A DNA stretch of 64,000 nucleotides from an uncultured Gemmatimonadales bacterium (GTDB taxonomy: Bacteria > Gemmatimonadota > Gemmatimonadetes > Gemmatimonadales > GWC2-71-9), in assembly GCA_963825815.1 (NCBI GenBank), contig CAWGVB010000025.1, positions 52,419 to 116,418 on the forward strand, read 5' to 3'. Below are positions 1 to 64,000 of the stretch, piece after piece. How positions within the stretch are numbered: position 1 is the first letter of the stretch; each line of letters begins with the position of its first letter. The position numbers were made by a program, and so were the translations under genes. The notes under the pieces were generated by a model. It was not told the DNA's origin. It searched no databases and saw nothing but the letters and a program-made list of their open reading frames with translations.

Positions 1-228
1 GTCCGGGATGTTATGGCTGCCTCGGAGCACCAGACTTTCGAGGTCAACTGCGCCACTCACCCGGTGGACGCCGATCGATGTAATCCGGGACATACCTGCA
101 GCATCCGGCCGGTCTGGCATGCGCTCCAGCAGCGAGTGGACGAGCTGCTTGCCAGCATCTCTCTCGCCGATCTGATGAAGCAGGAAACCGAAGTCCAGGA
201 ACTGGTCGGGATCTCGTCAGCAAGCTGA
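1..228 (+). CDS. Rrf2-family (IscR/CymR-like) transcriptional regulator, C-terminal fragment; the 5' end lies outside the window
   Basis: Frame 1 is open from base 1 to TGA 226-228. The tail CATHPVDADRCNPGHTCSIRPVWHALQQRVDELLASISLADL has the three-Cys cluster followed by the W..L....L..SLADL helix typical of Rrf2 proteins. It sits directly upstream of a cysteine-synthesis cluster. Confidence 0.45.
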   Translation, partial: VRDVMAASEHQTFEVNCATHPVDADRCNPGHTCSIRPVWHALQQRVDELLASISLADLMKQETEVQELVGISSAS

Positions 229-250
229 CGCTCTTCGGTTGAGAAACTGA

Positions 251-277
251 GGCCCGACCCAGCGGTCGGGCCTTTTT
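251..277 (+). terminator. Rho-independent terminator after the Rrf2 gene
   Basis: GGCCCGACC-CAGC-GGTCGGGCC forms a 9-bp perfect stem (251-272) followed by TTTTT (273-277). Confidence 0.7.
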
Positions 278-294
278 GCATTGGGAGAGTCGGG

Positions 295-1215
295 ATGAAT
301 GCTGAACCGAGTGGGTCGGAGCCTCCGCTCTGGAGCGCGGTCGGCAACACGCCGCTGCTCCCCATCGCATTGGAAGCTTCTCGCGGAGCGCAGGTCCTGC
401 TCAAGGCTGAGTGGCTCAACCCGGGGGGAAGTGTGAAGGACCGCACTGCCCGCAGCATTCTCCGGGACGCCCTCTGCCGGGGCGAGTTGGCCGGCCGGCG
501 GCTGCTCGATGCCTCCAGCGGCAATACCGGGATTGCCTATGCGATGCTGGGTGCCGCCGCAGGAGTTGAGGTCACGATTTGCGTTCCGGCCAATGCCAGC
601 CCGGAGCGCCGCGCCCTGCTGGAGATCTACGGCGCGGAGGTCGTGCTGACCGACCGGCTGGAGGGGACCGATGGAGCGACCGAGCGGGCCCGCCAAATCG
701 TAGGGGAGGAGCCAGACCGCTACTACTTCGCCGACCAGTACAGCAATCCGGCCAACACAGCGGCGCACCGGGAAACCACCGGCCCGGAAATCTGGAGCCA
801 AACTGCAGGACGGATCACGCACTTCGTGGCGGCGATGGGAACGACCGGAACCATGATGGGAACGGGCGGGTTCCTGAAGGAGAAGAAGCCGGACATCCGG
901 CTCATCGGAGTGCAGCCGGACTCTCCGCTCCACGGGCTCGAGGGGCTCAAGCACTTGGCGACAACAGACCATCCGCCCGCGCTGTACAATCCCGGACTCC
1001 CCGACGCGGTAGCGGAGGTGTCTACCGAGGCGGCCGATCGGACCGCCCGCTGGCTGGCCCGGCACGCCGGATACCTGGTCGGCTGGTCCGCCGGGGCTGC
1101 CGTGGCCGCGGCGCTGGACATCGTGCGGGAGGAGCCGGACGCCTGTGTCGTTGTGATCGGGTGCGACTCGGGGGCGAGATATCTCAGTGACCTTCACCGT
1201 TGGAGGGTCACGTGA
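295..1215 (+). CDS. cysM: PLP-dependent cysteine synthase, CysM type
   Basis: 306-aa ORF with the NPGGSVKDR lysine motif, the SSGNTG loop and a C-terminal GCDSGARYLS. GGGAGA lies upstream of the ATG. Confidence 0.85.
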   Translation: MNAEPSGSEPPLWSAVGNTPLLPIALEASRGAQVLLKAEWLNPGGSVKDRTARSILRDALCRGELAGRRLLDASSGNTGIAYAMLGAAAGVEVTICVPANASPERRALLEIYGAEVVLTDRLEGTDGATERARQIVGEEPDRYYFADQYSNPANTAAHRETTGPEIWSQTAGRITHFVAAMGTTGTMMGTGGFLKEKKPDIRLIGVQPDSPLHGLEGLKHLATTDHPPALYNPGLPDAVAEVSTEAADRTARWLARHAGYLVGWSAGAAVAAALDIVREEPDACVVVIGCDSGARYLSDLHRWRVT

Positions 1216-1637
1216 CGTTGCGGGTCAGTGAGACGCTGCTGGGGTCGATTCATCGCGAGGGGGAGCGGGCCTACCCGGGGGAATGCTGCGGCGTGCTGGC
1301 GGGGCAACCGGGTGAGATCAAGCAGGTCCGCAGACTGCTCCCGGTGGTGAATCGCCGGGCAGACGACCCGCACCGGTATCTGATCGCCCCCGAGGATCTC
1401 CAGAGAGTCGAGGCCGAGGTTCGCCAGGCTGACCTCGAGGTGCTCGGGTTTTACCACTCGCACCCTGATCACCCGGCGGCGCCCTCGTCATTCGACGCCG
1501 AGCACGCCTGGCCCTGGTACAGTTATCTGATCGTGCGGGTCGACCGCGGACGCGCGGTCGAGGCCACCAGTTGGCAGCTGGCCGGCGATCGGTCGGCCAT
1601 GTTGCCGGAGTCTCTCGACGTATTCAATGAGGTCTGA
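1212..1637 (+). CDS. mec: JAMM/MPN+ zinc metallopeptidase (Mec+/CysO-hydrolase type)
   Basis: Has GECCGVLAG and an intact JAMM motif HSHPDHPAAPSSFD (HxHx7Sx2D). I place the start at GTG 1212, which forms a GTGA overlap with the cysM stop and has GGAGGG 5 nt upstream. The ORF track offers TTG 1200. Confidence 0.85.
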   Translation: MTLRVSETLLGSIHREGERAYPGECCGVLAGQPGEIKQVRRLLPVVNRRADDPHRYLIAPEDLQRVEAEVRQADLEVLGFYHSHPDHPAAPSSFDAEHAWPWYSYLIVRVDRGRAVEATSWQLAGDRSAMLPESLDVFNEV

Positions 1638-1639
1638 AT

Positions 1640-3070
1640 ATGTCTGTCACCGTGTCGATCCCCACGCCGCTGCGGAGCTTTACCGCCGGGCAGGACACCA
1701 TCCAGTTGTCGGGCCACACCGTGGGCGAGGTGCTGGATGGGCTGCTCGCCGCCCATATCGGCCTCAAGCGCCACCTGCTGCAGGACGACGGCCGGCTTCG
1801 GAACTTCGTCAACTTGTACTTGAACGAGACCGACATCCGGCATCTGTCCTCCACGGCTACACCGGTGCAGTCCGGGGATGTGCTCACCATCGTGCCCAGC
1901 ATCGCCGGGGGATCTCCGGCGCTGGGGAGCGAAGTCGCGCTGTCCCATGCTGAGGTCCTGCGTTATTCCAGACACCTGCTACTCCCAGAGGTGGGCATTG
2001 CCGGCCAACGCAAGCTCAAGTCGGCGCGGGTCCTCACGGTCGGTGCCGGGGGGCTAGGCTCGCCGCTGTCGCTCTATCTGGCGGCCGCGGGAGTGGGGAC
2101 GATCGGGATCGTGGACTTTGACGTGGTCGACCTGACGAACTTGCAGCGGCAGATCGTCCACGGCACGTCTACACTGGGTCAACCCAAGCTCGAGTCGGCC
2201 GAGGCTCGGCTGGGCGATGTGAATCCCAATGTGCGGATCGAGAAGCACGAGACGCGGCTGACCTCCCAAAACGCGCTCGAGATTCTGGGGGAGTACGACA
2301 TCATCGTGGATGGGACGGACAACTTCCCCACCCGGTATCTCGTCAACGATGCATGCGTGCTGCTCGGAAAGCCGAACGTCTACGGCAGCATCTTCCGCTT
2401 CGAGGGGCAGGCGTCGGTCTTCGATTCCCGTCAGGGTCCTTGCTACCGGTGTCTCTACTCCGAGCCACCCCCTCCGGGATTGGTCCCGAGCTGTGCTGAG
2501 GGAGGAGTACTCGGGGTCCTGCCTGGCATCATCGGGAGCATTCAGGCGCTGGAGACGATCAAGTGGATCATCGGCGCGGGCGACTCGCTCGTCGGGCGGC
2601 TCCTGCTGTTCGATGCCCTGAAGCTCCGCTTCCGCGAGCTCCAATTGCGGAAGGATCCCTCCTGCCCAGTCTGCGGAGAGCAGCCGAGCATTCGGGAGTT
2701 GATCGACTATGAGGCGTTCTGCGGAATCGGTGCGGAACCCGCCTATGACGGACCCGAAGTCACGGCTGAAGAGCTCAGCCGGGAAATGCAGCAGAAAGGT
2801 TCGGAGCTGGTTCTGATCGATGTGCGGGAGCCGCATGAGTGGGAAATCGCCCACATCGAGGGCGCGCGACTGATCCCGCTCGGCCAGCTGCCGGAGCGCC
2901 TTGGTGAGCTCGACGGTCACGCCGAGATCGTGACCCACTGCCATCACGGAGTTCGTTCCATGAAAGCGCTCCAGCTGCTCAAAGGCGCCGGCTTCAGCCG
3001 GGTTCGCAGCCTCGCGGGAGGAATCGATGCCTGGGCGGATCGGATTGAAGTAGGGATGCCCCGGTATTAG
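1640..3070 (+). CDS. moeZ: Fusion protein: MoaD/ThiS/CysO-like ubiquitin-fold sulfur carrier (aa 1-91, ending IAGG) + MoeZ/MoeB-type E1 adenylyltransferase + C-terminal rhodanese
   Basis: The N-terminal 91 aa end in VPSIAGG (GG at nt 1907-1912). After the linker SPALGSEV comes ALSHAEVLRYSRHLLLPEVG..VGAGGLGS..CYRC..CPVCG, which is collinear with M. tuberculosis MoeZ as I recall it. The rhodanese active site is CHHGVRS. The frame is continuous for 476 aa. Confidence 0.85.
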   Translation: MSVTVSIPTPLRSFTAGQDTIQLSGHTVGEVLDGLLAAHIGLKRHLLQDDGRLRNFVNLYLNETDIRHLSSTATPVQSGDVLTIVPSIAGGSPALGSEVALSHAEVLRYSRHLLLPEVGIAGQRKLKSARVLTVGAGGLGSPLSLYLAAAGVGTIGIVDFDVVDLTNLQRQIVHGTSTLGQPKLESAEARLGDVNPNVRIEKHETRLTSQNALEILGEYDIIVDGTDNFPTRYLVNDACVLLGKPNVYGSIFRFEGQASVFDSRQGPCYRCLYSEPPPPGLVPSCAEGGVLGVLPGIIGSIQALETIKWIIGAGDSLVGRLLLFDALKLRFRELQLRKDPSCPVCGEQPSIRELIDYEAFCGIGAEPAYDGPEVTAEELSREMQQKGSELVLIDVREPHEWEIAHIEGARLIPLGQLPERLGELDGHAEIVTHCHHGVRSMKALQLLKGAGFSRVRSLAGGIDAWADRIEVGMPRY

Positions 3071-3082
3071 GTTTTCGCGCTC

Positions 3083-3166
3083 GCCGAAGTGGTGGAACTG
3101 GTAGACGCGCTGCGTTCAGGGCGCAGTGGGCGCAAGCCCGTGCGGGTTCGAGTCCCGCCTTCGGCA
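3083..3166 (+). tRNA. tRNA-Leu (anticodon CAG), class II with long variable arm
   Basis: Acceptor stem GCCGAAG/CTTCGGC, anticodon stem-loop CTGCG-TTCAGGG-CGCAG, long variable arm, T arm GCGGGTTCGAGTCCCGC, discriminator A. No encoded CCA. Confidence 0.9.
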
Positions 3167-3177
3167 TGAGGAACCTG

Positions 3178-3230
3178 AAAAGACGGGAAGGACGGGAAAG
3201 ACGGCCTTACTTCCCGACCTTCCCGTCTTT
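3178..3230. repeat. GGGAAG-type long hairpin downstream of tRNA-Leu
   Basis: AAAGACGGGAAGGACGGGAAAG (3178-3199) pairs with CTTCCCGACCTTCCCGTCTTT (3210-3230). That gives about 21 bp with one mismatch and one bulge, and a 10-nt loop. It shares the GGGAAG core with the elements at 36408, 37995 and 54026. Confidence 0.6.
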
Positions 3231-3275
3231 CCCTTCCTTCCCACCTTGGCTTATCCTTTGCTTAGGATACCCCTC

Positions 3276-3761
3276 GTGAGCCGCGAACTTACCCCACCCG
3301 CCGAGCGGAAGCAGTCGGTCGCCCGGAATCCGAAGGCGACCCACGACTACCATATTCTCGAGACCTGGGAGACGGGCATTGTGCTGACCGGGACCGAGGT
3401 CAAGTCTCTGCGGAACGGCAAGGCATCGATTCGGGAGGCCTACGCCCGAGTGAGAAATGGGGAGGTCTTCCTGGACGGGATGAACATCACGCCCTACGAG
3501 CAGGGGAATCGCTACAATCATGATCCGGTCCGAACCCGTAAGCTGCTCCTGCATCGCCGGGAGATCGAGAAGTTGATTGGAGCAGTCGAGCAACGCGGGC
3601 TCACCCTGGTCCCACTCGAGCTCTACTTCAAGAACGGACGCGCCAAGGTGGCGCTGGCCCTGGGCAAGGGCAAGAAACAGCACGACAAGCGTGAAGCGAT
3701 CAAGCGCAAGATCCAGGAGCGCGAAGTCGCTCGCGCCGTTTCGGTTCGGGGACGCCGGTGA
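3276..3761 (+). CDS. smpB: SsrA-binding protein SmpB
   Basis: [63 protein letters not shown] is an SmpB signature. I use GTG 3276 because the track ORF (from 3126) overlaps the tRNA. Confidence 0.9.
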
Positions 3762-5080
3762 TCCTGGTCCTGGCCCTGCTCGCGACGCTGGCCGGCACGG
3801 ATACGGTGCCCGGTGTCGTGGTCGTTGCCGGAAGCAAAGGGGAGGCGCGGATTCCGGTGCGGGCCGACGAGAACGGCGGTCCGGTCTTGCCGGCGGCGGC
3901 TCTCATGTCGGCCCTGGATGGCTCGGCCAAGGTCGTCGAGGGTTGGGCCGAGGTTGCTGTGGGCTCCCAGAACTTTCGTTTCCTGGTAGGGACGCCGCTC
4001 TGCTTCTGCGGCAACCGTCTGCGGCCGCTTGCGGGTGGGGCGTCGGTCACGCGGGATACGCTGTATCTACCCTTGCAGTTCATTGCGGAGATCCTGCCGG
4101 CATCGCAGGGAAGCCGCTTTCGGTACGACGGTGCCCGCGCCCGCCTCAGCGTGGCGGGCGCAGCGGACCGGCCGCCGGTGGCGCGGGGAACGCCCCCCGC
4201 GGAGTCCAGACTTCCCAACGGACTCCGCCCCGGGCATTTGGTCACCCTCGACCCCGGCCATGGAGGAGTGGACCCAGGGAACCCTGGGGTCTTCTTTCCC
4301 CGCGGGACCAAGGAGAAGGACGTCACCCTCCAGGTTGGACTGCTCCTGCGCAACGAGCTGAAACGTCGGGGCGTGGGCGTGAACATGACCCGCACGGCTG
4401 ATACCCTGATCGCTCTGGGAGACCGGGGCAGCTACTGCACCGAGTCGTGCGATCTCTTCGTCAGCCTCCACGTGAATTCGCTGGCCCGGCGCCACGGCTA
4501 CACCGACATTCGCGGCTTCGAGACGTACTTCCTGGCCGAGGCGAGGACGGAAGACGCGGCTCGGGTGGCGCAGATGGAAAACGAAGCTGTACGCTTCGAG
4601 ACCAATGCCCCGTCGGGTGAAGCCGGAATGGGCCTGGATTTCATATTGAAAGATCTCCAGCTGAACGAGCATCTTCGCGAATCGGCGCGTGCTGCCGAAC
4701 TGGTCCAGCGCCAGCTGAAGACGGTGCATACGGGGGACAGCCGCGGGGTCAAGCAGGCGGGATTCATGGTTCTGACCACCGCCCGCCGGCCGGCCATTCT
4801 GGTGGAACTAGGCTACAGCACGAACCCCGAAGACGGCCGGTTTCTCACCAGCTACGCCGGCCAGAAGGCCATGGCCGCGGCACTGGCCGACGCCATCGTC
4901 GAGTATCTGCTCGAATATCAGCGTAAGACCGAGCCCGTGGTCGAGCGCAGGAGGGCTGAAGTGAGCGCGGGTAACCGTCTCCGCCGATGTCATCCTCGCG
5001 GTGAGCCTGACTGCGACGGCCGGATGCGTCTATTACAACGGCATGTACAACGCCAATCGGCTGGCCAACTCAGCCCGTAA
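3758..5080 (+). CDS. N-acetylmuramoyl-L-alanine amidase (Amidase_3, AmiC-like); 3' end uncertain
   Basis: [59 protein letters not shown] 3758 forms a GTGA overlap with the smpB stop. The last ~40 codons look non-homologous and overlap the next gene's signal peptide. Confidence 0.75.
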
Positions 5081-6409
5081 GGCGGAGCACGACGGCCGAA
5101 CCTTCGAGGCCAACAATCTTTGGGGTCAGGTAGCCACCAAGGCCGAGTCGGTCGTAGTACGTCACCCCAAGAGCAAGTACGCGGAACAGGCCGAGCTGCT
5201 TCGGGGTGTGGCTCTGGCTCGACTGGGTCAGTGCGATCAGGCACTGGGTCCCCTCGGCCGATTGACAACCACGACTCGCTCTTCGCCGGAACTGGTCGAG
5301 GATGCCCTGCTGTCCACCGGGCGCTGTCAGATGGCTTCAGGCAATCTCGCCGCTGGCGATGCAGCGTTCATTCAGTTGCTGCAGAGCAGTAACCCGGACC
5401 GCCGCCGGGAAGCTCGCTTCCAGCACGCGCAGGGTCCTACGGGCGGCCGGCCAGTACGAGGAGGCCTTACGCGTTCTCGAAGGAGTGTACGAGCCTCGGG
5501 CCCAGACCGAGCGGATGTTGGCGCTGGCTGGCGCTGGTCGGGTGGCCTGAGGCGCTGGCGCTGAGCGACTCGCTGATTTTCCATGGCGATTCCACCAAGC
5601 GTTGGGACTCGGTTCTGGTGATCATGGCACAAGAGAATCCGGTCGCGGCTTCGGGCTTGGTGGACCGGGTGCAGCGTCTTCCCAAACGCACCCCCGAGTT
5701 ACAGGCGCGTACCTTCCTGGATGACGGGCTTCGGCTCAGCTCCATCGATACCGCTCGCGCCGCACGCCGCTTCCGGGAAGCGCTGACGGTTGGAGGGAAA
5801 GGTGAGTCGGCAGGTCGGGCGGGTCTGGCCCTGATCAAGCTGCGCCTGGCCTCACTGAACAATCCAGCTGATCTGCCCTCGATCATAGATAGCTTGAAGC
5901 AGCTCGCCCTGCGGTTCGAAGGCAGGGCTGACGAAGTCGATCGATTTGCCGCCAGCGTCTCCGAAGTCGATTCCGCGGCCAGAACGGCGACACCCACGAC
6001 GCCACAGGGAGATCTCCGGCTATTTCTGGCTGCGGAGTCCGCCCGGGAAATCCTCAAGGCACCCAGGATAGCAGAGTCCCTCTTCCGCCGAATTCCGGAG
6101 CAATGGCCATTTTCGGCTTATGCTCCCAAAGCCATCCTGGCCGCCCAACAGTTGAATCCGGAATGGGTCGATAGCGCCCGCACCATCCTCGACCAGCAGT
6201 ACTATGACAGCCCGTACGTGGTCGCCATTCAGGGCGAGGCCACGTCCGAGTACCGTCAGCTGGAGGATTCACTAGGGGCGTTTGCCGCCTCGTTGGCGGT
6301 CCGCCGGGCACCGACGCCAGGCGCTCGGCGGAAATTCGTTCCACCCCTCCAGCCGGGTCGTCGCCGCCAGCCTGCCGCAGGAGGGTCCAAGGTTCCCGAG
6401 CCCCAGTGA
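4961..6409 (+). CDS. Hypothetical TPR-like lipoprotein, reconstructed across several frame changes
   Basis: Pieces are 5001-5564, 5302-5550 and 5618-6409. The lipobox-like LTATAGC is preceded by a basic stretch in the amidase frame. The pieces join sensibly (..NPDRRREARFQHAQ / ..LRAAGQYEEALRVLEG / ..LIFHGDSTKRWDSVLVIMAQ). I recognise no family. Confidence 0.35.
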
Positions 6410-7282
6410 ACTCTCTCTCCCTCGAGCGAGAGCTGTTCGGCCAACGGTTCCAGAATCCGCTTCTTCTCGCCGCGGGGACCGCCGGCTTCGGCCGCGAGCT
6501 CGACGGAGTGCTCAGGCTCGATCGACTCGGCGGTATCATCACCAAGGCAGTCTCTTTGCAGCCGCGACACGGAAACGCCCCACCGCGGGTGGCGGAGTTC
6601 ACCGGGGGCATGCTGAATTCGATCGGCTTGGCCAATCCGGGGGTGGAGTCGGTTCGGCGGGAGGCGCTTCCCTGGCTCTCCAGGCATTTGACCCGGGCGC
6701 AAGTCCTGGTCAACGTCGTCGGGTTCACGGTGGATGAATACGCTGAGGTGGTGCGGCGGTTGGACGGATCGTCCCCGATCGCCGCCTTCGAGTTGAATCT
6801 TTCCTGCCCCAATACCTCGGCCGGTGGGATTGAGTTCGGCGCCGATTCCGGTTGCGTTCAGCGGATCGTGGCTGCCTGCCGGGCGACGCACCAAGCTTCC
6901 ACTCGTGGCCAAGCTGTCGCCCCTGCTTCCCGATATCGGAGGGATGGCCGTCGTGGCAAGGGATGCGGGCGCCGATGCGGTCAGTGCGGTGAACACCATA
7001 CCCGGAATACTCTACGGCAATGCCGGTGAAGCCCGACTGGGCCACGGCAGCGGTGGCGTGAGCGGACCGCCGCTGCTGCCGGTTGGAGTGCTGGCAGTTT
7101 CGCGCATCCTCGATCGCACCGGTGGAATTCCAGTGATCGGTGTCGGTGGAGTGCGATCAGCCGACGATGTGCGGCAGTACTTACGGGCCGGCGCATCGCT
7201 GGTGGCCATGGGTACCGGCGCGCTGGCCGATCCACGACTACCTGAGAGGATCGTGCGAGACCTGGAGGGTGGGGGTGGCTGA
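6406..7282 (+). CDS. pyrD: Dihydroorotate dehydrogenase (class 1, PyrD), one frame change near 6890
   Basis: FQNPLLLAAGTAGFG..GGIITKAVS..NSIGLANPG..ELNLSCPN in ORF 6406-7029 continues as KLPLVAKLSP..SAVNT..GGVSGP..PVIGVGG in ORF 6824-7282. Confidence 0.85.
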
Positions 7283-7967
7283 GTTAATTCTGGCTTTGGA
7301 CACTCCGCGCGGCGACGATGCCCTTGCGCTGCTGGATCGGCTTCCGCCACTTCGATGGGTCAAGGTCGGCTCCATAATCATGACTCGGGAAGGGCCCGAG
7401 TTCGTCCGCCGGCTGATCGAGCGTGGCCTCGATGTTTTTCTCGATCTCAAGTGGCACGACATTCCGAACACCGTTGCTGGTGCAGTGAGCTCGGCCCGGG
7501 ACCTGGGCGTGAGTATGGCCACCGTCCACGTACTTGGAGGCAAGGCGATGCTCGAGGCGGCGGTCACGGCTTCAGCAGGTGAGCTCGCCCTGGTCGGGGT
7601 CACCGTGCTTACCTCCCATGACGCGGCTTCCTACGAGCACGCGCTGGGCAGAGCATCGGTGAATCTGGCAGCCGAAGTCGAGCGGCTGGGTCAAGTGGCG
7701 ATCGCCGCCGGGTTGCAGGGACTGGTATGCTCGCCCAGCGAGGTATCGGTCTTGCGTGAGCGGCTAGGGCCGAAGCCCTTTCTGGTGGTTCCGGGGATCA
7801 GAAGGGGCTCAGATGCCAGGGGAGACCAGGTTCGGGTGTCCTCCCCGGAGGACGCCATCAGGCATGGAGCTACGCACCTGGTAGTCGGCCGACCGGTGCT
7901 TCAGGCCGCGAATCCACGCGCAGTTTTGGAAGAGCTCATGAAGGAGGCGGGGTGCGTCATATCGTAA
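7275..7967 (+). CDS. pyrF: Orotidine-5'-phosphate decarboxylase
   Basis: LILALDTP..VKVG..FLDLKWHDIPNTV..TVHVLGG..LVVPGIR..VVGRPV. GTG 7275 overlaps the pyrD stop by 8 nt. Confidence 0.85.
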   Translation: MAELILALDTPRGDDALALLDRLPPLRWVKVGSIIMTREGPEFVRRLIERGLDVFLDLKWHDIPNTVAGAVSSARDLGVSMATVHVLGGKAMLEAAVTASAGELALVGVTVLTSHDAASYEHALGRASVNLAAEVERLGQVAIAAGLQGLVCSPSEVSVLRERLGPKPFLVVPGIRRGSDARGDQVRVSSPEDAIRHGATHLVVGRPVLQAANPRAVLEELMKEAGCVIS

Positions 7968-8368
7968 TGGCCATGGTACTGGCCGCGGCCCCTGCGCTCG
8001 GAAACGCTCAGGGCAACGACCTGGATCAGGCTGCCGAGAAGGCCCGGCAGGCGTGGTTTGCTCACAATACGGCCGCCCTCGTTGCCGAGAGCCCCCGTCT
8101 CTTGATCCAGCTGCCGGGCGCCGAACCGTCGGTGGCGCTGGGGCCGGACCAGGCTGCAGCCCTCCTCTCGAACTTTCTATCCAACGGCCAGGAGGTGGAG
8201 ACGGTGGTCCGGGCAGCGCGTGAGGTGGCACCCAGCCAAGGGTATGTCGAGCTCCAGAGGAAATACCGCGTTGTCGGAACCCAGAACGTGCGGACCCAGG
8301 TTCTCCTGTTGGGGTACCGCCGAAGTCCGGGAGGGTGGACGCTGGTCGAGTTCCGGGCGGTGGGCTGA
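7952..8368 (+). CDS. Hypothetical secreted protein (possibly an NTF2-like/DUF4783-like fold)
   Basis: 138-aa ORF with the signal peptide MRHIVMAMVLAAAPALGNAQG. The family assignment is from memory only. Confidence 0.45.
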   Translation: MRHIVMAMVLAAAPALGNAQGNDLDQAAEKARQAWFAHNTAALVAESPRLLIQLPGAEPSVALGPDQAAALLSNFLSNGQEVETVVRAAREVAPSQGYVELQRKYRVVGTQNVRTQVLLLGYRRSPGGWTLVEFRAVG

Positions 8369-8397
8369 GGGCGGCTTTCTCGATGCACAGTCTCGAC

Positions 8398-8426
8398 TTG
8401 CCTCACAGGGAGGTCACTTCTATATT
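8398..8426 (+). promoter_or_regulatory. Candidate sigma70-type promoter for the rpmJ-rpsM-rpsK-rpoA-rplQ operon
   Basis: TTGCCT (8398-8403), a 17-nt spacer, then TATATT (8421-8426), about 36 nt upstream of the rpmJ GTG. It is an AT-rich hexamer in a GC-rich background. Confidence 0.35.
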
Positions 8427-8461
8427 GCCCTGCTAGCCCTAAACCTGGCCCGGAGAGAAGC

Positions 8462-8578
8462 GTGAAGGTTCGTTCCAGCGTCAAGCCGATTTGCGAGCAC
8501 TGCAAGGTCATCAAGCGACAAGGCGTGGTCCGCATCATCTGCAAGCGCAATCCCAAGCACAAACAGCGGCAAGGCTGA
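8462..8578 (+). CDS. rpmJ: 50S ribosomal protein L36
   Basis: [38 protein letters not shown]. It is not in the ORF track (38 aa), and GAGAGAAG lies upstream. Confidence 0.9.
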
Positions 8579-8580
8579 TC

Positions 8581-8961
8581 ATGGCACGTATTGCTGGCGT
8601 GGATCTCCCGCGCGAGAAGCGGGTCGAGATCGCGCTCACCTACATCTTCGGAATTGGCCGGCCCACCAGCAGCCGCATTCTGGGGGAGACGGGCGTCAAT
8701 CCGGACACCCGCGTGCGCGATCTTTCGGACGCGGAAGTGGCGCGCCTTCGCCAAATGATCGAGCGGTCGGTCAAGGTGGAAGGAGCGCTCCGCACCGAAG
8801 TCGCCATGAACATCAAGCGGCTGATGGACATCGGGAGCTATCGGGGCATTCGGCATCGCCGCGGTCTTCCGGTCCGGGGCCAGCGGACTCACACCAACGC
8901 AAGGACCAAGAAGGGTCCCCGGCGCGCTATTGCCGGCAAGAAGAAAGTGACGAAGAAGTAA
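8581..8961 (+). CDS. rpsM: 30S ribosomal protein S13
   Basis: [52 protein letters not shown] 8581 is used; the track ORF is extended at the N-terminus. Confidence 0.95.
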
Positions 8962-8962
8962 G

Positions 8963-9364
8963 ATGACCGCGCCAACACCGGCCAAGGCCCCCAGTCCCAA
9001 GCGCTCGAAGAAGGTGGTCGACTCCGAGGGGATCGCGCACATCTCGGCCACATTCAACAACCTGCTCATCACCATCACCGACATGCGGGGCAATACCCTC
9101 GCCTGGGGTTCGGCGGGGAAGGCCGGGTTCAAGGGCTCCAAGAAGTCCACACCATTCGCGGCCACCGTGGCGGCGGAAAACTGTGGACGCGAAGCCATGA
9201 ACCTCGGGCTTCGGCGGGTGCACGTTCGGGTTCAGGGACCGGGCAGCGGACGCGAGTCGGCCATTCAGGCCCTCGCCTCGGTGGGACTTCGGGTGGTTTC
9301 CATCCGCGATGTCACCCCTATTCCGCATAACGGCTGCCGTCCGCCCAAGAAGCGGCGGGTGTAG
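8963..9364 (+). CDS. rpsK: 30S ribosomal protein S11
   Basis: [61 protein letters not shown]. Confidence 0.95.
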
Positions 9365-9391
9365 TAACTCTAGACTGGAGCATCACACGAA

Positions 9392-10525
9392 GTGACCATG
9401 ACCATTGATCTGACCGGATTGGTTCGCCCGCATCTCGTCGAGATGACCAAGCGGGACGACAATCCCAATGCCGCCGAATTCCGTCTCCAGCCGCTCGAGC
9501 GTGGCTTCGGTTACACCCTGGGCAACTCGCTCCGCCGGCTGTTGCTCTCCTCGCTGCGCGGAAGCGCGGTGTGGGGCTTCCGGCTCGATGGCGTCGTCCA
9601 TGAGCATCAGACGGTGCAGGGCGTCCTCGAAGACGTGCACCAGATCGTGCAACGGCTGAAGGCGCTCACCCTGGTACTGGCCGACAACGTCGACGATGCG
9701 GTGCTCCACATCCGTCGCGAGGGCGCCGGGCCGGTATACGCTCGCGATATTCAGGAGCACGGGTCCGTTGTCATCAAGAACCCCGAACACCTGCTGTTCA
9801 CCCTGCAGGACGATCGGGACGTGAGCATGGAGCTCTACGTCAACAAGGGTCGGGGTTACGTCGAGGCCGAAATGCACCCGGCCGACCGGTCGCTTCCCAT
9901 CGATCTGGTCCGGGTGGATGCCATCTACAATCCGGTGCGCCGGGCAAACTTCACGGTGGCGGAAACCCGTGTCGGTCAGCGCACCGACTATGACCGTCTG
10001 ACCGTGTCGGTCGAGACTAACGGCACCATCACTCCGGAAGATGCTATCGCCTACGCCGCGGCCTTGGCGCAGGTCCACTTTCAGTATTTCGTGGACTTCG
10101 GCAAGGTGCCGACCATGCGTGACGCCGGCGCAGCCACCGGCGGAGCGGCCGGCAGCAATCTGCGTCAGCGGCTGAGCCGTCCGATCGACGACTTCGGCCT
10201 TTCCGTGCGGTCGCTCAATTCCCTGAAGAACTCCAACATCCGCACCCTGCGGGACCTGGTCGAGTTCTCAGAGGACGATCTTCTCAAGGTCAAGAACGTC
10301 GGCGAAAAGGCGCTCAGCGAAATTGCCGAGCTGCTTCAGCGCGAGGGGCTCAACTTCGGAATGGGCTTTGAAGAGACCGACGGCGAGCTGCAGGATCGTT
10401 ACGGCCCGGAGTTGCTCCGGTGGTGCAGCCGTCAACGACCATCATTGGAGACGGCACCTGATGCGGCATCGCGCCAAAGGCAGGCAGCTTTCCCGCACTT
10501 CAACGTCACAAGCGCGCCATGTTGA
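9392..10525 (+). CDS. rpoA: DNA-directed RNA polymerase alpha subunit; C-terminal ~30 codons doubtful
   Basis: FRLQPLERGFGYTLGNSLRRLLLSSL..IYNPVRRANFTVAETRVGQRTDYDRL..LSVRSLNSLKNSNIRTLRDLV. The ORF runs 64 nt past the rplQ start, so a late frame error is likely. Confidence 0.9.
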   Translation: MTMTIDLTGLVRPHLVEMTKRDDNPNAAEFRLQPLERGFGYTLGNSLRRLLLSSLRGSAVWGFRLDGVVHEHQTVQGVLEDVHQIVQRLKALTLVLADNVDDAVLHIRREGAGPVYARDIQEHGSVVIKNPEHLLFTLQDDRDVSMELYVNKGRGYVEAEMHPADRSLPIDLVRVDAIYNPVRRANFTVAETRVGQRTDYDRLTVSVETNGTITPEDAIAYAAALAQVHFQYFVDFGKVPTMRDAGAATGGAAGSNLRQRLSRPIDDFGLSVRSLNSLKNSNIRTLRDLVEFSEDDLLKVKNVGEKALSEIAELLQREGLNFGMGFEETDGELQDRYGPELLRWCSRQRPSLETAPDAASRQRQAAFPHFNVTSAPC

Positions 10526-10818
10526 ACAACATGGCCACCAGCCTCTTCGTGCACGGCCGGGTCATCACCACCGAGGCCAAGGCCAAGGAGCTGCGGCCTT
10601 TTGCCGAGAAGCTCATCACCCTGGCGCGGCGGGGCGACCTCCATGCGAGGCGATTGGTGGAGCGCCGGATCAAGGATCGGGAAACCCTCACTCGGCTGTT
10701 CGGCGAGATCGGGCCCCGGTTCGCGGCCCGTCCGGGGGGATACACCCGGATTCTGAAGCTGGGCCACCGCGAGGGAGACGGTGCCGATGTGGCGAGGATC
10801 GAGCTGCTTGCGGAGTGA
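10461..10818 (+). CDS. rplQ: 50S ribosomal protein L17, one frame change near 10500
   Basis: MRHRAKGRQLSRTS (frame of ATG 10461) continues as RHKRAMLNNMATSLFVHGRVITTEAKAKELRPFAEKLITLA..GGYTRILKLGHREGDGA in ORF 10519-10818. Confidence 0.85.
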
Positions 10819-10828
10819 GCGGCTGCCG

Positions 10829-10872
10829 GCCAGAAACAAACAAGGGGACCTTCGGGTCCCCTTTTTTCTGGC
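10829..10872. terminator. Bidirectional intrinsic terminator between convergent rplQ and rpmB
   Basis: AAGGGGACC-TTCG-GGTCCCCTT (10842-10863) is nested in GCCAGAAA...TTTCTGGC. It has a T-run on the + strand and an A-run on the - strand. Confidence 0.75.
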
Positions 10873-10874
10873 AG

Positions 10875-11066
10875 TCAGCTCGCCTTCTTGATCCGATTAC
10901 TCTTGAGGCACTGGGTGCAGACCCTGATCCGCTTGGGCGCGCCATCGACCAGAACGCGCACGGTCTGCAGATTGGGGTACCAGCGCCGCTTGGTGCGATT
11001 GTTGGCGTGGCTGACGTTGTTGCCGGTAACCGGCCCTTTAGCGCACACGGCGCAAACCCGTGCCAT
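10875..11066 (-). CDS. rpmB: 50S ribosomal protein L28
   Basis: [41 protein letters not shown]. Confidence 0.9.
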
Positions 11067-11155
11067 AAGCTCCACCTTGGTATCTTGTCGAACGCGAGAA
11101 AGCCTCCAAACCTAACGAGGCGGGCTGATGAGACAACCATGCCGGGAGCCAGCTT

Positions 11156-12119
<964 letters not shown>

Positions 12120-12132
12120 GGGCTTCTCGAGG

Positions 12133-13088
12133 ATGAGGGTGCTGGTGACCGGCGGCGGACGGCTTTGTCGGACGGCGTTTGGTGGGACGGCTGGTGGAGA
12201 CCGGCCACGAGGTGACCGCCGCCTGCCGGCCAGTGCAAGGGCAGCCGAACTCAGGCGGCGAGCCCTGGAGTGATCGGGTGCGCACGGTACCGTTGGAGCT
12301 CGAGGACGAGCGCGCTGTCCGCCAGGCGCTGAGCGCTCCTCAGGATGCCGTCGTTCACCTGGCCGCCATGGCATCGGTACGGGAAGCTCGAGAGGATCCC
12401 GGGCGGGCCTGGGTGATCAACGCCGCGGGCACCGCGCGGGTCATGGATGCCCTGATCTCCGTCGCGTGAGCGCGGGCAGTCGGATCCGATTGTGCTGCAG
12501 TGTGTCCAGCTCCGAGGTCTACGGTGCAGGGCCGGCATCGCCGCGAGGCGAGAGTCGACCCGGTGCGGCCGCAGTCGCCCTACGCAGCCAGCAAGGCCGG
12601 CGTCCGAGATCGCCGCGCTGGAGGCCTGGCGCCGGACCGCGGCTTCGGGTGATCATCGCCCGCCCATTTACTCATACGGGGCCGGGCCAACGCCCTCCGT
12701 ATGTGGTGCCGGCATTCATCGAGCGGTTGCTGGCGGCCAAGGCCGGGGCGACCGCCGAGTGCCTACCGGCAATCTGAAGCCGGTGCGCGACCTGCTCGAC
12801 GTTCGCGATGTGGTGGAAGCCTATCTGGCGCTGCTGAGCAGCGGGGTTCCCGGTGAGACCTATAACATCGCGCGGGGCGAGGGGATTACGCTGGAGCAGT
12901 TCTTCCGGCGCGTCGCGGACATCATCGGGGTAGAGGCCGAGCCGTCTCCCGACCCGACCCTGGTTCGGAGCGGCGATATCCCTCATCTCGTGGGTGACGC
13001 AACCAAGCTACGGAAAGCCACCGGCTGGTCGCCGGCCATCACGTTGGATCAGACTCTGCGGGAAATGGTGGATGCCCAAACGCACTGA
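12133..13088 (+). CDS. rmd: GDP-6-deoxy-D-lyxo-4-hexulose reductase-like SDR (Rmd type), at least four frame changes
   Basis: MRVLVTGG.. / [21 protein letters not shown].. / SSSEVYG.. / [15 protein letters not shown].. / [44 protein letters not shown] are spread over ORFs 12179, 12466 and 12492. The pattern matches P. aeruginosa Rmd as I recall it. Confidence 0.65.
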
Positions 13089-16000
13089 TCTCTCGACCAT
13101 CCTGCTCATCGGTTCCGGCCCGATCGTCATCGGCCAGGGAGCCGAGTTCGACTACTCCGGCACCCAAGCGGTGCGGGCGCTCAAGGAAGAGGGATACCGG
13201 GTCGTCCTGGTCAACTCGAACCCGGCCACCATCATGACCGATCCGGAACTGGCCGATCGCACGTATATCGAGCCGGTCACTCCGGAGTGGGTGGCCAAGG
13301 TCATCGAGCGAGAGCGCCCGCAGGCCCTCCTGCCGACCATGGGAGGACAGACGGCGCTGAACGTGGCTATGGCCCTCCAGCGCGAACGGCACGCTGGAGC
13401 GGTTCGGGGTGGAGCTGATCGGTGCCAACGAGCGGGCCATCCGTCTGGCGGAGGACCGGGAAGAGTTTGCCCAGGCCATGAAGCGGATCGGTCTGGCCAC
13501 TCCCGGAGGGCGCACGGTGCATAGCGTGGAGGAGGCACTGGCTGCCGTCGAGGTATCCGGGTACCCGGCCATTCTCCGGCCCTCGTTTACCCTGGGTGGC
13601 ACGGGTGGAGGAATCGCATACAACCGGGAGGAGTTCGAGACCTTGATTCGCCGGGGTCTGGAGCTCTCGCCGGTGGGCTCGGTGCTGGTGGAGCGCAGCA
13701 TCATCGGATGGAAGGAATTCGAGCTGGAGGTCATGCGGGACGGGGCGGACAACGTGGTGATCGTCTGCTCGATCGAAAATCTCGACCCGATGGGGGTGCA
13801 CACCGGCGACTCGATCACCGTAGCGCCGGCCATGACGCTGACCGATCGCGAGTACCAGACCATGCGCGACGCCGCGATCAGGATCATCCGCGAAATCGGC
13901 GTGGCCGCGGGCGGCTGCAACATTCAGTTCGCCGTGAGTCCCACAACCGGGGAGCAGCTCGTCATCGAGATGAACCCGCGGGTCTCACGGTCCTCCGCGC
14001 TCGCCTCCAAGGCCACCGGCTTTCCCATCGCGCGAATCGGAACCAAAGTGGCCGTGGGCTACCGGCTGGACGAGCTGCCCAACGACATCACCAGGACCAC
14101 CCCGGCCTCATTTGAGCCTGTGCTCGACTACGTGGTCGTCAAGATCCCGCGGTTTGCCTTCGAGAAGTTTCCGGCGGCGGATCCCACCCTGACCACGCAG
14201 ATGAAGTCGGTAGGCGAAGTGATGGCCATTGGCCGCACGTTCAAAGAGGCCTTTCAGAAAGGATTGCGCGGGCTGGAGTCGGATCGGATCGGATGGAGTG
14301 TGGGCAGCACGCCCGCGGACGATCGCCTGCAGGACATCAATCGTGAGACGGTGCTTGCAGCGGTACGCACACCGACCCCGGAGCGGATCTTTCAGCTCAA
14401 GTACGCTCTCCAGCTCGGTGTACCGGTGGATGCGGTGGCGGAGACCACCGGGATCGACCCGTGGTTCCTTCATCAGATGGCAGAGCTGCTGGAGGCGGAG
14501 AGGGAATGGCAGGGAGGTCGGGAAGGAGGGAAGCGGGGAAGTGGGGATGCGGGTAAGAAGGGAAGGAAGGAAGAGGACCAGAAATCACTTCTCCGGAAAA
14601 TGAAACGGCTGGGATTCTCCGATCGGCAGCTGGCGGAGCTGCGCGGCTCCACCGAGACCGCCGTCCGGGCCGAGCGGCATCGGCTGGGTATTCGGCCGGC
14701 TTACAAGACGGTGGATACATGCGCCGGCGAGTTTCCGTCCGCCACGCCCTATCTCTATTCGTCGTATGACGAAGAGAATGAGGCGCAGACCAGCGGAGAG
14801 CGCACTGTCGTCATCCTGGGGAGCGGGCCGAACCGGATTGGGCAGGGCGTGGAGTTCGATTACTGCTGTGTTCGCGCGGCAATCGCCTTTCGGGAGCTGG
14901 GCTATCGCACCGTCATGGTGAACTCCAATCCCGAAACGGTCTCCACCGACTTCGACATCTCTGACGCTCTTTACTTCGAGCCGCTCACCCTGGAGGACGT
15001 GCTCGAGGTGGTAGCGGTGGAGCAGCCAATAGGAGTGGTGGTCCAGCTCGGCGGGCAAACTCCGCTCCGTTTGGCCCGAGCGCTCGAGGCGGAAGGGGTG
15101 CCCATACTGGGTACTTCACCGGAAGCCATCGACCTGGCGGAGGATCGGGGCCGTTTCGAGGCTATTACCCGGGAGCTCGGAGTGGCGCAGCCCCCCAGCG
15201 GGGTGGCGCAGTCGATCGAGGAGGCCGTCGCTGTTGCCGCGAGGGTGGGGTATCCGGTTCTGGTGCGGCCGTCGTATGTGCTGGGTGGAAGGGCCATGGA
15301 AATCGTTTACGACGACGCCTCGCTCCGGAGTTATTTCGGCCGGGCGGTGCGGGTCGCGCCGGAGCACCCGGTCCTCATCGACAGCTTTCTGGAAGACGCC
15401 TTCGAGGCCGACGTCGACGCCATCGCCGATGGCACCCGGTGCGTCATTGGCGGGGTCATGCAGCATATCGAGGATGCGGGAATCCATTCAGGGGACTCCG
15501 CGTGTGTGCTACCACCGTATCTCATCACCGAGGCCCAAGTCGATGAGATGCGGCGACACACCAGGGCCTTTGCCGAACGGCTGGGGGTGGTGGGTCTGCT
15601 CAACGTCCAGTTCGCCATCAAGCACGACGTGGTCTACGTGCTCGAGGTGAATCCTCGCGGGTCTCGCACCGTTCCCTTCGTTTCCAAGACCACCGGCGTC
15701 CCGCTCGCCAGCCTGGCTGCGGCGGTGATGGTGGGAAAGACCCTCGAGGACCTGGGACTCCACGATGACGTGCTGCAGCCCTACGTGGCAGTCAAGGAAG
15801 CGGTCTTTCCTTTCAGCAAGCTTCACGGGGTAGACCTTATTCTGGGCCCAGAGATGCGTTCCACCGGCGAGGTCATGGGGATCGCCGATTCCTTCGGGAT
15901 GGCTTTCGCCAAGGCACAGATCTCGGCCGACGGAGCATTACCCCTCGAGGGGTCGGTTTTTGTTACGGTCAACGATCACGACAAGGCGAACGTCGTTCCG

Positions 16001-16375
16001 ATTGCCCGCCGGTTTCATGCGCTGGGGTTCCGGGTGCTGGGGACCGAGGGAACGGCGCGCTATCTTCGGGCCCGCGGCATTCCCACCGAGCGGGTTCTCA
16101 AGGTGTACGAGGGCCGTCCCAACGCCATCGACTTGCTGGTTTCGGGCCAGATTCAGCTGCTCATCAACACTCCCCTGGGAAAGCTCACCCAGCAGGACGA
16201 CTACGCCATCCGCCGTGCGGCTCTCCAACACCGGGTGCCGTACACCACGACGCTATCCGCGGCTTCAGCCGCCTGTGACGCAATCATCGCGCTGAGGAGC
16301 CGTGCCGGTGAGGTGCGGCCGCTTCAGGAGTGGCATGCGCTCGCGCGGGAGATGTCTCCGGAGTGGACCGGGTGA
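13072..16375 (+). CDS. carB: Carbamoyl-phosphate synthase large subunit, one frame change near 13385
   Basis: [33 protein letters not shown] in ORF 12994 continues in the 988-aa ORF 13409-16375. Both ATP-grasp halves and the MGS-like tail are present. Confidence 0.9.
14491..14577 (+). repeat. Purine-rich G-tract insertion inside carB (half-copy of the GGGGAAG element; canonical G4 motif on the coding strand)
   Basis: The tract is 87 nt with 10 pyrimidines. It has eight G3-4 tracts separated by 4-7 nt: GGG-aatggca-GGG-aggtc-GGG-aagga-GGG-aagc-GGGG-aagt-GGGG-atgc-GGG-taagaa-GGG. The 12-mer GGGAAGTGGGGA (14536-14547) recurs as a reverse complement at 36459-36470. Confidence 0.55.
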
Positions 16376-17334
16376 GCGCACGCAGCGCGAACTTCGTCAC
16401 TGCGCTGCGGGATCGGGTTGCCGGGACGGTGCGGGAGGGGGAGTCGGTCGCCCGCTACTCCACCTATCGCATCGGTGGGCCGGCGACGGTGCTGCTGCCT
16501 AAGACCGCGGCGGACGTGGCGGCCGCCCTCCGTCTGGCAGGCGAGACCGGTACTCCCTGGTTCGCGCTGGGTCTCGGCTCAAATATCCTGCTGCCGGACG
16601 AAGGACTAGACGCTCTGGTTATCCGAATGGGAAAGGGCCTCGACCGGCTAGAGCAGGATCAGGATCGCTGGACCATTGGGGCGGGTCTCCCCGCCCCTCT
16701 TGCCGCGCGACGGACGGCCGAGGCCGGCTTTGCCGGGTTGCATATCTTCGTTGGCGTGCCCGGCACCGTCGGTGGGGGCGTGTACATGAACGCCGGCTGT
16801 CACGGCGGCGATTGGGCCGAGGTGGTCCAGCAGGTCACGGTGGTGGACCGACACGGGAATGACAGCGTATTGACCCGCCGTGACGTCCCTTTCACCTACC
16901 GCCGGAGCGGGCTGGATGGCAGGATCGTGCTGGAGACGACCGTACAGCTGCGGCCCGAAGAGCCGGCCCACCTGGAGGCAGCGGTCGCCGAGCTCTTCGA
17001 GTGGCGGCAGAAGGGCACGCCTTTCAACCAGCCCTGTTGCGGCAGCGTCTTCAAGAACCCGTCGGGACCGAGCTGGAAGCGGGAGGGCGGGCCCCAAACG
17101 GCGGGGCAGCTGATCGAGGCAGCCGGACTCAAGGGGTTCAGCATCGGCGGAGCGCAGGTTTCACCGATGCACGCCAACTACTTCGTGAACACCGGAGGCG
17201 CTACCGCCGCCGACGTTCGCCGATTGATCGAGCATGTGCAGCGTACGGTGGAGGAGCGGTTCAGCGTGCGGCTCGACCCCGAGGTAAAGCTCATCGGTGC
17301 CAGGGGCGAATACCTGAACGAGAGTGAGAGGTAA
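16372..17334 (+). CDS. murB: UDP-N-acetylenolpyruvoylglucosamine reductase
   Basis: [70 protein letters not shown] 16372 forms a GTGA overlap with the carB stop. Confidence 0.85.
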
Positions 17335-17925
17335 ATGCCCGACTACTTTGCCCACGAGTCCTCCTACATCGATGATGGGGCGCAGATCGGGAAGGGAACC
17401 AAGATCTGGCATTTCTGTCACGTCATGCCCGGCGCCGTTATCGGCGAACGCTGCAACCTGGGCCAGAACGTGGTGGTCATGCCGGGGTCCCGGCTGGGCA
17501 ACAACGTGAAGGTGCAGAACAACGTGTCAATCTATGAGGGCGTGGTCCTGGAGGACGATGTGTTCTGCGGGCCCAGCTGCGTGTTCACCAACGTGGTCAA
17601 TCCGCGGAGCCACGTGTCCCGAAAGGCTGAGTATCAAAGCACACTGGTGCGCCGGGGGACATCGATCGGCGCCAACGCCACGATCCTGTGCGGAACAACC
17701 CTGGGCGAATACAGCTTTATCGGAGCGGGGGCGGTGGTCAGGAGCGATGTCCCGGCCTTCGCCATCATGGTTGGCGTCCCTGCCCGGCGGGTCGGCTGGA
17801 TGTGCCGCTGCGGAGTGAGGCTGCAGGTCCGGGACAGCCGGGCAACCTGTGCAGCTTGTGGGACCGGTTATCAGGAATCCGACGGCCTGCTACGGCTGAT
17901 TGACCGACCTAGGCCATCCGGCTAA
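17335..17925 (+). CDS. wbpD: Left-handed beta-helix N-acetyltransferase, WbpD/WlbB type (UDP-2-acetamido-3-amino-2,3-dideoxy-glucuronate N-acetyltransferase)
   Basis: [95 protein letters not shown] is collinear with P. aeruginosa WbpD as recalled. The ATG directly follows the murB TAA. Confidence 0.75.
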
Positions 17926-18049
17926 CTTCTCTAGCTGTCTATGGTTCCGCGATACTGCGCGCCCGGGCTCAGCCGGATCGGCTGGAGCATCGGGCGCTTC
18001 CACATGACCGCTCCAGCGGGGCTGGGCGGAGGAAAGGCCCAGGATTGTC

Positions 18050-19165
18050 GTGAGCGTACCCCTCCTCGATCTGGTCGCCCAATATCGTGAGATCAAAGAC
18101 GATGTGCTCGCCGCCATGATGCAGGTGATCGAGCGGCAGAGCTTCATCATGGGCCCCGAGGTGCCGCAGCTCGAGGCTGAGATTGCCCGGCTATCCCATA
18201 CCAAGCACGGCATTGCGTGCGCCAGTGGGACAGACGCCTTGTTGCTGCCGCTCAAGGCTCTGGATCTGGAGCCGGGAGACGAGGTGATCACCACGCCGTT
18301 CACCTTCTTCGCCACAGCGGGGACGGTTCACAATGCGGGTGGTACTCCGGTGTTCGTAGACATCGATCCGGCCACGATGAATATCAGCCCGGAAGCGATC
18401 GAGGCGGCCATTACCCCGCAGACCCGGGCCATTATCGTCGTCCATCTGTTCGGCCAGATGGCGGCAATGGAATCGATCATGCGCATTGCGGCCCGGCACG
18501 GGCTGCCGGTAATCGAAGACGGGGCTCAGAGCATCGGGGCCCGCCGGAGAATCGACGGACAATGGCGCATGTCTGGTGAGCTCGGGACGGTCGGGACGTT
18601 GTCCTTTTTTCCCACCAAGAACCTGGGGGCCTGGGGGGACGCGGGGCTGATCGTCACCCAGGACGATAAGCTGGCCGAACGGCTGCGGCGGCTCCGACTG
18701 CACGGCGGATCCCGGCAGTACATGCATGAAGAGGTGGGCACCAACAGCCGGCTGGACACTCTGCAGGCCGCGGTTCTGCTGGCCAAGCTGCCCTATCTCG
18801 AGCGGTGGAATCAGGCGCGGAAGCGGAATGCGGCACGCTACACCGAGGCGTTCACGGGCCACCCGTCGGTCTGTCCCCCCGCGATCGATCCGGCCAACGA
18901 CCACATCTTTCATCAGTACACCATTCGCGTCCCCCAGCGGGATGAGCTGCAGGCTCATCTCAAGCGGCAGGGCATCGGTCACGCCGTCTACTATCCACTT
19001 GCACTCCACCTCCAGCCCTGCTTTGCCCATCTGGGGTACCGGCCCGGGCGTCTGCCTGCTGCGGAGGCCGCTATGGACTCGGTACTGTCCCTGCCGGTAT
19101 ACCCGGAGCTGACTGAACAGCAGCAGAACACGGTGATTGCGGCCGTGAAATCTTTCTACGCGTGA
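18050..19165 (+). CDS. wbpE: DegT/DnrJ/EryC1/StrS-family aminotransferase (WbpE-like)
   Basis: VPLLDLVAQYREIKDDV..FIMGPEV..LE..GTDALLL..TPFTFFATA..FFPTKNLGAWGDAG..HQYTIRV..VYYPLALHLQPCF. Confidence 0.8.
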   Translation: MSVPLLDLVAQYREIKDDVLAAMMQVIERQSFIMGPEVPQLEAEIARLSHTKHGIACASGTDALLLPLKALDLEPGDEVITTPFTFFATAGTVHNAGGTPVFVDIDPATMNISPEAIEAAITPQTRAIIVVHLFGQMAAMESIMRIAARHGLPVIEDGAQSIGARRRIDGQWRMSGELGTVGTLSFFPTKNLGAWGDAGLIVTQDDKLAERLRRLRLHGGSRQYMHEEVGTNSRLDTLQAAVLLAKLPYLERWNQARKRNAARYTEAFTGHPSVCPPAIDPANDHIFHQYTIRVPQRDELQAHLKRQGIGHAVYYPLALHLQPCFAHLGYRPGRLPAAEAAMDSVLSLPVYPELTEQQQNTVIAAVKSFYA

Positions 19166-19175
19166 GCGACAGACC

Positions 19176-20458
19176 GTGAGTATTGCCCAGGACCTGATTG
19201 GAAAGGCCGAGCGACGCCAGATCCTGTTTGGCATCGTTGGCCTCGGCTACGTCGGGCTTCCGCTGGCTGTGGAGCTGGCCCAGGCCGGCTATCGAGTGCT
19301 GGGCTTCGACGTGAACCAGGATGTGGTAGACGGGTTGAACGCCGGCCGTTCCCACGTAAAGGACGTAACCGATAAGCAATTGCAGCAGCAGTGCGAGCGT
19401 TTCAGTGCCACCACGGATATGTCGCGGCTATCAGAGCCGGACGCCATCTCGATCTGCGTGCCGACTCCGCTCTCCAAGTTCAAAGACCCCGACGTGAGCT
19501 ATCATCGTGGCCGCCACTGAAGCGGTAAAGAAGCGGCTTCGGCGGGGCCAGGCGATCATCCTGGAGAGCACCACCTATCCCGGGACCACCCGGGAGATCA
19601 TGCTCCCGGCCCTGGAGAGCACCGGACTTGCCGTGGGCCGGGACTTCTTCCTGGCCTTCAGCCCCGAGCGGGTTGATCCCGGAAATCCACACTATGGCAC
19701 CCGTAACACACCCAAGGTGGTCGGGGGCATCACCGAGGACTGCCGCAAGGTTGCCGTGGCGCTGTACCAGCCGGCCATCGACACCCTGGTGCCCGTGTCC
19801 ACCACCGAAGCGGCCGAGCTGGTCAAGCTGCTGGAGAACACGTTCCGGAGCGTCAACATCGGTCTGGTCAACGAGATGGCCATCGTGTGCGACAAGCTGG
19901 GGGTGAATGTTTGGGAGGTGATCGAGGCCGCCTCGACCAAGCCGTTCGGGTTCATGAAGTTCTTGCCCGGCCCCGGGCTGGGTGGCCACTGCATCCCGAT
20001 CGACCCGCATTACCTCGCCTGGAAAATGCGTGGGCTGAACTACAAAACCCGGTTCATCGACCTGGCCGGCGAGCTCAACACCGAAATGCCGGAGTTCTGG
20101 GTCCGCAAGCTTTCCGAGGCCCTGAACGGACAGGGCAAGGCGGTGCGAGGGGCGTCCGTCCTGGTGCTCGGGGTGGCCTACAAGCGGAACATCGACGACA
20201 TCCGGGAGAGCCCGGCGTTGGACATCATCCGTCTGCTCAAGGGACAGGGGGCCACAGGTGACCTACTCTGATCCCCACGTGCCGAAATTCAGGGAAGATG
20301 GGCACGAGTTCCGGTCGGTGGCGCTCACACCCGAGACGGTGGCCGCAGCCGACTGCGTCATGATCGTCACCGACCACAGCTCGGTGGACTACCACATGAT
20401 CAAGCGCACCGCCCGACTGGTCGTCGATACCAGAAACGCACTGCCGAAAGAGACCTGA
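19176..20458 (+). CDS. wbpA: UDP-N-acetyl-D-glucosamine 6-dehydrogenase-like nucleotide-sugar dehydrogenase, two frame changes (~19503, ~20257)
   Basis: ORFs 19176-19520, 19507-20271 and 20258-20458 join as [69 protein letters not shown]. This is close to P. aeruginosa WbpA as recalled. Confidence 0.8.
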
Positions 20459-20459
20459 C

Positions 20460-21771
20460 ATGCATGTAGCGGTGATCGGAAGCGGCTACGTCGGACTGGT
20501 GGCCGGGGCCTGTCTGGCCGAGACCGGAAACGATGTCACCTGTGTGGACGTAGACGCAGAGAAGATCGCCCGGCTGCAGCGCAACGAGATCCCGATTTAC
20601 GAGCCGGGTCTCGAGCCCATGGTCAAGCGGAATCAGGACGAGGGTCGGCTCACCTTTACCACCGATCTGGGATCGGCGGTGCGGAGCTCGCGGGTGATCT
20701 TCATTGCGGTGGGAACTCCGCCAGGAGAGGACGGGTCTGCCGATCTGAAGCATGTCCTGGCCGTCGCTCATGCGGTGGGCCGGAACATGAACGATCCCAA
20801 GATCGTGGTCACCAAGTCCACCGTTCCCGTGGGCACCGCGGAAAAGGTGCGGGCCGCCATCCGGGCAGAGACGGACATTCCCTTTTCGGTCTGCTCCAAT
20901 CCCGAGTTCCTGAAGGAAGGTGCGGCAATCGAGGACTTCATGAAGCCCGACCGGGTGGTGATTGGAGTGGACAACGATGAAGCCAAAGAGGTGATGGGAG
21001 AGCTGTATGCTCCGTTCACCCGGCAGGGGGGAAACCGCATCCTCTTCATGGACATCGCCTCGGCCGAGGTCACGAAGTACGCGGCCAATGCCATGCTGGC
21101 GACCCGGATCTCGTTCATGAACCAGATGGCGCTGTTCTGCGAGCTGGTCGGCGCCGACGTCAACCACGTCAGGCTGGGGATCGGCTCGGACCAGCGGATC
21201 GGCCGGGCGTTCCTGTATCCCGGGCCGGGGTACGGCGGGAGCTGTTTCCCCAAGGACGTCAAGGCGCTGATTCGCACTTCCGACGATCTCGGTCTTTCGC
21301 TCGACGTGTTGAAGGCGGTCGAGCAGGTCAACGAGTGCCAGAAGCAGATCGTTTTGCAGAAGACGCTGCGCTATCTGGGGCAGGATCTTACGGGGAAGAT
21401 GCATCGGGATCTGGGGCCTTGCCTTCAAGGCCGAGACCGATGACATGCGGGAGAGTCCGGCCATCCCGGTGATCGAGGGTCTGCTGGGTGCCGGAGCCCG
21501 GGTACAGACTCACGATCCCAAGGCCACCGACTCGGCCCGGCTGATCTTCGGCGACCGGCTCATGTATGCCGCCGATCCCTACAGCGCTGCCCACGGGGTT
21601 GACGCCCTGCTGGTGCTGACGGAGTGGCTGGTCTATCGGAATCCCGACTTCGATCGGGTTCGAAAGCTGGTGCGCAGACCTCTCCTGATCGACGGCCGCA
21701 ATCTGTACGACCCGGACCGTATGGCCTCGCTCGGGTTCGACTATCACGGGATCGGCCGGGGCCGCAGGTGA
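20460..21771 (+). CDS. ugd: UDP-glucose 6-dehydrogenase, one frame change near 21400
   Basis: [64 protein letters not shown] in ORF 20460 continues as [20 protein letters not shown] in ORF 21445-21771. Confidence 0.85.
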
Positions 21772-22738
21772 CGCGGGTCCTGATTACCGGGGCTGCGGGG
21801 TTCATAGGTTCGCATCTGGTTCAGGCGCTGATACGGCAGGGCGACGAAGTCATCGGCATCGATAACTTCGATCCGTTTTACCCCCGGGCCATGAAGGAAC
21901 GGAACCTGGCGGAGATCGGGCGCCCGGCCGGTTTCACCTTTCGGGAGCTGGATCTGCTCGACGTGACGGCGCTCCGTTCGCTGCTTACCGCCGACACCGT
22001 CATTGTGCATCTCGCGGCCAAGGCTGGGGTGCGGCCTTCGCTGGCCGACCCGGTGGGGTACGCCCGGGCCAACGTCACCGGAACCGCTGCCGTGGCCGAA
22101 GCAGCCCGGCAGGCGGGAGTGGCCCGCTTTGTCTTTGGGTCTTCCTCCTCCGTCTACGGTGACAGCACTCCGGTGCCGTTCCGCGAAGACGCGGTGGCCG
22201 TCGTACCCATTTCCCCTTATGCCGCCACCAAGCGCGCCGGGGAGCTGTTCCTGCAATCGGTGGCGCCGATCTATGGCTTCCAGGCCGTGTCGCTCCGGTT
22301 TTTCACCGTCTACGGCCCCCGCCAGCGGCCCGACCTGGCGATCCACGCCTTCACCCGGAAAATGGTGGAGGGCCGTCCGCTTACTCTGTTCGGTGACGGC
22401 ACCCAGGCGCGCGACTACACCTACTGCGACGATATCATTGCTGGTGTGCTCGTCGGCGGTCGAGTGGAGCGCAACGGCTCCGGTGGGGGTCGAGACCTTC
22501 AACCTGGGTGGGAATCGGTCGGTGCCGACCGAGGCCATGGTGGCGGAGATCGCCGCGGCGCTGGGCATCAAACCGAAGATCGAGTGGGCGCCGATGCAGC
22601 CGGGCGATGTGCAGCAGACCGCCGCCGATCTCACGAAATCCACCGCGGTGCTGGGCTATCGTGCCGAAGATCGCGTTCTCCGACGGCATTCATCGTTTCG
22701 TTCAATGGTTCAGGGAGGCTTATGGCCGGGCAGACTGA
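21768..22738 (+). CDS. NAD-dependent epimerase/dehydratase (UDP-glucuronate 4-epimerase-like), two frame changes (~22445, ~22660)
   Basis: VLITGAAGFIGSHL..SSSSVYG..SPYAATKRAGE..RFFTVYGPRQRPDLA continues as FNLGGNRSV and then PKIAFSDGIHRFVQWFREAY in two other frames. GTG 21768 forms a GTGA overlap with the ugd stop. Confidence 0.7.
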
Positions 22739-23434
22739 TCTCCTGTTGGCGCGGGCCCGGGAGCGATTCGTGGTTCAGGATTATTACGGCGCCGTCCATC
22801 TGCTCGAATCCGTGGTCGATTCCGGCCGGGCCTTTGCCGACGTGCACCATCTCCTCGGGGTTTCGCTCTCGCTGCTGGGACAACCGGAGCGCGCTCTGAA
22901 GGAGTTGGAGCGCGCGCTGGAGCTGAATCCGCAATTACGTCGAGGCCTTGATCCATCGCGGACTGGTGCTCAATGAGCTGGGCCGGACCGATGAGGCGGA
23001 GGAAGCGTTCAACCACGCTGCGTCGAGCGTGGACCACAAGACCGCCGATGGCTTGCCGCTGCCGGTAGCCGCCCAGCTTGCCAATCGCCACGCCGACCTG
23101 GCCGAGACCTACGCCGGGGCCGGCGCGCTGAACCGGGCCATAGAGCAGTATGAGCGGGCCCTGGAGCTGGGTCCCGGCTTTCACGATCTCCGCTACCGTT
23201 TGGCTCGGCTACTGATCGAGGCAGGACGGCCGCTGGATGCGCGAGACACGCTGGAAGAGGTGCTCCGGGAGCGCCCCAACTTCATCGACGCCGAGGCCGC
23301 GCTGGGGCTCGCCCACTTTCTCTCGGGCGATGCGGATGGCGCCCGGGAGGTGTGGCAGTCCTGTCTGTCGCGCCGTCCCGGAGAACGCGCGGGTAGAGGC
23401 GTACCTCTCGATGCTTACCCGGGCAGGTCAGTGA
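22722..23434 (+). CDS. TPR-repeat protein, two frame changes (~22935, ~23375)
   Basis: TPR-like repeats (LGQPERALKELERALELNP.., IEQYERALELGPGF.., LEEVLRERPNF..). The C-terminus ENARVEAYLSMLTRAGQ* is in ORF 23237-23434. Confidence 0.5.
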
Positions 23435-24354
23435 CGTCTGGGTGGCTGACGGTGGGTGGCGCGGTGGCGTTGTATGCTCTGGCAGCGTGTGGCGGCGGGA
23501 GAGACCAGGAACGCCAGGCGGATGATGCCTACGGCGAGGGCAACTACGCCGTAGCTCTGGCCCAGTATCGGGCTGCCGTGGCCAAAGATCCTGACGCCAG
23601 GGTGTGGGCCAAAGTCGGAGCCGCGGCTCTCCACACCGGCAGCCTCGAAGTCGCATCGGACGCCTACCTCAGACTTGCCGCCGAAGATCCTACCCGGGCA
23701 GAAGAAGCTGCAGAGGGTTTGGAAGCCGTCGCCCGCGCCGCCGATCGAGCCGGTGATACGAGGCGTCTCGAAACCGCGGTCATCGGTCTCGGGATGATTG
23801 CGCCGAGCCGATCTATCGGCCGCTATGCTCTCGCAGTCGTGCGCCGTCCCGGTGCCCAGGCCAACGACCTGGTCGCTGTCCTGCCTGCTGCCATTGCCGC
23901 CGCACCCGATGCCGAAACGGTGGACTCCTTGCTTGGAGTTTACGCCGCAGCCCTGCAGGAAACCTCGGGCTGCGATCAGGCGGTCGCTGTGTTTCAGGCT
24001 GCGGTCCGACGAAGCCGCAGCAATGAGGTCCGCACTCGGGCCGAGGATGGTGTCGCCGGCTGCTCAGTGGTGCTGGGACTTCGCGCCGAGGCGGCTGGTA
24101 AGTCCGAGGATGCCGCGCTGTGGTTTGCTGCCGCCATCAGAGTGGATTCCAGTACTTCCGTGGGGCGCCGCGCCCTGGTGGGATATGGAGACGCCCAGGC
24201 TCGTCTGGGAGATACCGCAGCCGCGGTCGATGCGTACCGGGCGGTAACAGGTGACGCAGTGCAGAGCGATTCCACTATGCAGATGGCGCGGGATCGGCTG
24301 GAGGAGCTGCGCGCTCGCATCTCGAGTCCTCTGACCGGTACCATCCTGCGATGA
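23431..24354 (+). CDS. Hypothetical lipoprotein (Ala-rich helical/TPR-like)
   Basis: GTG 23431 (GTGA overlap) opens VTSGWLTVGGAVALYALAACGGG, which contains a lipobox. It is in frame with ORF 22948-24354. Confidence 0.45.
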   Translation: MTSGWLTVGGAVALYALAACGGGRDQERQADDAYGEGNYAVALAQYRAAVAKDPDARVWAKVGAAALHTGSLEVASDAYLRLAAEDPTRAEEAAEGLEAVARAADRAGDTRRLETAVIGLGMIAPSRSIGRYALAVVRRPGAQANDLVAVLPAAIAAAPDAETVDSLLGVYAAALQETSGCDQAVAVFQAAVRRSRSNEVRTRAEDGVAGCSVVLGLRAEAAGKSEDAALWFAAAIRVDSSTSVGRRALVGYGDAQARLGDTAAAVDAYRAVTGDAVQSDSTMQMARDRLEELRARISSPLTGTILR

Positions 24355-25124
24355 CCAGGAGGCTCTCACTGTGGGCTCTGCTCGTGCTCGCCGGATGCGG
24401 CGGGCGTGGCGGGAAGGGAAACGCCGCCCCGGCGCCGGTGTCCGGGACGGGCGCCAGTGCGGCGACGATCGATTCCCTGTGGAGCCGGGCGGAGTGGGCG
24501 GTGCATCACGGGAAGTGGGGTGACGCCGAGAAGCTGCTCGATCGGGTTAATCTGGAGTTCTCTCCGGGAGATCCCCGGGTTGGGCGGGCGCACTACTATC
24601 TGGGCGAGGCGCTCTTCGCCCAGAAGCGCCAGTTGGAAGCGGCCCGCGAATTCCGCAGGGCTTCGGACGAAACGCCCAACGACCCGATTGCTCCCGAGGC
24701 CCTCCTCCGCCTGGGCGACGTCTACGCCGACCTCTGGCGCCGGCCGGAGTTGGACCCAACCTACGGACAGACCGCCCTCTCCACCTATCAGGAGTTGCTC
24801 AATAGGTATCCCGGCAGCAGCGCGGCAAAGCGGGGACAATTGCGGATCGCCGAACTCAACGAACGCTTTGCCACCAAGGAATTCAAGGCCGGAATGTATT
24901 ACTTCCGCTTGAAGGCCTACGACTCCGCCATCCTGTATCTCAAGGACGTCGTGGCCACTTATCCCAAGGCAACGGTCGTTCCCGAGGCTCTGATCAAGCT
25001 GGTTCAGGCGTACAAAGCGTTGGGATATCGCGAGGATGTGCAGGAGACCTGCGGGTACATTCGCCGATTCCATCCCCGAGCACCACAAGTCGGCGAGGTC
25101 TGTCCTTCCAAACCCGCAGCGTGA
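24351..25124 (+). CDS. bamD: Outer-membrane protein assembly factor BamD (YfiO-like TPR lipoprotein)
   Basis: Lipobox LLVLAGCGG, then a [57 protein letters not shown] pattern typical of BamD. Confidence 0.7.
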
Positions 25125-25131
25125 GCGCCGG

Positions 25132-25700
25132 ATGATCGGTGTCTTCGGCGGGTCGTTCGATCCCGTACATCACGGACATTTGATTGTGGGGCAGGTTGCC
25201 TCGGAGACGCTGGGCTTGGAGAGTCTCCAGTTCGTTCCGGCCCGCGAGCAACCGTTCAAGCGAGGGCAGCACCGGAGCTCTCCCGAGCACCGTACCGCAA
25301 TGCTATCGCTCGCGCTGGCCGGGTCTCCCGGTTTTGGTCTGGAGCGGAGCGAACTGGCCCGGCCGGCACCCTCGTATACCGTCGATACACTGGACGATCT
25401 CAGCCGGCGTCACCCAAGAACCGCGCTGGTGCTGTTGCTGGGCGCTGATGCGGCGGCGGAGCTGTCCTTATGGCACCAGGCCGAGCGGCTTCCCCAGCTG
25501 GCCCGGGTGGTTGTCTTTGCCCGACCGGGGTCTGCGGTGCCGGCCAACCCGCTGATCTCCCAGGTTATTCGGGTTCCCGCGGTGGATATCTCCGCTACCG
25601 AAATTCGCCGACGGGTGAGCCGTGGACTGTCGATCCGCTACTGGGTACCCGATGCGGTCGCGGAGTACATCGCACGACACCAGTTATATTTGAAGGCAGA

Positions 25701-25704
<4 letters not shown>
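25132..25704 (+). CDS. nadD: Nicotinate-nucleotide adenylyltransferase
   Basis: [42 protein letters not shown]. Confidence 0.85.
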
Positions 25705-28874
<3,170 letters not shown>

Positions 28875-28942
28875 GCGCGTAAGTTCCGCTGTGCCTGCAG
28901 GATAATGACACCATCCCAGCACCGGACCGGCTATCCTGACGG

Positions 28943-29626
28943 ATGGCTCTGCCGGTTTCCACTATCCCCCAGGCCGATCGGCCTCGGGAGCGTCTCTGGT
29001 CGCTGGGCCCCGCCGCGTTGACGACCGCCGAACTTCTTGCCATCGTGTTAGGTACAGGGGGAGGCGGCCAGGACGTCCTGGAGCTGGCCCGGCAACTACT
29101 GGAGGTCAGCGACGGCTCGCTCCGGCGGTTGGCTCAGCGGCCCAGTGCAGAGTTGCTTCGCTCGCCGGGGATCGGTCCGACCAAGGCGGGGCGGCTGATT
29201 GCAGCCTTTGAGCTGGGGGCGCGCGCGGCCCGGGAAGAGCGCCCCCGGGTGCAGCGGATCCGGGAACCCGAGGACGTGCTCCGCCTGTTTGGTCCTCGGC
29301 TGCGGGATCTGCAGGTCGAGGAGTTCCATCTGCTGGCACTGGATAGTCAAAGCCAGGTGCTTCGGGAGGTGCTGATCACCCGCGGCCTGCTGAACAGCTC
29401 GCTGGTGCATCCGCGTGAGGTGTTCCGGGCGGCCATCGCCGAGGCTGCCGCCGGTATCATCGTGGTCCACAATCATCCCAGTGGCGATCCCACGCCTTCG
29501 GCGGAAGACCGGGCGGCCACCAAACAGCTGTGCTCGGCGGGCCGGCTGCTCGACCTGCCGGTGTACGATCACGTCATCATTGCGGGAGATCGATACGTGA
29601 GTTTTGCAACGGCTGGACTGTTGTGA
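28943..29626 (+). CDS. radC: RadC-family JAB-domain protein
   Basis: PRERL..LTTAELLAIVLGTG..HLLALD..VVHNHPSGDPTPSAEDRAATKQL. Confidence 0.85.
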   Translation: MALPVSTIPQADRPRERLWSLGPAALTTAELLAIVLGTGGGGQDVLELARQLLEVSDGSLRRLAQRPSAELLRSPGIGPTKAGRLIAAFELGARAAREERPRVQRIREPEDVLRLFGPRLRDLQVEEFHLLALDSQSQVLREVLITRGLLNSSLVHPREVFRAAIAEAAAGIIVVHNHPSGDPTPSAEDRAATKQLCSAGRLLDLPVYDHVIIAGDRYVSFATAGLL

Positions 29627-31785
29627 CTGGAACACTCCCTGCCCTGGCTCCTGATCTTCGGGCCGTCCTGGAGAAGCACGCCGACCGTCTGGATCTCGAG
29701 CTGGTCGAGCGGGCGTTGCGCTTCAGCGCCACCGCGCATCGGGGCCAGAAGCGGATGTCGGGGGAGGATTTCGTCTCCCACACTATCGCCGTCGCCCTGA
29801 TCCTGGCCGAGCAGCTGCTCGACAGCACAACCATCGCTGCCGCGCTGCTGCACGATGTGGTGGAGGACTCGGACGTTCGGACCGAGGACATTGCCCGGGA
29901 GTTCGGACCCGAAGTCGCCGGCATCGTAGACGGCCTCACCAAAATCTCCAGCCTCACCTTTCATTCGTCGGCCGAGGAGCAGGTCGAGAATTACCGCAAG
30001 CTCCTGCTGTCGATCGCCAAAGACGCCCGGGTCATCATCATCAAGCTGGGCGATCGGCTGCACAACATGCGGACGCTGGAGCATCTCCCGCCCGAGCGGC
30101 GCACCCGCATCGCACTGGAAACGCGAGAGATCTACGCCCCGCTGGCCCACCGCTTCGGTATGGCCGGGATCAAGGCCGAGCTGGAAGATCTCGCGTTCAA
30201 GTTTCTGGAGCCCGAGGAGTATCGGGAGCTCGCCATGCAAGTCGCGGCCAAGCGAGCCGCACGGGAACAGACCATCCTCAAGCTGAAGACCCCGCTGGAT
30301 TCACGAGCTTCGGGACGCCGGAATCGAGTGGTTCGAGGTCACCGGCCGGCCCAAGCATCTCTGGTCGATCTTCCAGAAGATGAAGAAGCGGGGCAAGGCG
30401 TTCGACGAGATTTACGATCTCATGGCGGTCCGGGTCATCGTGCGCACGGTGCCCGACTGTTACCATGTGCTGGGCATCATCCATCACAACTGGACCCCGA
30501 TCCAGGAGCGGATCAAGGACTACATCGCCAGCCCCAAGTCGAACGCGTACCAGTCGCTGCACACCACCATCTTCGGTCCGGGCGGCCAGCTGTTCGAGGT
30601 GCAGATCCGCACCCAGGACATGCACCGCACGGCCGAGTACGGCATTGCCGCCCACTGGGTGTACAAGCGGGACGGCAGTCGGGACGAGCTGGACCAGCAC
30701 CTGGGCTGGTTCCGCCAGCTTCTCGAGCTGCAGCAGGACACCCACAGTCCCGAGGAGTTCCTCGAGTTCCTGAAGATCGACCTCTATCAGGACGAGATCT
30801 TCATCTTCACGCCGCATGGAGACGTGAAGCGGTTGCCCAAGGGCTCCACCCCCATCGACTTCGCTTTTCACGTGCACACCGAGGTGGGACTCAAGTGCCA
30901 GGGCGCCAAGGTCAATGGCCGGATCGCGCCGCTGCACCGGGAGCTCAAGAGCGGCGATACGGTGGAGATTCTCACCAGCGCCACGGCCAAACCCAGCCGG
31001 GACTGGCTGAGCCACGTTCGCACCGCCCGCGCCCGCCACAAGATCAAGCAGTGGGTCAACCACGAAGAGGAGACGGTCAGCCGTCGCGCTGGGAAAGGAA
31101 ATCCTGGCCCGCGAGGTCCGGCGGCGCCGGCTGAACCTGCCGGACGATGAGCGCCTGGCCAAAGCGGCTCACACACTTTCGCTGGCAGACGGACGCGGTC
31201 TGGAGATCGCCGTGGGCCGGGGCGACGTGCCGATCGGCCAGGTGATCCGCGCTCTCTATCCGGATGTGCCCACCGATGAGATGCAGGAGCCTAAGCCCAC
31301 GGTCTTCGGCCGGGTCATCGACCGGATCCGGTTGGGCCGGGGCATCAAGATCCAGGGCGTCGACGGGCTCATGGTTCGTTATGCCCAGTGCTGCCAGCCG
31401 GTGCCCGGAGACTCGGTGGTCGGTTACGTCACTCAGGGCCGCGGCATTTCGATTCACCGCTCCGACTGTCCCAACCTGCTGACCCTGGCCGCGGATGAGC
31501 GCCGGGTGGATATCGACTGGCAGGAAACGGCGGGAGAGGCCTTCGCGGTACGGCTCGCCGTCACCGGGGAAGATCGTCGAGGCCTGTACGCCGACATCAT
31601 GGAAGCGATCAGCCAGACCGGCACCAACATTCGGGGAGCCGACCTGCACACGCAAGGACGGATCGGTGTTCGGCACCATCTTTGTCGAAGTGGACAACCT
31701 CCCCCACCTGGGCAAGGTGATGAAGGCGGTGCGGAAGGTAAAAGGCGTGACAGAGATCGAACGCCGGGAGGCGCCGCCGGCTTGA
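29623..31785 (+). CDS. rel: Bifunctional (p)ppGpp synthetase/hydrolase Rel/SpoT, three frame changes (~30300, ~31075, ~31650)
   Basis: HD domain ([22 protein letters not shown]) is in ORF 29530. The synthetase and TGS parts ([33 protein letters not shown]) are in ORF 30380. The ACT/RIS tail is split between ORF 31212 and ORF 31495-31785. GTG 29623 forms a GTGA overlap with radC. Confidence 0.85.
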
Positions 31786-32234
31786 ACCGCTGGATTCTCA
31801 AGACCGATTCGGAGGTGTATCCCTTCGAGCAGCTGGAGCGGGAGCAGCGCGCGGTGTGGGATGGGGTAAGCAACCCGGTAGCTCTTCGGCACATCCGGAG
31901 CATGGCCCCGGGCGATCCGCTGATGATCTATCACTCGGGAGCCAACAAGGAAATTGTGGGGCTGGCGCGGGTGGTCAGTGAGCCCTATCCCGATCCCAAG
32001 CAGCCGGAAGGAAAGCTGACCGTAGTCGACGTGAAAGCTGACGGCCGGCTGCCCCAGCCTGTTACCCTGGCTGCCATCAAATCCGATCCCTACTTTGCCG
32101 ATCTCGCTCTGGTCCGGCAGCCGAGACTATCCGTGATTCCGGTGCCGGAACCCCAGTGGAAGAAGCTGCTGCTGATGGGTGGACTGAAGCTAGAGACCCT
32201 CCCCGAAGAAATCCCGGCAGTATATATTCCCTTC
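31782..32234 (+). CDS. EVE (PUA-like) domain protein; no stop codon before uvrB
   Basis: [85 protein letters not shown] is an EVE signature. TTG 31782 overlaps the rel TGA. The frame runs on into the uvrB ATG at 32235. Confidence 0.6.
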
Positions 32235-34277
32235 ATGAGCAGCCCACGTTTCGAGGTCGTCGCCCCGTTTCAGCCTGCCGGCGACCAGCCCAAGGCCATC
32301 CGTGAATTGACCGAAGGTCTCCGCCGGGGAGACAGGTACCAGACCCTGCTGGGCGTCACCGGGTCGGGCAAGACCATGACCCTGGCGCATACCATCGCCA
32401 ATTACGGCAAGCCCACGCTGGTGATGTCCCACAACAAGACACTGGCCGCCCAGCTCTACGGAGAGCTGCGCCAGTTTCTGCCTCGCAACGCGGTGGAGTA
32501 CTTCGTCTCCTATTACGACTATTACCAGCCCGAAGCGTACGTCCCCGCCACCGACGTCTACATCGAGAAGGATGCCTCGATCAACCAGGACATCGAGAGT
32601 CTGCGGCTGCGGGCCACCTCCAGCCTGATGGAGCGGGAGGACGTTGTCATCGTGGGGACGGTAAGCGCCATCTACGGCTTGGGCGACCCGGTCGAATACC
32701 GCAAGCTCATGGTGACGGTCCAGCAGGGGGAGCATCGGGGACGGGATGCCATTCTATCGGAGCTGGTGCGCATTCAGTACGGGCGCAACGATGTGTCCTT
32801 CGAGCAGGGAACCTTCCGGGTGCGGGGAGACTCGATCGAGATCTTTCCCGCCTACGCTGAACAGGCCATCCGGGTCGAGCTGTGGGGAGACGAGGTGGAG
32901 CGGATCAGCAAGATCAATCCGCTCACTGGCGAAACCATCGTTCAGCTCAACCAGTGCGCCATCTATCCGGCCAAGCACTTCGTCACGCAGCGGCCCACCA
33001 TCGAGCGAGCGGTCAAAGCGATCCGAGAAGAGCTGGCGGTCCGACTGAGTGAGCTGAAGAGCGCGGGCAAGCTGCTCGAGGCTCAGCGGCTGGAGTCGCG
33101 CACCACCTTCGATATCGAGATGCTGCTGGAGGTCGGCACCTGCGCCGGAATCGAGAACTATTCCCGCCATCTCACCGGCCGCAGGGAAGGAGAACGGCCC
33201 GCCTGCCTGATCGATTACTTCCCGCCCGATTTTCTCGTGGTGGTAGACGAGTCGCACGTGAGCTTGCCTCAAATCGGCGGCATGTATAACGGCGATCGGG
33301 CCCGGAAGCTCACTCTGGTGGAGTATGGGTTCCGGCTCCCCTCCGCGCTGGACAACCGGCCGCTTCAGTTCGACGAGTTCATGTCGCTGGCGCCGCAGAT
33401 GATCAATCTCTCGGCGACGCCGGGCGAGTACGAGCTTCAGCTGTCGCAGGGAGTCGTGGTGGAGCAGATCATTCGCCCCACCGGGCTGCTCGATCCCGAA
33501 GTCGACGTCCGTCCGGTGCGGGGGCAGGTGGACGATCTGCTGGCGGAGATCCGGCTGCGGGAAACCCGGGGCGAGCGGGTCCTGGTCACCACCCTGACCA
33601 AGCGAATGTCGGAGGACCTCACGGACTACCTGCAGCAGGCCGGGGTGCGGGTGCGGTATCTCCACTCCGATATCGACGCTATCGAGCGAATGGAGATCCT
33701 TCGCGGCCTCCGGCTGGGTGACTTCGATGTTCTGGTCGGAATCAATCTGCTGCGAGAGGGCCTGGATCTTCCGGAGGTGTCACTCGTCGCCATCCTGGAC
33801 GCAGACCAGGAGGGCTTCCTGCGCTCGGACCGCTCCCTGGTGCAGACCATCGGCCGCGCGGCCCGGCACATCAACGGCCGGGCGGTGCTCTATGCCGATC
33901 GAATCACCGGATCCATGCAACGCGCGCTGGAGGAGATGGATCGGCGCCGAGCCATTCAGCGGGCCTACAACCAGGAGCACGGCATCACGCCGGTGTCCAT
34001 CGTCAAGAGCATGGAGGAGGTACGGCTGTCGACCCACGTCGCCGATGCGCGCACCGAGCGGCCAGACCCCAAGGCGGCGGCGCAGGAACGTATCGACTTG
34101 CGCGATCCGGCCAAGCGCGCGGCGGCCATCACCTCACTGGAGCGGCAAATGCGTGAGGCGGCGGCCAATCTCGAGTTCGAGCTGGCAGCCATGCTGCGGG
34201 ATCAGTTGAACGAGCTCAAGGCCGCGGGTGCGCCGGACGTGCGGCGTGCACCGGCCCGGCTGCGGCGCCAGGCATGA
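32235..34277 (+). CDS. uvrB: Excinuclease ABC subunit B
   Basis: [66 protein letters not shown] and a C-terminal UVR motif ([22 protein letters not shown]). Confidence 0.95.
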
Positions 34278-34684
34278 GCCGACCCCTGACCCTGGCGGAG
34301 CTCGAGGCAGAGGGCGAAGCACTCGGCCGTCGACTCAGGCCCGGCGAAGTGCTCAGCTTCGAGGGAGATCTCGGTGCAGGGAAGACCACGTTCATCCAGG
34401 CGGTTACTCGAGGCCTGGGCGTCAGCCGTCCAGCTACCAGCCCAACCTACGCGTTGGTCCATCGGTACCAGGGCGCGCGGGGGCCGGTCTTTCATCTGGA
34501 CTGCTTTCGGCTGCGCTCGCCGGAGGAGGCAGCCGACCTGGACTGGGAAGGTTTGCTGACAGAAGGCGACGCTATTCTGGTCGAGTGGCCCGAGCGTGCC
34601 GGCGAGTGGTTGCCCTCGCCCACCCGCAGGTTCCGGCTCTCGCATGTGGCTCAGCCGGAGCTGCGCCGGCTGGAGGTTCTCTGA
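34274..34684 (+). CDS. tsaE: tRNA t6A37 biosynthesis ATPase TsaE
   Basis: [42 protein letters not shown] overlap with uvrB. Confidence 0.85.
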
Positions 34685-35410
34685 TGTGGCTGGCGTTGGA
34701 CACGGCCGGCGATCGTGCCTCGGTCGCTCTGGGAGAACCGGGCTGTGGCTCGGCTGCACTGGAGCGAGAATCTTCCGGGTGCCCGGCGCCATGCCGCCGC
34801 GTTGCTTCCTATCGTTCAACGCCTGCTCGGCCGTGCGGCGATCCACTCTGGACGCGATGCAGGGCGTGGTGCTGAGCGACGGCCCGGGCAGTTTCACTGG
34901 GCTCCGGGTAGGCGCTTCCGTGGCAAAGGCCCTGGTCGACACCCGGCGAATCCCTCTGTGGACCGCTCCCTCGTTGCTGGTGCGCGCGGCCCAGGTGGCT
35001 CGGCCCAATGCCCTGGTTCTTGCCGTGTCCAACGCGCTGCGGGGAGAGGTGTACGCCGCAGCGTACCGGTTCGATTCAGATGCCATACGCACTGAGCTGG
35101 TCCCATCGGTTCGGCGGCCGGAGGACATCGTATCATGGGGTCTGCAGCCGGACATTCTGGTGGGAGAGGCTCCGCCTTCAGGTCATCGAGGCGCTGGAGC
35201 GGTGGTCGGGAAGGCCGGTCATCGGTCCACCCGAAGGATCACCGCACGCGGCGCGGCTGCTGGATCTGGTCGGACTCCGCGGGGGAGCGCGCGAGGTCGC
35301 ATACGGTCGGGGAATGGGAGCCGGTGTACGGCCGGCCGGCCGAAGCGCAGGCTCGTTGGGAGAGTGCTCATGGACGACCCTTACCGGATTCGGTCGGCAG
35401 TCCCGGCTGA
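34684..35410 (+). CDS. tsaB: tRNA t6A37 biosynthesis protein TsaB, several frame changes
   Basis: [19 protein letters not shown].. / ..RHAAALLPIVQRLL.. / ..VVLSDGPGSFTGLRVGASVAKAL.. / ..EWEPVYGRPAEAQARWE are distributed over four ORF-track pieces. Confidence 0.6.
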
Positions 35411-35829
35411 TGCAGCACCGCTCGTTGCTATCGAGCGCCGCTGTTTCAGCGATCCCTGGAGCGAGGCCAGCTTTCGTGAGGCGCTGGAGTCGCCCTGGAC
35501 TTTCGGCCTGGTGGCGCACAACGGGCGGGGCATCGCCGGCTACCTGATCGGCAGGGAAGTGGCAGGCACTGGTGAGGTGCTCAACCTTGCGGTCGCTCCC
35601 GACTTTCGGCGCCGAGGCGTGGCCCGTGCGCTGTTGCGCTCGGCCCTGGGGTTTTTTCGCAAGCGGCGGGTCGAAGAGGTCTATCTGGAGGTCCGGGAGT
35701 CCAACCAGTCGGCGCAGGCGCTCTACTTGAGCTCCGGATTTCGTCCGGTCGGACAACGCTCCGCGTATTACCGCAATCCCCAGAGAGGACGCCCTGGTGC
35801 TGTGGCTTCCCCTGGAACAACATGCGTGA
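35370..35829 (+). CDS. rimI: Ribosomal-protein-alanine N-acetyltransferase RimI (GNAT), one frame change near 35785
   Basis: IRSAVPADAAPLVAIERRCFSDPWS..VLNLAVAPDFRRRGVARALL..EVRESNQSAQALYLSSGF, then YYRNP../EDALVLWLPLEQHA* after a shift. Confidence 0.7.
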
Positions 35830-35855
35830 AAACAGCATCCCGGGCGGGACTTTGG

Positions 35856-35883
35856 TTGAAGCGGTTCGGCCCAGGCCTATATT
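35856..35883 (+). promoter_or_regulatory. Candidate sigma70-type promoter upstream of ssb
   Basis: TTGAAG (35856-35861), a 16-nt spacer, then TATATT (35878-35883), about 50 nt upstream of the ssb GTG in a 104-nt intergenic gap. Confidence 0.35.
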
Positions 35884-35933
35884 ATCCGCAGACCCGCTTC
35901 GTCGGACCTTACTGTTGAACCTTGGAGGTGCCT

Positions 35934-36405
35934 GTGAGTCGCAGTCTGAACAAGGCCATTTTGATCGGGAATCTCGGGGCTGATCCGGAAGTTCGCAGCA
36001 CTGCCAACGGCTCGCGGGTCGCCACCCTCTCGATCGCTACCAGCCGGCAATGGAAAAACCAGGCTGGTGAGAAGCAGGAAAAGACGGAGTGGCATCGGGT
36101 AGTGTTCTGGAACACCAAGTTCTCCACTCTGGCCGATATCGCCGAGCGCTTCTGCAAAAAGGGAGACAAGGTGTACGTCGAGGGAAGTATCGAGTACCGC
36201 TCGTGGCAGGATCGTGAGGGACAGACCCGGTACACCACCGAAATCAACGGCCGTGAGCTCATCCTGTTGTCCGGTCGGGGGGATGGCGCGGAGGCGTTCT
36301 CCGCACCGCAAGGTGGCGGCCGGTGCAGCGGCGCCGAAAGGCAAGGAAGGCTTCGACGACTTCCCCGAAGCGCTGGACGCCGAAGACGACGATCTGCCGT
36401 TTTAA
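35934..36405 (+). CDS. ssb: Single-stranded DNA-binding protein, one frame change near 36290
   Basis: SLNKAILIGNLGADPEVR..TEWHRVVFW..KGDKVYVEGSIEYRSWQD in ORF 35922. The acidic tail ..DDFPEALDAEDDDLPF* is in ORF 36214-36405. GGAGG lies 5 nt upstream of GTG 35934. Confidence 0.85.
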
Positions 36406-36407
36406 GC

Positions 36408-36488
36408 CGGGAGGCGGGGAAGGGTGGAGGCGAGGAAGTGGGTTCCACGGCGACTTCCTCCCCACTTCCCACCATCCCCGCCTCCCCG
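36408..36488. repeat. GGGGAAG-type imperfect long hairpin immediately after the ssb stop
   Basis: CGGGAGGCGGGGAAGGGTGGAGGCGAGGAAGTGGG pairs with CGACTTCCTCCCCACTTCCCACCATCCCCGCCTCCCCG. The outer 13 nt and the inner GGAAGT pair well, while the middle is imperfect. Confidence 0.5.
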
Positions 36489-36701
36489 CTGGGGAGATGC
36501 CAGTCCTCCCGCCGATCGCCAGAGTTCGGCGGCCGAGTATCAGGTTGAAGTAAACCTACCAAGCCTCAAGCGCTTCAACAATTTAGACAGCTCGAGTTGA
36601 TGTGGTCCTCGAGTGGCGTTGAATTTGCGCTTCCGACCGCGAAGCTTCGCGTTCGGCTACCCGTTTCCTTCACTACACAGCGACACCGCTGGGAGATCCG
36701 C

Positions 36702-37994
36702 ATGCCGCGCAACTGTTCCCGCCAGTCGAACCGGCGCTCAGCTCGCCGGATGCACCTGTTCGGGTGGTTGACCGCGCTGGGCGTGACGGCGCCGGCTACG
36801 GTCGGCATGGCACAGGACTCTGCAGCGGTCGCTCGGGACTCGGCGCCTGCAGCGATAACCCCACTGGCAACACGGGACAGCCTCAGTAAAGAACCGCTGC
36901 CACAGACTCACACGGTCCGCAAGGGTGATACGCTGTGGGATCTGGCGCAGCACTATCTTCGCGATCCCTTCCTTTGGCCCGGTATCTATCGGCTGAACAC
37001 GGATGTGGTCGAGGATCCGCATTGGATTTACCCGGGCGAGATCCTGCGCATCGCGCCGGTCGACAACGTGGCCGCCGTTCCCACCATGGATACGCCCGTA
37101 CCTCAGGTCGAAGGTGATTCCAGCAGCCTGGTGGCGGACAGCGCGCGGGGGAGCGGAGCGGATTCCACCGACGCCCTGGCCCGCGGTCCCCAGCAGCCCT
37201 CCATGGCCGAATCCGACGACGCCGAGCAGGGGCCTCTCTTCCCCGAGCGCAAGCCTCGGAAGGTATCGGAAATTCTCAAGGCTTACACGCACCAGGCCTA
37301 CCGTCCGCTTCGGCGGAGTGAATTCTATTCATCGGGATTTCTGACCGAGAACCAGCGGCTTCCCTATGGGCGCGTGGTCGGCCCGGTCACACCGCAGCAG
37401 ATCAGGGCGGTCAATGGCCGCGCCAATGCGCTGCCGTTTACCAGCATCTCCGTGGAGGCTCCGTCGGGCGCCACCTATGCGGTGGGTGACAGCCTGCTGC
37501 TGCTGCAGGTGGGCGGAGAGATCGACCCGTTCGGACACGTGATCGTCCCCACCGGAGTCGCCGTGGTCACCGAGGCGGTCGACGAGCACTACATCGCGAA
37601 GATCGTCTCCACCTACGGGGCCATCCGCAACGGTCAGCGCACCCTGCCGCTCGAGCGCTTCAATCCCGGAACGGGTAATCGGGCCGTCCCGGTGTCCGAC
37701 GGAGTACGGGGGACGTTCATCGGCGGCTTGGGGCGCCAGGATCTCAAGGAGCCCCAGATGGTGGTGTTCATCAACAAGGGTCGGCAGGACGGTGTTTCTC
37801 CGGGCGATATCTTCGAGATGCGCCGCCGGCCCGGTCGCACCTCCGACGGACTGATCCGGGTCAATGAACTGATGGCAACCATGCAGATCGTCCACGTGCG
37901 CGATCATACGGCTACCGGCGTATTGCTCAACGTAGTTTCCCCCGATATCCAGCCCGGGACCGATGTCATGCAGGTGGCCAAGCTGCCGCAATAA
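36702..37994 (+). CDS. LysM-domain secreted protein
   Basis: Signal-like MHLFGWLTALGVTAPATVGMAQ. LysM motif HTVRKGDTLWDLAQHYLRDPFLWPGIYRLN..IYPGEILRI. The start could be ATG 36702 or a nearby codon. Confidence 0.65.
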   Translation: MPRNCSRQSNRRSARRMHLFGWLTALGVTAPATVGMAQDSAAVARDSAPAAITPLATRDSLSKEPLPQTHTVRKGDTLWDLAQHYLRDPFLWPGIYRLNTDVVEDPHWIYPGEILRIAPVDNVAAVPTMDTPVPQVEGDSSSLVADSARGSGADSTDALARGPQQPSMAESDDAEQGPLFPERKPRKVSEILKAYTHQAYRPLRRSEFYSSGFLTENQRLPYGRVVGPVTPQQIRAVNGRANALPFTSISVEAPSGATYAVGDSLLLLQVGGEIDPFGHVIVPTGVAVVTEAVDEHYIAKIVSTYGAIRNGQRTLPLERFNPGTGNRAVPVSDGVRGTFIGGLGRQDLKEPQMVVFINKGRQDGVSPGDIFEMRRRPGRTSDGLIRVNELMATMQIVHVRDHTATGVLLNVVSPDIQPGTDVMQVAKLPQ

Positions 37995-38161
37995 GGCGGG
38001 GAAGCGGGGAGGCAGGGAAAAGAACAAAACGAGACCTAAGCAAAATCAGGGATCGAGCCGATCAGGCTCGGTCCCTTCCCTTTTCTCGGTTGCGCGCTCG
38101 GGCGATATCGCCATCCCTGGCTTCCCACCTCCCTGCTTCCCCGCTTCCCCGCTTCCCCGCC
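37995..38161. repeat. Composite GGGGAAG element: long-range inverted G-rich/C-rich arms flanking an intrinsic terminator
   Basis: The left arm is GGCGGGGAAGCGGGGAGGCAGGGA (37995-38018). The right arm is TCCCTGCTTCCCCGCTTCCCCGCTTCCCCGCC (38130-38161), which is the reverse complement of GGCGGGGAAGCGGGGAAGCGGGGAAGCAGGGA. Confidence 0.55.
38049..38086 (+). terminator. Rho-independent terminator of the LysM gene
   Basis: GGGATCGAGCC-GATCA-GGCTCGGTCCC forms 11 bp including one G-U pair (38049-38075), followed by TTCCCTTTTCT. Confidence 0.6.
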
Positions 38162-38246
38162 TACACCCCAGTTCTATATTGCGGGGCGTTCAGCGGCCGG
38201 CAGGGACCCCCTTAGCGGTGGAGAGATGAATGCGGAGACGTGAAGC

Positions 38247-39200
38247 ATGAGTGGCCGGGTACTGGTGACGGGTGGGGCAGGCTTCATCGGATCCCATATT
38301 GCCGAGGCGTATCTCGCGGGAGGATGGGAGGTGGTGGTGCTGGACGATCTCTCCCGGGGTCACGAGAAGAACGTTCCTCGGGGCGCCCGCTTCGTGCGCG
38401 CGGATATCCGCTCGCCTGAGGCGCGACGCACCATCGCCACGGGTCGCTTCGATGTGATCAACCATCACGCGGCGCAGATCGATGTCCGGGTTTCGGTCGA
38501 TCGCCCGGCGTTCGACAGCGAAATCAACGTGGTGGGTCTGGTCAATCTCCTCGAGGGCGCGGGTGAGGGCGGGGTGCGGCGGTTCATCTTTGCGAGCAGC
38601 GGCGGAGTGGTCTATGGTGACCCCGAGGTCATACCCACGCCGGAGACCGCGCCCAAGCTCCCGGTGTCTCCTTATGGCGTGAGCAAGCTCTCCGGCGAGT
38701 ACTACCTGCGCGCGCTGGCCGCGCTCCGTGGGTTCGAGGGGATCGCCATGCGCTACGCCAACGTGTTCGGTCCCAGGCAAGATCCCAAGTCGGAAGCCGG
38801 AGTGGTTTCGATCTTCGTGTCGCGGCTTCTGGCCGGCGAGCCTCTCATTGTGTTCGGAGACGGGAAACAGACCCGGGACTACGTGTTCGTGAAGGACGTG
38901 GCCCGGGCCAACGTACTGGCCAGCACCGTGCCGGCGCCTCAGGGCACCGCGTTCGACGCCCCGGCCTTCAATATTGCCACGTCGCGGCAGCGCAGCGTGC
39001 TCGAGCTGGCCCAGGCAGTGGGGGAGGTCATGGGTGAGAAGAAACCGCGGATGGAGTTTGCTCCGCCTCGAGCCGGCGAGCTCTTCCGCAGCGCATTGGA
39101 CGTGAGCAAGGCCAAGAGAGTGCTGGGCTGGACGCCCGAGTATGCCTTCGATGACGGCCTGCGGGAGCTGGTGGACTGGTTCAAGGCGGAGGCGACGTGA
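38247..39200 (+). CDS. NAD-dependent epimerase/dehydratase (UDP-glucose 4-epimerase family)
   Basis: VLVTGGAGFIGSH..SSGGVVYG..SPYGVSKLSGEYY..RYANVFGPRQD..GDGKQTRDYVFVKDV. Confidence 0.8.
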   Translation: MSGRVLVTGGAGFIGSHIAEAYLAGGWEVVVLDDLSRGHEKNVPRGARFVRADIRSPEARRTIATGRFDVINHHAAQIDVRVSVDRPAFDSEINVVGLVNLLEGAGEGGVRRFIFASSGGVVYGDPEVIPTPETAPKLPVSPYGVSKLSGEYYLRALAALRGFEGIAMRYANVFGPRQDPKSEAGVVSIFVSRLLAGEPLIVFGDGKQTRDYVFVKDVARANVLASTVPAPQGTAFDAPAFNIATSRQRSVLELAQAVGEVMGEKKPRMEFAPPRAGELFRSALDVSKAKRVLGWTPEYAFDDGLRELVDWFKAEAT

Positions 39201-39910
39201 TTCAGCAATCAGGAGGCGCAGTTCCGCAGTCCCCGCTCGAGCTGATCCTTGTCTCGAGCCCGGAGACGAAGATCGTTCTCCTCGTTACCGCGCTGTTTTC
39301 TCTGGTCTCCTGGTTCATCATCATTCTGAAATGGTGGCAGTTTCGCAAGCTGAATCGCCAAGCCGACCGCTTCTTCACCGAAATGGAGCGCACCACCAGG
39401 CTCAAGGATGCGTATCACGCGGTCATGAAGCTGCCCCCCTCGCCCTACAATCGGCTGTTTCGGGAGGCGGTGACGTTCTATTCGGAGCTCCGCCCAGGAG
39501 CACTCCGGGATGAGCGGGGCGCCGACCGCAGCACGCTGACGATGACGCAGCTCGAGGCATTGAAGATGGTGCTGGGCAAGGAAGTGGCCGCTGAGCGCGA
39601 CCTGCTGGGACATTACATCCCCTGGCTCGCCACTATCGGCTCGGTCAGCCCCCTGCTCGGCCTGACCGGAACCGTGTTCGGCATCATGAGCGCCTTTATC
39701 GGCATCGCCTCAAAAGGATCAGGTAATCTTGCCGCTGTGGCGCCCGGTGTGGCGGAGGCGCTGGTGGCCACCGCTGGCGGTCTGATAGCGGCAATCCCGG
39801 CGGTCATCGCCTATAACCTCTACGTCAACCGGGTCCGGCTGTTTGCCGGCGAGCTGGAGGGCTTTGCCAACGAGCTGATCGGAACCATGGCGCGGGAGGG
39901 ATTGGTCTGA
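39197..39910 (+). CDS. tolQ: Tol-Pal system proton channel TolQ (MotA/TolQ/ExbB family)
   Basis: Three TM segments and the signature LATIGSVSPLLGLTGTVFGIM..FIGI..VAPGVAEALVATAGGL..AIPAV. GTGA overlap with the upstream gene. Confidence 0.85.
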   Translation: MIQQSGGAVPQSPLELILVSSPETKIVLLVTALFSLVSWFIIILKWWQFRKLNRQADRFFTEMERTTRLKDAYHAVMKLPPSPYNRLFREAVTFYSELRPGALRDERGADRSTLTMTQLEALKMVLGKEVAAERDLLGHYIPWLATIGSVSPLLGLTGTVFGIMSAFIGIASKGSGNLAAVAPGVAEALVATAGGLIAAIPAVIAYNLYVNRVRLFAGELEGFANELIGTMAREGLV

Positions 39911-40341
39911 TGGCGTCGAGTCTCGGTGGAGGGTTGGGCAGTCAGCGTGGCGAGCTCCCGCTGATGGCCGACGTCAACGTCACCTCCTTGGTGGACGTTA
40001 TGCTGGTACTCCTGATTATCTTCATGATCACGGCACCGATCATGCAAGGCGGGGTTGACGTTGAGCTTCCTCGCGCCGAGGCCCGACCTCTTTCCCCCAA
40101 GGAGGGCATGGTGGTGACGGTCAATCGGGATGGCCGCATTTTCATTGATCAAACTCCAGTGTCCTACACTGATTTCCGGGTCACCTTTCGGTCGCTGGTA
40201 GCGACCCGTAAACCCAGCGGGGTGTACCTGCAGGCGGACACCCGAGTACCCTACGGCGAAGTGGTGCGGGTGTTGGCGGTAATCCGGACTGCCGGAGTGC
40301 AGAACGTGGGACTCGTGGCCGCCGAGGAAGAATCGCCGTGA
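39910..40341 (+). CDS. tolR: Tol-Pal system protein TolR (ExbD family)
   Basis: MADVNVTSLVDVMLVLLIIFMITAP..VELP..ADTRVPYGEVVRVLAVIRTAG. Confidence 0.85.
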   Translation: MASSLGGGLGSQRGELPLMADVNVTSLVDVMLVLLIIFMITAPIMQGGVDVELPRAEARPLSPKEGMVVTVNRDGRIFIDQTPVSYTDFRVTFRSLVATRKPSGVYLQADTRVPYGEVVRVLAVIRTAGVQNVGLVAAEEESP

Positions 40342-41035
40342 AGATTCGGAGTTCCGACCGGGAGCCGCCGGGTCGCGCGGCCGGAATGGTCGGGACCCTC
40401 CTGGTACACGCGGCTGCGGTCGGATTTCTTCTCGCGCACCGTCAAGCCGAGTAAGGCAGCGCCTCCAACCTATGCGGTGGATCTGGTAGCGGCTCCGGCG
40501 CCGACTCAGAAGCGACTGGCCCGCGAGGCGCTGCCCACGCCGCCGCCGGAGGAGAAGCCGGCCCCGGTCAAGCCGACGCCGCCCAAACCGACAAAGGCGC
40601 CGGCGCCCCCGAAGCCCAAGACGCCGCCGCCACCGACCCGAAGAGAAGAAGGAGCCGCCACCCAAGACGACGTCCCCCGCAACTCCGGCTCCGGGAGAGA
40701 CGCCCAGCACCGGCAGCGATGTAGCGACAATCAAGACGCCGGGCTTGGCGTTTCCCTATCCGGAATACCTGCGGAACATCGTGACCCAGATCTACCAGCG
40801 CTGGGACCGGGCGTCAGCCAATCAGCGCAATTTCGCGGAGATCAGCTTCTTGATTCTGAGGGATGGATCCGTCCGGGACATTCATTTCGTCACTCGTTCG
40901 GGCAGCTTTGCGTTCGATTTGAACGCCCAGGGCGCAGTCGAGGCCGCGGGCAACACCCGGGCCTTCGGCCCGTTGCCTGATGGCTGGGATGCTGACGTGC
41001 TCCCGGTCAGCTTCTACTTCAAGCCGACTCAATGA
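40337..41035 (+). CDS. tolA: TolA/TonB-like protein (TM anchor, Pro-rich spacer, TonB_C-like domain), two frame changes (~40437, ~40635)
   Basis: VKIRSS..MVGTLLVHAAAVGFLLA / KPSKAAPPTYAVDLVAAP..PPPEEKPAPVKPTPPKPTKAPAPPKPK / ..LAFPYPEYLRNIVTQIYQRW..ISFLILRDGSV..FYFKP. Confidence 0.6.
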
Positions 41036-42362
41036 TCAAATTTTCGTTTTTCCTGCTTGGCCTGGTGGCCAGCGCCGGAACGGTGTTGGCGCAGGACACG
41101 ACTCGGGTGGAAGAGGGCGTCCGGATCGGCGTGGATTATCGGCCCGGGATGCGTCCCGGCCTGGTCGTCGTGCCTGGTACCGGGCTCGATTCGGTGCGCG
41201 CCATGGTGCGGCGAGACCTCGATTACACCGACCGCTTCGAGATGATCACCGTGGCCGACCTGCCTCAGGGCTCCGCCAGCGGTCGCGGGTCCGCCGAGGC
41301 CGCGGCCGGGGTGAACTACGAGCTGTATCGCTCCCTCGGTGCCCAGTTCGCGGTGGAGCTGGTTCCGGCGTCGAGCGGGGTGACAGCCCGGCTGCACGAT
41401 CTGGGCGAAGCCAAGATGCAAAGTCAGAAATCCGTCACGCTGCCTGCCACGACCGCCGTGGACTTCCGGCTCGAGGTCCACCGCTTATCCGACGAGAGTG
41501 GCGCGCTGGGCCAGCGGGAGCCCGGGAGCCGCGGCCAGCCGCCTGATGTTCGTGTCGGGCGGTCGGGTATATCGGGTCGACAGCGACGGGCAGGACATCG
41601 CTCCGCTGACGCCGGCCGGCCAGACCTCGCTCTCTCCGGCCTGGTCGCCCGATGGCCAGCGCCTGGCTTTCACCCAGATGGGTGAGGGCACAGGGGGGAT
41701 CGTGGTGCAACCCCTGGGTGGCGCCAGCGGGCTTCATGGTTCCGGGCTCGCAGACGGCACTCAATATCACGCCCACCTTCTCACCCGACGGCCGCACCCT
41801 CGCCTTTGCCCATTCGGACGAGCAGGGAACCGACATCTACACCGCGAATGTGGTCGAGCGCTGTTGCGCGCAACGCTTGACCGTGGGACGCTTCGCGGAC
41901 AACTTAAGCCCAACGTTTTCGCCAGATGGGCGGCGCATCGCGTTCATTTCCACGCGGGCAGGGCCGCCTCAGTTGTACGTAATGGCAGCGGATGGAACCG
42001 ATCAGGAGCTGCTGGCGCCGTTTGATTATGGCGCCACAGGAAGTTCGAATGCTCCCGAGTGGTCTCCGGACGGGGCCAGTGTCGTATTCCATCGCGAGGT
42101 CTCCGGCAGCCCCCAAATCTTCCTGGTCGACGTCGCGGCACGGCGGGTTCGGCAGCTCACTTCTTCGGGCAGGAACGAAGATCCTACCTGGGCGCCCGAC
42201 GGCCGGCATGTCGCCTTCATCTCCGACCGAAGCGGCCGCCGTCAGATCTGGATCGTCGACATCGAAACCGGCCGAGTGCGGCAACTGGGTACGCCCGGCG
42301 CCGCTCGGCTTCCAGTCGTGGTCTCGCCGACTCGGGCGGACCACCTCGTTCCCAACCCATGA
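41032..42362 (+). CDS. tolB: Tol-Pal system beta-propeller protein TolB, at least two frame changes (~41500, ~41715)
   Basis: A signal peptide is followed by repeated PxxSPDG blades: SPAWSPDGQRLAF, TPTFSPDGRTLAF, SPTFSPDGRRIAF, APEWSPDGASVVF, DPTWAPDGRHVAF. Confidence 0.8.
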
Positions 42363-42372
42363 TTTCGGAGTG

Positions 42373-42953
42373 ATGATGCGAGCACCATCCCTGCTGATGC
42401 TCTTGACCGCCGCCGCATTTGCCGTCGCCTGCGGTGGAAAGGCCGCTCCGGAAGAGCCCGCGCCTGAGCCGACGCCCACTGCCGCGCCCACTCCGCCTCC
42501 TGAGCCGGTGGATGACAGCGCCGAGCGGGAACGGCTGGAGAAGGAGCGGATGGAGCGCGAGGCCGCAGAAAGGGCCCGCACGGTGTCGGCCGATCTCTCC
42601 GCCATGATCAACTTCGATTACGACCAGGCCGTGGTTCGTCCCGCGGATCAGCAAACGCTGGATCGCAAGGCCGCCATCCTGGCTGCCAATCCGCAACGTC
42701 AAGCTTCGGATCGCCGGCCATGCCGACGAGCGCGGATCAGACGAGTACAACCTTGCGCTGGGCAACCGTCGCGCCGCCGCCGCCAAGCGGTATCTGGAGA
42801 ACAAGGGCGTGGACGCGTCCCGCCTCGAAGTCGTGTCCTACGGTGAGGAGCGGCCGCTGAACCCGGGCAGCGACGAGACGCGCTTACGCCCAGAACCGGC
42901 GCGATGAGTTCGAGATCACCGCCGGGGGCAACAACCTGACCGCGCCACAGTGA
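42373..42953 (+). CDS. pal: Peptidoglycan-associated lipoprotein Pal (OmpA_C), two frame changes (~42694, ~42880)
   Basis: Lipobox AFAVACGG, then [12 protein letters not shown].., then after a shift [49 protein letters not shown], then [12 protein letters not shown]. Confidence 0.75.
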
Positions 42954-43733
42954 CGGGTTCTGTGAGGCTGAGGGTCTGGTTCGGCGCTCCCGTGATCTGG
43001 GTTCTCGCCGGCTGCGTCTCCAAGGGCGACATCCAGCGGGTGCAGGACGATGTGGCCCTGTTCAAGGCGGAAACGGCACGCCGGGATTCCGTTCGCGCGG
43101 CACAGTTGAACGAGGTGATCCGGGTGCAGCAGCGCATCATGGACTCGCTCACCTCCAGCCGTCGAGCGGTCGGCCAGCTGCGCGGCGACCTGGCCAGCGA
43201 TCTGTACAATATCCAGCAGCAGCTGGTGCAGCTGCAGGAGCTCACCGGCCAGAGCCAGCAGCGTCTGAGCGAGCTGCGCACCCAGCTCGAGGCCCGGGGC
43301 GAGCAGCTGGCTTCCGCCGCACCAGGCGATACCACCCGGCCGGCGCCGAGCTCGGCGGCCTCGGCCGACCAGATGTACGAAGCGTCGCTGGCACAACTCC
43401 GGCGAGGCAGCACCTCCACCGCCCGCCTCGGGCCTGCGGGAGATGCTTCGGGTCTATCCCACTAGCGATCGAGCCGGAGACGCCCTCTACTTCATTGGGC
43501 AAAGCTTCGCGGCGGAGAACCCGGATTCAGCGGCTGCGTACTACGAGCAGGTAATGCAGAAGTATCCCACCTCCTCCCGGGCAAGCTCGGCCCTGTACAA
43601 CCTGGGTCTGCTGGCCGAACGGAGGAAGGACACCAAGAAGGCCAGGGACGCGTATCAGCGGGTGGTACAGCGATATCCCCAGTCCGATGAAGCAGCTCTG
43701 GCTCGTGATCGACTGAAGGCGCTCGGGCGGTAG
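42950..43733 (+). CDS. cpoB: Tol-Pal-associated CpoB/YbgF-like protein (coiled coil + TPR), one frame change near 43425
   Basis: An N-terminal coiled coil (LYNIQQQLVQLQELTGQSQQRLSELRTQLE) is followed by YPTSDRAGDALYFIGQSF..YEQVMQKYPTSSRASSALYNLG in ORF 43443-43733. Confidence 0.65.
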
Positions 43734-43773
43734 CCCGGGCGTCTCCCCTCCATGATCGGGCGCTGCCGGAGAA

Positions 43774-44520
43774 ATGCCGTTCCTCGATCATCTCGAGGAA
43801 TTGCGCCACAGAATCCTCCGTTCGCTGGCCGCCGTGGTGGTGGGGTGTGGCTTGGGGCTGTGGCTGGTCCAGCGATTCCAGCTGGTCAGCCTCCTGAAAG
43901 AACCGATCGCGCCGTATCTCACTGGCGGCAAGCTGGTCGTCACCAGCCCCACTGAGCCGGTGATGATCGTGCTCAAGCTGGGGCTGCTGGTTGGCCTGGT
44001 TCTCGCCTCCCCGGTCATCCTCTGGCAAACCTGGGCCTTTCTGGCTCCCGCCTTGTACCAGCGGGAGAAGCGTGCCCTGGTTCCTTCACTCTTCGTGGGG
44101 CTGGTGCTGTTTTTGACCGGCGTGGGTCTGGCCTACCGCTTCGTGGTACCTCAGGCCCTCCGGGTGTTGTTCAGCTTCCAGAGCGAAGCGATCGCTCCGT
44201 TCATCACCTACGACGCCTACTTCAGCTTTGTCCTGCAGGTCACGTTGGCCCTCGGCCTGTCCTTCGAGCTGCCGCTCATCATCATCATCCTGTCCTGGCT
44301 CGGCGTCGTTGGACCGGCGGAGCTGAACCGGTTTCGCCGCTACGCCATCGTGCTCGCGTTTTTCGCCGGAGCCGTGCTGTCACCCGGCACGGACGTGCTT
44401 TCCATGACCATGATGACCCTGCCGCTCATGGTGCTGTACGAGGTGGGGTTTGCCGGCTCCCTCATTCTGCAGCGCCGCCGGCGCCGGGCAGAACGGGAGT
44501 CGCTGGCGGGTAAAACCGCG
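43774..44520 (+). CDS. tatC: Twin-arginine translocase subunit TatC; no stop codon, 3' boundary inferred
   Basis: FLDHLEELRHRI..six TM segments..FELPLIIIILSWLGVV..SPGTDVLSMTMMTLPLMVLYEVG. The frame continues into the next gene's signal peptide. Confidence 0.8.
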
Positions 44521-44523
44521 GGC

Positions 44524-47252
44524 GTGTTTCTCCTCCTGGCCCTGCTGGGGGCGCGGGCGGAAGCGCAGGTGCCCGCTCAGCAGCGGCGTCCGCCGACGGC
44601 GCGTCGCGATACCACGCTGGCTGATTCGACCCGGGCACGGCCGGGACAAACGCTGGACTCAGCCTCGGCGCGCCGCATGGGTCTGCCTACCGGACCCACC
44701 CGCAGCTTTGTAACCCCGGACTCGGTGATCACTGAGCTGCTGGCCCGTCCTGGCTACCAGAGCACCCGATACCGGGCCGATTCCGCCACGGTGTTTGTCC
44801 AGGATCAGCGTGTCCTCCTGAACGGCGAGGCTCTGACCGAACGACGGGGCACCTCCCTCGAGGCCGGCAGCATCACCTACCGACGTTCCAGCTGTGTGCT
44901 GGATGCCACGGGCGACCCCAAGCTGTTCGACCGGGGACAGGTCATGGTAGGCGAGGGGATCCGTTACGACACGTGCACCCGGCGCGGCGTGATCACGGAT
45001 GCGCTGACGAACTTTACCGAGGCCGGCAGCGTCTGGTTTCTCCGGGGCAACGTCTCGCAGGACTCCAGCTCGAGTCGGATCTACGCCGCGTCCAGCGAGA
45101 TTACCAGCTGCGATCTTCCGGTGCCGCACTATCACTTTGCGGGCCGGGAAGTGAAGTGGGTTTCTCAGAATGTGCTGGTCGCTCGCCCGGTCGTGCTCTA
45201 CGTTCGCGATGTGCCGGTGCTGTGGCTGCCATTCCTCTTTCAGGACATGCGCCCCGGGCGGCACTCGGGCATTCTCATTCCGCAATTCGGCTTCAATGAC
45301 CTGGTCCGGACCAATCCCGGATACAACCGCCAGATCGCGAACATCGGGTATTACTGGGCCCCCAACGATTACATCGATCTGACGGCCCGGCTCGATTGGT
45401 ACTCGAATCGTTATCTGCAGTATGGCATAGCGGGGCAGTACAACTGGATCAACCGGTTCGTCGACGGCGCGGTGGCGTTCAGCAGGCAGCTGGAGACTGA
45501 CGGTGGGTCATCGGCCACGGTGCGCTGGGATCACCGGCAGACCTTCAATCTGTCCACCAGCCTGAACCTCGATCTCAATTACGCGAGCAACACCTCGATC
45601 ATCAACCGGAATGCGGTGGATCCGCTGCTCAATACCCAGCAGATCACCAGCTCGCTGAATTTTTCCAAACGCTACGGGTGGGGAACTCTGACCATCGGCG
45701 GCAATCGCCGGCAGAGTCTCTCCGACGGAAGCGTCCAGCAGTTGCTGCCGGCGGTAACGATCTCGCCGGCTTCGATTGCGATTGGATCCAACATCACCTG
45801 GTCGCCCGGGTTCAGCTTTACCAACAACACCGAGTCCAAGACTCCGCTGGACTCGCTGCTGACGGTGCTGCCGGGGAACATCCTGGACACGGTGGCGCAG
45901 GTGGGCGGGCGGCGGACCACCACGCTGGATTTCCAGACCCCGGTGCGCCTCGGCAATTTTAACTGGCAGAATTCACTTTCGGCGGTCGATCTGCGAAGCA
46001 CCGGCCGGGACAGCGCCGTAGTACGGATCGACGATCCCACTACGCCGGATCCGACAGATTCGGTAACCGTCACCCGCATCTTCAACGGGGATTTCTCGAC
46101 CGGAGTGGATTGGAATACCGGCATCAATCTTCCCGTGCTCTTTCGCGGTTCCTGGAAGCTGCAGCCGGCGCTGGGGGTCGCGAACACGACCTCATCCGGT
46201 CCTTTCCTGATCCGAAACCGGAACACCAACGGCGACTTCGTTCACCAGGGAAAGCGCTTTCGGTTCTCGGCCACCGCGTCGCCGACCCTGTTCGCCTTTT
46301 TCCCCGGCTTCGGCTTTGCCAGCCGGATCAGGCACAGCCTCTCGCCCAATTTGAGCTGGAACTATTCTCCCGCCGCGTCCGTGCCGCAAGAATACGCCCA
46401 GGCTATCCAAATTGGGGGGCAGCCACTTCAGCTGCGAAGCGATGCCACCCAAACCATGAGCCTCGGCCTCTCGCAGACCTTCGAGGCCAAGGCCAAGCGG
46501 GCAGCGGGCGACACCTCCGATGCCGAAGCCCGCAAGTTTCGCGTGCTGAGCATCAACACCAGCCGCACTCAGCTATGACTTCGAGCAGGCCAAGAAGCCG
46601 GGACGTACGGGCTGGACGACTCCGACAATTACCAATTCGCTGCTCAGTGACTTGCTGCCGCAGTTCACCTTCAGCTTCACTCACGACCTCTGGCGCGGCC
46701 CGGTAGGGGTCGACACGTACCCATTTCGATCCCTTTCTGAGCAATGTCAGCGCGAGCTTTGCGATCTCGGGGAACACCCTCCGGTCCATCGGTTCGATTT
46801 TTGGTCTGGGTAAGGGCCCCTCGGGGCGGCGGGAGAACGTGCCCTCCTCGTATGTGGTCGATGCCGGCCGGCGCAATCGCTCGTTCTACAACAGCGGGCG
46901 GGTACCCTTCAGCGGCGGGGGCCGCGAGTTCACGGCCAACTTCAACTACACCCTCTCCCGCACCCGGCCGATTCCCGGCTTGCCGAGTACGCCGGGCCAG
47001 CAGAATCTGGGATTCAGTACCAGCTTCTCGCCCACACCGTTCTGGACGCTGTCCTGGTCGTCGCAGTACAACATTACCGACACCAAGTTCGAGTCTCAGG
47101 TGGTCCGGTTGGAGCGGCAGCTGCACGAGTGGCGGGCCGGCTTCAACTTCACCCGGAACGCCAACGGCAATTTCGCGTTTTACTTCTCGATTTATCTGAC
47201 CGACCTGCCGGATCTGAAGTTCGACTACAACCAGACCACCTTCGACGAGTAA
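44524..47252 (+). CDS. lptD: LptD-like outer-membrane beta-barrel (OstA-like N-domain + large barrel), start uncertain, two frame changes (~46570, ~46718)
   Basis: Signal-like GVFLLLALLGARAEA/Q. ITSCDLPVPHYHF..VPVLWLPFLFQDMRPGRHSGILIPQFGF..IGYYWAPNDYIDL. The C-terminus ..EWRAGFNFTRNANGNFAFYFSIYLTDLPDLKFDY is in ORF 46839-47252. Confidence 0.6.
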
Positions 47253-47380
47253 CTGTCCTCGGGCGAGGACACTCGAGTCGATTCCGCTGCCGACCTGTCG
47301 GCTAACTCCGTTCTGCTCCGGAGCTCTCGCAGTGGCACGCGATCTGCCGTGGGTTCCGCCATCCCTCTCCGGAGCCCTGT

Positions 47381-48270
47381 ATGCAAGGCTGGCGTCTGCC
47401 GGTCATCCTGCTGCTGGTCATGGCTTGCTCGTCGGACCAAACCAGCCCCGGCAACCCCCCGGATGTGCCGGCTGATCTGTTCAGCACCACTCTGAACGGA
47501 GCAGTGGCACTCAGCTGGCCCGACAATGCCTATGAGTCCGATCCCGACAATTTTCAGAGCTACCGGATCTATAGCACCACCTACAACATCGACGCCCCTG
47601 CCGGCAGTGAACCGTGCGGGACCTCCTGGACGCTCGAAGGCACCACGGTGGCTCCGGAGTTCCTGGTGGGAGCCATGGTCAACGGAGTATCCCGTTGTTT
47701 CTCGGTCAGCTCCGCCAGCCAGACCGGAGCGGAGAGCAACCGTTCGCCGGACGCGTCTTCGACACCCCGAGGCCAGACAGCCGCAATCAGGTTCTCTATC
47801 CCATCCAGGTGAAATCAGACAGCAGCGGCTTTCGGTTCTGGGACGACGATGGCGACAACGTGGTCGAGGAGGGTGAGCTGGGGCGGGTGCGGGATGGCGC
47901 CTCCAGTGATGTCGACTTCTACGTCGACCGCGACGCCTCGGGCCGGCTCTTCCTGACGCCGATGCGGGCCGGCACCGGGGTGGAGTTCTATTCCGAAGAT
48001 CCGGTCGGGGACCTGACCAGCATTGATGACGCGCCCTGCTTCAGCGCGCCAGATCCCAGCTCGTGCAGCAGATATGCCACCACGCCGATCGAGGCGGCGC
48101 CGGGGATGGGTTACGTCTTCGAGATGGAGGCGGGCGATCAGTTTCTCCGGTACGGTGCGGTCCGGGTGACCCATGTCGGGCGGAACTTCATGATTCTGGA
48201 TTGGGCCTTCCAGACCGATCCACGGGAACCCCGAGCTTCTCGTGGCAACGGAACAGGGCCACGCCGCTGA
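47381..48270 (+). CDS. Hypothetical lipoprotein (FN3-like N-part), at least one frame change near 47755
   Basis: Lipobox LLLVMACSS. ..LNGAVALSWPDN..SYRIYST is FN3-like. It continues in ORF 47614-48270. Confidence 0.4.
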
Positions 48271-48330
48271 CAGCCGTCGGCTGAAGCTCGGGGGTTGAAT
48301 CGGAAGCGGTAACGGCGTCAACTTCGGGCG

Positions 48331-49836
48331 ATGGCTCGCACCGACTGCGTTCTTGACGGCCGCTCGCTCACCATCGAGAACGTGGTTCGCATCGCCCGTG
48401 AACCCTGCCAGCTCGCGTCTCGATCGACCCGACTGCCCGAAGCGCTTTAGCCCAGAGCCGGCAGCTGGTGGAGCGGGCGATTCAGTCGGGCCAGACGATC
48501 TACGGGATCAACACCGGATTCGGGAAGCTGGCGAACGTCCGGGTTCCCGCCGACCAGCTCGATCAACTCCAGACCAATCTCATTCGCAGTCATGCCGTCC
48601 GGCGTCGGGCGCTCCGCTGCCCCCACCGGTGGTGCGGGCGCGTGATGCTGCTCCGCGCGAACGTGCTGCTGCGGCCGACCAGCGGCGTGCGTCCGGAGCT
48701 GGTGGACGCGCTGGTAGCCCTGCTCAATGCCGGGGTCATTCCGCTGGTTCCCGAGCAGGGAAGCGTGGGGGCCAGCGGAGACCTGGCACCGCTCAGTCAC
48801 ATCGGGCTCGCCCTGATGGGCGAAGGCCAGGTGCTCTCCAACCAGGACTGCGCCAGCGCCCGCCGAGGCTGCCCTCAAGGCCGCCCGGCTTACGCCCTAC
48901 CGCTTTGCCCCGAAAGAGGGCATTGCCTTCATCAATGGCACTCAGGCGCAAACCGCGATGCTGGCGATGATGGTGCACGACGCGAAGATACTCTGGCGCA
49001 CCGCGGTCGCTGCGGCAGCGATGAGCCTGGAAGCCCTGCGCGGAACGCCTGCTCCCCTCGATCCGCGCATTCACCAGTCCCGCCCTCACCCCGGTCAGAT
49101 TCGAGCGGCCGCGCTGATGCGCGAGCTGTTGGAGAACAGCGAGATCCGGGAATCCCACCGGGAGAACGATCCCCGGGTGCAGGACGCCTACAGCCTGCGG
49201 TGCGCTCCTCAAGTGCTGGGTGCGGTGGCCGACGCTATCGCCTTTGCCGAGCAGACCGCCATGGTGGAGCTCAATGCCTCCACCGATAACCCGCTGGTCT
49301 TCGAGAACGGAGAGGTGATCTCGGGAGGAAACTTCCACGGGCAACCGGTTGCTCAAGCGCTGGACATCCTGGCGCTGACTCTGACCACCCTGCAGGCCAT
49401 CGCCGAGAGGCGGGTAGAGCGGTTGGTCAATCCGGACCTTTCCCAGGGCCTGCCCGCGTTCCTCACCAGTGACCCGGGTCTGTGCTCCGGGCTGATGATG
49501 GTTCAGATCGCCGCCGCCTCGCTGGTGGCGGAGTCACGAGCGCTGGCCATGCCGGCGAGCATCGGGTCGATTCCCACCGACGCCAACCAGGAAGACTTCG
49601 TTCCGATGGGAATGGCGGCCGCCTTCAAGGCGGGCCGGATCCTGGTCAATGCGCAGCGGGTCGTGGCGGCCGAGCTCCTCTGCGCTGGCCAGGGACTGGA
49701 GTATCTCAAGCCCTTGAAGCCGGGCAGTGGGGTGGCCGCGCTGTATCACCAGCTGCGCACGCTGGACCCGCCGGTGCCTCCGCTCACTGCCGACCGGCCC
49801 CCGGGACCGGACTTGGAACGGGTGGCCGGGCGGTGA
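48331..49836 (+). CDS. hutH: Histidine ammonia-lyase (MIO enzyme), four frame changes (~48415, ~48600, ~48645, ~48850)
   Basis: YGINTGFG..NLIRSHAVGVG(out of frame)..GSVGASGDLAPLSH (ASG MIO triad)..FINGTQ..QDAYSLRC..NASTDNPLV..GGNFHG..QEDFVPMG. Confidence 0.8.
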
Positions 49837-50025
49837 TGGAGGGCGAGCTTCGACCCCAGGCCCGGGACATAGGCCGGCTCCTCGCTCCTCCCAGTCGTTC
49901 GTTGACACTGGCGCTGGTGCATGCAAATCGTTGCACCATCGTGCGCTTGCCCGGGTTTTGGCCGCCCGGTATCTTTCGCGCACTCCAAATCTTATCCCTG
50001 TTCCTCCTCCTCAGCCCCGAGCCGC

Positions 50026-52505
50026 ATGAATCTGGAAAAGCTGAAAGACACGGCGCGGAAGCTGGAGCAAAAGGAGGATTGGCGAAAAGCCATCGAAGTG
50101 TACCTGAAGGCCATTCAACAGGCCGAATCAGGTGCGGAAACCAGCCCCGATCTCTCGCTGTACAACCGGGTAGGCGACCTCTACCTCAAGATCAACGACT
50201 CCACCGAAGCCGTCCGGTCCTATGAGCGGGCGGTCGACCTCTACGCTGACCAGGGCTTCTTCAACAACGCCATAGCGCTCTGCGGCAAGATCCTCCGGGT
50301 AAACCCCGGCCGGACTCAGACCTACCTCAAGCTCTGTCAGCTCCATGCCCGCAAGAACGTGGTCAGTGAGGCCAAACGGAACCTGATCGAGTTCCTCGAG
50401 CGCATGAACGCGCTGGGCCAGCTGGATCAGGCCTTCCAGGCGGTGAAGCTGTTTGCGGACCAGTTCTCCGGCAGCCAGGAGATTCGGAGCATGCTGGTTG
50501 ACCTGCTTCGGGCCACGTCCCGGGGGGATGAGGCGCGGGAACAGCTGGAGAAGATGGCCCAGGATCTCGAGGCCGCGGGCGACAAGAGCGGGAGCCCGGA
50601 AAACCCGCGAACGGCTCCACGGACTGGATCAGGATCATCCTGCCCCTCCCGCTGCCGCGCCGGGCCCGCCTTCAAAAAGAGGCGATCTGATCTTTCTGGA
50701 TACCGGCGTAGATGTGCCCACCAGCCCACCGCGGCGCCAGGCCTACTCCAGGCCGGCAAAGGAGTACCGCCGCAGGGCCGGCTGGCCGAGCCGCCGTGCC
50801 GGTCGCAACCACCCATCCGACGGAACCAGTCAGCGAGCTCGAGCCCAGCGTGCACCGAGCCCAGCGTGCCGGAGGCCGAACCCAGCGTACCCGAGGGATT
50901 GCTGGTGAATGAGGACTTCGGGGCGATGACCGGTGCCGCCGACCTGGCGGTCGATCCGCTGGTCTCCTGAGGAACTGCCCAGCAGCTCGGGCACAGACTC
51001 ACTCCTGGGAATCGAACGCCTGGGTGACACCGTCGAGCCGCTCGCCGATCTGACGGCGCCGCTCGATATCCAGCGGGGTGGGGAGTCCTCCAGCCTCGAT
51101 TTCGAGCCGATGAGCCTGGATGGGATTCAGGAAACATCACTGAACAGCTTTGCCACCGACCAGGCGAGCCCGCTGGACTTCTCCGTGGATGCGCCCAAGA
51201 GTCCGCTCGATTTTCCTGATGATCTCGATCGTGTCCCTGCCGGACAGCGATACGGGATTCACCACGCTGCCCGATGTATCCGGCTCCGATGATTCCAGGC
51301 TCTCGCTCGATGCCGACATAGTCGGCCATAGTCCACCGCAGATCAGTTCGCCGCCTTCTTCGAGCGACTCCTTGGCGGACCTGGAGAATCGGGTGCTGGA
51401 TGATCCCGAGAATCCCGACGTCCACCTGGCCCTGGCGGAGAAGCTGCTGTCCCTGGGCGAAAACGACCGGGTGGCGGAAGAGCTCGAGCTGGCACTGGCG
51501 GGGTTCGAGGATCGACAGGATTGGACCCGCGCTTCGCAGATGGCCGATCGGCTGGTTCAGTTGGCGCCTGACAGTATTGGGCACCACCAGAAGCGAGTGG
51601 AGCTGGCCTACCGAACCGGAGACCGGGGACCGCTGCTGGAGGCCTACCTCGGTCTGGGCGACGCTCTGGCCAAATCAGGCGCTCTGGACAAGGCAGCCGC
51701 GGTGTACGGCCGAGTGATCGAACACGATCCGGGCAACGTGCGAGCCTCCGCTGCTCTGGCCCGAGTCGGTGGAGAGGCCAAGTCGCCCCCACCCGCGCCG
51801 GCTCCGTCCGCTCGCAGTGAAGCTGCGCCGAAGCCGCCGCCGCACCGCCGCCGAGCCCGAGCCCCCAGCCTGGCTGCATCGAAACCACCTGCGGCTCCGG
51901 CTCCGGTTCCAAGCCCAACTCCGGCTCCTCCGGCCCCGCGGGCAAGTCGAGCTCCGGCCGCATCCGACGAGGAGTTCGTAGACCTCGGCTCCATGCTGCG
52001 AGACGAGAAGGGCCCTCGCGACACGCGGATGCGGGTGAATCGTCGCGAGCCCAAGGATCAGGATGAGCAGCGCGAGTTTCATGAAATCCTGGAGCAGTTC
52101 AAGCGCGGCATCGACCAAAACCTGGAGTCGGACGACTACCAGTCGCATTATGATCTTGGCGTCGCATTCAAGGAGATGGGCCTGCTGGACGAGGCCATCG
52201 CGGAGTTTCAGAAAGCGTTGCGGGCTTCGGAGGGCCGGCTGCGCACCTCTGAGGCGCTTGGCATGGCATTTTTCGAGAAGGGGCAGTACGCTGTGTGCGA
52301 GTCGGTGCTCCGCCGTGCTGTGGATGGCCTGGACGGAACGGACGAGGCCAAGATCGGCCTGCTCTACTGGTTGGGCCGGGCATCCGAAGCCCTGGGGAAG
52401 AGAGCCGAAGCTATGGCCAGCTACGAACGAGCTGTTGCGGTCGATATCCGCTTCATGGATTTGAGTGAGCGAATTCACCGGCTCACCGCAGGACGCCGCT
52501 CGTGA
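50026..52505 (+). CDS. Large TPR protein with an acidic/Pro-rich repeat core, reconstructed across at least four frame changes
   Basis: Pieces are 49921-50970, 50453-50908, 50933-51292 and 51150-52505. There are N- and C-terminal TPR-like helices, EPSV(P/H) x3 and S(P)LDF x4 short repeats, and the C-terminal SHYDLGVAFKEMGLLDEAIAEFQKAL. Confidence 0.45.
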
Positions 52506-53491
52506 GTCATCAGACCGCCCCGATTTCTCTCGCCGAGCTGCAGCAGCCCCTTCGCCCCCGCCTGGAGCGGGTGCAGCAGGAGCTTCGGCGCATCGTCGAG
52601 GCGGACTTCGGGCTGATCACCCGGGTCAATTCGCATCTGTTTCAGATGCAGGGGAAGATGTTCCGCCCCACTCTCCTGCTCCTGGCGGAAGAGGCCACCG
52701 GCAGCACCGACGCCCGAGCAACGACCCTCGGCGCCGTGGTTGAGCTGATCCACCTTGCCACCCTGGTTCACGATGATTCGGTCGACCACTCGGTCCTCCG
52801 CCGGGGGATGCCCACCATCAACTCGCTGTTCAGCCATCAGGTCTCGGTCATCATGGGAGACTACCTCTACTCCCGGGCCGTGATCGAGCTGGTTGGTCTG
52901 AACGACCTCGAACCCCTGCGGGTGCTGAGCCGGGTGACCAACGAGATGACCGTCGGTGAGATGCGGCAACTCCTGGCCCACGATCCATTGGAATTCTCCG
53001 AGGCGGAGTACAACCTGCTCATCCGGGCCAAGACAGCATCGCTGGTTGCCGGATCCTGCGAGATCGGCGCGCTTCAGGCGAGTCCGGCAGAGCGGGAGGC
53101 GCTCCGTCGGTTCGGCGAGGCCCTGGGAATGGCGTTTCAGATTGTCGACGACCTGCTCGACTATACGGAGGACGCATCGGTCACCGGCAAGCCGTTCGGC
53201 TCCGACCTACGCGAGCACAAGGTTACGCTTCCCCTCATTGCTGCGTTGCCGAATATGGGCGAGGGGGAGCGGCGTGCTGTCTCCCGCCTGCTGCACTCCC
53301 CAGAGCCGGGTGATATCCTGATTGCCGAGGTGATCCAGGCGGTGAGCCGCGCGGGCGGACTGGACTACGCCCGAGAACGCGCGCTCCAGCTGGCCCAACA
53401 GGCGGATACCGAGCTCGATCTGCTGCAGCCTTCTGCCGCTCGTGAGGCTTTGAGGGCCAGCATCACCTACGTCATCGATCGCAGGAGCTGA
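52502..53491 (+). CDS. ispB: Polyprenyl diphosphate synthase (IspB-like, long-chain)
   Basis: First DDxxD motif LIHLATLVHDDSVD and second FQIVDDLLDY, with KMFRPTLLLL upstream. GTGA overlap with the upstream gene. Confidence 0.85.
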   Translation: MSHQTAPISLAELQQPLRPRLERVQQELRRIVEADFGLITRVNSHLFQMQGKMFRPTLLLLAEEATGSTDARATTLGAVVELIHLATLVHDDSVDHSVLRRGMPTINSLFSHQVSVIMGDYLYSRAVIELVGLNDLEPLRVLSRVTNEMTVGEMRQLLAHDPLEFSEAEYNLLIRAKTASLVAGSCEIGALQASPAEREALRRFGEALGMAFQIVDDLLDYTEDASVTGKPFGSDLREHKVTLPLIAALPNMGEGERRAVSRLLHSPEPGDILIAEVIQAVSRAGGLDYARERALQLAQQADTELDLLQPSAAREALRASITYVIDRRS

Positions 53492-53763
53492 TGCCCAGCG
53501 GCCCGCATCGCCCACGCTTCTATGTCGGGGTTCTGATCGTCGGGTTCATCGTGGGCGGAGCCCTGACATCCCTGTTCCGGCAAACCCTCCCTGACAGCGC
53601 CGCCCGGACCTTTCTCACCAGCACCTGGACCCCCCGTTTCGGACCTATCTCGATGGACCTCCTGGTGGTAGACTTCACCTTGGGTCCCATCGGGCTACAC
53701 GTCTCGATTCTGAGTCTTGTCGGTGTCCTGGTGGCTTACCTGATCGCGCGGTCGCTTTTCTAG
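53491..53763 (+). CDS. Small membrane protein (DUF4321-like)
   Basis: 90 aa with two hydrophobic segments and TGATG coupling to ispB. The family call is from memory only. Confidence 0.4.
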   Translation: MPSGPHRPRFYVGVLIVGFIVGGALTSLFRQTLPDSAARTFLTSTWTPRFGPISMDLLVVDFTLGPIGLHVSILSLVGVLVAYLIARSLF

Positions 53764-53771
53764 GAGGACCT

Positions 53772-54026
53772 GTGGGAAACCTCGGGATGTGGGAGATTCT
53801 GGTCATCTTGCTGGTCGTACTGCTGCTCTTCGGCGCCAAGCGGCTGCCGGAGATGGGCTCCTCGATCGGGAAGGGGATTCGGGAGTTCAAGCGGAGTATT
53901 GCCGACACGCAGGATGCGATCATGAACACCGACGAGCAGCGGCAGAACCTGCCGCCCCGGGTGCCGGACACTCAGCAGCCCAATCCCAGTCCGACCTCGG
54001 GAGAGCCAAAGCGGTTGTCGCAATAA
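53772..54026 (+). CDS. tatA: Twin-arginine translocase subunit TatA/E
   Basis: MWEILVILLVVLLLFGAKRLPEMGSSIGKGIREFK. Confidence 0.85.
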   Translation: MGNLGMWEILVILLVVLLLFGAKRLPEMGSSIGKGIREFKRSIADTQDAIMNTDEQRQNLPPRVPDTQQPNPSPTSGEPKRLSQ

Positions 54027-54143
54027 GCGGGGAGGCTCGGGAAGTAGCGAGGAACAGGAAGCGGAAGAAACAAACCCCGGGACAGATGCGTCCCGGGGTT
54101 TCTTTTGCCTTTCCCGCCTTCCCGCTTCCCAGCTTCCCCGCTT
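54026..54143. repeat. GGGGAAG-type inverted-repeat element enclosing a bidirectional terminator (between convergent tatA and ppiD)
   Basis: The outer arms are AAGCGGGGAGGCTCGGGAAG..GGAAGCGGAAGAAAC and GCCTTTCCCGCCTTCCCGCTTCCCAGCTTCCCCGCTT. The core is AAACCCCGGGA-CAGATGCG-TCCCGGGGTTT (54072-54101), with an A-tract before it and a T-tract after. Confidence 0.6.
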
Positions 54144-54146
54144 ACA

Positions 54147-55980
54147 TCACACCCCCGCCTGCTGTGCCTGCGGCGATCCCGATTGCTGCAGGACCTTGGC
54201 CCGGTTATCCACGATCTTGGCCGACTTGCGGAGCGCCGTGAGATAGTTTCTCACCCGCTCCTGCTTTGCCACGTTGATCAGCCGGGCCCGGTACTGCTCC
54301 AGGTCTTTGGCGAATTTGGCTGAATCGGCTTTGACGTGCTGCAGCGTCTCGATCACGTAAATCCCGTCTTTGGTATCGAGAACACCGCTCCGCTCTCCCT
54401 CCTTCAGTCCAAACGCGGTGCCGACCACAACCGGATTGGTGAGGGGAGGATTGATTCGGCTAAAGGGGCCGAACTCGCGATGGGGCAGCTTCATGGCCGC
54501 TGCCGCCTCGGCCAGGGAACTCCCTCCCTCGACTCGCTTCAAGTAGTCCTTTGCCAGCTGACGGGCCGCGGCCCACTTTTTCTGATCGCGGGTGGCGGAC
54601 ATTACCGCGGGGCGGACCTCCGCCAGCGCGGGCACCCCGGCATCGTGAAGGCTATCCAGCCGGAAGATGTAATACGCGAACGACGTTTCAATCACCGGGC
54701 TGGTTGCGCCAGGCTTGGCCTGAAAGGCCCAGACCCCGGCATCGGGCACTACCAGCTGGCCGAGTTGGACCTTGGTGCCTTGCTGAACGGGGGCGGTGTG
54801 CCCGATCCTCAGCTTCAGGGCGCGGGCCACGGTATCGAGCGCTGCAGGATCGCTTCGCTCGGCGCCGAGATGCTCCAGGCTATCGGCTTGAGCGTCCAGC
54901 TGATCGCGGTGCGCGCCGGTGACTTCGATGGGAAACAGGATGTGACGACCTTTGGCCTTGTTTCCCTTGCGGCTGGTAACCTCGATGATATGGAAGCCGA
55001 ACTGCGAGAGCACCGGGGCTGAAACCGTGTGCAAGGGCAGCGCAAACGCCGCGGAGTCGAAGGCAGGATCCATCGCACCCTTGGTCCACTCACCCAGATC
55101 GCCACCCTTGGCGGCAGTGGCGCTGTCGGCCGACTCACGGCCGGCTACCTCAGCGAACGGGGCGCCGTGCAGGATCTCCTGGCGGGCGGAATCAGCCCGC
55201 GCACGTACGGCCGCCGTGTCCGTCGGAGGTAGCCATGCGCGGCAACGCCACATAGCTCAGGTATGCCGTCTTGGGACGCTGAAACTCGTCCCGGTGGGCC
55301 TTGTAGTAGGAGGCCAGTTCGGCATCGCTTACCTGGATAGAGGAATCGGGCACAGCATTGCGGGGGACGATGGCGGTGAGACCAATCTTCACCATTTCAT
55401 GCTCGTCCCGGTACCGCTCCCAGAGCGCAGCATCAGACAGGTAGATGTCCGAGGTCACCAGCCGGAGAAGCTTGGCCCGTTGGAGCTCATCCCGATACTG
55501 GGCCTCGAGGCTGGGGAGATACTGTTGGGCGACACTGGACGTGAGCCAGCGCTGGTACTTGGCCAGATCAAACTGGCTATCGGTCTGGAATTCGGGGACC
55601 TTTTGAAACTCGGGCAGGGGAGATGTCCGGATGGCCTGCACCACTTCATCTTCGCTGACACTAATGCCCCGACGGCGATACTCGGCGTCGAGCACGCTGT
55701 TTTGAACAATTTGGTCCCAGACCTCGTCGCGGACCTGCTGATAATCATCCAGCCCCATGGCTCCGGGGCTCTGCCGCTGGCGGGCATCTATCGATTGCTG
55801 GACGATATTCTGATAGGTCCGGGCATCGATACTCCGCCCGTTGATCTTGCCGACGGAGGTCTGGGTCAAGAGGCCGGTGCCGCCGGTAATTCCGCTCAGG
55901 TCCAGCACCAACCAGGCAAAGAAGGTTATGGCCACCACGACCATGAGGGGCTTGGCCGCGTTCCGAAAGGCTTGCATCAT
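54147..55980 (-). CDS. ppiD: Periplasmic chaperone / peptidyl-prolyl isomerase PpiD-like (N-terminal TM, SurA_N-like, parvulin), one frame change near 55225
   Basis: MMQAFRNAAKPLMVVVAITFFAWLVL..INGRSI in ORF 55192-56094(-) continues as ..GGDLGEWTKGAMDPAFDSAAF..GFHIIEV (parvulin) in ORF 54147-55253(-). Confidence 0.7.
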
Positions 55981-56072
55981 AGCTGAATCGAGGCTCCGAC
56001 CGAGAGATGTGCGACGAGGCTGAAGCTTAAGGCCGACAGCGCAGAACCTCAAGGCGCCATTCTGCTTAGCAG

Positions 56073-56101
56073 TTGACACGCAGAGGGCCGCCAACTACTC
56101 T
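56073..56101 (+). promoter_or_regulatory. Candidate promoter for the TPR gene at 56170
   Basis: TTGACA (56073-56078), a 17-nt spacer, then TACTCT (56096-56101), in the divergent ppiD/TPR intergenic region. Confidence 0.3.
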
Positions 56102-56169
56102 CACCGTACTTCCCGCAGCAGAGAAGCCGTGATTCCCCCAGCAGTTCTGACCTGAAGATCCGGGAACCG

Positions 56170-57688
56170 ATGGCCACGACAGAAATTGAAAAGCTGGAGC
56201 GTCGGTACGCCGAGAACCCTCAAGGGCTGACCTTTGCTCCCTTGGCCGAAGTCCATCGCAAAAACGGAGAAGTCGCCCGAGCCCTGGAACTGTTGAAGGC
56301 AGGGCTCGAGCTTCATCCGAACTACATACCGGCCAGCATCGTGCTCGGCCGTTGCCACTGGGACCTGGGAGACTTACCGGCGGCCGAGGCCGCATTCTCC
56401 CATGTTCTTCGGCTGGACGATGAAAACGTCATCGCCCTCAAGTCTCTGGCCGACATCAATGAGCGGTTGGGTCGCTTCAGCGATGCCCAGCGGTGGCTGA
56501 ACCGGCTGATCGCGGTGGACCGGAGCAACGAGGAGGCCCGGCAACAGCTCGCACGGATCGAGACGGCCAAGCAGCAGCCGGTTGCCGCTGACGCCAAGGT
56601 TGCCGCCGATCCCAAGGTGCCCGCCCCGGCCGAACCGACTGCACCCGAGCCGACCGGAAAGACGCCGGAACCGGTGATAGCCGAGACCGAACGGAAGCCT
56701 TCTCCTGCGACGGCATCTGGCGCAAAGTCTCCTGAAGCAAAACGACCGGAGTTAAAACCTCCTGAAGAGAGACCTCCCGAACCAACGCCGACCGAAACAA
56801 AGTCAGCTCAGGACGGCCCGGTAGATTTGACGGCTGCTATCGCTGAGCCCAAGTCCTCGTCCGAGCTCCAGTTTCTCGATATTGCGGAACCTCCGCAGAA
56901 CGCTGAACTCCCTCAGGCTTCTACTCCTCCCGAGCCGGCTGATTTGCCTGAGGAGCCGCCCGCTCTTCCCGGCCTCATCAGCCAGGAGTTCGTCCCTCCC
57001 AAGGAGGGCTCGTACCACCTGCATCCCGAGCTGGCTCACGATTACGGCTCGGCTGAATCTCCGGAGTCGGCTAAAGGTCCAGAAGTGGAGGATCTCGGGG
57101 TCGAAACCGCCGAGGAGGTGGAACTGCAGAGCTCGGGGGCCTCTGAATTTCGAGTGCCCAATGCCGCCGAGGATTTCATGGACGCAGGGGCGAGTACTTC
57201 GGCTGCTCCGGCCTGGCCCGAGATCGAATTGGCGTCACCGCCGGCATTTGAAGCCCCTCCGGCAGTAGAGGAGTCTGCGGAATCGCAGAAGTCTGCCCCT
57301 GCATCTGAGTCTCCCCCGGTCCAGCCCCCTATAGCCGTACCGGAGTCCGCCGCGGCGCAGGAACCCACAAGGCGGTCGTATTCGGTGCGAGAGACAAAGG
57401 GGCAGTCGGTCGTCGCGTTTTTTCAGAGCCTGCTTTCTGCCCGACCCAGCGGGAAGTCCAGCGTCCGCCAGAGGCTCGGCGGGTGCAGCCCAGGATGGAG
57501 CACCGGCAAACGCAGGAGCGTCCGCGGTCGGTTCGGCTCCCTCTTCCGCAGGCTCGCCGGACACCGTCTCCTTTGACGACTTCTTCAACGCGGCAACCTC
57601 GGGCTCCTCTCCGGGGAACAAGGAAGGCGACCCAAGCAAGGACGATCTGGATCAGTTCCAGACCTGGTTGCAAAACCTCAAGCGCTGA
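56170..57688 (+). CDS. TPR protein with a long Pro/Glu/Ala-rich low-complexity region, frame change(s) near the 3' end
   Basis: N-terminal TPRs (LELLKAGLELHPNY.., FSHVLRLDDENV.., LNRLIAVDRSNEEA). A ~300-aa PEPT-rich spacer follows. The conserved-looking tail VSFDDFF..KDDLDQFQTWLQNLKR* is in a third frame ending just before aroQ. Confidence 0.5.
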
Positions 57689-58126
57689 ATGCGCGTCGCC
57701 GTGCTCAACGGCCCCAACCTCAATCTGTTGGGGCAGAGGGAACCGGAACTGTATGGCCGCACCAGTCTGGCGGATATCGAAGCCATGGTCCGGGAAGCGG
57801 CCAAGCCCCTCGATGTCGAGATCGATTGGTTCCAGACCAATCACGAAGGTGAAATGGTCGAGGCGGTCCAGCGGTTACGAGGTCGAGCCGACGGGGCGCT
57901 GATCAATGCAGCGGCCCTGACGCATTCAAGCCTGGCGCTCCGTGACGCGCTGCTGGCGGTGCGGGTACCCTTCGTCGAGCTTCACCTGTCCAACATTTTC
58001 GCTCGGGAGCCCGAGCGCAGGCACTCCGTCATAGCGGACCTTGCCCTCGGCATGGTGACCGGGTTCGGCGCACAAAGCTATCTGCTGGCCTTGCAGGCGC
58101 TGGTGGGTCGGCTCCGTGCCGGCTGA
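57689..58126 (+). CDS. aroQ: 3-dehydroquinate dehydratase, type II
   Basis: MRVAVLNGPNLNLLGQREPELYG..FQTNHEGEMV..INAAALTHSSLALRDAL..VELHLSNIFAREPERRHS. Confidence 0.9.
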   Translation: MRVAVLNGPNLNLLGQREPELYGRTSLADIEAMVREAAKPLDVEIDWFQTNHEGEMVEAVQRLRGRADGALINAAALTHSSLALRDALLAVRVPFVELHLSNIFAREPERRHSVIADLALGMVTGFGAQSYLLALQALVGRLRAG

Positions 58127-59205
58127 CCGCCGGATCGAGCGGCAAACCGGGCTCAGGCTCGGCGTTGGAGGCGGAGGGGCTGGATGGGCTGGTCATCACT
58201 CACCTGCCCAATATTCGTTACCTCACCGGCTTCACCGGCTCCGCGGCGGTGTTGCTGGTCCGGAACGATGCTACAGTCCTGGTCTCGGATTTCAGGTATG
58301 CGGCACAGGCCCCGGCCGAGGTCGGCGGATCGGCAGTGGTCGAGATCGATCAACGCAGCGTATGGGACCGTCTAGGCAGGGTGCTAAACGACGGCCGGAT
58401 CGAGCGGCTCGGGATCGAGGCCCACATCATAAGCGTCAAGGATGCCGATCGGCTCAGCGGGTTGACCCCGGCCCGGCTGGTGCCAGCCAGTGAACTGGTT
58501 GAGCGTCAGCGGGAAGTCAAATCGCCGGAAGAAATCGCGGCAATCAGGGCAGCGGCCGAGCTGGCCCAAGAGGCTTTAGCTGAAGTGCTGCCTCGCATTC
58601 GGGTGGACCAAACCGAACTGGAGATTGGGGCAGACCTAGAGCGCGCCCTGCGCCGGCGAGGGAGCCAGTGGCACCCGTTCCCGACCATTGTCGCGTCGGG
58701 TGAGCGTTCTGCCTTGCCGCATGCTCGCACCAGCCAGCGGCCGGTCGAAGCCGGAGACCTTCTCCTGGTGGACTTCGGTGCCCAGGTGGATGGGTACTGC
58801 GCCGATCTGACCCGGACCATGGTGGTGGGGGCCAGGGCCGACGAGCGGCAACGGTTGATTCACGGGGTGGTGCAGTCGGCGCAGCGAAGGGCAATCGAGC
58901 ACTTGAGACCCGGGATGACGGGCCGTGAAGGCGACGCCCTGGCCCGCGAGGTGATCACCACCCGGGGATTCGGCGATGCTTTCGGGCATTCTCTGGGGCA
59001 TGGACTGGGGCTCGAAGTGCATGAGGCTCCTCGGCTTTCGCCGAGCTCCGAGGCGGCGTTGCCGCTCTATGCCGTGGTCACCGTAGAGCCGGGTATCTAT
59101 TTTCCGGGGTGGGGTGGGATACGCCTGGAAGACGATGTGTATCTGGGTCCCGCGGGCGCCGAGTGCCTGTCGGACGGCAGGACCGATCTGCTTGAACTGG
59201 TCTAG
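58116..59205 (+). CDS. pepP: Xaa-Pro aminopeptidase (M24B), one frame change near 58155
   Basis: GTG 58116 opens VPADRRIERQTGLR. After a shift it continues as EAEGLDGLVITHLPNIRYLTGF..FPTIVASGERSALPH..DFGAQVDGYCADLTRT..GHSLGHGLGLEVHE..EPGIY. Confidence 0.8.
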
Positions 59206-59223
59206 ACTCTCGAGCTCATAATC

Positions 59224-59784
59224 ATGGCATCTACCGCCGACTTCAGAAACGGGCTCGTTCTCGACATCGACGGCCAGCTGTTTCAGCTGGTCTATTTCCA
59301 GCACGTCAAGCCCGGCAAAGGCGGCGCCTTCGTCCGAACCAAGCTCAAGAACATCCGAACCGGCGCGGTCATCGACCGGACCTACAACGCTGGAGAGCGG
59401 GTCAACGACGTTCGGCTGGAGCGCCGGGCGCTGCAGTTCTCGTATGCCGATGGGCACTTCTATCACTTCATGGATCAGCAAACGTTCGACGACATCATGC
59501 TGACGGACGAGTTGATCGGGCAGGATCAACTGAAGTACCTGAAGGAAGGGATGGAATGTGAAGGTCTGGTCCACAACGATCGGGTGATCACCGTGGAGCT
59601 CCCCTCTTTCGTGGAGCTGACCGTCACCCGAACCGCCCCGGGCATCCGGGGTGATACCGCTACCGGCGGAACCAAACCGGCCACCCTGGAGACGGGTGCC
59701 ACCGTGCAGGTGCCGCTTTTCATCGAGGAGGGCCAGGTGATCCGGGTCGACCGCCGCGAAGACAAGTACTTGACCCGCGTATGA
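59224..59784 (+). CDS. efp: Translation elongation factor P
   Basis: STADFRNGLVLDIDGQLFQLVYFQHVKPGKGGAFVRTKLKNIRTG..TGGTKPATLETGA. Confidence 0.95.
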   Translation: MASTADFRNGLVLDIDGQLFQLVYFQHVKPGKGGAFVRTKLKNIRTGAVIDRTYNAGERVNDVRLERRALQFSYADGHFYHFMDQQTFDDIMLTDELIGQDQLKYLKEGMECEGLVHNDRVITVELPSFVELTVTRTAPGIRGDTATGGTKPATLETGATVQVPLFIEEGQVIRVDRREDKYLTRV

Positions 59785-60318
59785 GCCCACAAGAGATGCA
59801 GGAGCTCGCCGAGCTCCTGCAAAACGTGCCGGGCATTCACTCCATCGATCTCAAGGATGTAAAGCGCCTGGCCCAGCTGCTGCGGGAAACGCCCGAGATC
59901 GGCTCGATCGAGGTGAAGGGGTGGTTCGGCACCGGCGTGGTGATCACCCGGACGACCGCTGCCCCGGTTGCCGCCGCGGCACCGGCGATGGTGGCGGCCG
60001 CTCCGGCCGCCACGTCGGCCGCGGATCAGGAGCATCGAGAAGCCGCCGCCGCGCCCAGCGACTACTGCGCCCCAGCTCAAGGAGATCCGCTCGCCCATGG
60101 TGGGCACGTTTTACAAGGCGCCGGAGCCCGGCGCCGAGGCCTACATCAAGGTGGGCAACCGGGTCACTCCAGGCCAGACCGTGTGCATCATCGAAGCGAT
60201 GAAGATCATGAACGAGATCGAGGCGGAGATCGCCGGCACCGTTCGCGAGATCTTGGTGGAAGACAGTCAGCCGGTGGAATTCGGGCAGGTTCTCTTCCGG
60301 GTCGATCCTAATGGCTGA
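59781..60318 (+). CDS. accB: Acetyl-CoA carboxylase biotin carboxyl carrier protein, one frame change near 60050
   Basis: The N-terminal part is in ORF 59781. The biotinyl domain IRSPMVGTFY..GQTVCIIEAMKIMNEIEAE is in ORF 59968-60318. Confidence 0.85.
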
Positions 60319-61489
60319 GGCGAAGGCGCCGTCGTCCCCCCAGTCCAGCTTCAACTTCAAGCAGGCCATCTCTCAGATGGTCCAGCGGAACGCCTCCGAT
60401 TTGCTGCTCAAGGTCGGTCGGCCCCCCACCGTTCGGCTGAACGGGGAGCTGCACGCTCTGGAGATGCCGCCGGTCAAGCCGGAGGACCTGAAGCTGTTGG
60501 CAGAGCAGATCATGACGCCGCGGCAGGTCAAGGAGTTCGCCGAGAAGAAGGAGGCGGACTTTGCCATTGGCGTTCCCGGGGTGGGACGGTTCCGAACCAA
60601 CATCTACCAGCAGAGGGGCACGCTTGCCTTTGCCTTGCGTGCCATCCCCTATGAGGTGAAGACCGTTCGGGAGCTGAATCTGCCGGCGGTGCTGGAAGAG
60701 ATCTCCTTGCGTCCCCGTGGTCTGGTGCTGGTGACCGGGGTAACCGGGTCCGGGAAATCCACGGCCCTGGCCTCGATGATCAACCACATCAACCAGAACC
60801 GCCGGGTCAACATGATCACCATCGAAGACCCGATCGAGTTCCTCCATCGCGACGTGCAGTCCAATATCTCCCAGCGCGAGGTGGGGAACGACACGATCTC
60901 CTTCGGCATGGCGCTCCGTCACGTGCTGCGGCAGGATCCCGACGTGATTCTGGTCGGTGAGATCCGCGACGTCGAGACGCTGGACACCGCGCTGAAAGCG
61001 GCGGACACGGGCCACCTCGTGTTCTCCACGCTGCACACCACGGACGCCAGCCAGACCATCAACCGCATTCTGTCCTTTTACCCGCCCCACCAGCACCAGG
61101 AAGTCCGGATGCTGCTGTCGACCGCGCTTCAGGCCGTGGTGTCGCTGCGGCTGGTCCCGCGAGCCGATGGGAGGGGCCGGATTCCCGCGGCCGAGGTCTT
61201 GATCAATACGGCGGCGGTGGCCGACAATATTCGCGACATCGAGAAGGCGCTGCTCATTCCCGATCTGATCGCCGACGGCGCGGTCTCCTACGGGATGCAG
61301 ACCTTCGACCAGTCACTCATGCGGTGGTACAAGGACGGGCTGATCTCCTACGAAAGCGCGCTGTTCTACTCCACCAATCCCAATGAATTTGCGCTCCGGG
61401 TGTCCGGAGTGGATTCGGCGTCGGATCGGAAATTCGACGAGGTTACCGGGGACGCGGCCAAGTCGCAGACTTTGGACTTGACGCCATAG
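60311..61489 (+). CDS. pilT: Type IV pilus retraction ATPase PilT/PilU family
   Basis: [23 protein letters not shown]..Walker [19 protein letters not shown]..Walker [19 protein letters not shown]. Confidence 0.85.
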
Positions 61490-61517
61490 ATGCCGCGGCA
61501 GGTTTCGAGCCCACCGC

Positions 61518-62876
61518 ATGTTTAAGAAGGTCCTGATCGCCAACCGCGGCGAGATCGCCCTTCGGGTCATCCGCGCCTGCCGCGAGCTGGGGGTCGAGAC
61601 CGTGGCCGTCTACAGCGAGGCCGATCGCGAGTCGCTGCACGTTCGCTTTGCCGACGACGACGTGTGCATCGGTCCGCCGCCCAGTCGCAACTCCTATCTG
61701 CGCATCCCCAATCTCATAGCCGCCGCGGAGATCACCGGGGCCGACGCGATTCATCCGGGGTACGGGTTCCTGGCGGAGAACGCGGAGTTTGCCGACACCT
61801 GTCGCGCGTCCAACATCACGTTCATCGGCCCGACCGGAGATCAGATTCGTCAGATGGGGGACAAGGCCACCGCCCGGCGGCTGGCCTCCGAAGCCGGCGT
61901 TCCTACCGTGCCTGGCTCGCCCGGGACGATCGAGGAGGTGGACGACGCCCTCGCCTTTGCCAACGAGATCGGTTTTCCGGTCATCATCAAGGCCACGGCG
62001 GGCGGCGGCGGAAAAGGCATGCGGATCGCGCATGACCCCGAGCAGTTCTCGCAGCTCTTTGGTTTGGCCCAAAACGAAGCGCTGGCAGCCTTCGGCAACG
62101 GCGCGGTGTATGTCGAGAAATACCTGGAGCATCCCAGGCACGTGGAGATCCAGGTGATGGGTGACCTGCACGGCAAGGTGGTTCACATGGGCGAGCGGGA
62201 CTGCTCGGTGCAGCGCCGCCATCAGAAGCTCATCGAAGAGAGCCCGAGCCCCGCCTTGAACGACGAGCTCCGGGCCCGGATGGGACAATCCGCCGTGGCG
62301 CTGGCGTCCAACATCGGTTACGCCGGCGCGGGCACGCTCGAGTTCCTCCTGGATCCCGAGGGAAAGTTCTACTTCATGGAGATGAACACCCGGATCCAGG
62401 TGGAGCATCCGGTCACCGAGATGGTGACCAGCTTTGACATCGTCAAAGAGCAGATTCGAGTCGCGTCGGGAGAGCCGGTCAGTTTCCAGGGGGACGGCCG
62501 CCGCCTTCGCGGACACGCTATCGAGTGCCGGATCAATGCGGAAGATCCCTACCGTAACTTCCAGCCCTCGCCCGGCCTCATCACAGCTTACCATCCGCCG
62601 GGCGGCCCCGGCGTTCGCCTGGATACCCACGTCTACGCCGGCTACACGGTGCCGCCCTATTACGATTCGCTGCTGGCCAAGGTGATCGTTCACGGCAACA
62701 CCCGGGAGGAGGCGCTGAGCCGGATGGGTCAGGCGCTGGACAGCTTTATCCTGGAAGGCGTCACCACAACGATTCCATTCCTGGCCCGGGTCATCCGCCA
62801 TCCGGACTTCGTCGCAGGGAACGTCGATACCCGTTTTCTCGAGCGGGAGTCTCACCTGCTGCGGCCGGAAGCATGA
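61518..62876 (+). CDS. accC: Acetyl-CoA carboxylase biotin carboxylase subunit
   Basis: [70 protein letters not shown]. Confidence 0.95.
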
Positions 62877-63618
62877 GAATCGACGTCCTGTTTTCACCCG
62901 CCGGGCTGACTCCAGCCGAGGTGCAGGGGCGATCCGTATTCGTCATCGACATCCTGCGGGCCACCACCTCGATGTGCGCCGCCTTGAGCCGGGGCGCCAA
63001 GGCGATCATCCCGGTCGCCTCCACCGAGGAGGCCCTTCGGCTGGCCCAGACCATCGGCAGCGCGGACGTTCTCCTGGCGGGCGAGAAAGACTGCGTCCGG
63101 ATTCCGGGATTTCACCTGGGCAACAGCCCGCTGGAGATGACCGAGCGGGCGGTGCGGGGGAAGACCATCATCGTCACCACCAGCAACGGAACCAAGGCTC
63201 TGCTCGCTACCCAGGGGGCCAGCGCAGTGTATCCCACCGCTGCGGTCAACCTGTCCGCGGCGGCCGAGAAGGCGCGCGAGGTGCTGGAAAGCGACCGGCA
63301 CATCCTGATCGTGTGCGCCGGCCGGGAGGGCGCTTTTTCGCTTGACGATGCCTACTGTGCCGGCCGTCTGGCGGCGGCGGTTCTGGGGGGCACCAGGCCG
63401 CGCCGGGGCCTGAACGACGCGGCCATAGCGTCGCCTCGATCTGGTCCGACGCTACCGCGATGGATGGGAGCGTCCGCTGAGCATACAGCCGGGCCGGGCG
63501 GGAGCTGGTAAAGCTCGGGTTCCGGGACGACCTGCGCGAGGCGGCCCGGATGGATGCGTATCCGGTGCTGCCGCTCTACCACGAGCGCCGGGTCACGCTG
63601 GCGGCGGTACCGGTATGA
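62873..63618 (+). CDS. comB: 2-phosphosulfolactate phosphatase family protein (ComB-like), frame change(s) near 63440
   Basis: [48 protein letters not shown]. The tail ..[26 protein letters not shown] is in another frame and ends at TGA 63616-63618. Confidence 0.65.
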
Positions 63619-64000
63619 GCACGGATTCCCGCCGTCGGCTGGGCGCCCTCACCGCTCTGGTGCTGGGCCTCTTTGTCGGTCTCACCTTGCTTCCGATTCC
63701 CATCACGGGCCCGGTTGGCCGCTACATCGGTCATGGGCTCTGGCAAATTCTCGGTGCGGGCGCGCTGGGTATTCCGCTGCTCGGGGCCGGGCTGGCGCTG
63801 GCGGGGTTCGACCGATTGGGCAACCTCGACATGAAGCGATCGGCGGTGCTCATCATCGGACTGAGCCTGCTCATTCCCTACCTGGTGGGAGTGATGACCC
63901 ACGTGGGGAGAACCGACCTGGACATCGACGTGGCCCAGCGTGGCTTCGCTGCTCGCATCGTCGGTGTGCTACCCGGATTCTTCGCGGAGGCGATCTCGGG
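63615..64000 (+). CDS. FtsK/SpoIIIE-like N-terminal membrane domain (partial; runs off the window)
   Basis: ATG 63615 (ATGA overlap) opens [57 protein letters not shown]. That gives several TM segments resembling the FtsK 4TM region, but no motor domain is in view. Confidence 0.4.
   Translation, partial: MSTDSRRRLGALTALVLGLFVGLTLLPIPITGPVGRYIGHGLWQILGAGALGIPLLGAGLALAGFDRLGNLDMKRSAVLIIGLSLLIPYLVGVMTHVGRTDLDIDVAQRGFAARIVGVLPGFFAEAIS

Follow-up and report, generated by a model that had tools for sequence, protein, structure and literature searches.

The window (the whole 64-kb stretch of DNA analysed) opens with the 3' end of an Rrf2 regulator gene, followed by cysM, a JAMM gene and a single 476-aa ORF in which a sulfur carrier is fused to an E1 and a rhodanese (Table 1). 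The features described for this locus in the initial annotation were all found where it had placed them. The cysM gene, the JAMM gene and the 476-aa ORF are translationally coupled: the JAMM start overlaps the cysM end in GTGA, with a Shine-Dalgarno sequence GGAGGG at 1202-1207, and the 476-aa ORF begins 2 nt past the JAMM stop codon. The host is a soil bacterium of the Gemmatimonadales.

Table 1. Features of the cysM-JAMM-fusion locus (positions in the window)
Feature	Position	Strand	Basis and remarks
Rrf2-family regulator gene, 3' end	1..228	+	Pfam Rrf2 match, last 71 aa; start outside the window
Terminator-like hairpin and TTTTT	249..278	+	Hairpin 249-274, T-run to 278; sequence scan
cysM-like cysteine synthase (PLP enzyme)	295..1215	+	ATG 295, TGA 1215, 306 aa; Pfam PALP 8e-66
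JAMM/MPN+ metallopeptidase	1212..1637	+	GTG 1212, TGA 1637; Prok-JAB 6e-26, 91 bits, cut-off 25
Single ORF of 476 aa: carrier, linker, E1, rhodanese	1640..3070	+	ATG 1640, TAG 3070; Pfam
CysO-type beta-grasp sulfur-carrier domain	1640..1912	+	aa 1-91, ends IVPSIAGG; ThiS profile, SAMP1 model, CysO alignment
Linker SPALGSEVA	1913..1939	+	aa 92-100, 9 aa; proposed Gly91/Ser92 cleavage site
MoeZ/MoeB-type adenylyltransferase (E1)	1940..2731	+	aa 101-364; ThiF aa 109-344, 5e-82
Rhodanese domain	2762..3037	+	aa 375-466; Pfam Rhodanese 2e-20

The C-terminal part of the regulator carries three cysteines spaced C-x9-C-x5-C. A full-length orthologue of 152 aa (locus L002) scores 105 bits against TIGR00738 (rrf2_super), over the cut-off, and stays under the cut-offs of the IscR and CymR models. 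An Rrf2 gene also precedes cysM in about 70 relatives and in one Acidobacteria MAG. The spacer between the two genes contains the hairpin GGCCCGACC-CAGC-GGTCGGGCC, followed by TTTTT, with a folding energy of -34.8 kcal/mol (z -3.6). Of 70 orthologous Rrf2-cysM spacers, 69 have a hairpin of the form CCCGRCC-N3-6-GGYCGGG followed by T4-7, with compensatory changes in the stem, and the type occurs only once in the window, in this spacer; no Rfam family matches it. The hairpin reported as a terminator just 5' of cysM is indeed there as a putative one, but the gap to the ATG, previously given as 17 nt, counts 16 nt. It is reasonable to conclude that no space is left after the hairpin for a separate cysM promoter.

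The family models best matched by the CysM protein are without exception cysteine synthases (cysM, 9e-92), its closest solved structures are the E. coli and Salmonella CysM enzymes, and Lys48 lies within SVKDR. Its scores are nevertheless under the curated cut-offs of every cysteine synthase equivalog model, with 308 bits against a cut-off of 394 for TIGR01138 (cysM). Since it shares only 37% identity with M. tuberculosis CysM, lacks the C-terminal tail of that enzyme and carries Lys in place of its Arg220, the substrate and the carrier dependence of the protein should be regarded as predicted. The cluster had been likened to that of M. tuberculosis; this holds for the activities, but CysM itself is nearer to E. 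coli CysM than to the mycobacterial enzyme.

The JAMM protein has the intact motif announced for it, E24...H82-S-H84-x7-S92-x2-D95. It scores 83 bits against the desampylase model, under the cut-off of 130, and its best solved relative is 2kcq (Mov34/MPN/PAD-1 family by description; E 7e-22). Since a JAMM enzyme is expected in CysO/CysM operons for cysteine release, its presence here is by itself no proof of carrier processing.

The 476-aa protein matches protein cluster P0001 at 100% identity, and the ThiS, ThiF and Rhodanese profiles match it in one frame, as expected for an uninterrupted carrier-E1-rhodanese ORF. Its N-terminal 91 residues match Pfam ThiS (aa 6-91, 9.6e-9, 36 bits against a cut-off of 22.5) and just reach the SAMP1 model (60.4 bits, cut-off 60). 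They align end to end, finishing on GG, with M. tuberculosis CysO (3dwg_C, E 1e-19) and with the Amycolatopsis carrier 4n6e_B (E 6e-20), and AlphaFold2 models them as a confident beta-grasp (mean pLDDT of the whole protein 80.6). Profile, alignment and model thus agree with the assignment of this domain as a CysO-type carrier. Gly90-Gly91 are encoded by GGG GGA at 1907-1912, and from this GG to the E1 core the sequence contains neither an in-frame stop nor an ATG, GTG or TTG codon. The E1 displays a GAGGLG loop, the zinc cysteine pairs C268/C271 and C342/C345, and a crossover-loop Cys285 (TGT 2492-2494); it scores 529 bits against MoeB (PRK07411) and 504 bits against MoeZ (PRK07878), both under the equivalog cut-offs, and its fold matches include Uba4 (6yub), MoeB (1jw9) and ThiF (1zud). 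The rhodanese carries its active-site Cys434 (TGC 2939-2941) within CHHGVRS, and C434, G437, R439 and S440 are invariant among distant fused homologues.

A G5 homopolymer at 1907-1911 falls right at the carrier-E1 junction, where an indel could have merged two genes during sequencing or assembly. The chance of such an artefact is vanishingly small. The same ORF recurs across about 75 species genomes and hundreds of independent contigs, whether assembled from short or long reads, and the alternative frames give no stop right after GG. Furthermore, the G5 run is present in just 5 of 78 Gemmatimonadales loci, the others reading GGC GGC, GGT GGA and so on, always in frame; these Gly-Gly codons vary synonymously between relatives while IVPSIAGG stays fixed (100% conserved in 75 full-length relatives). 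The suspected indel is therefore rejected. The best 120 homologue clusters are nearly all 475-477 aa long, two shorter members being marked partial, and all have the three domains. The survey of relatives called for initially found the carrier fused, in Rrf2-cysM-JAMM-fusion synteny, in about 75 Gemmatimonadales species genomes. Collectively, these comparisons of sequence indicate that the fusion is a conserved gene under selection and no assembly error.

In E1 chemistry, an internal glycine has no carboxylate available for adenylation. For this reason, the conserved GG argues for its exposure: AGG is invariant even among fused forms that share as little as about 41% identity. The beta-grasp could alternatively stay uncleaved and serve the E1 permanently for docking or regulation, with a free protein encoded elsewhere acting as the working carrier. 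Such a role was inferred by Iyer et al. 2006 for Ubl-ThiF fusions accompanied by a solo ThiS (PMC1779556). A Ubl-E1 subfamily with a short linker and no rhodanese (L137, L138, L143 and L146) also gives some weight to this possibility, since in L137 and L143 a separate, tailed free carrier gene adjoins the fused one; judging by gene content, this subfamily shows that the fused Ubl is not always the sole carrier. However, the domain studied here is a full CysO orthologue with the invariant AGG at its very end, no free carrier was found in the window (nor was a second E1), and none was called in the examined loci of this fused type. The linker, too, resembles a discarded spacer: it is predicted to be disordered (pLDDT < 50 over aa 88-114) and is hypervariable, the 75 full-length relatives sharing a mean pairwise identity of 0.50 (minimum 0) in the linker and of 0.90 in the E1 part. 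It spans 9-13 aa in Gemmatimonadales and ranges from 2 to about 40 aa in other lineages; S, R or A comes directly after GG, with P next in 71 of the 75 relatives. Since the occurrence of JAMM genes moreover follows the presence of residues after GG, a permanently uncleaved domain seems unlikely.

This last relation was established on 80 metagenomic loci, a biased sample consisting of the best 80 matches to the fused profile, in which carriers end exactly on GG, carry 1-29 extra residues or are fused to the E1. Of the 55 loci with residues after GG, 48 have a JAMM gene no more than about 2 kb away; of the seven exact-GG loci, one does (Fisher p 1.7e-4, kinship ignored). Where no cysteine synthase is nearby, the counts are 17/20 and 0/6, respectively (p 3.6e-4, kinship ignored). 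Outside Gemmatimonadales, the fusion is found in Acidobacteriota, Acidimicrobiia, Planctomycetota and Firmicutes, next to CysM, ThiG-like or tRNA-thiolation genes. A separate JAMM gene adjoins the fused gene in 8 of 9 others individually examined; in the ninth, L088, a JAB domain is found inside the adjacent PALP ORF. In three of these loci the JAMM gene accompanies the fusion in the absence of a cysteine synthase, with a ThiG-like neighbour (L086), with tRNA-thiolation-type neighbours (L082) or as a pair on its own (L084).

Both this bias towards post-GG residues and the synthase-less loci support the earlier proposal that the JAMM enzyme exposes the internal GG, and we infer that it cuts after Gly91. 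Another protease, or autocatalysis, could perform this cleavage, leaving JAMM solely to free cysteine like Mec+. Indeed, cysteine release suffices to explain a JAMM gene in CysM operons, 7 of the 55 loci with post-GG residues lack one nearby, and mycobacterial MoaX is cut by a protease that its authors could not identify (PMC4326299). Release of cysteine would not, however, account for JAMM genes adjoining fused genes where cysteine synthase is absent, nor for their absence beside exact-GG carriers without a cysteine synthase near; related JAMM enzymes, besides, cut linear carrier fusions (PMC8832034, PMC4443979). A different protease thus appears quite improbable, and the adjacent JAMM would almost certainly be needed to free the carrier from the E1.

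We therefore favour, with a probability of roughly two in three, a thiocarboxylate-type cysteine operon in which JAMM frees the internal carrier after Gly91 and the standard route follows. Hydrolysis of the Gly91-Ser92 bond would split the protein into a carrier of 91 aa, whose Gly-Gly ends in a free carboxylate, and an E1-rhodanese enzyme of 385 aa. Gly91 would be adenylated by the E1 domain, and the adenylate converted to a thiocarboxylate via a persulfide on rhodanese Cys434. CysM would then join an activated serine and the sulfur held on the carrier. From the resulting carrier-cysteine, JAMM, acting again at a Gly-Gly-X-type bond, would free cysteine and recycle the carrier. The cluster could also work in this manner for another product: CysM might make a different thio-amino acid or metabolite, or the module might chiefly supply tRNA thiolation or the synthesis of thiamine or molybdenum cofactor. 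More than one carrier can be served by MoeZ-type E1s (PMC3227635), other lineages combine the JAMM-fusion pair with ThiG-like or tRNA-thiolation-type neighbours, and CysM scores under its equivalog cut-offs and is not of the M. tuberculosis type. Yet its family and structural matches all point to cysteine synthases, CysO is the carrier's nearest relative, and the operon fits a type described in 2006, composed of ThiS/MoaD, E1-rhodanese, JAB and cysteine synthase (PMC1779556), so that a product other than cysteine is very unlikely.

The four activities are common to this locus and the CysO/CysM/Mec+/MoeZ system of M. tuberculosis, as are the C-terminal rhodanese on the E1 and the grouping of JAMM, cysteine synthase and carrier in one operon. 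The two differ in the carrier-E1 fusion, which makes GG internal here, in the order cysM-JAMM-carrier/E1, which brings the E1 into the operon, and in the Rrf2 regulator. In MoaD-MoaE fusions, the carrier is likewise in frame with a partner enzyme and a small residue follows GG. M. tuberculosis MoaX needs cleavage between Gly82 and Ser83 (PMC4326299), Deinococcus DRJAMM cuts the MoaD-MoaE fusion DR2607, whose activation requires it (PMC8832034), and Haloferax HvJAMM1 cuts linear SAMP1 fusions, including SAMP1-MoaE (PMC4443979); cleavage is needed for activity and is due to a JAMM wherever the protease is known. There, however, the partner is the acceptor MoaE and the product molybdopterin, whereas here it is an E1, the product is probably cysteine and the cleavage is a putative one. 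In the QbsE/QbsD and CxnE/CxnF systems, a cluster-encoded JAMM (QbsD and CxnF being the proposed trimmers) must remove post-GG residues before adenylation (PMC5925218), and unfused relatives of the window's carrier similarly have tails of 1-29 residues; the 'tail' here is a 385-aa enzyme that would be functional after release. The Caldiarchaeum CsUb precursor has its GG exposed by the JAMM/MPN+ peptidase CsRpn11 of the same operon (PMC6043591) and, like polyubiquitin, is a ubiquitin-fold protein made with post-GG residues. Unlike these, the present locus has no E2, E3 or conjugation machinery, and the expected product is a thiocarboxylate instead of a protein conjugate.

An N-terminal beta-grasp is shared with several Ubl-E1 proteins, namely Campylobacter-type Ubl-ThiF fusions, which keep a solo ThiS (PMC1779556), Thaumarchaeota Ubl-E1-TBP (PMC2948915), and MoaD-MoeB and MoaD-MoeB-rhodanese fusions, the latter listed with links to Acidobacteria proteins (PMC11237513). 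Those reports described the architecture without a processing mechanism and considered a thiamine or molybdenum cofactor role, or a non-carrier role given the solo ThiS; here the fusion lies inside a cysM-JAMM operon and a solo carrier is absent nearby. The fusion itself was correctly recognized at first, but it is less unusual than assumed, since it is widespread and Ubl-E1 fusions already appear in these three reports. It likely arose by loss of the stop codon between neighbouring cysO and moeZ genes. Such a loss would be tolerable since carriers of this family are often made with a post-GG tail that needs JAMM trimming. With Ubl-E1 fusions on record from 2006, 2010 and 2024, and with JAMM enzymes shown to cleave MoaD-MoaE fusions, the novelty is modest: the carrier-E1 fusion is genuine and widely distributed, but it varies a known pathway and does not amount to a new type of system.

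The 476-aa ORF codes for three domains, ThiS (aa 6-91), ThiF (aa 109-344) and Rhodanese (aa 375-466), all of which score above the curated Pfam cut-offs. The stop and start codons of cysM and of the JAMM gene overlap, indicating operon linkage of cysM with the JAMM and the carrier. The same order of the cysM-type PLP-enzyme domain (PALP), the JAMM domain (JAB) and the fusion is seen again in Gemmatimonadales, in Acidobacteria and in many metagenomic loci. Every detail of this cluster as described in the initial annotation was borne out, from the ORFs and their domains to the Gly-Gly, the JAMM motif and the rhodanese cysteine.

Features at the start of the window, in window coordinates
Feature	Position	Strand	Remarks
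Rrf2 regulator gene, 3' end	up to 228	+	first of four co-directional genes in first 3.1 kb
Hairpin and T-run	hairpin 249-274		between Rrf2 and cysM; conserved in relatives
cysM	295 (ATG)-1215 (TGA)	+	PALP 8e-66 (Pfam)
JAMM gene	1212 (GTG)-1637	+	overlaps cysM stop in GTGA; GGAGGG just 5'; Prok-JAB (Pfam)
476-aa ORF	1640 (ATG)-3070 (TAG)	+	start 2 nt past JAMM stop
tRNA-Leu(CAG)	3083-3166		upstream of smpB

By both profile and fold, aa 1-91 belong to the beta-grasp carrier family. They match ThiS (36 bits against a Pfam cut-off of 22.5) and the SAMP1 model of NCBIfam (60.4 bits against 60). In agreement with the carrier identity initially proposed, M. tuberculosis CysO (3dwg_C, E 1e-19) aligns with them from the first to the last residue and stops on Gly-Gly, as does the Amycolatopsis carrier 4n6e_B, also aligned end to end. 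The Gly-Gly thus closes the carrier fold, and the AGG of aa 89-91 is unchanged in 75 relatives as well as in distant fused forms. In the translated product, Gly91 has no free carboxylate: the ORF runs on for 385 residues without a stop, so that a free carboxylate would need proteolysis.

Comparison with homologous sequences gives good support to the fusion as a real feature. Each of the best 120 homologue clusters (87-100% identity; JGI, ENA, NCBI and Logan assemblies) has all three domains; nearly all are 475-477 aa long, the two shorter ones being marked partial. A survey of relatives for a fused or a free carrier, as suggested with the initial annotation, was performed by scanning one genome per species with the fused protein as single query; only Gemmatimonadales were returned. 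The same ORF is present in about 75 of their genomes (76-97% identity), megabase-scale contigs among them, and the order Rrf2, cysM, JAMM, fusion and smpB is kept in all. In 75 full-length copies the carrier domain always ends in the same eight residues, IVPSIAGG (100% identity); in these copies, mean pairwise identity is 90% for the E1 part and 50%, with a minimum of 0, for the nine linker positions. Linker length varies between 9 and 13 residues across Gemmatimonadales.

An indel in the G-run at 1907-1911 had been feared to underlie the long frame. A frameshift or homopolymer artefact of this kind is discarded, given the single ORF in the 120 clusters and about 75 genomes and the rarity of the G5 run, which occurs in just 5 of 78 loci. 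Indeed, the Gly-Gly codons vary synonymously, and an invariant Gly-Gly combined with synonymous codon change is purifying selection at the protein level, which rules out an indel artefact. A programmed frameshift at the G-run, which could release a free carrier, was rejected since the alternative frames contain no stop right after the Gly-Gly; the absence of the run from 73 of 78 relatives undercuts it further. Production of a separate E1 from an internal start was likewise rejected, there being no start codon between the Gly-Gly and the E1 core. Home-built profiles run over six frames found no second carrier and no second E1 in the 64-kb window.

The E1 part contains an adenylation domain of the MoeZ/MoeBR type (ThiF 5e-82), and its fold is matched by Uba4, MoeB and ThiF structures. 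The GAGGLG motif, the zinc Cys pairs C268/C271 and C342/C345 and the crossover-loop C285 are conserved, in distant homologues too, among which Cys434 in the CHHGVRS of the rhodanese domain (Rhodanese 2e-20) is also invariant. Among NCBIfam models the long ORF comes closest to the MoeB/MoeZ adenylyltransferase-sulfurtransferases, but its scores for MoeZ (PRK07878, 504 bits against a cut-off of 647) and MoeB (PRK07411, 529 bits against 633) lie below the equivalog thresholds; on these profile matches, the E1-rhodanese part is assigned to the MoeZ/MoeB architecture and close family, short of curated-equivalog status. The JAMM protein is recognized as a JAMM/MPN+ metallopeptidase (Prok-JAB, 91 bits against a cut-off of 25) with a complete E...HxHx7Sx2D motif (E24, H82, H84, S92 and D95), and scores below the desampylase equivalog cut-off (83 bits against 130). 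Across the Gemmatimonadales orthologous loci L001-L080 it has diverged much more rapidly than CysM and the fused protein, with 57-70% identity to the window versus 67-93% and 76-97%, respectively. CysM has the fold of a PLP cysteine synthase, with Lys48 in SVKDR aligned to the PLP lysine of CysM structures. Unlike the CysO-dependent CysM of M. tuberculosis (3dwg_A, Rv1336; 37% identity), it carries Lys at the Arg220 position and lacks the mycobacterial C-terminal tail, the alignment stopping short of it; E. coli CysM outscores the M. tuberculosis enzyme as its relative, and the protein does not qualify as an Rv1336-type CysM. These differences weaken the case for the proposed cysteine pathway.

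The proposal that the adjacent JAMM could expose the internal Gly-Gly was examined in the best 80 loci retrieved from metagenomes by the fused profile, annotated by profiles built from the sequences of this analysis. About 40 of them are fused; in about 30 the carrier has a gene of its own just before that of the E1. Some of these separate carriers stop exactly at Gly-Gly, others carry 1-29 more residues (R, KS, RAL, GRR, LTGA or VPTMELAS, for instance). Among the 62 loci with enough flanking DNA to be assessed, a JAMM lies within about 2 kb in 48 of 55 with residues after the Gly-Gly, be it a tail or a fused E1, versus 1 of 7 with an exact Gly-Gly end; the corresponding Fisher p of 1.7e-4 treats the loci as independent, ignoring shared ancestry, in a sample skewed to fused forms. 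The 7 loci that have post-Gly-Gly residues but no JAMM close by count against the association. The difference persists in loci with no cysteine synthase nearby, with a JAMM in 17/20 versus 0/6 (p 3.6e-4, shared ancestry ignored), and this restriction removes the known role of JAMM in cysteine release as an explanation. The direction is clear despite a biased, ancestry-uncorrected sample: a JAMM accompanies carriers whose C-terminus has to be exposed. The window locus, with its post-Gly-Gly residues and a JAMM in the cluster, has the make-up of a JAMM-processed precursor, and the initial candidate for exposing the Gly-Gly, though its cleavage is inferred, gains backing from this association.

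Fused forms are widespread. A search of aa 1-160 against 1.84 billion cluster representatives retrieved many continuous carrier-linker-E1 proteins, down to about 41% identity. In a profile search with 7,948 matches, the best 120 of 7,948 were all ThiS + ThiF, and their source names include Acidobacteria, Vicinamibacterales, Acidimicrobiia, Planctomycetota and Gemmatimonadales; one fused-form cluster has an Evtepia (Firmicutes) member. Distant fused forms have linkers of 2 to about 40 residues. Nine further fused genes were inspected, and in 8/9 the JAMM is a separate adjoining gene, often overlapping. The order is PALP, JAB, fusion in P0146, L087 and L090, preceded by Rrf2 in L089 (an Acidobacteria MAG), and JAB, fusion, PALP in L081; in L088 a single PALP+JAB ORF precedes the fusion. 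Elsewhere, JAB and the fusion have a cysteine desulfurase and a PP-loop ATPase as neighbours (L082), the fusion is accompanied by JAB only (L084), or JAB and the fusion are followed by a ThiG-like gene (L086). Given these varied contexts, the JAMM and fusion pair behaves as a module joined to different sulfur-acceptor enzymes.

Some of these loci have peculiarities of their own. The fused gene of L081 (5001-6461) has a permuted order of carrier, rhodanese and E1, with the overlapping JAB upstream and PALP downstream, which suggests that the carrier has been joined to E1s of two different domain orders. The L088 ORF (2652-4010, one called gene of 452 aa) lies directly upstream of the fused carrier-E1 gene on a 355-kb contig with a split neighbouring E1 gene, and could be either a genuine fusion of CysM with JAMM or the product of a frameshift artefact. 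Directly 3' of the cluster in L087 and L090 come genes for Rrf2, cysteine desulfurase, NifU/IscU, IscA-like and HscB-like proteins, together an ISC Fe-S assembly operon, which puts the carrier system beside its likely sulfur donor. Finally, a short-linker Ubl-E1 subfamily (L137, L138, L143 and L146) is characterized by GG-A-x-x-F-T/S-EEQ, a length of about 365-395 aa and no rhodanese; the gene directly upstream, or downstream in L143, codes for a cysteine synthase, and there is no adjoining JAB. L137 and L143 also have a second, free carrier tailed past the Gly-Gly (GGGHFGAQG and GGGWA), with a further PALP and JAB. The fused domain of this subfamily may have a different role, and these free carriers indicate that not every Ubl-E1 fusion need be the working carrier. 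The same has been argued for the fused Ubl of Campylobacter-type ThiF by Iyer et al. (PMC1779556).

Of 70 orthologous Rrf2-cysM spacers, 69 keep the hairpin and T-run upstream of cysM, with compensatory stem changes and variable loops. The hairpin matched no Rfam family, and a dispersed repeat was rejected since this is the sole such site in the 64-kb window. In an Acidobacteria relative, the Rrf2 and cysteine synthase genes abut with no spacer. On the simplest reading, cysM would be transcribed together with Rrf2 from the promoter of the latter, and the hairpin would reduce or regulate read-through. Within 229-290, pairing is possible between the bases just past the Rrf2 stop (CGCTCTTC) and the Shine-Dalgarno region of cysM (GGGAGAG), which would lengthen the conserved hairpin; the long stem so formed would mask the ribosome-binding site. 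The window and its closest relatives can form this stem, and it is weaker in more distant ones. The regulator belongs to the Rrf2 superfamily; its scores are under both the IscR and CymR cut-offs, and neither identity was retained. A second strong hairpin, purine/pyrimidine-rich (GGGAAGGACGGGAAAGACGG ... CCGTCTTTCCCTTCCTTCCC; -55 kcal/mol, z -5.5), is located at 3180-3245 between tRNA-Leu(CAG) and smpB. It gave weak sub-threshold Rfam matches to a microRNA-precursor and to IhtA, on both strands, and may be a terminator of the upstream unit.

An AlphaFold2 model built with 14 fused homologues (mean pLDDT 80.6) predicts the beta-grasp (aa 1-87), the E1 and the rhodanese domain with confidence; pLDDT falls below 50 across aa 88-114, that is, the Gly-Gly and the linker. 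Such a disordered junction, as modelled, would have the expected look of an endopeptidase substrate. JAMM would cut Gly91-Ser92, leaving a carrier that ends in ...IVPSIAGG and an E1-rhodanese that begins with SPALGSEVALSHAEVLR. Gly91 could then be adenylated by the E1, the thiocarboxylate formed from the rhodanese persulfide, cysteine built on the carrier by CysM and finally set free by JAMM, both JAMM steps being the hydrolysis of one kind of bond, Gly-Gly-X. The observed basis of this scheme is the domain composition, the conservation of the Gly-Gly and catalytic residues, the operon coupling and the JAMM association, and the mechanism is plausible by strong precedent. MoaX is cut at Gly82-Ser83 and its activity depends on the cut (PMC4326299), a Deinococcus MoaD-MoaE fusion is a substrate of DRJAMM (PMC8832034), and linear fusions of SAMP1 are processed by HvJAMM1 (PMC4443979); QbsD and CxnF have been proposed to trim QbsE and CxnE, respectively (PMC5925218). 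In the fused proteins, the linker is similar to the variable leader at the N-terminus of free E1s, which fits an origin by stop-codon loss between adjacent cysO and moeZ. A stronger proposal is that JAMM cleavage is an obligatory licensing step, the tethered carrier, itself the substrate of the E1, possibly occupying or blocking the adenylation site and one cut, controlled by an Fe-S-type Rrf2, activating carrier and E1 1:1; that the fusion is such a control point instead of a neutral loss of a stop codon seems to us improbable.

The type of operon combining carrier, E1-rhodanese, JAB and cysteine synthase has been known since 2006 (PMC1779556), Ubl-E1 fusions were already listed in 2006 (PMC1779556) and 2010 (PMC2948915), and a 2024 paper lists MoaD-MoeB and MoaD-MoeB-rhodanese fusions, assigning them to molybdenum cofactor synthesis (PMC11237513). 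The cysM-JAMM-fusion arrangement is not very surprising to a specialist. Our literature search found no paper that puts the fusion in a cysM-JAMM cysteine operon, proposes the adjoining JAMM as its maturase or describes the association of JAMM with post-Gly-Gly residues. In databases, the 476-aa proteins are annotated only as MoeB or adenylyltransferase/sulfurtransferase, and partial copies as MoaD family protein, ThiF family adenylyltransferase or ubiquitin-like small modifier protein 1. These product names hide the carrier domain, and the carrier may consequently be listed as missing when pathways are reconstructed for Gemmatimonadota, Acidobacteriota and others.

Carriers of this family occur bare, tailed or fused, with JAMM tracking the last two, which suggests a rule for predicting bacterial JAMM processing enzymes. 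The fused protein is a natural single-polypeptide substrate with which one can ask whether one JAMM both matures a precursor and frees a product at Gly-Gly-X, a question that bears on Mec+-type enzymes and on the MoaX protease. If obligatory licensing were true, it would be the equivalent, in bacterial metabolism, of the maturation of ubiquitin precursors.

Follow-up and report, generated by a model that had tools for sequence, protein, structure and literature searches.

Frame disruptions in a 64-kb stretch of a Gemmatimonadales contig are very probably consensus errors

Introduction

Why do so many conserved genes change reading frame within one stretch of DNA from an uncultured Gemmatimonadales bacterium? 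These 64,000 nucleotides, referred to as the window, come from a soil bacterium and belong to a larger contig of 375,886 nt, probably of metagenomic origin. An earlier note listed about fifty disruptions in the window and ascribed them to assembly indels rather than gene decay. Here, we compare the window with contigs of the same species and with genus-level relatives, and weigh the possible origins of the disruptions.

Results

Indels of the window

The reference set comprised up to 10 same-species contigs, with 92–98% nucleotide identity to the window, and genus-level relatives. Indels were identified by MAFFT alignment to the conspecific contigs, by MAFFT alignment to the genus-level relatives, and by tblastn with the relatives' proteins. 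An indel column was counted if at least 80% of the contigs compared at the site lacked it, and each column was covered by 3–10 conspecific or genus-level contigs. The comparison yielded 92 indel columns in the window, 86 surplus and 6 missing bases, most of which are absent from all contigs compared. The columns form about 86 separate events (1.34 per kb of the window), all of them 1–2 nt in size; about half had been missed in the earlier count. Frame changes were nevertheless present at every place named previously: each of the 35 explicit coordinates has a verified event 1–19 nt away (median 5), and the genes listed with "at least 4" or "several" changes contain 7 (rmd), 4 (tsaB), and 17 (large TPR gene) indel columns.

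Strictly private 1-nt indels number 22 in the first 1–19.4 kb of the window. The segment of 19.4–23.4 kb contains 7 further insertions, none of which occurs in four genus-level relatives, and there are 37 private events in 29.1–50 kb and 33 in 43.4–64 kb. The affected genes and spacers are listed below with their strand; compared contigs are designated by L numbers.

3758–4964 (+), N-acetylmuramoyl-L-alanine amidase: surplus G 4945, which none of the 7 compared conspecific contigs contains; corrected protein matches L083 over residues 1–401 of 401 at 99.3%.
4961–6409 (+), TPR protein (480 aa): surplus G 4986, G 5429, T 5548; corrected, 1–481 of 481 at 98.5% to L083.
6406–7287 (+), pyrD: surplus G 6885; PyrD of relatives has 291–293 aa.
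9392–10461 (+), rpoA: surplus C 10391 and 10402, absent from 10 contigs, put the C-terminal ~23 codons out of frame; corrected, 355 of 355 aa, 100% to L081.
10461–10818 (+), rplQ (L17): surplus T 10506; corrected, 118 of 118 aa at 100%.
10819–11155, spacers on both sides of rpmB, which occupies 10875–11066 on the − strand: missing C after 11118, surplus G 10870; both may be errors or true variation of non-coding DNA.
11156–12119 (+), gmd: surplus C 11501 and A 11975, missing G after 12064.
12133–13088 (+), rmd-like NAD-dependent epimerase/reductase: surplus C 12153, G 12464, G 12497, C 12556, C 12601, A 12636; missing G after 12752.
13072–16375 (+), carB: surplus C 13383.
19176–20458 (+), wbpA-like UDP-sugar dehydrogenase: surplus T 19502 and A 20254, positioned by MAFFT alignment with L110, L111, and L115; tblastn frames 3>1>2.
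20460–21771 (+), ugd: surplus G 21401.
21768–22738 (+), NAD-dependent epimerase: surplus T 22453 and 22659.
22722–23434 (+), TPR protein (235 aa): surplus C 22932, G 23380.
29623–31785 (+), rel (RelA/SpoT): surplus A 30303, C 31081, G 31656; frames 1>2>3>1 against four relatives; intact in L001 and in conspecific contigs (719 aa); corrected, 719 of 719 aa at 99.6%.
31782–32238 (+), EVE-domain gene: surplus C 32190 abolishes the stop and joins the gene to uvrB.
34684–35410 (+), tsaB: surplus G 34764, 34837, 35174, 35299.
35370–35829 (+), rimI: surplus A 35782.
35934–36405 (+), ssb: surplus C 36309; a further surplus C 35893 lies just upstream, in intergenic DNA.
40338–41035 (+), tolA/TonB_2: surplus C 40435 and 40637.
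41032–42362 (+), tolB: surplus G 41496, C 41724, T 42316; missing T after 42344.
42376–42953 (+), pal (OmpA family): surplus C 42697 and 42881.
42950–43733 (+), cpoB/ybgF: surplus G 43430.
43752–47252 (+), TatC-LptD_2 fusion gene: surplus C 43757, G 46562, C 46716, concordant in two independent alignments.
47381–48270 (+), hypothetical gene (294 aa): surplus AC 47751–47752, A 48222, G 48250, G 48266.
48331–49873 (+), hutH: surplus T 48399, A 48410, C 48595, C 48610, C 48639, G 48845, A 49846, G 49872; missing base after 49826.
50026–52505 (+), large TPR protein (813–820 aa): 17 surplus bases at 50588, 50764–50765, 50774–50775, 50783, 50794–50795, 50805, 50815–50816, 50854, 50964, 51228, 51840–51841, and 51860; exact placement within 50764–50816 is uncertain because the stretch is hypervariable.
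54147–55980 (−), ppiD: surplus base 55224 (C on the + strand).
56170–57688 (+), TPR protein (505 aa): surplus G 57449.
58116–59205 (+), pepP: surplus G 58161.
59781–60318 (+), accB: surplus G 60042.
62873–63618 (+), comB: surplus G 63433.
19166–54053, remaining intergenic sites: surplus C 36593, C 48287, C 48307, A 54053; missing base after 19166.

Sites that were absent from the earlier list are those in the amidase, the 480-aa TPR gene, rpoA, the EVE-domain gene, and the 294-aa gene (47751–48266), the TatC site at 43757, additional hutH sites, the site in the 505-aa TPR gene, and eight intergenic sites.

Inside genes are 84 of the 92 indel bases, and 30 of the 61 genes are affected. The indels have not been shaped by selection: their share in coding DNA is 91%, and coding DNA makes up 96% of the window. 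The eight intergenic indels represent a mild excess over the 3.5 expected, and a few of them may be real polymorphisms. Essential genes are affected as often as other genes; those hit include rpoA, rplQ, ssb, rel, carB, accB, and tsaB, and indels were mapped in all five of the products singled out previously as indispensable (L17, SSB, Rel, CarB, and AccB). The genes secA (25701–28874), uvrB (32235–34277), accC, and pilT are intact, as had been noted.

Reversal of the indels

Deletion of the 86 surplus bases and restoration of the 6 missing ones converted each of the 30 affected genes into a single open reading frame of the orthologue's length, and 29 of them aligned with the orthologue end to end. 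The corrected proteins are 92–100% identical to those of conspecifics over their full length, in agreement with the previous observation that there is no decay beside the shifts, or 83–91% identical to those of genus-level relatives. The exception is comB, the corrected product of which matches L102 only in residues 1–207 of 248, and therefore its 3' end is truly different or contains a further error close to where the alignment stops. Closely spaced compensating pairs had been proposed in two genes. In gmd, the insertion at 11975 and the deletion at 12064 do compensate each other, whereas the supposed hutH pair consists of three +1 insertions at 48595, 48610, and 48639.

Fusions in the window had been said to require caution. 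The 1021-aa open reading frame at 31212–34277 falsely joins a rel fragment, the EVE-domain gene, and uvrB. The TatC-LptD_2 fusion of 1164–1165 aa is genuine and holds up against intact conspecific contigs.

The disruptions occur in a single assembly

The closest strain, represented by contig_71044 with 97.4–97.7% nucleotide identity, encodes the genes intact, as does L001, which is 77% identical to the window. Disruptions shared with relatives had been named beforehand as a sign of genuine decay or recoding, and the close relatives lack them. The indel load of the window far exceeds chance. No private 1-nt indels were found, over 8–20 kb each, in 11 contigs that have short-read-style names (L085, L087–L090, L096, L097, L100, L102, L104, and L105). 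The strict private counts of the other "contig_N" contigs from ENA are 1 (L081), 7 (L082), 8 (L083), 15 (L093), and 90 (L101). Their private indels, 1–90 per ~20 kb, are mostly insertions and are located at other sites than those of the window. The error load appears to follow assembly or technology rather than lineage, where the sequencing technology of the compared contigs is read from their names alone. Because the short-read-style contigs lack private indels and the "contig_N" contigs have their own at other sites, we consider the frame disruptions very probably to be consensus or assembly errors, and not pseudogenes or recoding.

Pseudogenes accumulate during reductive evolution, as in Mycobacterium leprae and recent host-restricted symbionts. 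Large-scale pseudogenisation of the strain, by reductive evolution or in a hypermutator lineage, would likewise disrupt the frames of many conserved genes, and the sequence as deposited does contain the disruptions. However, no event is common to the majority of conspecific contigs, including one that is 97.6% identical to the window, and the equally private indels of sister assemblies lie elsewhere. Furthermore, the events of the window are 1–2 nt long, nearly all insertions, restricted to one assembly, and found in essential genes such as rpoA, rplQ, ssb, accB, and carB, and their flanks are undecayed, apart from the comB C-terminus. With 86 insertions to 6 deletions and 92 indel bases for 248 private substitutions, the spectrum is unlike natural mutation; Mira, Ochman and Moran (2001) reportedly described a deletion bias of bacterial pseudogenes. 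Genuine pseudogenisation is highly improbable.

Nearly all shifts have the +1 direction, and the frame continues in +1 as in programmed ribosomal frameshifting, for example of prfB. Unlike sites of such recoding, those of the window show no conservation, even among conspecific contigs, no common sequence motif was found around them, and relatives lack the shifts. There are up to 17 shifts in one gene, many genes are affected, and eight events fall in non-coding DNA. Programmed frameshifting or another form of recoding deserves practically no credence, and the chance that the frameshifts are real and are either tolerated or decoded is negligible.

Sequence context of the indels

At least some of the sites had previously been assigned to short homopolymers. 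Nevertheless, insertions that extend a run are depleted: there are 20 among 79, compared with 38.6 ± 4.4 expected at random (P < 0.001). Many insertions interrupt a run (GG>GCG, CC>CGC), and there are no long homopolymers at the indel sites. The CCC near 12050 arose by loss of a G from CCGCG, and the event assigned to a TTT near 46718 is a C inserted at 46716, with A before it and G after it. The pattern in the window also differs from the classic error of nanopore sequencing, in which homopolymers lose bases, and this speaks against a noisy-long-read source. Miscalls of homopolymer length by nanopore, 454, or Ion Torrent chemistry could account for the few events that adjoin an identical base (10870 G>GG, 11975 A>AA, and CC at 51840–51841), but such miscalls are mostly contractions, in contrast to the excess of insertions observed here. 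This origin is very unlikely.

The events are clustered (dispersion index 3.6) rather than randomly scattered, as had been assumed. Their density is higher where the window diverges more from the closest strain (Spearman 0.47, p = 2e-7), which is the sole, indirect evidence for two strains in the source sample. The rmd cluster is the densest of the window's first third, where its region also diverges most from the closest strain. The window contains 248 private substitutions compared with 92 indel bases, and private substitutions are 4.7 times more frequent within 25 nt of indels.

In 37 of the 79 insertions (47%; 8% expected), other contigs have the surplus base as their allele at the adjacent column, where the window has the alternative one. 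The number of such allele-doubling cases expected from a global null is 6.3 ± 2.4. A local null, in which each insertion was kept within 60 nt of its true site, gave 8.1 ± 2.7 cases, and at most 17 in any of 1000 trials. Strain SNPs lie at synonymous third-codon positions, and insertions linked to them would concentrate there; the insertions at the boundary of codon positions 1 and 2 show a weak trend (21 of 80 compared with 26.7 expected, p = 0.11). There is no allele doubling in L101, the most error-laden sister contig (15 of 122 compared with 10.6 expected), and therefore the signature is not general to the assembly family.

Discussion

The errors, nearly all of them single surplus bases, would have arisen during the computation of the consensus, which would hold about 86 of them in the window, and not by mutation in the organism. 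The surplus bases that correspond to SNP alleles suggest a consensus built from mixed strains. We slightly favour a combined explanation, in which the contig comes from a noisy-long-read assembly of modest coverage, about half of the insertions are due to allele doubling, and the rest are residual noise. Where two co-occurring strains differ by a SNP, the consensus would retain both alleles side by side; the other half of the insertions would be ordinary consensus noise, found mainly in the same stretches, which are divergent between strains and poorly resolved. The chances are about even that allele doubling is a reproducible failure of long-read consensus on mixed strains, responsible for about half of the frameshifts and recognizable by its non-homopolymer, insertion-only signature.

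It is possible, with a lower probability, that all events are plain residual consensus noise at low read depth, without a strain mixture, and that the adjacency to SNPs is a by-product of errors in variable, hard-to-align stretches. The excess of private substitutions beside indels is explained by a low-quality consensus as well as by strain mixing. Plain noise also agrees with the non-significant codon-phase test, with the lack of allele doubling in the far more error-laden L101, and with the ~half of insertions that have no link to a SNP. In contrast, the local null falls far short of the 37 cases observed, and insertions that repeat a neighbouring base are halved, which the insertion of an alternative allele would cause and random noise would not.

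The IDEEL test of Watson and Warr (2019) was reportedly designed to detect protein-truncating indel errors. It is discussed in PMC9262707 and PMC13087279, which document frameshift errors in nanopore soil-metagenome assemblies. Danish soil assemblies deposited in ENA were made by Flye plus one round of Medaka (PMC12313526), and the Flye-style "contig_N" names of the ENA sister contigs, taken on their own, suggest a pipeline of this type. Like errors of noisy-long-read assemblies (nanopore or PacBio CLR), those of the window are private single-base indels that split or falsely fuse genes, vary in density among contigs of one project, and are missing from contigs with short-read-style names. They differ in that they are not tied to homopolymers, are biased 86:6 towards insertions, are clustered, and in about half of the cases adjoin a SNP of the population, both alleles of which are kept. 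Haplotype-aware polishers such as Hapo-G address the collapsed-haplotype consensus (10.1101/2020.12.14.422624). Artefacts of unphased polishing of heterozygous or mixed samples likewise occur where co-assembled haplotypes or strains differ, and mix alleles. Whereas those artefacts are allele switches, the window would contain both alleles in tandem, resulting in a frameshift, with the mixture read from consensus contigs only.

The damage to annotation that had been foreseen is already present in public data. The public protein collection contains, from the 375,886-nt NCBI/ENA contig, CarB of 988 aa (1100 in relatives), HutH of 292 (511), Ugd of 327 (436), WbpA of 254 (426), and TatC-LptD of 934 (1164), as well as the 1021-aa chimera of the Rel fragment, EVE protein, and UvrB. 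Claims of gene loss, fusion, or pseudogenisation based on this contig should be verified with the conspecific contigs, in which the genes are intact. Homopolymer-aware correction would not fix the contig, since its errors lie outside homopolymers, and its repair needs protein-guided or strain-aware polishing. If true, the allele-doubling signature could serve to detect and mend such errors in public long-read metagenome-assembled genomes without reads. For the organism, the broken frames of the window represent an ordinary data-quality artefact and no new biology, through which 30 of the 61 genes of the 64-kb stretch are mis-translated.

Comparison of the window with related contigs

The window has a G+C content of 64%, and only two of its genes are on the - strand; the others are on the + strand. 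Exact look-ups trace the proteins of the window to one contig of 375,886 nt, present in NCBI and ENA. One window ORF, searched against species-representative genomes, places the window in the Gemmatimonadota, and the best locus in that search, L001, is collinear with window positions 21177-41930 at 77% nucleotide identity. Searching for exact matches to ribosomal protein S11 (8963-9364) retrieved ten contigs with the same gene order and nucleotide identities of 92.3-97.7%, and nineteen further loci, which cover 29.2-63.8 kb of the window, were found via TolQ and the DUF4321 protein. The closest strain is represented by ENA ERZ25039567 contig_71044, with an identity of 97.4-97.7%. The SecA homologues fetched were only about 78% identical in nucleotide sequence, and the comparison of 19.4-29.1 kb therefore rests on genus-level relatives at about 78% identity. 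Loci L108 and L109 were left out of the third alignment, in which MAFFT scattered their ends. An indel column was called when it was without a counterpart in 80% or more of the contigs that span the position, and is referred to as strictly private when absent from every other contig. Contigs are compared with each other by strict counts only, since the relaxed 80% rule picks up real, lineage-shared multi-base indels in other contigs.

Frame changes are caused by one- and two-base indels

The proteins of relatives, aligned to the window using tblastn, show that a single orthologue is spread over two to four reading frames of the window, with changes at the sites named in the earlier note. A GC3 frame plot was too noisy for locating the shifts.

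Genes read through several frames of the window (tblastn)
rel: frames 1>2>3>1, with changes near 30300, 31080, and 31655
epimerase gene: frames 3>1>2
pal: frames 1>2>3
tolB: frames 1>2>3
wbpA, ugd, and the gene for a 235-aa TPR protein: the same frame-hopping behaviour

The frame-changed genes are single ORFs of normal length in L001 and the conspecific contigs. Multiple alignments placed each event to the base, and most of the columns are strictly private. Positions 1-19400 contain 22 private 1-nt indels (18 insertions and 4 deletions), 19400-23400 seven 1-nt insertions, and 29100-43700 together with 43700-64000 a further 63 columns, the two independent alignments being concordant where they overlap. 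In total, the window has 86 surplus and 6 missing bases in about 86 events, or 1.34 per kb; 84 are in genes, of which 30 out of 61 are affected, and 8 are intergenic. Each of the 35 explicit coordinates at which the earlier note had reported a frame change is 1-19 nt (median 5) away from a verified event, and secA, uvrB, accC, and pilT are intact, as it claimed. About half of the events, including two in rpoA, had been overlooked.

Several small length differences are in-frame or intergenic and look genuine. They comprise TTC at 36443-36445, which was dropped as an error event because it is common to the closest strain, a 3-nt ACA insertion at 23036-23038, and a 6-nt deletion at about 24428, the latter two relative to the genus-level relatives. 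In two of these relatives, rel and the EVE gene are separated by an additional gene of 161-163 aa (L110 16104-16589 and L111 16118-16609, corresponding to window position ~31785), which is absent from the species of the window.

The disruptions are not a biological feature

The majority of the other conspecific contigs share none of the indels. No private 1-nt indel is present in any of eleven contigs with short-read-style names, whereas other ENA contigs with Flye-style names ("contig_N") have private indels of their own, mostly insertions, at other positions (1, 7, 8, 15, and 90 per locus). The number of such indels thus depends on the assembly and not on the lineage. The highest count belongs to L101 (ERZ25039575 contig_21626), which is much worse than the window: its 20 kb contain 90 strictly private indels, and a called product of 827 aa joins PilT, AccC, and ComB domains. 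In locus L093 of contig_21626, the segment 1-7546, upstream of the match to window position 36731, contains unrelated DNA polymerase III alpha fragments, TfoX, and a Lon-like gene where the rel-uvrB-tsaB block would be expected; the difference reflects either rearrangement or misassembly of that contig.

Deletion of the 86 surplus bases and restoration of the 6 missing ones turns all 30 affected genes into single ORFs of orthologue length. After correction, 29 of them align end to end with a relative, with identities of 92-100% to conspecifics. The exception is comB (62873-63618), which matches L102 over residues 1-207 of 248 only; its C-terminus is either a genuine difference or conceals a further error close to where the alignable sequence ends. 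The coding share of the indels (91%) is about as expected from that of the window (96%), and the genes struck include rpoA, rplQ, ssb, carB, accB, rel, and tsaB, so no selection has acted on the indels. With 86 insertions against 6 deletions, a maximum length of 2 nt, and one indel base for roughly every 2.7 private substitutions, the indels do not resemble natural mutations. Gene decay in bacteria is biased towards deletions.

Pseudogenisation and recoding, which would make the disruptions real, were both rejected because their defining features were tested for and not found. The relatives are free of the same disruptions, which upholds the preference of the earlier note for errors over gene decay. 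Sequence privacy, the assembly-linked load, the restored ORFs, the lack of selection, and the spectrum all point to error, and the disruptions are not a real biological feature. Frameshift errors are documented in nanopore soil assemblies (PMC13087279, PMC9262707).

Insertions avoid homopolymers and often double an allele

The earlier note had hinted at homopolymer slippage and regarded the events as randomly scattered; neither idea fits the placed events. The inserted base is identical to an adjacent one in only 20 of 79 cases, whereas 38.6 +/- 4.4 would be expected at random sites; many insertions split runs (GG>GCG, CC>CGC), and the "CCC" near 12050 is the product of the loss of G from CCGCG. 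Counted in 500-nt bins, the events have a dispersion index of 3.6: the stretches 1-4944 and 13384-19165 are event-free, while 48200-48699 and 50700-51199 have 10 and 12 events, respectively. Events are denser where the window diverges more from the closest strain (Spearman 0.47, p = 2e-7). A motif search around the indel sites of the window found none.

The most specific pattern among the insertions is allele doubling, in which both alleles of a population SNP are written side by side. In 37 of the 79 insertions, the surplus base is the allele of other contigs at the adjacent column, where the window has the other allele; for example, the window reads ...CTGCAGG where strains read ...CTG-AGG or ...CTC-AGG. 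Random placement yields 6.3 +/- 2.4 such cases; if each insertion is kept to the 60 nt around its true site, the figure is 8.1 +/- 2.7, and the highest value among 1000 trials is 17. The consensus may combine reads from two or more strains that occur together, and the remaining events would be the usual residual noise, located in the same poorly resolved regions. This reading has caveats: private substitutions, too, are 4.7-fold more frequent near indels, the codon positions of the insertions show a weak trend that is not significant (p = 0.11), and the signature is absent from L101, the most error-laden sister contig. We found no direct description of such a mechanism in the literature. The sequencing platform is inferred from contig names. 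Danish soil long-read assemblies in ENA were produced using Flye and one round of Medaka (PMC12313526); the accessions used here may belong to that project.

Genuine and false gene fusions

TatC and an LptD_2-domain protein are encoded by one gene of ~1165 aa at 43752-47252, which is a single ORF once three surplus bases are removed. The same fusion is called as one gene of 1158-1165 aa in conspecific contigs, including those with short-read-style names, and is thus genuine and not a product of error. In contrast to this gene, the 1021-aa ORF at 31212-34277, in which a rel fragment in frame 3 is joined to the EVE-domain gene and uvrB, is a false fusion to which the surplus C at 32190 contributes. 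Its identification as secA was ruled out, the real secA being at 25701-28874. The exact 1021-aa product is present in a public protein collection, where it clusters with UvrB proteins of 681 aa.

The disruptions are the familiar indel-error problem of long-read metagenome assemblies with an atypical signature: unlike the usual errors, those of the window are almost all insertions (86:6), lie outside homopolymers, and are SNP-adjacent (37/79). Truncated and chimeric products of the contig are already in public protein sets, and homopolymer-based correction would leave them unrepaired.
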